A DNA stretch of 32,000 nucleotides, taken from an uncultured Methanomicrobiales archaeon (GTDB taxonomy: Archaea > Halobacteriota > Methanomicrobia > Methanomicrobiales > Methanospirillaceae). Location: positions 333,085-365,084 of the forward strand of contig OY969100.1 of NCBI GenBank assembly GCA_963697895.1, given 5' to 3'. The notes under the pieces were generated by a model. That model worked only from the letters and a program-made list of their open reading frames with translations. It was not told the DNA's origin and searched no databases. Positions within the stretch are counted from its first letter, which is position 1, and every line of letters begins with the position of its first letter. The position numbers and the translations under genes were made by a program. Of the stretch, positions 1 through 32,000 are shown piece after piece.

Positions 1-1429
1 CCAGATGAAACCGAATCTCGGGGAACCGGATCGGGAAGCAGCATGGGATGAGATCCTGAAGAAGTATGCCGGTACCGAGCTCTTCGATTATCTCCAGAGC
101 GTTTCACGGAAACAGGTAAAGGTTTCGGTCAAACCTCAGTATATCGATCAGATACCCCGGCTCTTCTCAGGAACTGTGGCTGAGCTGCTCAGAACCACGG
201 ATGAACGGGGATCGCTTCGGGCCTATATCGACGCGATGAGCCTGCGGCCGGTTATGGAGAGCGAGATTACCACGCTTTCCGGCGGTGAACTCCAACGAAT
301 CGCTATTATCGCCTGCCTGGCCCGTGAGGCAGATTTTTATTTTCTCGACGAAATAACCCCATTTCTTGATATCCACCAGAGAATGGCAGCCGCACGGCTG
401 ATCCGGGAGCGTGCCGCTGAGCGGCCTATCGTGATCGTCGAACATGACCTTGCGATCCTGGATATGCTTGCAGATACCGTCCATATCGCGTACGGGAAAC
501 CGGCCGCCTTCGGCATAATAACGCAGCCGAAGGGAGTCCGGGTAGGAATCAACCAGTACCTCGAAGGATATCTCCCCGAAGAGAACGTCCGGTTCCGGGA
601 TCATCAGGTCGTCTTCGATAAACGCGCTCACGGAGAGAAGGAGCACCGGACCACGCTCTTCCCGATCCCCCCGATGACAAAGTCCTATGATCGGTTCCGG
701 CTGGAAGTATCCGGGGGAGAGGTCAGGGCCGGTGAAGTACTCGGGGTCGTCGGCGCAAACGGAATCGGAAAGAGCACATTTGCCAAACTGCTTGCCGGGG
801 TTGAAATACCGGACAGGGGTCCGATCGAGACCACCCTCCGGGTATCGTACAAACCCCAGTATATCAAGCCGAGTACATCCGACACGGTGGAATTCTATCT
901 CCGGAACATTACCAAACGGTTCGATACCGGGTTGTACCAGCATGACATCATAGAACCCCTCTCGCTCGGTCCCATTCTCCAGTCGCCGATCGACACGCTC
1001 TCGGGAGGGGAATTGCAGCGTGTCGCCATCGCTTCCTGCCTTTCCCACGATGCAGATCTCTACATCCTCGACGAACCGAGTGCACATCTGGATGTCGAAC
1101 AACGGGTGAAGATAACCCGGATGTTCCGCCATCATGTGGACGGGCGTGAGGCGGCGATACTGGTGATCGACCATGATATCTACCTGATCGACATGATCAG
1201 CGAACGGATCCTCGTGTTTGACGGGGTTCCCGGTTCCCGTGGCGAGGCAACCGGTCCCTTTGATATGCGCGAAGGAATGAACCGTTTCCTCCGGCAGCTG
1301 CAGGTGACGTTCCGGCGTGACCGGAGCGGACGGCCACGGATTAATAAGCCCGATTCCTATCTGGACCGGGAACAGAAGGCGAACCAGGAGTACTATTATT
1401 ATATCGATCGGGAGAGCGGGGAGTCATAG
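1..1429 (+). CDS. ABCE1: ABCE1 / RNase L inhibitor-type twin-ABC ATPase (ribosome recycling factor); 5' end lies outside the window
   Basis: The frame is open from the window edge to TAG 1427-1429. It has two ABC nucleotide-binding domains. The signature LSGGELQR occurs twice. Walker B motifs are FYFLDE and LYILDEPSAHLD. The second Walker A is GANGIGKST. The N-terminal Fe-S domain and first Walker A are missing because the gene is cut by the window edge. Confidence 0.9.
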   Translation, partial: QMKPNLGEPDREAAWDEILKKYAGTELFDYLQSVSRKQVKVSVKPQYIDQIPRLFSGTVAELLRTTDERGSLRAYIDAMSLRPVMESEITTLSGGELQRIAIIACLAREADFYFLDEITPFLDIHQRMAAARLIRERAAERPIVIVEHDLAILDMLADTVHIAYGKPAAFGIITQPKGVRVGINQYLEGYLPEENVRFRDHQVVFDKRAHGEKEHRTTLFPIPPMTKSYDRFRLEVSGGEVRAGEVLGVVGANGIGKSTFAKLLAGVEIPDRGPIETTLRVSYKPQYIKPSTSDTVEFYLRNITKRFDTGLYQHDIIEPLSLGPILQSPIDTLSGGELQRVAIASCLSHDADLYILDEPSAHLDVEQRVKITRMFRHHVDGREAAILVIDHDIYLIDMISERILVFDGVPGSRGEATGPFDMREGMNRFLRQLQVTFRRDRSGRPRINKPDSYLDREQKANQEYYYYIDRESGES

Positions 1430-1600
1430 ATCTCCCGCAACTGACCGGGTAAAAATGAAATTACCGGTCCTCGCAGTCTGAGATCTCCCATCTGTCCCTT
1501 GCAAGTTTTCCCGGTGAGACCCACAATGATCGGGAAATCAGGATAATTGCGATGCTATGATCCTGGGTGCCGTCAGAAAAATAGGGTTCAGTGCCTGGAT

Positions 1601-1622
1601 TAAAAAATAAAAATAAAAATAG
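1601..1622 (-). terminator. Oligo-T tract immediately downstream of the PKD-protein stop codon (archaeal-type terminator candidate)
   Basis: On the minus strand, right after the stop at 1628-1630, the sequence reads CTATTTTTATTTTTATTTTTTA. Archaeal termination typically uses T-runs of this kind. Confidence 0.35.
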
Positions 1623-1627
1623 AGGGA

Positions 1628-4399
1628 TTATTCTTGGTAAACAACCTCGGTGTAGACCGGCTGGCCGGGTTCAGGGGGCTTTCTCTTTCTGGACCAGTAA
1701 TACAACCCGATCATGACAGCGACGATCGCTGCCAGGATCAACGGAACGAAATATACCCAGGGGAAAGGTCCCCCTGGTGAAGCCGGCGTAGTGGGGGGGG
1801 CTGTTGTCTCCGGCGTCGCGGTAGTTGGCGGCGTCGCCCCGGCAATCTGGAAGAGTGCATAGGTCCCCGCACGGGTAACCGGAGCGCTCACGGTGCGATT
1901 GACCTGATCCACCGTTGACGGCAGGTTGATCCAGCTCGTATTCGCAGTATCCCACCATCTCATTATCAGATCGCTGTTCTGGAGATTCTCCCAGTCGGAT
2001 GGGGCAATGGTGAATTTCAGGGTGGCTCCGGGATCAAAAATTCCGCAATCCGGGGTGATAGCGTATGCATAGCCGGCAAAGATGAAGAGGTCCGCATCGG
2101 AGACCGGGGGAAGGGATTCTATGGGCAGTCTCGTGATGGTAAGGTTTGTGAGTGACTCATTGCCGCAGGAGAGTTTCACCCCTGCCCCAATCGATAGCGT
2201 TGCCATTCCATCATCTGATGTGATATCAACGGGCTGTGTGGTGACACCATCCGGCCCGACGGGGAGTCCTCCCGTGCCGATCGGTATCGTGGGGATCGGT
2301 GTAGGCGTAGGGGTCGTCTCTTCCGAATACCCTCCGCCGCCACCTCCGCCGCCTCCGCCGCCACCGCTCGAGTATATAGTGATATAATTGGTCTTCGTGA
2401 TATTCGAGGATCCGGCACTGTTGGATACCTCAAGGGTGATGTTATAAACACCCTGGTAAAACACGTGCGAAGGGTTTTTCTCGCTCGATGTGGCACCGCC
2501 CCCGAAGTTCCACGACCAGTTTGTCGGATTATTTGTCGACAGGTCCGTGAACTGTACGGATTGTGGAGAATACCCGCTTAATGGGTTTGCGGAGAAGTTT
2601 GCCAGCGGCGGTATCGGAAGTGAAACCGTGATATAATTTACTTTTGAGACCGAGCTTATGGCACCAGTTGCGTTCTGCACCGTAAGAGTCACGGTGTAGT
2701 TTCCGATATCACCGAATATATGGGAGGGGTTCTGCTCCGTTCCATTTGCAGTGCCATCCCCGAAATCCCACTCCCAGCTGTTCGGGGAATCTGTGGACAG
2801 GTCGGTGAACTGGATTGTGAGCGGAACAAAACCGGCTGTCTGGTCTGATGTGAAGTTGGCCGTCAGATTCTGGCCAGGAGTTTCGTTCACGATGATGTAT
2901 CCGGTTTTCGATACGGTGTTCAAACCTGCAGCGTTCGCTACGGTAAGGGTGACATCGAACATGCCTGCGTACTGATAGATATGAGACGGGCTCCTGACCG
3001 AATCGTTCGGGGATCCGTCACCGAAGTCCCATTGCCAGGAAAGGGGGACACCCGTGGACAGGTCCTTGAAAGTCACCATCATCGGTGCATTCCCTGAACG
3101 TGGGGAGCCGCTGAAATTCGCGGTGGGGGGGATGGGTGTGCCGGGTACACGGAGGTCCAGGGGGGTAACCTCCCCGCTGGTGAACGGGAAGGTGAGAACC
3201 CAGTTTGTTCCATCAAATGCCTCTGCCGGGACATCATTTACTATGAAGGAGATGGGGGCGCCTTCCTCGAGGGCTCCCTGAACAACCAATTTCCGCTCGT
3301 GGAATCCGGGCTTCCCATACTGCCCCGAGATGATCGTGGTAATGGGATTCCCCGGTACATCTGTCACGATACCCTCTGCCACCGCCTTTACCTCGGATGA
3401 TACCGGTGCCGGTGATCCCTGGAGGGTAAGGTTGCCATAGAAGGCCTGCGGGAGCGGCGGGACACCTGGGTTCTGGACCTGGATGAAGTCAGTTCTTTCG
3501 GTGGTCGAACTCCCGTCACAACAATTGGTGACCGTGAGCGTTACGGAATAGTTACCGGGTGTATTGTAGGAGTGCACGGGGTTTTGGACCGTGCTATTCG
3601 GTGTATTGTCCCCGAAACTCCATTGCCATGTTATAGGATCGCCGGTCGAACTGTCATTGAAGTGAACGGTGAGCGGAGAGGAACCGGTTATGGGAACCGC
3701 TATGAAATCTGCCTGGAGCGGGACCGCACCGACAGAAAGGGTTTTCGAAAGAACGGACTGGTTATTGACAGTGAGGGCAACCTGGACATTCCCTGTTTCA
3801 AAACCGCTGACATCGATGGGTATGGAGAAATCATCCGGACCCTCTTTCTCGAAACTGAGGGTAAAGGTTGCGATAATTTTCGTCGCACCAGAGGCCGCGG
3901 TGCCGGAAAAGAGCGCCGAATGCTCTTCATCGGGCTCGAACTCCGGCAAAGTGGTCTCAAGGTGGGAGATATCCTGTAAAAAGATTCCCCCCTCAGATGG
4001 ACCCTCCACGATATAACTCATATCCTGCGTCGAGTTATCCGGGTCATGCTCGGAGAGGGTGAACCTGTTATCGGCGGTGTTCTCGAGTCTGACAGTGGCA
4101 TTCCCTTCTGTAAGTATCACCGGCCACGTCATGTTGGTGAGATTGAAGAAGAACTCCATCCCCGGGTCGGAACATATGGTGCCATTGACTTCGAGGATGA
4201 CCGGGGTGTCATTGGGAAGTCCTTCGATATCGACGATAAACTCGCCCCCGGGTATAATATGATCAGGTTCCACGGTCACCGAGGCAGCGCTGCAGGAACC
4301 GAAAAAAAGGCAGGTTAATATAAGGATGAAACATCCTACCAACAGTTGAGAAAAGATCTTATCATGCCCTGGGGTTACTCGTTCACGGAAACTCACCAT
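1628..4399 (-). CDS. Secreted or cell-surface protein with four tandem PKD domains, a poly-Gly run, a Thr/Pro-rich linker and a C-terminal membrane anchor
   Basis: This is a 923-aa ORF. It has a signal-like N-terminus (LLVGCFILILTCLFFGSCSA). Four repeats of about 85 aa show the PKD pattern (F..S.G.P.SW.WDFGDG...S....P.H.Y...G.Y.V.LTV.N). There is a 12xGly run at 2330-2365. A TTATPETTAPPTTPAS linker precedes a C-terminal TM helix with an SRKRK tail. An SD-like GGAGGT sits 8 nt upstream of ATG 4399. Confidence 0.85.
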   Translation of the reverse strand: MVSFRERVTPGHDKIFSQLLVGCFILILTCLFFGSCSAASVTVEPDHIIPGGEFIVDIEGLPNDTPVILEVNGTICSDPGMEFFFNLTNMTWPVILTEGNATVRLENTADNRFTLSEHDPDNSTQDMSYIVEGPSEGGIFLQDISHLETTLPEFEPDEEHSALFSGTAASGATKIIATFTLSFEKEGPDDFSIPIDVSGFETGNVQVALTVNNQSVLSKTLSVGAVPLQADFIAVPITGSSPLTVHFNDSSTGDPITWQWSFGDNTPNSTVQNPVHSYNTPGNYSVTLTVTNCCDGSSTTERTDFIQVQNPGVPPLPQAFYGNLTLQGSPAPVSSEVKAVAEGIVTDVPGNPITTIISGQYGKPGFHERKLVVQGALEEGAPISFIVNDVPAEAFDGTNWVLTFPFTSGEVTPLDLRVPGTPIPPTANFSGSPRSGNAPMMVTFKDLSTGVPLSWQWDFGDGSPNDSVRSPSHIYQYAGMFDVTLTVANAAGLNTVSKTGYIIVNETPGQNLTANFTSDQTAGFVPLTIQFTDLSTDSPNSWEWDFGDGTANGTEQNPSHIFGDIGNYTVTLTVQNATGAISSVSKVNYITVSLPIPPLANFSANPLSGYSPQSVQFTDLSTNNPTNWSWNFGGGATSSEKNPSHVFYQGVYNITLEVSNSAGSSNITKTNYITIYSSGGGGGGGGGGGGYSEETTPTPTPIPTIPIGTGGLPVGPDGVTTQPVDITSDDGMATLSIGAGVKLSCGNESLTNLTITRLPIESLPPVSDADLFIFAGYAYAITPDCGIFDPGATLKFTIAPSDWENLQNSDLIMRWWDTANTSWINLPSTVDQVNRTVSAPVTRAGTYALFQIAGATPPTTATPETTAPPTTPASPGGPFPWVYFVPLILAAIVAVMIGLYYWSRKRKPPEPGQPVYTEVVYQE

Positions 4400-4772
4400 A
4401 CGCCGTTACCTCCCCGATTCCGTTCATCGGTTTTTATTCCTTCAAACGCCACCCATCGTTTTCCCTTTCTGCATTCCATCATCATATACCTCGTTCCCAT
4501 GCCATTATTGTCCATTCCGGTATTATTCCCGCATCTCTCCTACACTCTTCCCCGGTTATGTAACCAGAATTCTCATTTAAGAGGTTAATTCTGGCATTCC
4601 TCTTTCCCATCGCTGAACCGGAAGAGCTATATAAAGAACCATTGTGGTATGGAACAGATAAAGGTTTGGGATAAAATCAGGGCAATCGGAGTATTTTCGT
4701 CCCGCACGTATAAAAATTCATAATCAAATTGAATCAGTCCAGAATATTCATGATCTCAGGTCGCGAACCGGG

Positions 4773-4790
4773 AAAAAATAAAAAAAAAAT
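4773..4790 (-). terminator. Oligo-T terminator candidate for the fdhAB operon
   Basis: On the minus strand, directly after the fdhB TAA (4792-4794), the sequence reads TATTTTTTTTTTATTTTTTCC. Confidence 0.45.
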
Positions 4791-4791
4791 A

Positions 4792-5967
4792 TTAATTCGT
4801 ATATGAGGCCTTCCCCAGCTTTGGTTCGAACGCCAGATCCCCTTCGACCCTGATCGCATGTGAAAAGAGCGCGAGGGGAATATCCATCGGACACAGTTCC
4901 TCGCATTGCCCGCAATTTACACAGGTGTCAGAGATGTGGGCGAACCGGCGGAGATGAAACATCGGGTTCGGGGGAACTTCACCGCGATCGACCATGTACG
5001 ACGTACCTTTCAGGGCATCCGCCGAGGTGAAACAAACAGGGCAGTTCTCGATGCAGGAGTAACACTTGATGCATCGGGAGGTCTCCCGGTTGATGATACC
5101 CCAGGGATCCTTTTTCAATGCGGCAAAGTCCTTCCTCCTCCACTTGTTTCCGAGCTTGACCATTGCCCCCTCGACCTTCCCCCTCATCTCGATACCCTTC
5201 GGGTCGGGACTCGTCGTTGCGATCGCACCGGATTTTATCGCCCTGCTGAGCAGATGTGCGCCTTTGTCGCTGCAGACCTCAACAAACGTAGCCTTCCCGG
5301 CCTTTTCACCGATGACCCCCCAGTTTCCGCACGCAAGATCGGCCTGCCGGGGAACCTTGTAGTTACAGCGCCGGCAGTTCGTCCGGCGGCCGTACCCCTT
5401 CTCCTCGAGCTCATCAATGGAAATGCCTTTATGGCCCCCCTCGTACTCGATGATGAACTGGCCTTTGTCGATCTCTTCCTTATGTACCGTATTCGGATCG
5501 ACCTGGAACGCATCCTGGATCATCTTCCTTCCTTTCACCGGGCTCACCGTGCCCCCGCAATTCACTCCGATCAGGAGGAGATTGTCCATGTTGACCTCGT
5601 TTCGCTTTGCGAGTTCTGTAAGGCCCATGAGATCGCAGCCCTTGACGGTCATGGCGATCTTTTTACTCTTTGCACCGTCCAGGTATTTTGCCACATATTT
5701 TGATAACAGGAGCGTTCCGCAATGGAGCGATCCTGCTGTATCCTTGAGATCTTTTGGATCGGTGATCAGCGTCGGCACCGCATCATAGATATCCTGACCT
5801 TTCTTCACCGCAACGACGGCATCCACCATTCCACTTTCAAGGGCGTATTTCAGCAGGCTTGTTACTGCCCCGCCACATTCCGCATGTTTGGCAATCTCTG
5901 CATCTGTGGTCCACGCGTAGACCATATCACCCTTCTTTTCCCCGGGTTTGTCACCAAAAAGCCCCAT
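4792..5967 (-). CDS. fdhB: F420-dependent formate dehydrogenase beta subunit
   Basis: This is a 391-aa ORF with an FrhB/FdhB-like body. Two C-terminal ferredoxin-type clusters are present (CIKCYSCIENCP and CVNCGQCEELCP). Its ATG directly follows the fdhA TAA (AAG TAA ATG GGG on the minus strand). Confidence 0.9.
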   Translation of the reverse strand: MGLFGDKPGEKKGDMVYAWTTDAEIAKHAECGGAVTSLLKYALESGMVDAVVAVKKGQDIYDAVPTLITDPKDLKDTAGSLHCGTLLLSKYVAKYLDGAKSKKIAMTVKGCDLMGLTELAKRNEVNMDNLLLIGVNCGGTVSPVKGRKMIQDAFQVDPNTVHKEEIDKGQFIIEYEGGHKGISIDELEEKGYGRRTNCRRCNYKVPRQADLACGNWGVIGEKAGKATFVEVCSDKGAHLLSRAIKSGAIATTSPDPKGIEMRGKVEGAMVKLGNKWRRKDFAALKKDPWGIINRETSRCIKCYSCIENCPVCFTSADALKGTSYMVDRGEVPPNPMFHLRRFAHISDTCVNCGQCEELCPMDIPLALFSHAIRVEGDLAFEPKLGKASYTN

Positions 5968-8046
5968 TTACTTCGCCTCCGCGATCTTTTCGACCCGAAC
6001 CGCACAGGCCTTGTACTCCGGGATCTTTGCGATCGGGTCGAGTGCATTGTTCGTCAGCGTGTTCGCCGCACATTCCTTGTAATGGAACGGCATGAACATG
6101 ACCCCTTTCATGATATTCTCCGTAACCCGTGCGGGTACCCGGATCTCTCCCCTGCGGGTGACCGCCTTCACGAGTTCCTTGTTCTGGACGCCGAGTGCTT
6201 TTGCGTCCTCGGGGTTGATCTCGATCCATCCCGTCGGTTCTTCCACTTCGAGATCCTCGGACCTCCGGGTCATCGTCCCGGTATGCCACTGCCAGATGCA
6301 GCGGCCGGTGGTCAGGACGAACGGGTATTCCGCATCCGGCACCTCTGCCGGCGGTTTCCACTCGAGTGCGTGGAAGACCCCGATCCCGTCCGGATGGGAG
6401 AACTTCCCGATGTGGAGGATGGGCGTTCCGGGGTGTTCCGCCGTCGGGCAGGGCCAGTGGAGGGCCTCGGGCCGGTTCAGCCGCTTATAATTCATCCCCC
6501 CGTAGGAGGGGGTGAGTTTCGCCATCTCGTTGAAGATGTCCTCGGCGCTCTTCCAGGGGAACTGCTTTGCGTACCCCATCTTCGCCGAGATATCCGCGAG
6601 GATCTGCCAGTCGAGTTTCGACTCGCCCGGCGGGTCCTGTGCCTTCCGCCACATCTGGACACGCCGCTCGGTGCTCGTCTGCGTTCCGTCCTTCTCTGCA
6701 TAGCAGCAGCCGGGGAGCACGACGTGGGCGAATTCCGCGGTCTCGGTCAGGAAGATATCCTGAACGACGATGAACTCGAGGGTCTTTAAGGCCTTCTCCA
6801 CGTGGTGGAGATCGGGGTCGGAGATCATCGGGTTCTCGCCCATGATGTAGAGCGCTTTAAGTTCGCCGGGTTTGTCGACCATGACATCCATCATCGTGGT
6901 GACCTCGTACCCGTTCTTCGGCTCGCAGATCCCGTCCGGGAATCCCCAGGCATCGGCGAACTTCTTGTGCGCCGCTTCGTCGATCACCTTCTGGTAACCG
7001 GTGAAAACGACGGGCAGGGCTCCCATGTCGCAGGCTCCCTGGACATTGTTCTGCCCGCGGAGCGCATTCACGCCGGCCCCGGGTTTGCCCAGGTTCCCGC
7101 AGAGCATCTGGATGTTTGCAACCGATTTGACGTTGTCGACACCGGTCGTGTGCTGGGTAATCCCCATCGAGTAGAGGATCGCGGTCGCGCCGGACTTGGC
7201 GATCCACTCGGCGGCTGTCCTCAACGATGCAACCGGGATGCGGGAGATCTTCGAGACGTTCTCCAGGCTGTATGTATCCTTCATTACGACTTCTTTCAGC
7301 TTGTCGAAGTCCTTTGTCCGGGTCTTGACAAACTCCTGGTCCTCCCAGCCGTTCCGGATGATCTCCTGCATAAGGCCGTTCAGGATCGCGACATCCGAGC
7401 CGGATACGAAGGGCATGTAGAGATCAGCCTTCTTACCGGTCGGGGTCAGCCGAGGGTCGGCATAGATGAGCTTCGCGCCGTTCATCTTCGCCTGCATCAC
7501 CCTCCGCCCGATAAGCGGGTGTTGCTCGAAGGTGTTGGACCCGAGGATAAAGACGCATTTTGCCTGGGCAATATCCCCGATCGAGTTCGTCATCGCACCG
7601 GAACCGAACGAGGCGGCAAGGCCGGCGACCGTTGACGCGTGGCAGAGCCGTGCGCAGTGGTCGATATGCCGCGTCTTCAGCGTACCGCGGGCGAACTTCA
7701 GCATCGCGTAGTTCTCTTCGTTGGATGTACGCGCCGATGAAAGACACGCGATCTCGTCCGGCTTGTAGGATTTCAGTTTCTTCGCGATCAGGTCATATGC
7801 CTCGTCCCAGCTGGCCTCGACAAACTTGCCGTCCTTCTTGATCAGCGGCTTTGTCAGGCGGTCCGGGCTGTTCACGAACTCGTGTGCATAGGTGCCTTTC
7901 GGGCAGACCTTACCTTCGTTGACCGGAGAGCGCTGGTACGGAGCCGTACCAACCACTTTCCCTTCCCTGACAACGAGGTTAAATGAACAACCTGTCCCAC
8001 AGTACGGGCAGGTTGTCTGTACATATTTCACATTCATAGATTGCAC
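5968..8046 (-). CDS. fdhA: Formate dehydrogenase alpha subunit (molybdo/tungstopterin, Cys-type)
   Basis: This is a 692-aa ORF. It has an N-terminal 4Fe-4S motif (CPYCGTGCSF). The active-site stretch HCARLCHASTVAGL carries TGC (Cys) at 7642-7644 where Sec enzymes have UGA. A GGGGGTG SD-like element sits 7 nt upstream of the ATG. Confidence 0.92.
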   Translation of the reverse strand: MQSMNVKYVQTTCPYCGTGCSFNLVVREGKVVGTAPYQRSPVNEGKVCPKGTYAHEFVNSPDRLTKPLIKKDGKFVEASWDEAYDLIAKKLKSYKPDEIACLSSARTSNEENYAMLKFARGTLKTRHIDHCARLCHASTVAGLAASFGSGAMTNSIGDIAQAKCVFILGSNTFEQHPLIGRRVMQAKMNGAKLIYADPRLTPTGKKADLYMPFVSGSDVAILNGLMQEIIRNGWEDQEFVKTRTKDFDKLKEVVMKDTYSLENVSKISRIPVASLRTAAEWIAKSGATAILYSMGITQHTTGVDNVKSVANIQMLCGNLGKPGAGVNALRGQNNVQGACDMGALPVVFTGYQKVIDEAAHKKFADAWGFPDGICEPKNGYEVTTMMDVMVDKPGELKALYIMGENPMISDPDLHHVEKALKTLEFIVVQDIFLTETAEFAHVVLPGCCYAEKDGTQTSTERRVQMWRKAQDPPGESKLDWQILADISAKMGYAKQFPWKSAEDIFNEMAKLTPSYGGMNYKRLNRPEALHWPCPTAEHPGTPILHIGKFSHPDGIGVFHALEWKPPAEVPDAEYPFVLTTGRCIWQWHTGTMTRRSEDLEVEEPTGWIEINPEDAKALGVQNKELVKAVTRRGEIRVPARVTENIMKGVMFMPFHYKECAANTLTNNALDPIAKIPEYKACAVRVEKIAEAK

Positions 8047-8085
8047 CCCCGCGAAAAATATTCGCTATCGAATACTGTTTCAGGA

Positions 8086-8098
8086 GTATACTTTAAGG
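8086..8098 (-). promoter_or_regulatory. Possible TATA-like element for fdhAB
   Basis: The minus strand reads CCTTAAAGTATAC about 45 nt upstream of the fdhA ATG and is preceded by an A-rich BRE-like stretch. This rests on pattern only. Confidence 0.25.
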
Positions 8099-8210
8099 TT
8101 TTTTATTGCTTTTTTAGAAAAGTTCACCAATATTCATTGAGTTTTCCGAAGGGTTACCTGGAATTCATTTATATGTTGCTTAGTTCAGGTATATCGTCAC
8201 ACAAGTAAAA

Positions 8211-8241
8211 ACCGGGGTAAAAACCCGGTGGATTTTTTTTT
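8211..8241. terminator. Hairpin with flanking T/A runs (bidirectional terminator-like) between the TPR gene and fdhA
   Basis: The stem is ACCGGG (8211-8216) paired with CCCGGT (8224-8229). On the + strand it is followed by T9 (8233-8241). On the - strand it is followed by TTTT (8207-8210). Confidence 0.35.
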
Positions 8242-8522
8242 GCATAGGAATTATGGTATCAATCTGGAAAATTCCTGCGTGCGCGACCTTTTCAGTGTCG
8301 GTGTCTCATTCATCGTATTTGCCGATAAAATCCGAAAACCCGGTGATACCTTGTGAAATGTCATAAGCTCTTATTTTCTGCCATAATACGGCTTTTCAAA
8401 TCAGGTTACCGTACAGCCGAGAAGAAGGCGGGCTGCCTGCAATCTTTGAAGAGAAATAAAAGAGTGAAGGGACGCCTGCCGCACTATGTTCCCGTATCGG
8501 CGGCAGGGATGAATTCTCCTGC

Positions 8523-8948
8523 TCAGTCTTCCAGACCCCGGGCAAGTCTGATCGCATGTTCCACGGACCGATTGGATTCCTGGATTTTTCCGATCCGTTT
8601 CTGGCACATTCCCTTGTTGAACCACGATTCCGCGTTGTACGGGTCGATCCGGATCGCCTGATCAAAGCATTCGATTGCACGGGTATATTCACCGAGTTCA
8701 TCGAGACAACATCCTTTGTTGTGCCACGTGGTGGCGGACGACGGATCGATCCCGAGCGCCTGTTCATAGATTACACGAGCCGATTCCGGCTTACCGGCAA
8801 ATGTCAGTTCATTCGCCTGCCTGTTCAGATACGCTACTTCCGGAACGATCCTGATGGACGTTCCCGCTCCATAATTTGCTGTGTCCGACATGTTTCGTTT
8901 CTCCCCCTCTGGGTTGTTGGTGCCATGGACTTCATGACCCCCGTCCAT
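8523..8948 (-). CDS. Small TPR-repeat protein (141 aa), paralogue 1
   Basis: Three TPR-like repeats are present (for example ATTWHNKGCCLDELGEYTRAIECFDQAIRIDPYNAESWFNKG). I chose the start at ATG 8948 rather than the ORF-track 9110. It aligns with the paralogue's start and lies 7 nt downstream of the shared promoter block. Confidence 0.8.
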   Translation of the reverse strand: MDGGHEVHGTNNPEGEKRNMSDTANYGAGTSIRIVPEVAYLNRQANELTFAGKPESARVIYEQALGIDPSSATTWHNKGCCLDELGEYTRAIECFDQAIRIDPYNAESWFNKGMCQKRIGKIQESNRSVEHAIRLARGLED

Positions 8949-8955
8949 GGCCACA

Positions 8956-8993
8956 GAGAGAATAATAATTATTATAAAATAAAAATTTGCAAG
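8956..8993 (-). promoter_or_regulatory. AT-rich promoter block (TATA-like) conserved upstream of both TPR genes, copy 1
   Basis: The plus strand reads gagagaataataattattataaaataaaaatttgcaag. It matches 9725-9762 at 33 of 38 positions, with the same 7-nt spacing to the ATG. This implies a leaderless or very short-leader mRNA. Confidence 0.5.
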
Positions 8994-9285
8994 CCACGAA
9001 TGCACCACATAAGGGATTTGCATCCGTGCTTCGTAACACTGCCGGACCCCTTTGCCGGGCTTCGCTGGCTGGCAGAGAGAGCTCACAATACGGGTAACGA
9101 AATGTTCCATCAGCAGGTATCCGGAGGATTATTATCAGGAATGGTTTATGTAAATCGCATGTCAGATAGCATCTTATTATTGAAAAACCCTGAATTCCGA
9201 AAATTTACTCCAAACTTCGAAATCTGTAATAAAAAGGAAAAACAGATGCGTATCAGAGCCCCCCCCGGCGGCCCGTTACACGATT

Positions 9286-9717
9286 TCATCTGATGTGCTC
9301 GTCCAATCCCATCGCCAGCTTGACTGCGTGATCGATGCAGGTATCGGCCTCCTGAACCTTTCCGATCTTTTTCAGACAGATTCCCTTGTTAAACCAGGAC
9401 TCGGCATTGTACGGGTCTATGGCAAGTGCCTTATCGTAACATCTGATCGCATCTCCCTGCATGCCAAGTTCATCGAAACATGTCCCCTTGTTGTGCCAGG
9501 CAGTGGCATGGGTAGGGTCCAGTTCTGTGGCTCTGTTGAATAATTCCAATGCTTCATCCGGTTTTCCTGCATAAACCAATTCATTGGCCTCGCGGTTCAG
9601 ATACTCGGATTCATGGATTATCCGACCTTCTGTTTTCGGTGCTCTGGTTACTTCCGACATGATTCCCCCATTTCCCCCTGTATCAGGTGATGTCCCCATG
9701 GGCCTCTCCCGGCCCAT
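9286..9717 (-). CDS. Small TPR-repeat protein (143 aa), paralogue 2
   Basis: The repeat core is roughly 55-60% identical by eye to 8523-8948, including an identical IDPYNAESWFNKG stretch. Confidence 0.8.
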   Translation of the reverse strand: MGRERPMGTSPDTGGNGGIMSEVTRAPKTEGRIIHESEYLNREANELVYAGKPDEALELFNRATELDPTHATAWHNKGTCFDELGMQGDAIRCYDKALAIDPYNAESWFNKGICLKKIGKVQEADTCIDHAVKLAMGLDEHIR

Positions 9718-9724
9718 GGCTGAA

Positions 9725-9762
9725 AAGAGAATAATAATTAATCTTAAATAATAATTTGCAAG
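9725..9762 (-). promoter_or_regulatory. AT-rich promoter block conserved upstream of both TPR genes, copy 2
   Basis: The plus strand reads aagagaataataattaatcttaaataataatttgcaag. See copy 1. Confidence 0.5.
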
Positions 9763-10259
9763 TCTTTATTGCATAATATATCGGTTGAGCAGCCTTGCTT
9801 TGCAGTATTGCACTGGTTCTCTGCCTTGCATCATTGATGGGCAGAAGAAAAAAGAATTATCATGAGACGATCTTCTGATGAACCCATACTAAAAAAATCA
9901 GGGTTGGTATTCGGTCAATTCTCATTGTACTGGGTAGGTTACCCGGCGTCTCTACCTATCGCTCCGGAGTCTTAGACCCCGGGAAAAGAGATATCCCCGT
10001 GAATTCCAGAGAGCGGTAATCTGTGAGGCGAATACAGATCTTCCGGACTCATCCCCTTTCCCAAGAAATCTGAGTAGTGTTTCTTTTCACGACAATGTTG
10101 TTTCCCCGAATTTCCTGGCCAATTTAAACTCTTTTTAAGATGGAAGAGTGGCCAGGGTGCTTCCTCTTACCCATCAGAGGGCAAAGATCCATTTTCCGAT
10201 GGATATCATAAAAAAATTTGCCCGTCACTTCTGCCATGCAGATGCCTGATTCGGGAATG

Positions 10260-10270
10260 TTTAAATAAAT
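10260..10270 (+). promoter_or_regulatory. TATA box candidate for the HTH-PAS gene
   Basis: TTTAAATAAAT is centred about 32 nt upstream of ATG 10296 and is close to the archaeal TTTAWATA consensus. Confidence 0.4.
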
Positions 10271-10295
10271 CTCATGAAAAAGGGATGATATAATA

Positions 10296-13200
10296 ATGGA
10301 ACTGGATCAGGATAAATTACGGAAGATCAGGAGTCTCCTTAAATTAAACCAGAAGGGGCTTAGTATTACCGAAATATCCTCGCGGCTTAAATTAAACAGG
10401 AATTCGGTCGCTAAGTATCTTGAACTGCTCTCCATATCAGGTCAGGTGGAGATGCATTCATACGGCTCCGCAAAGGTTTTTTATCTCTCGCAAAGGATTC
10501 CGTTATCAGCAATCCTTAATTTCTCATCAGATCTGGTCCTGATCCTGGATAACGATTGGAAGATCATTCAGATCAATGATCAATTCCTCCAGTTTTTCGA
10601 AGAAAAAAGGGAAAATATCATCGGAAAGGTGATCCAGGAGGTACCGGTTGATTTTGTCAGGAATCTCCCTGTGCAGGAGGTGATGAGCCAGGATAAGACC
10701 GAAGGAGAGACGATAACCGAGAAAGAGACGGTCATCCGGGGTGAGCCCCATTATTTCAGGATAAAATTTATTCCGTCCATCTTTGATGATGGCAGCGAAG
10801 GGCTCACGATCATTTTGGAGGATATCTCCAAAGATAAATGGCACGAACGCGAGCTTCAGATAAACGAGGCGAGATACCGGGCTATCGTGGAAGACCAGAC
10901 CGAGTTGATCACGCGGTTCAGGGGAGACGGCACGCTGACATTCGTAAATGAATCATGCTGCCGCTATTTCAACCGAGAACGCGGGGAACTCGTGGGATTT
11001 AATATGTTCTCCCTTATCCCGGAAAAAGACAGGGAATTCGTGAAGGACCAGTTCACTTCTATCACCTGTGAACATCCTGTTATTACCCTCGAACACCGGG
11101 TCATGCACCCTGAACTGGGTATCCGGTGGCAGCAATGGACCAACCGGGGCATCTGCGACGATGATGGGCAGATCATCGAGTACCAGGGAACCGGCAGGGA
11201 TGTCAGCGACAGGCGCGCGGCGGAAGAGAAAGCCTCACGATATTCAGCGGAGATGAAATTCCTTTCGGAGACGGCGATGTCTTTCGTCCGGGTCGCAGAC
11301 GAGACAGATATCTACCGGATCATCGGGGAAAATCTGAGACCGATCACTCCTCCGGATGCAATTATAATGCTCGAATCCTATGAGCGATCGAACAACACGG
11401 TGACTATCCGTGCTGTCCTGGACGAGAATGTCCGTGAAGAACTCATTTCCGTGCTCAAACGGGATCCGGTCGGATTGGTCTTCCCCAACGAAGAATCCCT
11501 GGGGCTGGGACTCCGGGCCGGTTCGTTCATTCATCTGACCGGAGGGCTCTCCGGGGATATCCGTCGGGTTTTGTCTGCTCAGATCCCGGAACAGACTCTG
11601 TGATGCCCTGGCCGAAAAACTCAAAATCGGAGACATATTTATATTCGGCCTTATATCTGACCACGGAGATTTCTTCGGGCATGCGATAATAATATGCAGG
11701 ACAGGAAAGCCGGTGGAGAACACGGGTATCATATCAGCCTATCTGAACCAGGCGTCTATCGCAGTACAGCGGGATTTTATGGAGGTAAAGCTTCGGAAGA
11801 GCGAGGAACAATTCAGGAATGTCGCAGAACTGTCTCCTTTCCCGGTATCCATCATAGACGCCAGTGATCGGTATGTGTATCTCAACGGGAGTTTCTTGCG
11901 GACCTTTGGTTACTCTGTCGAGGATATCCCGAACGGTGAAGCATGGTTCTCCCTCGCCTTTCCGGATCCGGAACTCAGGAGGAAGGCCAAAATCACCTGG
12001 AAGACGGATCTAGCCCGTGCTCTCCCGGGGGAAGTAAGACCACGGATATTTCCGGTAGTTACGAAAACCGGGGACTCCCGGGAGGTCCTGTTCCGGCCGG
12101 TGAAAATGTCGGATGGAAGACATTTCATCCTGTATGAAGATATCACCGAACGCCAGAAGTCAGAAAAAACCCGGAATCTTCTCGCTGCGATCGTTCAGTA
12201 TTCGGATGATGCGATCATCAGCAAGGCAACAAACGGCACAATAATGAGCTGGAATCCTGGCGCCGAGCGGTTGTTCGGATACGATGCGGAAGAGGTTGTC
12301 GGACAGTCCATCATGATCATTATTCCACAAAACCTCCACGAGGGAGAGCGGGATATACTGGACCGCGTGCGGAGAGGGGAGCATATCGCAGATTTCGAAA
12401 CCCTCCGGGTCCGGAAAGACGGGAAAGTCCTCAACGTATCTGAAAGCATATCCCCGATCTGCGATGAGAATTATGCTGTTGTGGGGGCTTCTTCGATCGT
12501 CCGGGATATTACCGAACTGAAAGCCGAGGAGAAACTGAAGGAAACCGAGGAACGGTACCGATCTCTCGTGGAAAATATCAATGTCGGTGTATATCGAAGC
12601 ACCGGTGACCCGGAAGGACGATTCGTCTGGGGAAATTCGTCCCTTGTTGAGATTCTCGGATGTGCATCCCTCGAAGTGCTGCAACAGGTCCCGGTGTCGG
12701 AGTTGTTCGTTATACCGGATGGGAGGAAAGAACTGCTGGACAAGTTAGAAAAACAGGGCTTTGTGAAAAACCAGGAGATCCATCTGAGACGATGTGACGG
12801 AACCCCTATCTGGGTACACGTCACCGCAACCGCACGGTTTTCCGAGACGGGGGAAATCGAGGTGATCACCGGTATCGTCGAAGATATCACCGAATGGAGG
12901 AAGATTAAGCAGGATCTGCAGGTGGCGCAAAAAGCGATTCAACATCTGGTGGAATGTAACCCTGACCCCTCCTGTGCGGTTGGGGGGGACCGGAAAGTGA
13001 TCGCCTGGAACAGAGCGATGGAAAAAGCGACCGGATTAACAAAAGCCGAAATAATCGGAAGATCGGGACTTGCGGAAGTAATGCCACAACTCGGGATAAA
13101 GCGGTCCCTGCTGGACGAACTCCTGGACCTTCCCCCGGAGGTATTGAAGGAACAATATCCTGATTGTTCTTCAATTCGGAGAATAACACCGGCAGAACCG

Positions 13201-13329
13201 ACAGAGCTGAGGGCTTTCGGGAACAATGAGGAACTCGAGGAGAAGATCTGCCTGTTTTATGGCCCGGACGGGAAATGCCATGGTGGGGTTGTCACCATCA
13301 CTGCTCCTCCGAAGCGGGAATCTTCCTGA
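10296..13329 (+). pseudogene. HTH-PAS multi-domain one-component sensor/regulator of about 1010 aa, interrupted by a single +1 frame change near 11592-11600 (ORF halves 10296-11603 and 11539/11713-13329)
   Basis: The N-terminus has a winged-HTH (GLSITEISSRLKLNRNSVAKYLELLSISGQVE). At least five PAS/S-box modules follow (EARYRAIVEDQTELITRF, EEQFRNVAELSPFPVSIID, LLAAIVQYSDDAIISKATNG, EERYRSLVENINVGVYR and others). No HisKA/HATPase domain is present. The +1 frame is open from 11539. It reads ...LCDALAEKLKIGDIFIFGLISDHGDFFGHAIIICRTGKPVENTG... with no start codon across the supposed 110-nt gap. Confidence 0.8.
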
Positions 13330-13487
13330 GCGCGATCAGATATCGCCTGATTACTTCAAGAGACGATCTTGACATAATTTTCGTATTAATATTAGGAAAA
13401 AAACATATTAAGAGATCATCGGGTTGTTTACTCCCATCTCTTATTACCTGATTAACTCTTCATACGGCCCCTTTCCCGGGATCGGGT

Positions 13488-13829
13488 TCACCCGGAGCAC
13501 TCAAAGCCACAGGATTCCTGATCGAAGGCATGCGTCTCGATAACCCGTTCGAGAGATTTGAGAACAAAGGCATCGAATGAATCTACTCCTTCCCAGGTCT
13601 CGACCCGGTACGTATCTCCTTTTCCCGGATGGCGGAATGCAATCACCCCTCCCCCAGAATCCAGTGTCGAGATGTACTTTGTCGCGAGGACAGCGAACCG
13701 GTTCGTATTTTTCACCTTTTCTTTCAACCATATGGTCACGGTCCAGTACGGCGCGCCCTCATCCGTTTCCACCTTCGCGTCGTTCGCAATTTCGAACGCC
13801 TTAATCTGATCTTTTGTAGTTTGTTTCAT
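13488..13829 (-). CDS. Hypothetical small protein (113 aa), family not recognised
   Basis: The composition is protein-like. A GAGGA SD-like element sits about 7 nt upstream of the ATG. The gene is convergent with the PAS gene and divergent from the AIR-synthase-related gene. Confidence 0.55.
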   Translation of the reverse strand: MKQTTKDQIKAFEIANDAKVETDEGAPYWTVTIWLKEKVKNTNRFAVLATKYISTLDSGGGVIAFRHPGKGDTYRVETWEGVDSFDAFVLKSLERVIETHAFDQESCGFECSG

Positions 13830-13973
13830 CGCCGTTCCTCAATGGCATTGCCTCATATAGCCGACATCTTCTTAAATCTGTTGGTCACATCGCCGGTACC
13901 GTTCATTCCTGTCAGGAAATCAAACCCGGTATTCATGATATCCCTTTTAAAACTCCCGGGCGTACACCTCATC

Positions 13974-15327
13974 ATGGATGCAGAGGAGTACGTCCGCCGT
14001 CGGATCTGTTCCGGGGCCGGAGATGATGAGATCTGCCGGGGACTTCGTGACCATATCATCCGGATCAAGGGATCGGCACCCGCAGAAGCGGAAGCATTTT
14101 CCCGTGCAGTAATTGAAGAGGTCAGACACACGCTGGGACTGACCGGGGATCTCTTTCGTTTCTATCCTGCAGGAGTAAGAATGGGGGAATTTGGGGTAGG
14201 TTCGCGGGGTACGGGAGATTTTTTCACACACCGCCAGATTGCCCGTGTCATCGGAAAGACATCAGCGTTCGTCGGCGTCGATGAAATGGACGATGCAGGC
14301 GCCATCCGGTATCCTTCCCCCCGTGGCTCTTCTGCTTCAGAACAACCCTTCATCATCTGTACCGTGGACGGAATGCACAGCCGGTTGTCTGATTTTCCCT
14401 TTCTTGCGGGTTTTCATGTTACCCGGGCGACACTGAGGGATGTATACGTGATGGGCGCCCATCCGGTCATGCTCTTTTCCGATATCCATGTGGCCGACGA
14501 CGGAGATATAGCCAAGATCTTTGATTACACAGCCGGGATCACTGCAGTCGGCGAAGTGATGGGGGTTCCACTGGTGACGGGATCCACGCTACGGATCGGG
14601 GGAGATATGGTGCTCGGAAGCAGAATGACCGGGTGTGTGGGTGCCGTCGGTATTGCATCTCACCTGACTGCACGAAAGGACGCCCGGCCCGGTGACCGGA
14701 TCCTCATGACCGAAGGAGCGGGGGGAGGGACCATCGCGACAGACTGCCATCTACTCCGGATATCCTGAAGTTGTCGATCATACCATTAACATCGACTTCC
14801 TCCGGGCATGCGAGGCGCTGCTCAGGAGTGACGTAATTGCGGGCATCCACGCAATGACGGATGTTACGAACGGCGGGCTGCGGGGTGATGTGTATGAGAT
14901 CGCCGAGACTGCACAGTGCCGGATCGTCGTCGAGGAGGAACAGGTGGCCGGACTCGTCCAGCCGGATGTTCTCCGCATGCTCGAGGCGCTCCGGATCGAT
15001 TATCTCGGCGTCTCGCTCGACGCCCTCCTGATCATCGCTCCCCCGGATAATATCGACGGGATCATGCGGGTAGTCCGCTCAACGGGGGTCGCTATCCGCG
15101 AGATTGGCCGGGTCGAAGTTGGAAGACCGGTTGCGGTCCTCGAGTCCGGAGGGAAAAAGCACGATTTCTCTCCGCGGTTTCGGGAATCGGCTTACACGCC
15201 GGTAAAAAAAGTTGTGGACCGTTATACGCGGGAATTTGATGAAATGAGCCGGGGAGTCGAACAGGCAGCGACTGCGGCTATAGAAAAGAAGGAACGGATT
15301 AAAAACCGTCTGATGGCTGAGAGATAA
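13974..15327 (+). pseudogene. AIR synthase-related (PurM/HypE/SelD superfamily) protein of about 450 aa, interrupted by a single +1 frame change at 14739-14746 (ORF halves 13974-14768 and 14743/14854-15327)
   Basis: The N-domain contains VDEMDDAG and TVDGMHS. The C-domain contains PGDRILMTEGAGGGTIAT. The +1 frame then continues TAIYSGYPEVVDHTINIDFLRACEALLRSDVIAGIHAMTDVTNGGLRGD without a stop. I chose the start at ATG 13974 (MDAEEYVRRR) because the longer ORF-track start overlaps the opposite-strand gene. Confidence 0.8.
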
Positions 15328-15339
15328 CAGATACTCAGA

Positions 15340-16065
15340 TCATTCCGCCTTCGTCCCGCTTGCGCAGATATTGTATGCAAGATAGGGCAGGCGCTTCTCG
15401 ACGAAGGGTTCCACTTTTTTCGCCAGATCGTAGAGTGGATCTGCCAGATTAATATGGGCAAATGAGCATCTTTTCACGGTAATATTCTCAAAACCGGCCG
15501 ATGAGAAGAGTTCTTCCATCTCCCGTTCTGAATAGTAATGCTCTCCAAATGCACCCATTCCGACGTGCCGGATCCTCATTGCCTCCCCGATGGAATAGAT
15601 GGCGGGAAGACCACGAGTAAGGAGATTTTTTCCGAGGGTACACACGGAAACGGTTCCTCCCGGCCGAAGCACCCGCTGGACCTCATCGAGCATCATTTCA
15701 GGTTTCTTCAGATAACTGAACGCAAGCAGACTGGAAACGGCGTCGAACGAGTTCTTTCTGAATGGCAGGAATTCGGCATTTCCAAGGGTGAACTGGCTCG
15801 TGCGGCACCGTACCTGTGCCTTTTCGATCATTCCCCGGCTGATGTCGAGTCCGACCACGACCCCTCCCGAAGCGACATATCTCCGGACAAACAGTCCGGT
15901 ACCGCATCCCAGATCCAGAAGGCGTACCCCTTTGGGGATTCTCTCCATGACCGAGCGGCTGATATGGTTATAGTAACTGATACCGCGTTTCCGGTCGTAC
16001 CGGTTGTCATAGACCTCGGCCATCTCGTCGTAATGCCGCTGAACCTTGGACTGCACAAGCGTCAT
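15340..16065 (-). CDS. Class I SAM-dependent methyltransferase (UbiE/Methyltransf_11-like)
   Basis: The ORF is 241 aa. Motif I is RLLDLGCGTG, and a post-I acidic loop VVGLDIS follows. The start shares an ATGA overlap with the upstream RFC-like gene (16062-16065). Confidence 0.8.
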   Translation of the reverse strand: MTLVQSKVQRHYDEMAEVYDNRYDRKRGISYYNHISRSVMERIPKGVRLLDLGCGTGLFVRRYVASGGVVVGLDISRGMIEKAQVRCRTSQFTLGNAEFLPFRKNSFDAVSSLLAFSYLKKPEMMLDEVQRVLRPGGTVSVCTLGKNLLTRGLPAIYSIGEAMRIRHVGMGAFGEHYYSEREMEELFSSAGFENITVKRCSFAHINLADPLYDLAKKVEPFVEKRLPYLAYNICASGTKAE

Positions 16066-17060
16066 GAGAAGATCTCCTGAATTATACGGGCGGAAAGCAT
16101 ATTCAGCTGAATATACTCATTGTTGCAATGGCCAATAATATAATCTGTTTCTCCGATGGCAGCTGCAATCCTCGGATCATTGTACTCCCTTCTGACAATC
16201 CCCCTCAGTTCCCGCAGAACTTCACGGGACGATAACCCGTATTCGATCATGAGAGACTCGAGACGGCGGTTCGCTGACTGCAGATCACCGGAACGCATTG
16301 CCATAAAGGCAGCAGCTGCCAACATACCGCTTTCACTCCGGGAAAAGAGCGTAAGATCGAACGGCTGGCCGGATTCCACTGCAACCTGAAGAAGCATTGT
16401 CGCCCTGCGGAGATCGCCCCTGGCGGCCTGTACAATAAGATCGACCTGATCGTCCGAACATACGGAGTCCCTGCGGGATTCCTCGTTAAGGATAGATTTC
16501 AGCCGGGCAAATACGAGATTTTCGGGGATAGGACCGCAAAAGAAAGGGAAACACCGTGAGCTGATTGCAGGTATGAGGCCCGTGGGGTGCGGCGTGCAAT
16601 ACACGAACCTGCAGGTTCTTGAGAACCGTTCCATGATCCGGCGTAATGCCTGCTGTGCTTCTCTCGATAATGCGGCGGCATCATCGATGACTATCAGCTT
16701 GAACTCCGTATCGAGAGGGCGCTGGGATGCATACCACTTGACGATGTACTTGAAATTAGAAAGAAGGCTCTGGTCTTTCTGGTACAAATGGGCGTATCGC
16801 TCGTCCTGCTGCAGATACTGCTTTCCAAGGGAGAAGAAATCGCCGGCCTGGAAGAGCGGAGCATTTTCACACCAGTTATCTGCATACAGGCTCCGGGACA
16901 GACATTCGACGCAGATACTTTTTCCCGTTCCCGGCGGACCGGTGAAGAGGAGATGGGGGACACTCCTTGTCCGGGCAAAGGACCGGAGCCGATCGACAAC
17001 CGGATCCTGCCCGATAATATCTTCAAATGTTCTGGGGCGGTACTTCTCAATCCAGAGCAT
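16062..17060 (-). CDS. Divergent replication factor C small-subunit paralogue (AAA+ clamp-loader-like)
   Basis: It begins MLWIEKYRPRTFEDIIGQ. Walker A is GPPGTGKS and the SRC motif is present. Walker B reads IDDAAAL instead of LDEADAL. An insertion of about 20 aa lies between Walker A and B. I chose the start at ATG 17060 because GGGAGGG lies 8 nt upstream. That start lies inside the 3' end of the upstream gene. Confidence 0.75.
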   Translation of the reverse strand: MLWIEKYRPRTFEDIIGQDPVVDRLRSFARTRSVPHLLFTGPPGTGKSICVECLSRSLYADNWCENAPLFQAGDFFSLGKQYLQQDERYAHLYQKDQSLLSNFKYIVKWYASQRPLDTEFKLIVIDDAAALSREAQQALRRIMERFSRTCRFVYCTPHPTGLIPAISSRCFPFFCGPIPENLVFARLKSILNEESRRDSVCSDDQVDLIVQAARGDLRRATMLLQVAVESGQPFDLTLFSRSESGMLAAAAFMAMRSGDLQSANRRLESLMIEYGLSSREVLRELRGIVRREYNDPRIAAAIGETDYIIGHCNNEYIQLNMLSARIIQEIFS

Positions 17061-17778
17061 GCTCCAGTCCCTCCCTGATCTCACGCTTTGCCTCCTGCAA
17101 GAGATAATGGTTATCCAGAGAACTGATCAGTTCTGCTGCCTCTTCCGGTTCGATCTCCCGGCAGCCACGGGTTATCTCCGGAAGCGCCCGGCAAACCTCG
17201 TCGACGATGGTAAGGGTGGCCGTCCGGGATGTTCGGGAGAGCGGATTGAGGTCGATCGCAATCACCTGTTTTCCCATCGCCCGGAGGGCTCCACACCGAT
17301 CACCGTCCTCGAGGGGTACCAGAATGAGATCTGCCGAGCCGATGCCTCCGGGCAGGCACCACGCTCTCTCATGGGAAAGGGGAATCAGACGCTGGGGTGT
17401 TCCGTTAAGTACAGAGACGTCGCAGGACTCCAGAAGATCGGTAATCCGGCGAATCCGCTCTTCTGTCCGGTGGAAGAGGTTGACCTCGACCAGCGCGCCG
17501 GATGCACGTTGCAGACGGGCGATCTCCCGTGCTGCGAGCCCCGCCGTATTCCCGTTCACAGAGATCACCGGCCGTCTGGCGGAAATAAGCATCGCTGCAG
17601 CGATCCGTTCCGCAATCGCTGCGCTTTCCGTTGTCTTTTCTCCTATCATATAATCAAATGCCTCTCCGCGTCCGTGTGCAACGAGCCCCTCAAAAGATAG
17701 AATTCCCTCGCGGGCAAGCAGAGAAAGCCGTTCACGCGTCACCAGGGAACGGTAACGAGGATGGTCCTCCGGTATCAT
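17047..17778 (-). CDS. Archaeal phosphopantothenate synthetase (4-phosphopantoate--beta-alanine ligase)
   Basis: The ORF is 243 aa. Family-typical motifs are HPRY, AHGRGEAFDY, SVNGNTA, NLFHRT, LEDGDR and IDLNPLSRT. It shares an ATGA overlap with the upstream pantoate kinase gene (17775-17778). Confidence 0.85.
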   Translation of the reverse strand: MIPEDHPRYRSLVTRERLSLLAREGILSFEGLVAHGRGEAFDYMIGEKTTESAAIAERIAAAMLISARRPVISVNGNTAGLAAREIARLQRASGALVEVNLFHRTEERIRRITDLLESCDVSVLNGTPQRLIPLSHERAWCLPGGIGSADLILVPLEDGDRCGALRAMGKQVIAIDLNPLSRTSRTATLTIVDEVCRALPEITRGCREIEPEEAAELISSLDNHYLLQEAKREIREGLEHALD

Positions 17779-18674
17779 TTTTCCACCCCGCAGAGACGAA
17801 AGCCTTCTGAAGCGACATGAAGACGGTAGACTTCCCCGAATGGTGAGAGCACAGAGATTGCCTGTTTGCCGAGAGCAAAAACACCGTTACCGAGCATCGT
17901 CATGCTTGAGGGGATCTCACTCGCATCACAGGCAGCTAACATCTCCCGGACCGGAGGCATAATCAGGCCGCTTCTCTCCGCGAAGATCCGGGATTTTCTG
18001 AAGAGATCCTGGGGATTTTCCGGGCAGCCACCGGGAAATGCCCGGTACACCGATTCCATAATCCCCGGGGAACCAAGAATAGTCGGAGTAGAAAGCGGAC
18101 TCCCTGTCACCACGGCGATCGTATCCGCGAGATCAAACCGCCTGATAATTCCTGCGCTGATACCGGGGCCGCAACGGCAGTCATATCCTCCACCCTGGCA
18201 TGCAGCGACATCCCCGAGTCCGGTTTGATGAACGATCTCCGATTCGTGTGCAAGTGCGGTACATTCCTCAGGCGAAAGGCCGATGGAGAAAAGGGCATTC
18301 AATGCAGTGGCTGAACCAAGGAGAGCGGCTGCACTCAACCCAAAACCGGCCCCGATAGGAAGGTGGCAGACTGTCCTGATCGATACCGTCACGTCCAGCA
18401 TGCCGATCAGGTATTCTACCGGCGGTGATCCGGCAATCTTCTCGACCACTTCGTTCCCCTGACCATACCGGTATATCATTACATCGGTAACCGGAGCGGG
18501 AGATGCGTACACGGTCACCCCTTCATCGATGACGATGCCTGCCCCGATGCTTCCACAGGTCTCCTCATCGTCTCCCATTACCGGGCGAAAATAACCCGAT
18601 ATATGACCCGGACAGAAAGCGACGGCAGTTTTGGACATATTCGGATCAACCCGCCGGAGGACGGTTCTTTTCAC
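17775..18674 (-). CDS. Archaeal pantoate kinase (GHMP kinase family)
   Basis: It contains AFCPGHISGYF and the GHMP motif LPIGAGFGLSAAA. The ORF-track start is GTG 18674. ATG 18638 (MSKTAVAF...) is an equally plausible start. Confidence 0.8.
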   Translation of the reverse strand: MKRTVLRRVDPNMSKTAVAFCPGHISGYFRPVMGDDEETCGSIGAGIVIDEGVTVYASPAPVTDVMIYRYGQGNEVVEKIAGSPPVEYLIGMLDVTVSIRTVCHLPIGAGFGLSAAALLGSATALNALFSIGLSPEECTALAHESEIVHQTGLGDVAACQGGGYDCRCGPGISAGIIRRFDLADTIAVVTGSPLSTPTILGSPGIMESVYRAFPGGCPENPQDLFRKSRIFAERSGLIMPPVREMLAACDASEIPSSMTMLGNGVFALGKQAISVLSPFGEVYRLHVASEGFRLCGVEK

Positions 18675-18779
18675 CCTTCAAAAAGGACGCGTATTAGCTT
18701 CGCCCTTTGATTATTAAAGCACTCGGGGAGCCGCGGGACCAATACGAACCCGTGCAGTGCCGGTTGTTCCACGAAAATT

Positions 18780-19973
18780 TCACCGTTCCCGGTTTTGCAT
18801 AATTTCCAGCACCCGTGACCAAATCGCATCAGCCGCATCTTCTTTCGTCCCGCTGCATCTGCCTCTCTGTTCCGCGGTGATCAGCCCGAAATCCCCGCCA
18901 GGGGCTCCCATTGCATCAGGGGTATTGGTCACCACGAGGGTAGCACCCCGGGAAAGCAGAGAAACTGCATCAGATTCCGGTTCCCACCCCATCTTGAAGG
19001 CGACGGTCAGCGGGTGGAACCCGTCGATCACCTCATTGAGAAGTTTCGGGAAAGGCTCGAGTTGTATCGTGGCACGACCTCCACTCTTCAGCTTACCCTG
19101 CAGTCGTTCCGGCGCAAAATCCGAGATAGCCGCCGAACTCACGTATATCTCAAATGCTTCATTCCGGAAAAGATCGAGCACAGCAGTCCGCATATCCCCG
19201 GCCGATGTAGCAGAAATATTCCTCACACAGGGGAACTTATCGCCATGGACAACCGTCACCTCGGCTCCGAGCCGGAACGCCTGGAGGGCAAGGGCTCTTC
19301 CCATCTGTCCGGTTGACCGTGTGGTGAGTACCCGCACATCATCAATGGGCTCCATGCACTTTCCACTCGTGATAAGCACCCGTATTTCAGCAAGGGGGTG
19401 GCCGAGAAGCGCCCGTTCGCACTCCAGCACAATTCCTTCACTATCAGAAATTTTTGCTTTTCCCTCTTCAATTCGAGGCTCAACAACGGAAATACCCCAA
19501 CTCATGAGGCGCTCGATCCCCGCGGTGACGGCAGGATGACGGTACATGCTTTCATGCATCGCCGGCACCAGGACGACCGGCATTCCCCTGCCTATCGCCG
19601 TCGTCGCGAAGGTGGTCACCGGGGTATCGTCGATTCCTGCGGCGATCTTCCCGATGGTGTTTGCCGTGCAGGGCGCGATGAGGAGAAGGTCTGCCCCTCC
19701 ACCCTCGCCACAATGGGCGACATGCTCTACGAGACCGGATATCTGCGTGATAACCGGCCTCTCCGTCGCATATACGAGGGCGTCCGGGTGTATGATCCTG
19801 GTCGCCGCTCCGCTCATTACAACAGTGACCCCTGCCCCGCGTCGCCGGAGCATATGCACGATCCTGACCGTTTCGACAGCTGCGATGCTTCCCGTTACTC
19901 CGAGGACGATCTCTTTTCCTTCGAGCGTTCGGAGGTTGTTCACCGGCATCTCACATCCTGTACCCAGTGCCAT
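18780..19973 (-). CDS. coaBC: Bifunctional phosphopantothenoylcysteine decarboxylase / phosphopantothenate-cysteine ligase
   Basis: The flavoprotein domain is GKEIVLGVTGSIAA...APCTANT. The DFP domain is ITSGKCMEPIDDVRVLTTRSTGQMG. An alternative start at ATG 19949 would shorten the overlap with the upstream gene. Confidence 0.88.
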   Translation of the reverse strand: MALGTGCEMPVNNLRTLEGKEIVLGVTGSIAAVETVRIVHMLRRRGAGVTVVMSGAATRIIHPDALVYATERPVITQISGLVEHVAHCGEGGGADLLLIAPCTANTIGKIAAGIDDTPVTTFATTAIGRGMPVVLVPAMHESMYRHPAVTAGIERLMSWGISVVEPRIEEGKAKISDSEGIVLECERALLGHPLAEIRVLITSGKCMEPIDDVRVLTTRSTGQMGRALALQAFRLGAEVTVVHGDKFPCVRNISATSAGDMRTAVLDLFRNEAFEIYVSSAAISDFAPERLQGKLKSGGRATIQLEPFPKLLNEVIDGFHPLTVAFKMGWEPESDAVSLLSRGATLVVTNTPDAMGAPGGDFGLITAEQRGRCSGTKEDAADAIWSRVLEIMQNRER

Positions 19974-20809
19974 ATGCCTGGACCGTATTTTTTAACCTTT
20001 CGTATCGAAATTTCGGCCTTGTACCCTGCCTCGCAGATGATCGGATCGATAACCGGCGGCAGGTTTCCGGTGGTATGTACGTGGATCACGCTTCCCGAGC
20101 GGATATGTTCGAGGGCAACCGGAAGATACCTGACCGCCTCAAAGTGTCCCATCACGATCCGGTCATATGTTCCCGAGAGGAGATCGGCACAATCCCCATA
20201 TGATGCAGTGACGCGAGATTCAACCCGGTTTGCCGGGATATTCTGTTCCAGGTACCTGAACGCGACCGGATTGATCTCCATCGCGTGAACATACGCACCT
20301 TTCATGGCGACAGGAATGGTAAAGTATCCAATTCCTGCAAACATATCAGCGACCCGCTCACCCGGCGTGGTCAGCCGCTGCATGCGGACTTTTTCTTCAC
20401 GGTTTCCTTGGGCAAACATCACTCTGCAGGGGTTAAGGTGGAAGGTTATCCCCTGTTCCACGTGAACGGTCTCTCCCACACTTCCCGCCAGGAGCTCTGC
20501 ATCAGGGATTCGCTCTGCTCCCCGGAACGATTTGATCCAGATAACTCCGCGGGGACGTCGCCATCTGATGATCCGATCTATCTCATCAGGAACCGGTTTT
20601 TTTCCATGCAGGACGGCAATATCTCCGATCATCTGAAAACCGCGCCCCTTATAGGGGCTGCGATCAGGGATAATCCGCTCACAGGGGTATTCATCCTTTA
20701 CCGGAACGAACGCTTGCTCCCCTTCCACGTACGTGCGCCGACGGGTATCCGCCCACTCCTCGATCAGAATGTCTCCGAGCAATTTTCGCTCTACTACCCG
20801 GACACGCAT
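19940..20809 (-). CDS. Met-10+/Trm5-Taw2 family tRNA methyltransferase-like protein
   Basis: The ORF is 289 aa. It has the SAM motif VADMFAGIGYFTIP and an NP..F-type motif (EINPVAF). It starts 2 nt after the NMD3-like stop. Confidence 0.7.
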   Translation of the reverse strand: MRVRVVERKLLGDILIEEWADTRRRTYVEGEQAFVPVKDEYPCERIIPDRSPYKGRGFQMIGDIAVLHGKKPVPDEIDRIIRWRRPRGVIWIKSFRGAERIPDAELLAGSVGETVHVEQGITFHLNPCRVMFAQGNREEKVRMQRLTTPGERVADMFAGIGYFTIPVAMKGAYVHAMEINPVAFRYLEQNIPANRVESRVTASYGDCADLLSGTYDRIVMGHFEAVRYLPVALEHIRSGSVIHVHTTGNLPPVIDPIICEAGYKAEISIRKVKKYGPGIWHWVQDVRCR

Positions 20810-20811
20810 GT

Positions 20812-21849
20812 CTAATCCACCAGGATAAGGATATTTCCGTCCTTCAATACCTGCACCGTCTCTCCCGGGCCGATTTCGGACCGCTTTCCGACCGGAATCT
20901 CCCGGGTGATTCCGGTATCCTGTTCGATAACCCCGATTATGTCCCCGTCCCGGAACGCAACGAGGGCCTGCTTGGCATCACGGGAATTCCCGATCACCCG
21001 GTTCACCTCTTCCAGACGGGTGGTTCTGACCGTTCCACTCAGGAGATCGGTGTACCGGATACTTTGCTGATCGACCTGCATAACCTCCCCGTACCTCCCT
21101 TTAACCTCGATGATGTCTCCCCGGGAGAACCGCGGTAATCGCACCAAATAGGTGACCCGGTAAACCTGCCTTCCTGCCTTCTCACCGATGAGTTTCGGGT
21201 GGGTTGTAACCCTCCCTCCCAGTCTCCGGCAGATCGCAAGGGCAATTTCATGCCCTATATGCTGGGAACCAACGGTTATATCCAATCCATCCCGGGTCTC
21301 CTCGATCCTGACGATAAACGAGAGGCGTTCCCCGCCGGACTGCATCGCGTCTTCCAGCTCGGTCGCAATCCGTCCGGCTGTTTCCACTTCATGAAGGCTG
21401 GGTTTCCGTCCTGTAGCCCGGACCTGGACGACCCCTTCGTGGTAATTCCCGCTGATCCGGTTACAGCGGTCGCATTGTTCTTTCAGCCACGCAATCTCCA
21501 CCTGACATTCCCCTTCCACCGGGATGCCATAGAGCAGCCCCTCAACGGTGACACGGGCGGACGACCGGTTTACGGTGTTCTCCCGGATAGCCATCCGGAG
21601 GGAAACCTGTTCCAGGTTCGGGTGGAGATACAGGCCTGTCCGCACTAGTTCCGGCCCGAGGGAATCCCGATCGAGGGTGGTATCGGTCCAGGTATTCCCG
21701 GATTTCTGTGCGCCGCATACCGGACACCGGACACTGATCACCCGGGATTCCGATCGGAGCCAGGGAGTCTGCTCCACGCGGCATTGAGAGCATGTTCCCT
21801 CGTCTTTCACGGGTCTTCCGCAATGTGGACAGATCTGCTCGGTGATCAT
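20812..21849 (-). CDS. NMD3-family protein (archaeal homologue of the 60S export adaptor)
   Basis: The ORF is 345 aa. The N-terminus has Cys pairs CPHCG...CSQC and CPVCG. Overall length and layout are typical of archaeal NMD3-like proteins. Confidence 0.7.
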   Translation of the reverse strand: MITEQICPHCGRPVKDEGTCSQCRVEQTPWLRSESRVISVRCPVCGAQKSGNTWTDTTLDRDSLGPELVRTGLYLHPNLEQVSLRMAIRENTVNRSSARVTVEGLLYGIPVEGECQVEIAWLKEQCDRCNRISGNYHEGVVQVRATGRKPSLHEVETAGRIATELEDAMQSGGERLSFIVRIEETRDGLDITVGSQHIGHEIALAICRRLGGRVTTHPKLIGEKAGRQVYRVTYLVRLPRFSRGDIIEVKGRYGEVMQVDQQSIRYTDLLSGTVRTTRLEEVNRVIGNSRDAKQALVAFRDGDIIGVIEQDTGITREIPVGKRSEIGPGETVQVLKDGNILILVD

Positions 21850-21853
21850 TACA

Positions 21854-22147
21854 TCAGAGCCTGAGGATCTGGGCGTGCGGTATCGTTCCGAGCATTATAC
21901 AACCGGACTTATCGATGAACCCTCGGGAGATTGCGAGCGTGATAACCCTCGGTCCCATGAGGTTTGCATTTTCCGCCCGTTCAAGCGCTGAGCAGACCTC
22001 TTCCGGAGTAGCCGGACAGTTGCCGTAGAACTTTTCGGATACGCAGATATCGATATCACCATATTCTATGCGGGTATTCAGAAGTTCCCGATCACATGCG
22101 GCTACCACTTCATTGCCATCGGGTGTTCGGTGGATCTTTAAATACAT
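21854..22147 (-). CDS. DUF424-family small protein
   Basis: The ORF is 97 aa and begins MYLKIHRTPDGNEVVAACDRELL, which is typical of DUF424/COG2412. A TATA-like TTATATTTTTAATA lies at 22170-22183 upstream. Confidence 0.65.
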   Translation of the reverse strand: MYLKIHRTPDGNEVVAACDRELLNTRIEYGDIDICVSEKFYGNCPATPEEVCSALERAENANLMGPRVITLAISRGFIDKSGCIMLGTIPHAQILRL

Positions 22148-22282
22148 CGATCATTATGGGAGGGTTGCGCTATTAAAAATATAAGCCGTGACACCCGGAA
22201 CCGCCCGATCCCGAAGAATATCAGGATGTCAAAATTTCTATCCTCTCCGTATATGGCTTCTCCGGCTACGAGCAGGTCTGCC

Positions 22283-23110
22283 TCAAAGAACTATCTCGAC
22301 CCCGTATACCTGTGCCGGGGTCTCGGTGTGGATCCGGTGTACATCTTCCTCCTCGATCATCTCCTCACCCAGCAGCCGAAGGGTAAACCGTGGAACCGAT
22401 TTCGGACCGATTACAGCTCCTGGCCGGGAGAGTTCATCCATATAGTCGCTCTCCATCATGAACCTCCTTCCCGCACGACAGAGTTCAGGTATATCGGGAT
22501 TCCTGGCGATGAGGGAGGGGACGAGAGGGGTTTCCCCCGATCCGTAATGCTTTACAACCCGATCCGGTGGCATGCCGGCTTGACGCGCGATCTCCGGTAC
22601 ATCCGCACAGGGGCCGGACTCGGCATGTATCTGAACTGCACAGTCGCACCGGCTACCAAGGGAGAATGCATGGCGGAGCACCTGATTCGATGCGTTCCAT
22701 ACGGGATCCGGCACCTCGTAATGGGGGCGTCCACTTTTAAGGGCGTACGCCGACCCTTCGCGGATGTAATCCGCAGCAATATCAAGTCCCCCCTTCATGA
22801 TCATCACAGCATCCTCGAGGGACATGCTCTCAGACAGCTGGGTGAGCTCGGCTGGATGCACCCCGAGGATTGGAAAAACAACGAGGCCGATCTCGCGACA
22901 ACTACACGCAATGTGGAGGGTTTCGTCAAATATCTGAATGTAATCCTCAGGTGAACGAGGAAGGATTCCGTGGGAACCGGCCGGTTTGTTAACCAGGAAG
23001 AGATGTGTGCCCCCGACACGCTGAAAATCACGTGCCGCCTCGATACCCCGCCCGTTAACCGGGTCCAGGTGAATATGATCATCGGTGATCGGAAACGGAG
23101 GCGTCTTCAT
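22283..23110 (-). CDS. TatD-related metal-dependent hydrolase (TIM barrel)
   Basis: The ORF is 275 aa. The N-terminal metal-binding motif is ITDDHIHLD. Later His/Asp ligands are present (VQIHAE, HYGSG). Confidence 0.7.
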   Translation of the reverse strand: MKTPPFPITDDHIHLDPVNGRGIEAARDFQRVGGTHLFLVNKPAGSHGILPRSPEDYIQIFDETLHIACSCREIGLVVFPILGVHPAELTQLSESMSLEDAVMIMKGGLDIAADYIREGSAYALKSGRPHYEVPDPVWNASNQVLRHAFSLGSRCDCAVQIHAESGPCADVPEIARQAGMPPDRVVKHYGSGETPLVPSLIARNPDIPELCRAGRRFMMESDYMDELSRPGAVIGPKSVPRFTLRLLGEEMIEEEDVHRIHTETPAQVYGVEIVL

Positions 23111-23441
23111 CGCATTCCACGATCTCCATCAGAGGATATCCGCCGGCTCTGTGCAACCGCGCATGACAGGAGGCTGTTCCTACCCGTGTTCTGATCTCCA
23201 CATCAAACATTAATCCCTGGACCTCTGAATACCCGAAGGCATTGGGATTCATCAGTCCTCTGTCGAGTCTCACCTTAATTTCCTCGACGAAAGGCTGCAA
23301 AATCACGCTTTTTTCGATCGCCTGCTCGATCACCGGGGATATAGCCGGAGAGACCGGTGTGCCGACCCACTGATGATAGAGGGCGCCGAGTTTGATCGCC
23401 GCTTCAAATATTGCGCGATCCCGGTCGCTCGCCATGATCAA
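23079..23441 (-). CDS. mptD: Archaeal dihydroneopterin aldolase-like protein (MptD / COG2098 family, methanopterin biosynthesis)
   Basis: The ORF is 120 aa. The stretch RAIFEAAIKLGALYHQWVGTPVS resembles the MJ0408 family as I recall it. No search was run. Confidence 0.55.
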   Translation of the reverse strand: MIMASDRDRAIFEAAIKLGALYHQWVGTPVSPAISPVIEQAIEKSVILQPFVEEIKVRLDRGLMNPNAFGYSEVQGLMFDVEIRTRVGTASCHARLHRAGGYPLMEIVECDEDASVSDHR

Positions 23442-23466
23442 GGATAGGGGGTCACGGGTTATTAAA

Positions 23467-23487
23467 AGAGGATCCTTCAGATCCTCT
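23467..23487 (-). terminator. Perfect 8-bp hairpin followed by TTTT downstream of mcm
   Basis: The stem is AGAGGATC paired with GATCCTCT, with a 5-nt loop. On the minus strand it is followed by TTTTAATAA. It lies between the mcm stop (23560) and the mptD start (23441). Confidence 0.4.
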
Positions 23488-23559
23488 CAAAGGAAAATAT
23501 ATTAAGGTGGGAGATGGAAGAGGTCGCTTTTCCGGTAAATTCCGGCCATTTCCGGGGAT

Positions 23560-25695
23560 CTAGAGAAGTTTAATATTTCCCGACTTTGGCTCCATCGCCT
23601 CACCACCCCGGCGGAGCATCTCCAGCACGTTGAGTATATCATCCCGGGAAAATCCGCGCTGGGCTATGAGACCGATCACATCGTCCACCTTCGCCCATCC
23701 GCTCGGATCGGCGATATCCCGAATCACCTCCTTCGTGGTCCTGATCAGATCCCTTTTCCCCTTGGAGATCCCGGTGACGACTTTATCGATATCGAATGTT
23801 CCGGACTTTGCATCATACGCCACCTGTCGAAGGCAGGTATCGACGATATTGACCACCCGTTCTGCATCTGTCAGTTCGATCGTGTTGGAGAGCCGAATAC
23901 GTGCACTTGCCTCTGCAAGCCTCACAAGAGCCTCCAACTGCCGTGCCGTTACCGGCACGGGTTTATTGGTATCTGCAAGGTCCCGGAGTTTCATATAGTA
24001 AGCGATGAGAGATTCCTTTGCCTCCGACGTGAGGCGCGGGAAACAGGTCCGTTTTGCAAATGCCACATATTTCCGGAAGAACTGGGGATCTATGTCCGGT
24101 GTCACGGGCTTTAATTGTTCCTTTATGAACTCATCCGTCACCCCGTGGATCGGGGAATGGGCATGCTGGACCATCAGCTCCCCAATTCCATGTGCCTTGA
24201 GGATGTGATCCGCGATAGCGCTGTCACGCTTATGATCGGGACGATCCGTCATGATAAAGATAAGGTCGAACCGGGAGAGGAGTGAGGCTGGCATATTTAT
24301 CTGGTCACCAATCGGCGCGAAATCATCAAACCTGCCATATTTGGGATTGGCTGCCCCGAGGAGGGCACACCGGGACTTGAGCGTCGCTGTAATGCCGGCT
24401 TTTGCCACACTGATGGACTGCTGCTCCATCGCTTCATGGAGTGCACTCCGGTCCTCTTTATGCATCTTGTCCATCTCATCGACTGCAGCGATTCCCTTAT
24501 CTGCCAGGACGAGCGCTCCTGCCTCCAGCGTCCATCGTCCATCCCCGAACTCATCCTTCACTGCCGTTGCGGTGAGGCCTGCGGATGTCGAGGATTGTCC
24601 ACTCGTATAGATCGCCCGCGGTGAGAGCTTGACGACGTACCTGAGGAGCTGACTCTTCGCGATCCCCGGATCACCAATGAGGAGCACATGGATATCCCCA
24701 CGAAGATGACTTCCGTCCGGCATTTCCTTGGCTATTCCTCCGAAGATCTGGAGTGCGATCGCTTCCTTAACGTCTTCGTTCCCGTAGATGGTCGGCGCAA
24801 TCGAATGGACGATCTTCCGATAGACCTGCGGGTCTTTTGAAAGGTTCCGGATCTCTCCCTCATCCCTCTCGTTGATCTCCACCTCCTCAAATTCCTTCTC
24901 TGCGATCTCGATGGAATTGCACTCCATATAGATGTCAAATATCGTGCTCTTGTCCCCGTGTGTGATCCTCTGAACAGACCGCAGTATCCCGTTCACGACG
25001 ATACGATCTCCGGGAGCTACGATTCCGGTCAGGTCGTCTGTGACATCGACATCGATCGTCTGGGGCTGTTCTCCTCCGCGCAACCCTTCGGGCGATTCCT
25101 GAATCCGCAATTTCTGGGAATCAACAAACCGTGAACGCTTCGGCACAAGCTCGATCTTTTTAAAGGTGCATCCGTCTGTGGCACAACCGTCCGGCTCCTG
25201 GAATTTCCCGTATCCCTGTTTCTTCTCGGTAAAGTGACCGGCCGGGCAACGGAAGACCGCATGGACAACCCGCGGCCTTACTTCGGTCGTCTTTCGAAGG
25301 ATGCCCTCAACGCTGATGAACCGGTTGATGTCATCTGCCCGAATCTCGCGAATACCAGTCTTCCTTGGGAGATTGATGAACCGAATGTTGATGGTCGTCC
25401 CTTCTTTCTTATTCCGGGCCCTGAACAGCTGGTGGTTTTTGATGGCATTCTGCACATCCTCCAGCACTTTGCCCGGGTTTTCCAGGATTTCATCTGCTAT
25501 CCGGGTTCCCGTCTTCCCGTAACTGACCACATCCCGATAGTCGATCGCGAGCGAACGCCTGAAAGGATACTCCCGCGTCAGCTCACCAAGTTGTTTTTTA
25601 TACCGTGATTTGAGGAATTTACTCCAGTCGGCATCCCGGTCCGTTATCTCCGGGTTTTCCGTTTCCTGCATTTCTCCCATGTAACTTCCTCTCAT
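23560..25695 (-). CDS. mcm: Minichromosome maintenance (MCM) replicative helicase
   Basis: The ORF is 711 aa. Walker A is GDPGIAKS and Walker B is [26 protein letters not shown] and the Arg finger SRFDLIF are present. No intein is visible. The start shares an ATGA overlap with the rfcS stop (25692-25695). Confidence 0.95.
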
Positions 25696-26664
25696 TTACC
25701 GCTGCGCCGGGCGTGCATCACGAACTGGGCAATCAGGGCTTCCATCTGGATCTCCGTGTCGGCGCCTTCGGAGAGGCGGAAATCGGTGACCCCGAGCCGG
25801 TCTATCAAAGCCACTTTTAAACCCTGATCCATGTCTCTTTTAACCAATGCGCGGTAACATTGGCTTATTAATTCCGGTGGGGCGATTCCCCGTTCGTTCA
25901 GCAGGCGATCCATTACCATCTCAGCCCCGTCGAAATCGCCCGACAGGGAGAGAGCTGAGCAGCTCTTCGATCTCATCCGGCCGGGCACTCGATGTAATGG
26001 CATATACCCGCCCTGCATCGATATCCGGGCTGATGATCGCTGCGCCCTGCAGGGCATTGATCGCCTTTCGCATGTCTCCCTGGGAGATGTACACGATCGC
26101 GTCGAGAGCTCCGTCGGTAAGATTCAAGCCCTCGCATTGAGCGATTCGGAGCATCTCTTTGATAACTGCATCCCTTCTCAGTGGTCTGAAACGATAAATT
26201 GCACACCGGCTCTGGATGGGATCGATGATCTTCGAGGAATAGTTGCAGGAGAGAATGAACCGGCATGTCTGGGCAAAATTTTCCATGGTCCTTCGGAGGG
26301 CGGACTGTGCATCCGGGGTGAGCGCATCCGCCTCGTCGAGGAAGAGGATCTTGAAGCCTGCACCGCCAAGGGGGGAAGTCCGTGCGAACTGCTTGATCTG
26401 GTTCCGCACGACGTCAATTCCCCGCTCGTCCGAAGCATTCAGTTCCCGAAAATTCAGGTGCCAGTTATCTTTGAAAAATTCCCGTGCAAGGGCTACTGCT
26501 GCGGTCGTCTTCCCGACTCCGGCACTCCCGGTGAACAGAAGGTGCGGCAGACTCCCACTCCTGACATACGATGCGAGTCGCTCGATGATCTCTTCCTGCC
26601 CCACGATATCCGCCAGTTTCAGGGGCCGGTATTTCTCTATCCATATTGCCTGGCTCTCCTCCAT
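25692..26664 (-). pseudogene. rfcS: Canonical replication factor C small subunit of about 323 aa, interrupted by a single +1 frame change near 25953-25957 (ORF halves 25921-26664 and 25692-26057)
   Basis: It contains WIEKYRP, Walker [10 protein letters not shown], Walker B FLDEADAL and SRC. The upstream frame ends ...[21 protein letters not shown]. The other frame continues [32 protein letters not shown]...[17 protein letters not shown], which is the normal RFC C-terminal domain. Skipping one base at 25956 gives the same spacing as the P. furiosus RFCS sequence as I recall it (ARP + 7 + 8 residues to ..G.F). Confidence 0.85.
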
Positions 26665-27088
26665 GAATGACCACTCCCTCTCCCAGTTAGATCATGATCT
26701 ACAATGATGTAATCTATTCTCTATATGATTCCCTCCCGCGTGGTGCGGAGGTGAAGAAGTGTGCCTTTATACTAGTAGCTATCCGTGGAAAGCGTTTCGT
26801 TAATCTTGAATCATCATTTTCCAATCTCATCCCGGTGAATTCATTCTGGTGTGAACCGATGCCTGCACCACATTGCGCACCAGAGAGGAATATCTGTCTT
26901 CTATGAAGGAATGCAAGGTTTATTCCAGCCAAGGGAATGGATGGATGAGTGTTCACAAACAGAAGGGATATCACCTGATATGTCAAAAAAATACGGGTAC
27001 ATGCATTGCTTGCATCTGTGGATCGGTTCTCTTGGATCGGAGGAGATCAGCTAGGCGAAGCCAATATTAATAGGCCGCAGGGAAGGAG

Positions 27089-27862
27089 ATGGAAGCAGCA
27101 GCACGGGTATTTGCGGGCGAATTCAATCTGACCACGCTCGAGGTGGAAGCGAACGAGCCGGGCGACTCCACCGGGGTTATCACCCCGGGGGGATTGCACT
27201 GTACCCGTCTCTTCCTTTCAGGAGCCCTCATCTCGGTCGAGGGGAGTAAAGGTGAAGGGATGCATGCCCGGCTGGCAGACCCGACCGGGGTCTTTGGCAT
27301 CTCCACGGACTGGCGTGATGACCATGTCTCTTCGATCCTTGCATATTTCACGCCTCCGGTCTTCGTTACCGCCATCGGCATGGCACGGCTATTCAGGCGG
27401 GGTGGAAAAGCCATCCCCGGGGTAACACTCTCTGAAATCAGGGAAGCAGGAAGAGATGTGAGGGACACCTGGGTGATCCATACCGCCGCCGACTCACTCA
27501 TCCGACTCCGGGCATTGCAGGCAGCGGTAAGTGGCGGCCCCTCCCCGGGCGATATGAATCGGGTAATATCCCACTATCGGGTTGACCGACAGATGATACA
27601 CTGTCTAGCCGGAATCGCAAGATCAGCACTTGATAAGGTGACTCCTATTTCCGGAGGAGCGATTTCACCGCGTGAAGACAGGGAAGTCATTTATGAGATC
27701 ATCACCGCACAGAGCGGTCCGCGGGGGATTGCTGTGACCGACCTTATCTCACGCGCCGGAACAAAGGGTCTCGATGAAGCCGCCGTTACCCGGGTGCTCG
27801 AGGCACTGATACGGGAAGATGAATGTTACCAACCATCGCCGGGGATCATTAAGCTCTTATGA
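27089..27862 (+). CDS. RPA-associated OB-fold protein (RPAP / COG3390-like) with a C-terminal winged-helix
   Basis: The ORF is 257 aa. The call rests on gene context, since it is followed by a phosphoesterase and an Lhr helicase. The C-terminus is wH-like (EVIYEIITAQSGPRGIAVTDLISRAGTKGLDEAAVTRVLEALIREDECY). Family assignment is from memory. Confidence 0.5.
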   Translation: MEAAARVFAGEFNLTTLEVEANEPGDSTGVITPGGLHCTRLFLSGALISVEGSKGEGMHARLADPTGVFGISTDWRDDHVSSILAYFTPPVFVTAIGMARLFRRGGKAIPGVTLSEIREAGRDVRDTWVIHTAADSLIRLRALQAAVSGGPSPGDMNRVISHYRVDRQMIHCLAGIARSALDKVTPISGGAISPREDREVIYEIITAQSGPRGIAVTDLISRAGTKGLDEAAVTRVLEALIREDECYQPSPGIIKLL

Positions 27863-28623
27863 GACTCGAATTCATCGATTCCGGTCCGGCTCTGGTGGTC
27901 GAGGGAGATTCGAACCGTGTCCTGGTGGCCGCTGACCTGCACCTGGGAATCGAGGCAGACATGGCAGGTCATGGGCTGCATTTCCCGAGCGGGAGCTTCC
28001 GGAGGCAGGAGCGGCTCATCGGGTGTATCCGGGAGACAGATCCGGACCAGATCCTCCTCCTCGGGGATATAAAACACAGTATACCCGGGACAACGCGTCA
28101 GGAATACCGTGAGCTCCCGTCATTGATTGCCGCTCTCCGGCGGGAAGCCCCGATCCGGATAGCACCCGGAAATCATGACCCGGGGCTGGAACGGTTTCTC
28201 GATCCGGACGAACTGCTTCCCATGGATGGAGCACTTATCGATGATGTCGGGTATCTCCATGGTCATACCTATCCGGCCCAGGCACTTGCAGGACACCTTA
28301 TCATAACAGGGCACCATCATCCGCTGGTCTCACTCCGGGATGAAGTCGGATGTTCTCTCCGGGCCCCCGCATATCTTCTGGCGGATATTGCGGGTAAATG
28401 TTTCCGGACGGGGGCATCCGGGGAGGAAAAAACGACCCGTGCGCTTTTCGTTCCTGCATTCAACGAGTATGCAGGTTATGACATCCTCCAGATCCTTGAC
28501 AAACCATTCAGCCCGCTTTCCCGCTGTATTCAACGCGAGAGCGCGGAGATCTTCCTCGCCGACGGGACATTTGTCGGACCGATCTCAGTGGTGGAGACCC
28601 GTGAACCGCATCAGACATCTTGA
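27859..28623 (+). CDS. Calcineurin-like metallophosphoesterase (Rpe / COG1407-like)
   Basis: The motifs are DLHLG, GDIKH, GNHD, GHTYP and GHHHP. It overlaps the upstream gene by 4 nt (27859-27862). Confidence 0.8.
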   Translation: MRLEFIDSGPALVVEGDSNRVLVAADLHLGIEADMAGHGLHFPSGSFRRQERLIGCIRETDPDQILLLGDIKHSIPGTTRQEYRELPSLIAALRREAPIRIAPGNHDPGLERFLDPDELLPMDGALIDDVGYLHGHTYPAQALAGHLIITGHHHPLVSLRDEVGCSLRAPAYLLADIAGKCFRTGASGEEKTTRALFVPAFNEYAGYDILQILDKPFSPLSRCIQRESAEIFLADGTFVGPISVVETREPHQTS

Positions 28624-31292
28624 CGAACGGGTGCAGGCATGTATCAGGAAACGGGGATTTATCGAACTCTCTGAGATTCAGGACCAGGCAATTCCCCGCG
28701 TACTTGCCGGTGATCACCTTCTCCTGATCGCGCCGACCGGCACGGGTAAGACCGAGAGTGCTATGCTGCCTGTCTTTAACGGAATGCTTTCACTACCGGC
28801 GGGCGGGTTCCGGGCGATCTACATCACACCCCTGCGATCCCTGAACCGGGATATGCTTCAGCGGCTGGAATGGTGGTGTCGTGAACTCGGGTTTTCGGTC
28901 GGTGTGCGGCACGGGGATACCCCGCTCTCCGAACGGCGCAGACAAGCCTTGAATCCCCCGGATCTGCTCATCACTACCCCGGAAACCCTCCAGGCAATCT
29001 TTATGGGAAAAGTGCTCCGGCGTCACCTGCAGCATGTCCGGTACATCATTGTCGATGAGATTCATGAACTGGCCGGAAGCAAACGGGGCGCTCAACTGGC
29101 AGTCGGTCTGGAACGACTGATCCCTTATGCGGGGGAGTTCCAACGTATCGGACTATCCGCAACGGTTGGGAACCCCGAGGATGTTGGCCGATTTCTCTGT
29201 GGAGCGCGGCCATTCCGGATCGTCCAGGTCCCTGTTGCCAAACATCTCGATATATCGGTCACATATCAGGGGGATTCGTTTGAACGTGAGGCGGCCTGGG
29301 TCGGGGATTCGATAGACAGGCACGGGTCCACACTGGTCTTTGTAAATACCCGGGTGACGGCCGAGGCGCTCGGGCATCAGCTTTTCTCCCGCGGGGATGT
29401 GGAAGTACACCATGGCTCGCTCTCGAAAGAAGTACGAATAGATGCGGAGGAACGGTTCAAATCAGGGAAAATTCATGCCCTGATCTGTACTTCATCGATG
29501 GAACTCGGGATCGATATCGGTCATATAGAGCATGTGATCCAGTTTGGCTCCCCGCGTGAAGTCGCCCGCCTCGTCCAGCGGGTAGGAAGGGCGGGACATC
29601 AGACTTCACACGGTTTCGCGGGGGACCATCCTTGCGACCGGATTTTCCGATCTCCTCGAGTCGCTTGTGATCGCACGCAAAGCAAAGGAAAACGAGGTCG
29701 AACCAGTCCTGTTGCACATTAATGCCGCGGATGTGATGGCAAACCAGGTTGCGGCGATGGCGGTGGAATATGGCGAGATTGAAAAGACCCGGGTTCTCGC
29801 GTGCCTTGAGCGGACCGCTCTTTTTCCCGTGTGTGCACCGCTCCTGGACCAGGTCTGTTCCCAGATGGCGGAGCACCGGCTTATTCGCATTGAGGGATCG
29901 CGAATCATAACCACTGCCCGCGCCCGGAGATATCTCTCCCTGAATCTTTCCATGATCCACGATGAGCGAAAAGTCCCGGTATTCGATATGGTCTCACGCC
30001 GCACGGTCGGAACGCTCGACGAATCGTTTGTTGTCGGATGGATTCATACCGGCGCGATCTTTATAACAAAAGGGCAGCTCTGGCGGGTCCTCGACATGGA
30101 AAACGGGCAGATCACCGTCGAACCGGCAAAACGCGCTAAAGGAGAACTCCCGTCCTGGGAAGGAGAGCAGATCCCGGTCCCCTATAGTGTCGCGGAGGAG
30201 GTCGGGGAGTTCAGGAGAACTCGGGCGGTTAAGAACTACACCCGGGAAGAGAATTCCATATCATTTGCTCTCCGTTATCTGGAAGAAATGGATAAGAATC
30301 GCTCTGCCGTGCCTGACGATACCTGCATCGTCCTCGAAAATGCACCAGAAGGTGTTATCGTCAATGTATGCGCCGGCCATAAAGCAAATGAGGCCCTTGC
30401 ACGGGTGCTCTCCATCCTGATCTCTGCTCGCTATGGCACTACCGTGGGGATCGAAGTGGATGCCTATCGTATTTATCTGAGGCTCCCCGCCGATATCCGG
30501 GCAGCGGATGTCAGGGACCACCTGGTCGACCTGAACCCCGATCACCTGCAGGGAATTCTTCAGCTTGCAATGAAGAGAACTGCGCTTTTCAAATGGAAAC
30601 TGGTACAGATCGCCAAAAAATTCGGGGCGATCGATGCCGATGCCGACTATGAGCGGATCAGTATCCACCGGCTGACAGAACTCTTCGATAATACGGTTGT
30701 GCAGAGAGAGGCCTATCGCGAACTCTTTTCCGTGTACATGGACGTCGAAACGGCCGGGCGGGTTGTTCGGCGGATCCGGGAAGGGTACATTCGGGTGATG
30801 ACCGGACCGGTGAGCATACTCGGTGCTGAAGGCCTCTTCTCGTCCCGCGATCAGATGCAACCTCCATCTGTTGATCAGGCAGTGATCAGCACGCTGAAAC
30901 GGAGACTCGAAGAGCAGAACGTCATTCTGGCATGCATGAACTGCAGACAGTGGAAGAGCAGGACGGTCGTATCGCGGGTGCCGGAGAGGCCGATATGCCC
31001 GAAATGTGGTGCCCGCCTGATCGCCGTTCTCAAACCATGGGAAGAGGATCTCTATGCCCAGGCAAATAAGAAAAAAAAGACAGAAGAAGAGCGAAATATC
31101 GAGATACGCCTGATCAGGAATGCCAATATCGTCCTATCGAGTGGCAGGAAAGCGGCTGTTGCACTCGCGGGGAAAGGGGTAGGGCCCGATAATGCATCAC
31201 GGATCCTGGCCACCCTCGCCACCGGAGACACCTTTTACCGCGAGATTCTGAAGGCAGAGCGGAACTATATCCGCACCCATCGGTTCTGGTGA
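28601..31292 (+). pseudogene. lhr: Lhr-type superfamily-2 DNA helicase of about 896 aa, interrupted by a single +1 frame change at 29600-29606 (ORF halves 28601-29722 and 29601/29667-31292)
   Basis: Motif I is APTGTGKTE, motif II is VDEIHE, motif III is LSATVGN and motif VI is QRVGRAGH. After GRAGH(Q) the other frame continues (L)HTVSRGTILATGFSDLLESLVIARKAKENEVEPV.... The C-terminal zinc ribbon is CMNCRQW...CPKCGARL. A likely GTG start at 28601 (VNRIRHLDERV) has GGTGGAG upstream. Confidence 0.85.
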
Positions 31293-31364
31293 GGATTCCC
31301 ATAGGATTTTTCAAATCCGCGGAACCAAAATAATTAAGGTGATTTTGCCATATACTGAGTCAAT

Positions 31365-31553
31365 ATGTCGAAATGTGCCTGTCATCCGGATAAGGAAGGA
31401 ACGGGCACCTGTGCCGTCTGCCAGAAAACCTATTGCGAAAACTGCAGAGGAAGCAGATTCGGCATCTGCAATCGTTGCGGATTTAAAATCATGATCATCC
31501 TCCTAATCGTCATGGTGGTACTCTCGTACACCGTCTGGTTCGGAATTTTGTAG
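31365..31553 (+). CDS. Small Cys-rich (zinc-ribbon/B-box-like) tail-anchored membrane protein, 62 aa
   Basis: The Cys motif is CACHPDKEGTGTCAVCQKTYCENCRGSRFGICNRCG, followed by a TM helix (IMIILLIVMVVLSYTVWFGIL). An AT-rich TATA-like AAAATAATTAAGG lies about 30 nt upstream. Confidence 0.45.
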   Translation: MSKCACHPDKEGTGTCAVCQKTYCENCRGSRFGICNRCGFKIMIILLIVMVVLSYTVWFGIL

Positions 31554-31680
31554 GATGAAGTTCGGTTATTTCCCTATGGGCATGGAAAGTAAACCTATAT
31601 CAGCAATGGGAAACCGGAGAACAAGATCAGTAAACCGATCCGCAGATCCAAGGCACGATCTGGATGAATGAAGTCTGTGA

Positions 31681-31944
31681 TCTCCCCGCTGTAGTCCGTT
31701 TATTGCACGTTCGGAAGAAGCAAAAGAGACATCTTCATCAAATTGTCTCACAAGTACGGATACCCTGCTTGAATTGAACGGCCTTTCCACTGAGGCGAGA
31801 GGCGAAGATCGGAAAGATCCTTATTTTGATCTCGATCGTTCTCTTTGTTTCATCGGAATCGTCATTATCGTGGCTGTATCCCTTTTCCTGAATGCCATTG
31901 CTGCAGCACCTTATTTTGTTCTTCTTATTCTCGCGAGATCGTAG
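31681..31944 (+). CDS. Possible small tail-anchored membrane protein; start codon unclear
   Basis: The + frame reads ...EDRKDPYFDLDRSLCFIGIVIIVAVSLFLNAIAAAPYFVLLILARS*. This clean TM segment is much more protein-like than the two minus-strand ORFs listed here. There is no ATG in frame after the TGA at 31678, only TTG 31774. Confidence 0.2.
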   Translation, partial: SPRCSPFIARSEEAKETSSSNCLTSTDTLLELNGLSTEARGEDRKDPYFDLDRSLCFIGIVIIVAVSLFLNAIAAAPYFVLLILARS

Positions 31945-32000
31945 CGATCCTGAAGGGAGCGGGCCTCTTTGTCGGAATATTTGCCTTAAAAGCAAGCGAT

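Follow-up and report, generated by a model that had tools for sequence, protein, structure and literature searches.

In nanopore drafts assembled with Flye, residual errors are dominated by insertions (PMC8011154), consensus errors linked to methylation motifs have been documented (PMC6591954), and A/G and C/T ambiguity has been reported at methylated sites (10.1101/2024.01.12.575342). Programmed +1 ribosomal frameshifting of the type found in prfB, antizyme and Ty1/Ty3 yields a full-length conserved protein when one base is skipped. In Archaea, the only established programmed frameshift is that of fucA1 of Saccharolobus solfataricus, a -1 event on an A-AAA-AAT heptamer, in a gene whose two open reading frames (ORFs) jointly encode one conserved protein (PMC8211752).

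The interrupted genes described here resemble each of these systems in part. Like long-read (nanopore-type) consensus errors, the interruptions recur in one context, are missing from independent assemblies, vary from one assembly of the strain to another and leave what would be spurious frameshifts in conserved genes; unlike the documented motif errors, which are mainly substitutions or changes in homopolymer length, they consist of one base after CAG, outside homopolymers. Skipping one base restores a full-length conserved protein, as in prfB, antizyme and Ty1/Ty3, but without conservation among orthologues, a fixed codon phase, a slippery or hungry codon or a stimulatory element, and with one case in a spacer. 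The resemblance to fucA1 lies in the division of an archaeal gene into two ORFs that together form one conserved protein, whereas the breaks considered here are +1, lack a slippery heptamer and affect several unrelated genes within 25 kb.

The window, by which we mean the whole stretch of 32,000 nucleotides that was analysed, contains four +1 frame breaks and one similar insertion between genes. The features concerned are given below, with surplus bases in square brackets.

9254-9257, + strand: spacer between genes, one window-specific base inserted after CAG, TATCAG[A]GCCCCCCCC
10296-13329, + strand: PAS-domain sensor gene (Pfam PAS domains), present as a 435-aa ORF and a 538-aa ORF, one surplus base
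11592-11597, + strand: break site 1, CAGACTC in the window against CAGATA in relative L014
13974-15327, + strand: AIR-synthase-related (PurM/HypE-like) gene, split, one surplus base
14740-14745, + strand: break site 2, ACAG[A]CTGCC, surplus A at 14743
25692-26664, - strand: rfcS, replication factor C small subunit, split, one surplus base
25953-25957, - strand: break site 3, coding strand TCAG[C]TCTCTCC, surplus base at 25954 (G on the + strand)
28601-31292, + strand: Lhr-type DEAD/DEAH helicase gene, split, one surplus base
29600-29605, + strand: break site 4, TCAG[A]CTTCAC, surplus A at 29603

A preliminary description of this DNA had held that each of the four genes needs exactly one base to be dropped and that none of these bases lies in a homopolymer, and both ORF translations and alignments bear this out. 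Every gene is interrupted once, and all four repaired frames are free of further stops. No surplus base at the four sites falls within or beside a run of the same base, as transcriptional slippage would call for. Across positions 6751-32000 of the window, the part compared with relatives, coding DNA has no other isolated indel that breaks a frame, and no homopolymer errors were found in the 25 kb compared. The breaks are also present in the deposited sequence: the public NCBI/ENA contig of 2,091,725 bp carries the fragment ORFs of 541, 157, 538 and 435 aa.

Comparison with relatives locates the anomaly in this deposit. The four genes are whole in 16 independent relative contigs from JGI and Logan assemblies, at 86-98.5 % nucleotide identity. 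For rfcS, homologues at 98-99 % identity are 323 aa long without exception, and the base at 25954 is missing from all 12 covering relatives as well as from L017 and L018. Of these, L017 is 98.5 % identical to the window across 1072 bp at rfcS and is without the surplus base; its ten upstream differences all fall at third codon positions. The only other rfcS-like gene in the window is a paralogue of about 30 % identity. The helicase is an unbroken protein of 896 aa in relatives, where GRAGHQLHTVSRG is kept throughout the family at site 4 and base 29603 is absent (8 of 8 covering relatives). The AIR-synthase-related gene is whole in relatives at 450 or 494 aa, and all three lack base 14743, with ACAG-CTGCC in L016; as the preliminary description had proposed, removal of this A rejoins the local motif, giving TIATAAIYSG in agreement with the Methanoregula homologue. 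That distant genome (L001), the sole match in a scan of the genome collection with NMD3, at 52 % identity, served for synteny and junction residues, though not for placing the bases in the DNA. Pattern scans of metagenomes for site 2 gave no matches, even among the known JGI relatives, and carry no weight. In the PAS gene, DNA alignment to L014 allows the surplus base to be either A11595 (CAG[A]CTC) or C11596 (CAGA[C]TC); dropping either produces a 1010-aa ORF, the counterpart of which in L014 is a single gene of 1009 aa. None of the four proteins in repaired form (rfcS, Lhr, AIR-synthase-related, PAS) had an exact match in the collection in which they were looked up.

The sequences downstream of the breaks continue to behave as coding DNA. 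When window-specific substitutions are counted in the repaired frame, codon positions 1, 2 and 3 receive 5, 3 and 45 of them 3' of the Lhr break and 2, 2 and 12 of them 3' of the AIR-synthase-related break. Since the third-position bias holds there, the genes have not decayed, and coding constraint 3' of the breaks is undiminished. Neither relaxed selection nor additional disabling mutations, as expected of pseudogenes, were seen 3' of the breaks.

A second view of the same strain is provided by Logan contigs from ERR12036778, which, like those of ERR15459715, were compared by gene layout. The ERR12036778 contigs encode proteins identical to those of the window yet differ from the deposit in indel state. 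Lhr is unbroken there at 896 aa, beside a neighbouring gene identical to that of the window (this copy was not among the matches of the Lhr homology search), and the AIR-synthase-related gene is broken as in the window, with a 157-aa ORF followed by an 85-nt gap. The N-terminal PAS ORF is 464 aa and is followed by a 23-nt gap, a layout that is reproduced only if one more base is added within 11435-11600; this contig would thus hold two surplus bases in the PAS gene against one in the deposit. In sum, assemblies of one strain disagree on the indels (two against one in PAS, none against one in Lhr, equal in the AIR-synthase-related gene), and independent assemblies of the species or strain lack some of them, namely L017 for rfcS and ERR12036778 for Lhr.

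What the surplus bases have in common is their position immediately 3' of CAG, as placed by DNA alignment to contigs of 90-98.5 % identity from independent metagenome assemblies, and with the A/C ambiguity of site 1 in mind. The context is (A/T)CAG, mostly CAG/CT before insertion (the stroke marks the point of insertion); A was added in three or four cases and C in one. Of the four coding sites, three were CAG/CT beforehand, whereas 25954 was CAG/TCT and the spacer site at 9257 was CAG/GCC; among the CAG/CT coding sites, an inserted A is certain at two and probable at the third. For three sites drawn at random, the probability of a common trinucleotide just before them is 3.4e-4. A search for a longer common motif around the sites found only (A/T)CAG with pyrimidines after it. 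The window holds about 1,080 CAG sites, and CAG by itself does not determine the error, because only about 4-5 of these are affected; 40 copies of CAGCT (both strands, present window) have no base inserted after the G. The spacer insertion at 9257, where the alignment to L014 (the only relative covering the site) is clean to either side, would probably belong with the four breaks as a consensus error.

The hexamer CAGACT had been proposed as the shared site of three of the breaks. It does occur at 11592, 14740 and 29600, with CAGCT at 25953-25957 on the - strand, and the estimate of about ten copies of CAGACT/AGTCTG in the window was close to the actual count of 11. This count is at chance level, however, as shuffling predicts 10.65, and the proposal of an enriched target therefore does not hold. 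The copies at 8545, 15727, 18367, 21766 and 26548, which lie in unbroken genes or elsewhere in conserved DNA, are kept in relatives, and the only window-specific copies are the three at the breaks; CAGACT is thus, on this comparative evidence, a product of the insertion and not its target. The rfcS motif is similarly altered in meaning: CAGCT is indeed present, but the alignment reads CAG[C]T, in which the C is itself the surplus base. The observation that codon phase varies was correct, with CAG starting at codon position 1 (sites 1 and 4), 2 (site 2) or 3 (site 3).

Because relatives and the same-strain assembly read the sites differently, errors of sequencing or assembly are the likeliest source of the breaks, and a context-specific insertion error in the consensus of the deposited 2.09-Mb contig very probably explains them. 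The preliminary description had offered three causes: a context-specific sequencing or basecalling error, a motif-targeted insertion process, and recoding or editing. The first is favoured by the 16 intact relative contigs, the discordance of ERR12036778 and the undiminished downstream constraint, and recoding or editing is unsupported. That the insertions track the DNA context CAG whatever the codon phase, with all three phases occurring, is further support for an error. The absence of homopolymer errors counts against this explanation, being unusual for a generally noisy long-read consensus; the error would thus need to be driven specifically by context. Under this explanation, assembly or polishing would write one extra base after the G at a few of the (A/T)CAG sites. 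Reads may be ambiguous at these sites in a context-dependent manner, possibly through an unmodelled DNA modification near CAGC/AGCT that causes the basecaller to waver between G and A or C and T, and the consensus may then retain both calls in tandem. The true genes would be unbroken and translated normally. It also counts against this explanation that the literature searched yielded no account of an insertion artefact specific to CAG.

It is improbable, though less so than the readings below, that the extra bases exist in the cell as mutations of this strain or as variants within the population, with some genes, such as PAS and the AIR-synthase-related gene, being recent pseudogenes. The fragments do exist in a public deposit, and the ERR12036778 contigs, with window-identical proteins, split the AIR-synthase-related gene identically and also split PAS; if ERR12036778 consists of short-read data, these two breaks would be real in the DNA. 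Against this, the same contigs have Lhr whole and PAS in a different indel state, constraint 3' of the breaks is not relaxed, and a population 98.5 % identical is without the rfcS base. Furthermore, four to five independent recent +1 events after CAG within 25 kb would demand a special mutational process. The replication clamp loader is essential, and a broken rfcS is consequently hard to reconcile with a viable cell.

Such a special process could be imagined as one directed at a DNA motif, for instance AluI/PvuII-like blunt cleavage at CAG/CT followed by repair that adds an untemplated base, usually A. The CAG/CT context of three of the four coding sites, with its inserted A, agrees with this, and the varying indel state of same-strain assemblies could stem from population heterogeneity. 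We regard it as very unlikely nonetheless: an rfcS event would kill the cell and so could never attain consensus frequency, neither 25954 nor 9257 is AGCT, the 40 uninterrupted CAGCT copies speak against it, and the window showed no gene for a nuclease or DNA methyltransferase.

There is scarcely any likelihood that the bases are real and tolerated, with either programmed +1 ribosomal frameshifting or the loss of a nucleotide from the RNA rescuing expression. The uniform +1 sense of the breaks, purifying selection on the downstream frames and the involvement of an essential gene speak for this reading, but the breaks occur in no orthologue, every one retrieved being in frame. CAG stands in all three codon phases with no slippery codon to re-pair in +1, predicted folding of the 90 nt 3' of each site does not stand out from that of shuffled sequence (z from -0.03 to -1.2), the Lhr break is missing from the same-strain assembly, and one such insertion sits in a non-coding spacer. 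Near the sites there were no Rfam matches, and a tRNA scan was likewise negative. The only recoding established in Archaea is stop-codon readthrough and one -1 frameshift (PMC8211752). A combination, in which some process inserts untemplated nucleotides 3' of (A/T)CAG and RNA deletion editing or context-directed +1 decoding rescues even rfcS, is just as hard to credit.

If the breaks are consensus errors, the deposited 2.09-Mb genome probably holds many spurious frameshifts (where the window is comparable with relatives, they number about one per 6 kb), and these would be annotated as pseudogenes, distorting what is concluded about the metabolism and essential genes of this methanogen lineage. 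An extra base after CAG, usually before CT and outside homopolymers, is a searchable signature by which such errors could be flagged and repaired, and one that could expose a modification motif if it is tied to a modification. Were the bases real, expression of an essential replication gene would depend on a correction mechanism of a kind unknown in Archaea.

Some technical origins were set aside on reasoning alone. An origin in 454 flow order or the TCAG key does not fit two sites that read ACAG and not TCAG, and a C insertion between G and T is impossible in TACG order; an origin in the Nextera mosaic end (…GAGACAG) was also rejected. The match of each inserted base to the transition partner of its neighbour, considered as support for the idea of both alleles in tandem, carries no statistical weight, because any non-homopolymer insertion that falls between a purine and a pyrimidine satisfies it automatically. 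The source of the window is a single contig of 2.09 Mb, which is typical for a long-read assembly.

The window, with a G+C content of about 54 %, derives from a Methanomicrobiales archaeon of Methanoregulaceae type; its proteins are recorded in NCBI/ENA under one 2,091,725-bp contig, and homology searches identify Methanoregula, Methanolinea and Methanoregulaceae MAGs as the closest named relatives. From approximately 15.3 kb onward, the gene order reads UbiE-type methyltransferase, RFC-like paralogue, CoA-pathway genes, TRM5, NMD3, DUF424, TatD, DHNA, MCM, rfcS, a 257-aa protein, metallophosphoesterase and Lhr, with Pfam labels partly taken over from syntenic relatives. Four genes in the window are each represented by two overlapping or adjacent ORFs, the downstream portion lying in the +1 frame:

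10296-11603 and 11713-13329, plus strand: halves of the PAS sensor gene; CAGACT at 11592
to 14768, then 14854-15327, plus strand: halves of the AIR-synthase-related gene; CAGACT at 14740
26664-25921 and 26057-25692, minus strand: halves of rfcS; CAGCT at 25953-25957
to 29722, then 29667-31292, plus strand: halves of Lhr; CAGACT at 29600

The preliminary description had reported precisely these four +1 breaks, three with CAGACT and one with CAGCT, and they are indeed present in the deposited sequence. The public protein collection also lists the ORF fragments of the split genes for the 2.09-Mb contig, and the breaks are therefore a property of the deposit. We conclude that the deposited sequence does contain them, but that the organism most probably does not.

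Homology searches with the repaired rfcS and AIR-synthase-related proteins as queries recovered intact homologues at up to 98-99 % and up to 94 % identity, respectively. Moreover, contigs of relatives from independent metagenome assemblies (L002-L018; 86-98.5 % DNA identity to the window, joint coverage 6751-32000) carry all four genes unbroken in every case (323, 896, 1009 and 450/494 aa). Alignment to these contigs places the surplus base, in brackets, as follows:

Site 1, PAS sensor gene: window CAGACTCTGT, relatives CAGATATGT; surplus base CAG[A]CTC or CAGA[C]TC
Site 2, AIR-synthase-related gene: window ACAG[A]CTGCC, relatives ACAG-CTGCC or ACAG-CAGCC
Site 3, rfcS, coding strand: window TCAG[C]TCTCTCC, relatives TCAG-TCTCTCC
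Site 4, Lhr: window TCAG[A]CTTCAC, relatives CCAG-CTTCAT or CCAG-CTCCAC

Among all indels relative to these contigs over 25 kb, only these four, all single-base insertions, are isolated frame-breaking events within genes. No homopolymer errors were found in the 25 kb compared, which suggests an assembly that is accurate elsewhere, with the fault confined to this context. A fifth window-specific insertion, TATCAG[A]GCC (TATCAG[A]GCCCCCCCC; 9254-9257, surplus base at 9257), falls between two TPR genes, at a spacer site spanned by only one relative (L014). The spacers at 13329-13460, 23477-23544 and 26669-27076 show many small indels against 90 % identical relatives, with gap-free flanking genes; these resemble ordinary divergence, but make additional artefactual insertions in non-coding DNA harder to recognise.

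The closest comparison for rfcS is L017, a contig from the unrelated run SRR10156753, which is 98.5 % identical over the gene and is without the base at 25954. All ten of its upstream differences from the window occupy third codon positions, which marks it as a truly close population on which purifying selection acts. Two neighbouring transitions relative to L017 at 25918-25919 replace Ala with Met in rfcS (EAVMD versus EMVMD), probably a natural polymorphism, as both states are found among close relatives. In Lhr, window-branch substitutions at codon positions 1/2/3 number 5/3/45 downstream of the break and 3/1/26 upstream, in the repaired frame; the AIR-synthase-related gene gives 2/2/12 and 3/5/21, respectively. 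Given this third-position bias and the lack of further stops in the repaired frames of the split genes, translation of the downstream parts has followed the repaired frame over the whole history of the lineage. RfcS is the clamp-loader small subunit, a part of the replication machinery, and the sole paralogue near it is only about 30 % identical. From what is established of that machinery, it is implausible that a clonal genome would carry an rfcS that is truly disrupted.

Logan contigs of two sequencing runs, ERR12036778 and ERR15459715, encode NMD3, methyltransferase, metallophosphoesterase and 538-aa PAS ORF products identical to those of the window, and thus belong to the same strain. The ERR12036778 contigs show Lhr as a single 896-aa gene call, the AIR-synthase-related gene split exactly as in the window (157-aa ORF, 85-nt gap), and the PAS gene split differently (464-aa N-terminal ORF, 23-nt gap, 1418 nt start to start), a layout that in simulation could be produced only by adding one more base to the window sequence within 11435-11600. 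Were ERR12036778 a short-read run, the breaks in the PAS and AIR-synthase-related genes would truly exist in at least some of the population, a reading that we consider unlikely. Relative to the deposit, the extra base is missing at one of the three sites, present in the same way at another and joined by a further base at the third; the sites thus behave as ambiguous reads rather than as a fixed genomic feature. Two ERR15459715 contigs stop 82 nt and about 230 nt before break sites 4 and 2, possibly because the assembly graph broke near ambiguous positions, possibly by coincidence.

The emphasis placed earlier on CAGACT as a target hexamer does not hold. The window contains 11 copies against 10.65 expected. 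Relatives share each of the five further copies amenable to alignment, from which it follows that the three hexamers at the breaks were created by insertion. The signature that replaces it is one extra base after CAG: invariably, the surplus base lies immediately 3' of a CAG that is itself preceded by A or T, and the pre-insertion sequence is CAG/CT at three of the four coding sites. Three random positions would share the same preceding trinucleotide with a probability of 3.4e-4, and the pattern is non-random even allowing for post-hoc choices. CAG is nonetheless far from sufficient, with about 1,080 CAG and 40 CAGCT copies on both strands of the window.

With relatives intact, same-strain contigs discordant and coding constraint kept, the supported explanation is a context-specific sequencing or basecalling error, the first candidate of the preliminary description. 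A single 2.09-Mb contig is a typical outcome of long-read assembly. Documented long-read consensus errors resemble the surplus bases of the window in being dominated by insertions, as among the residual errors of nanopore Flye drafts (PMC8011154), and in being tied to context, as at methylation motifs absent from basecaller training (PMC6591954), where they take the form of A/G and C/T ambiguities (10.1101/2024.01.12.575342). The contig and these published patterns fit the mechanism proposed here, in which the consensus of a long-read-type assembly gained bases in a specific sequence context. If the G of CAG/CT, or the C/T after CAG in rfcS, were called ambiguously and both calls written in tandem, exactly GA or CT could result. 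This tandem-call step is one that we infer, and it is without independent statistical support because any insertion outside a homopolymer that falls between a purine and a pyrimidine will have the same appearance.

Two further readings are each at odds with several of these results. A real motif-targeted DNA insertion process is very improbable. That recoding or editing rescues the split genes is scarcely credible: CAG starts at the first codon position in sites 1 and 4, at the second in site 2 and at the third in site 3; the sites have no slippery codon in common; the 90 nt 3' of each fold no better than shuffled sequence and Rfam gave no match; the breaks are conserved in none of the orthologues; the insertion at 9257, of the same kind, is non-coding; and a +1 shift lies outside the established archaeal repertoire of stop-codon readthrough and one -1 frameshift (PMC8211752).

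The second RFC-like AAA+ gene (16062-17084, minus strand; about 332-340 aa, DNA_pol3_delta2 and Rep_fac_C domains) lies 9 kb from rfcS, with about 30 % identity to it, is kept in all relatives, and is shorter than a typical archaeal RFC large subunit would allow. As to short motifs, GATC abounds, with 335 copies in the 32 kb, yet lies near its Markov expectation (318); CTAG is rare (6 copies); and AGCT, with 52 copies for 66 expected, is slightly depleted.
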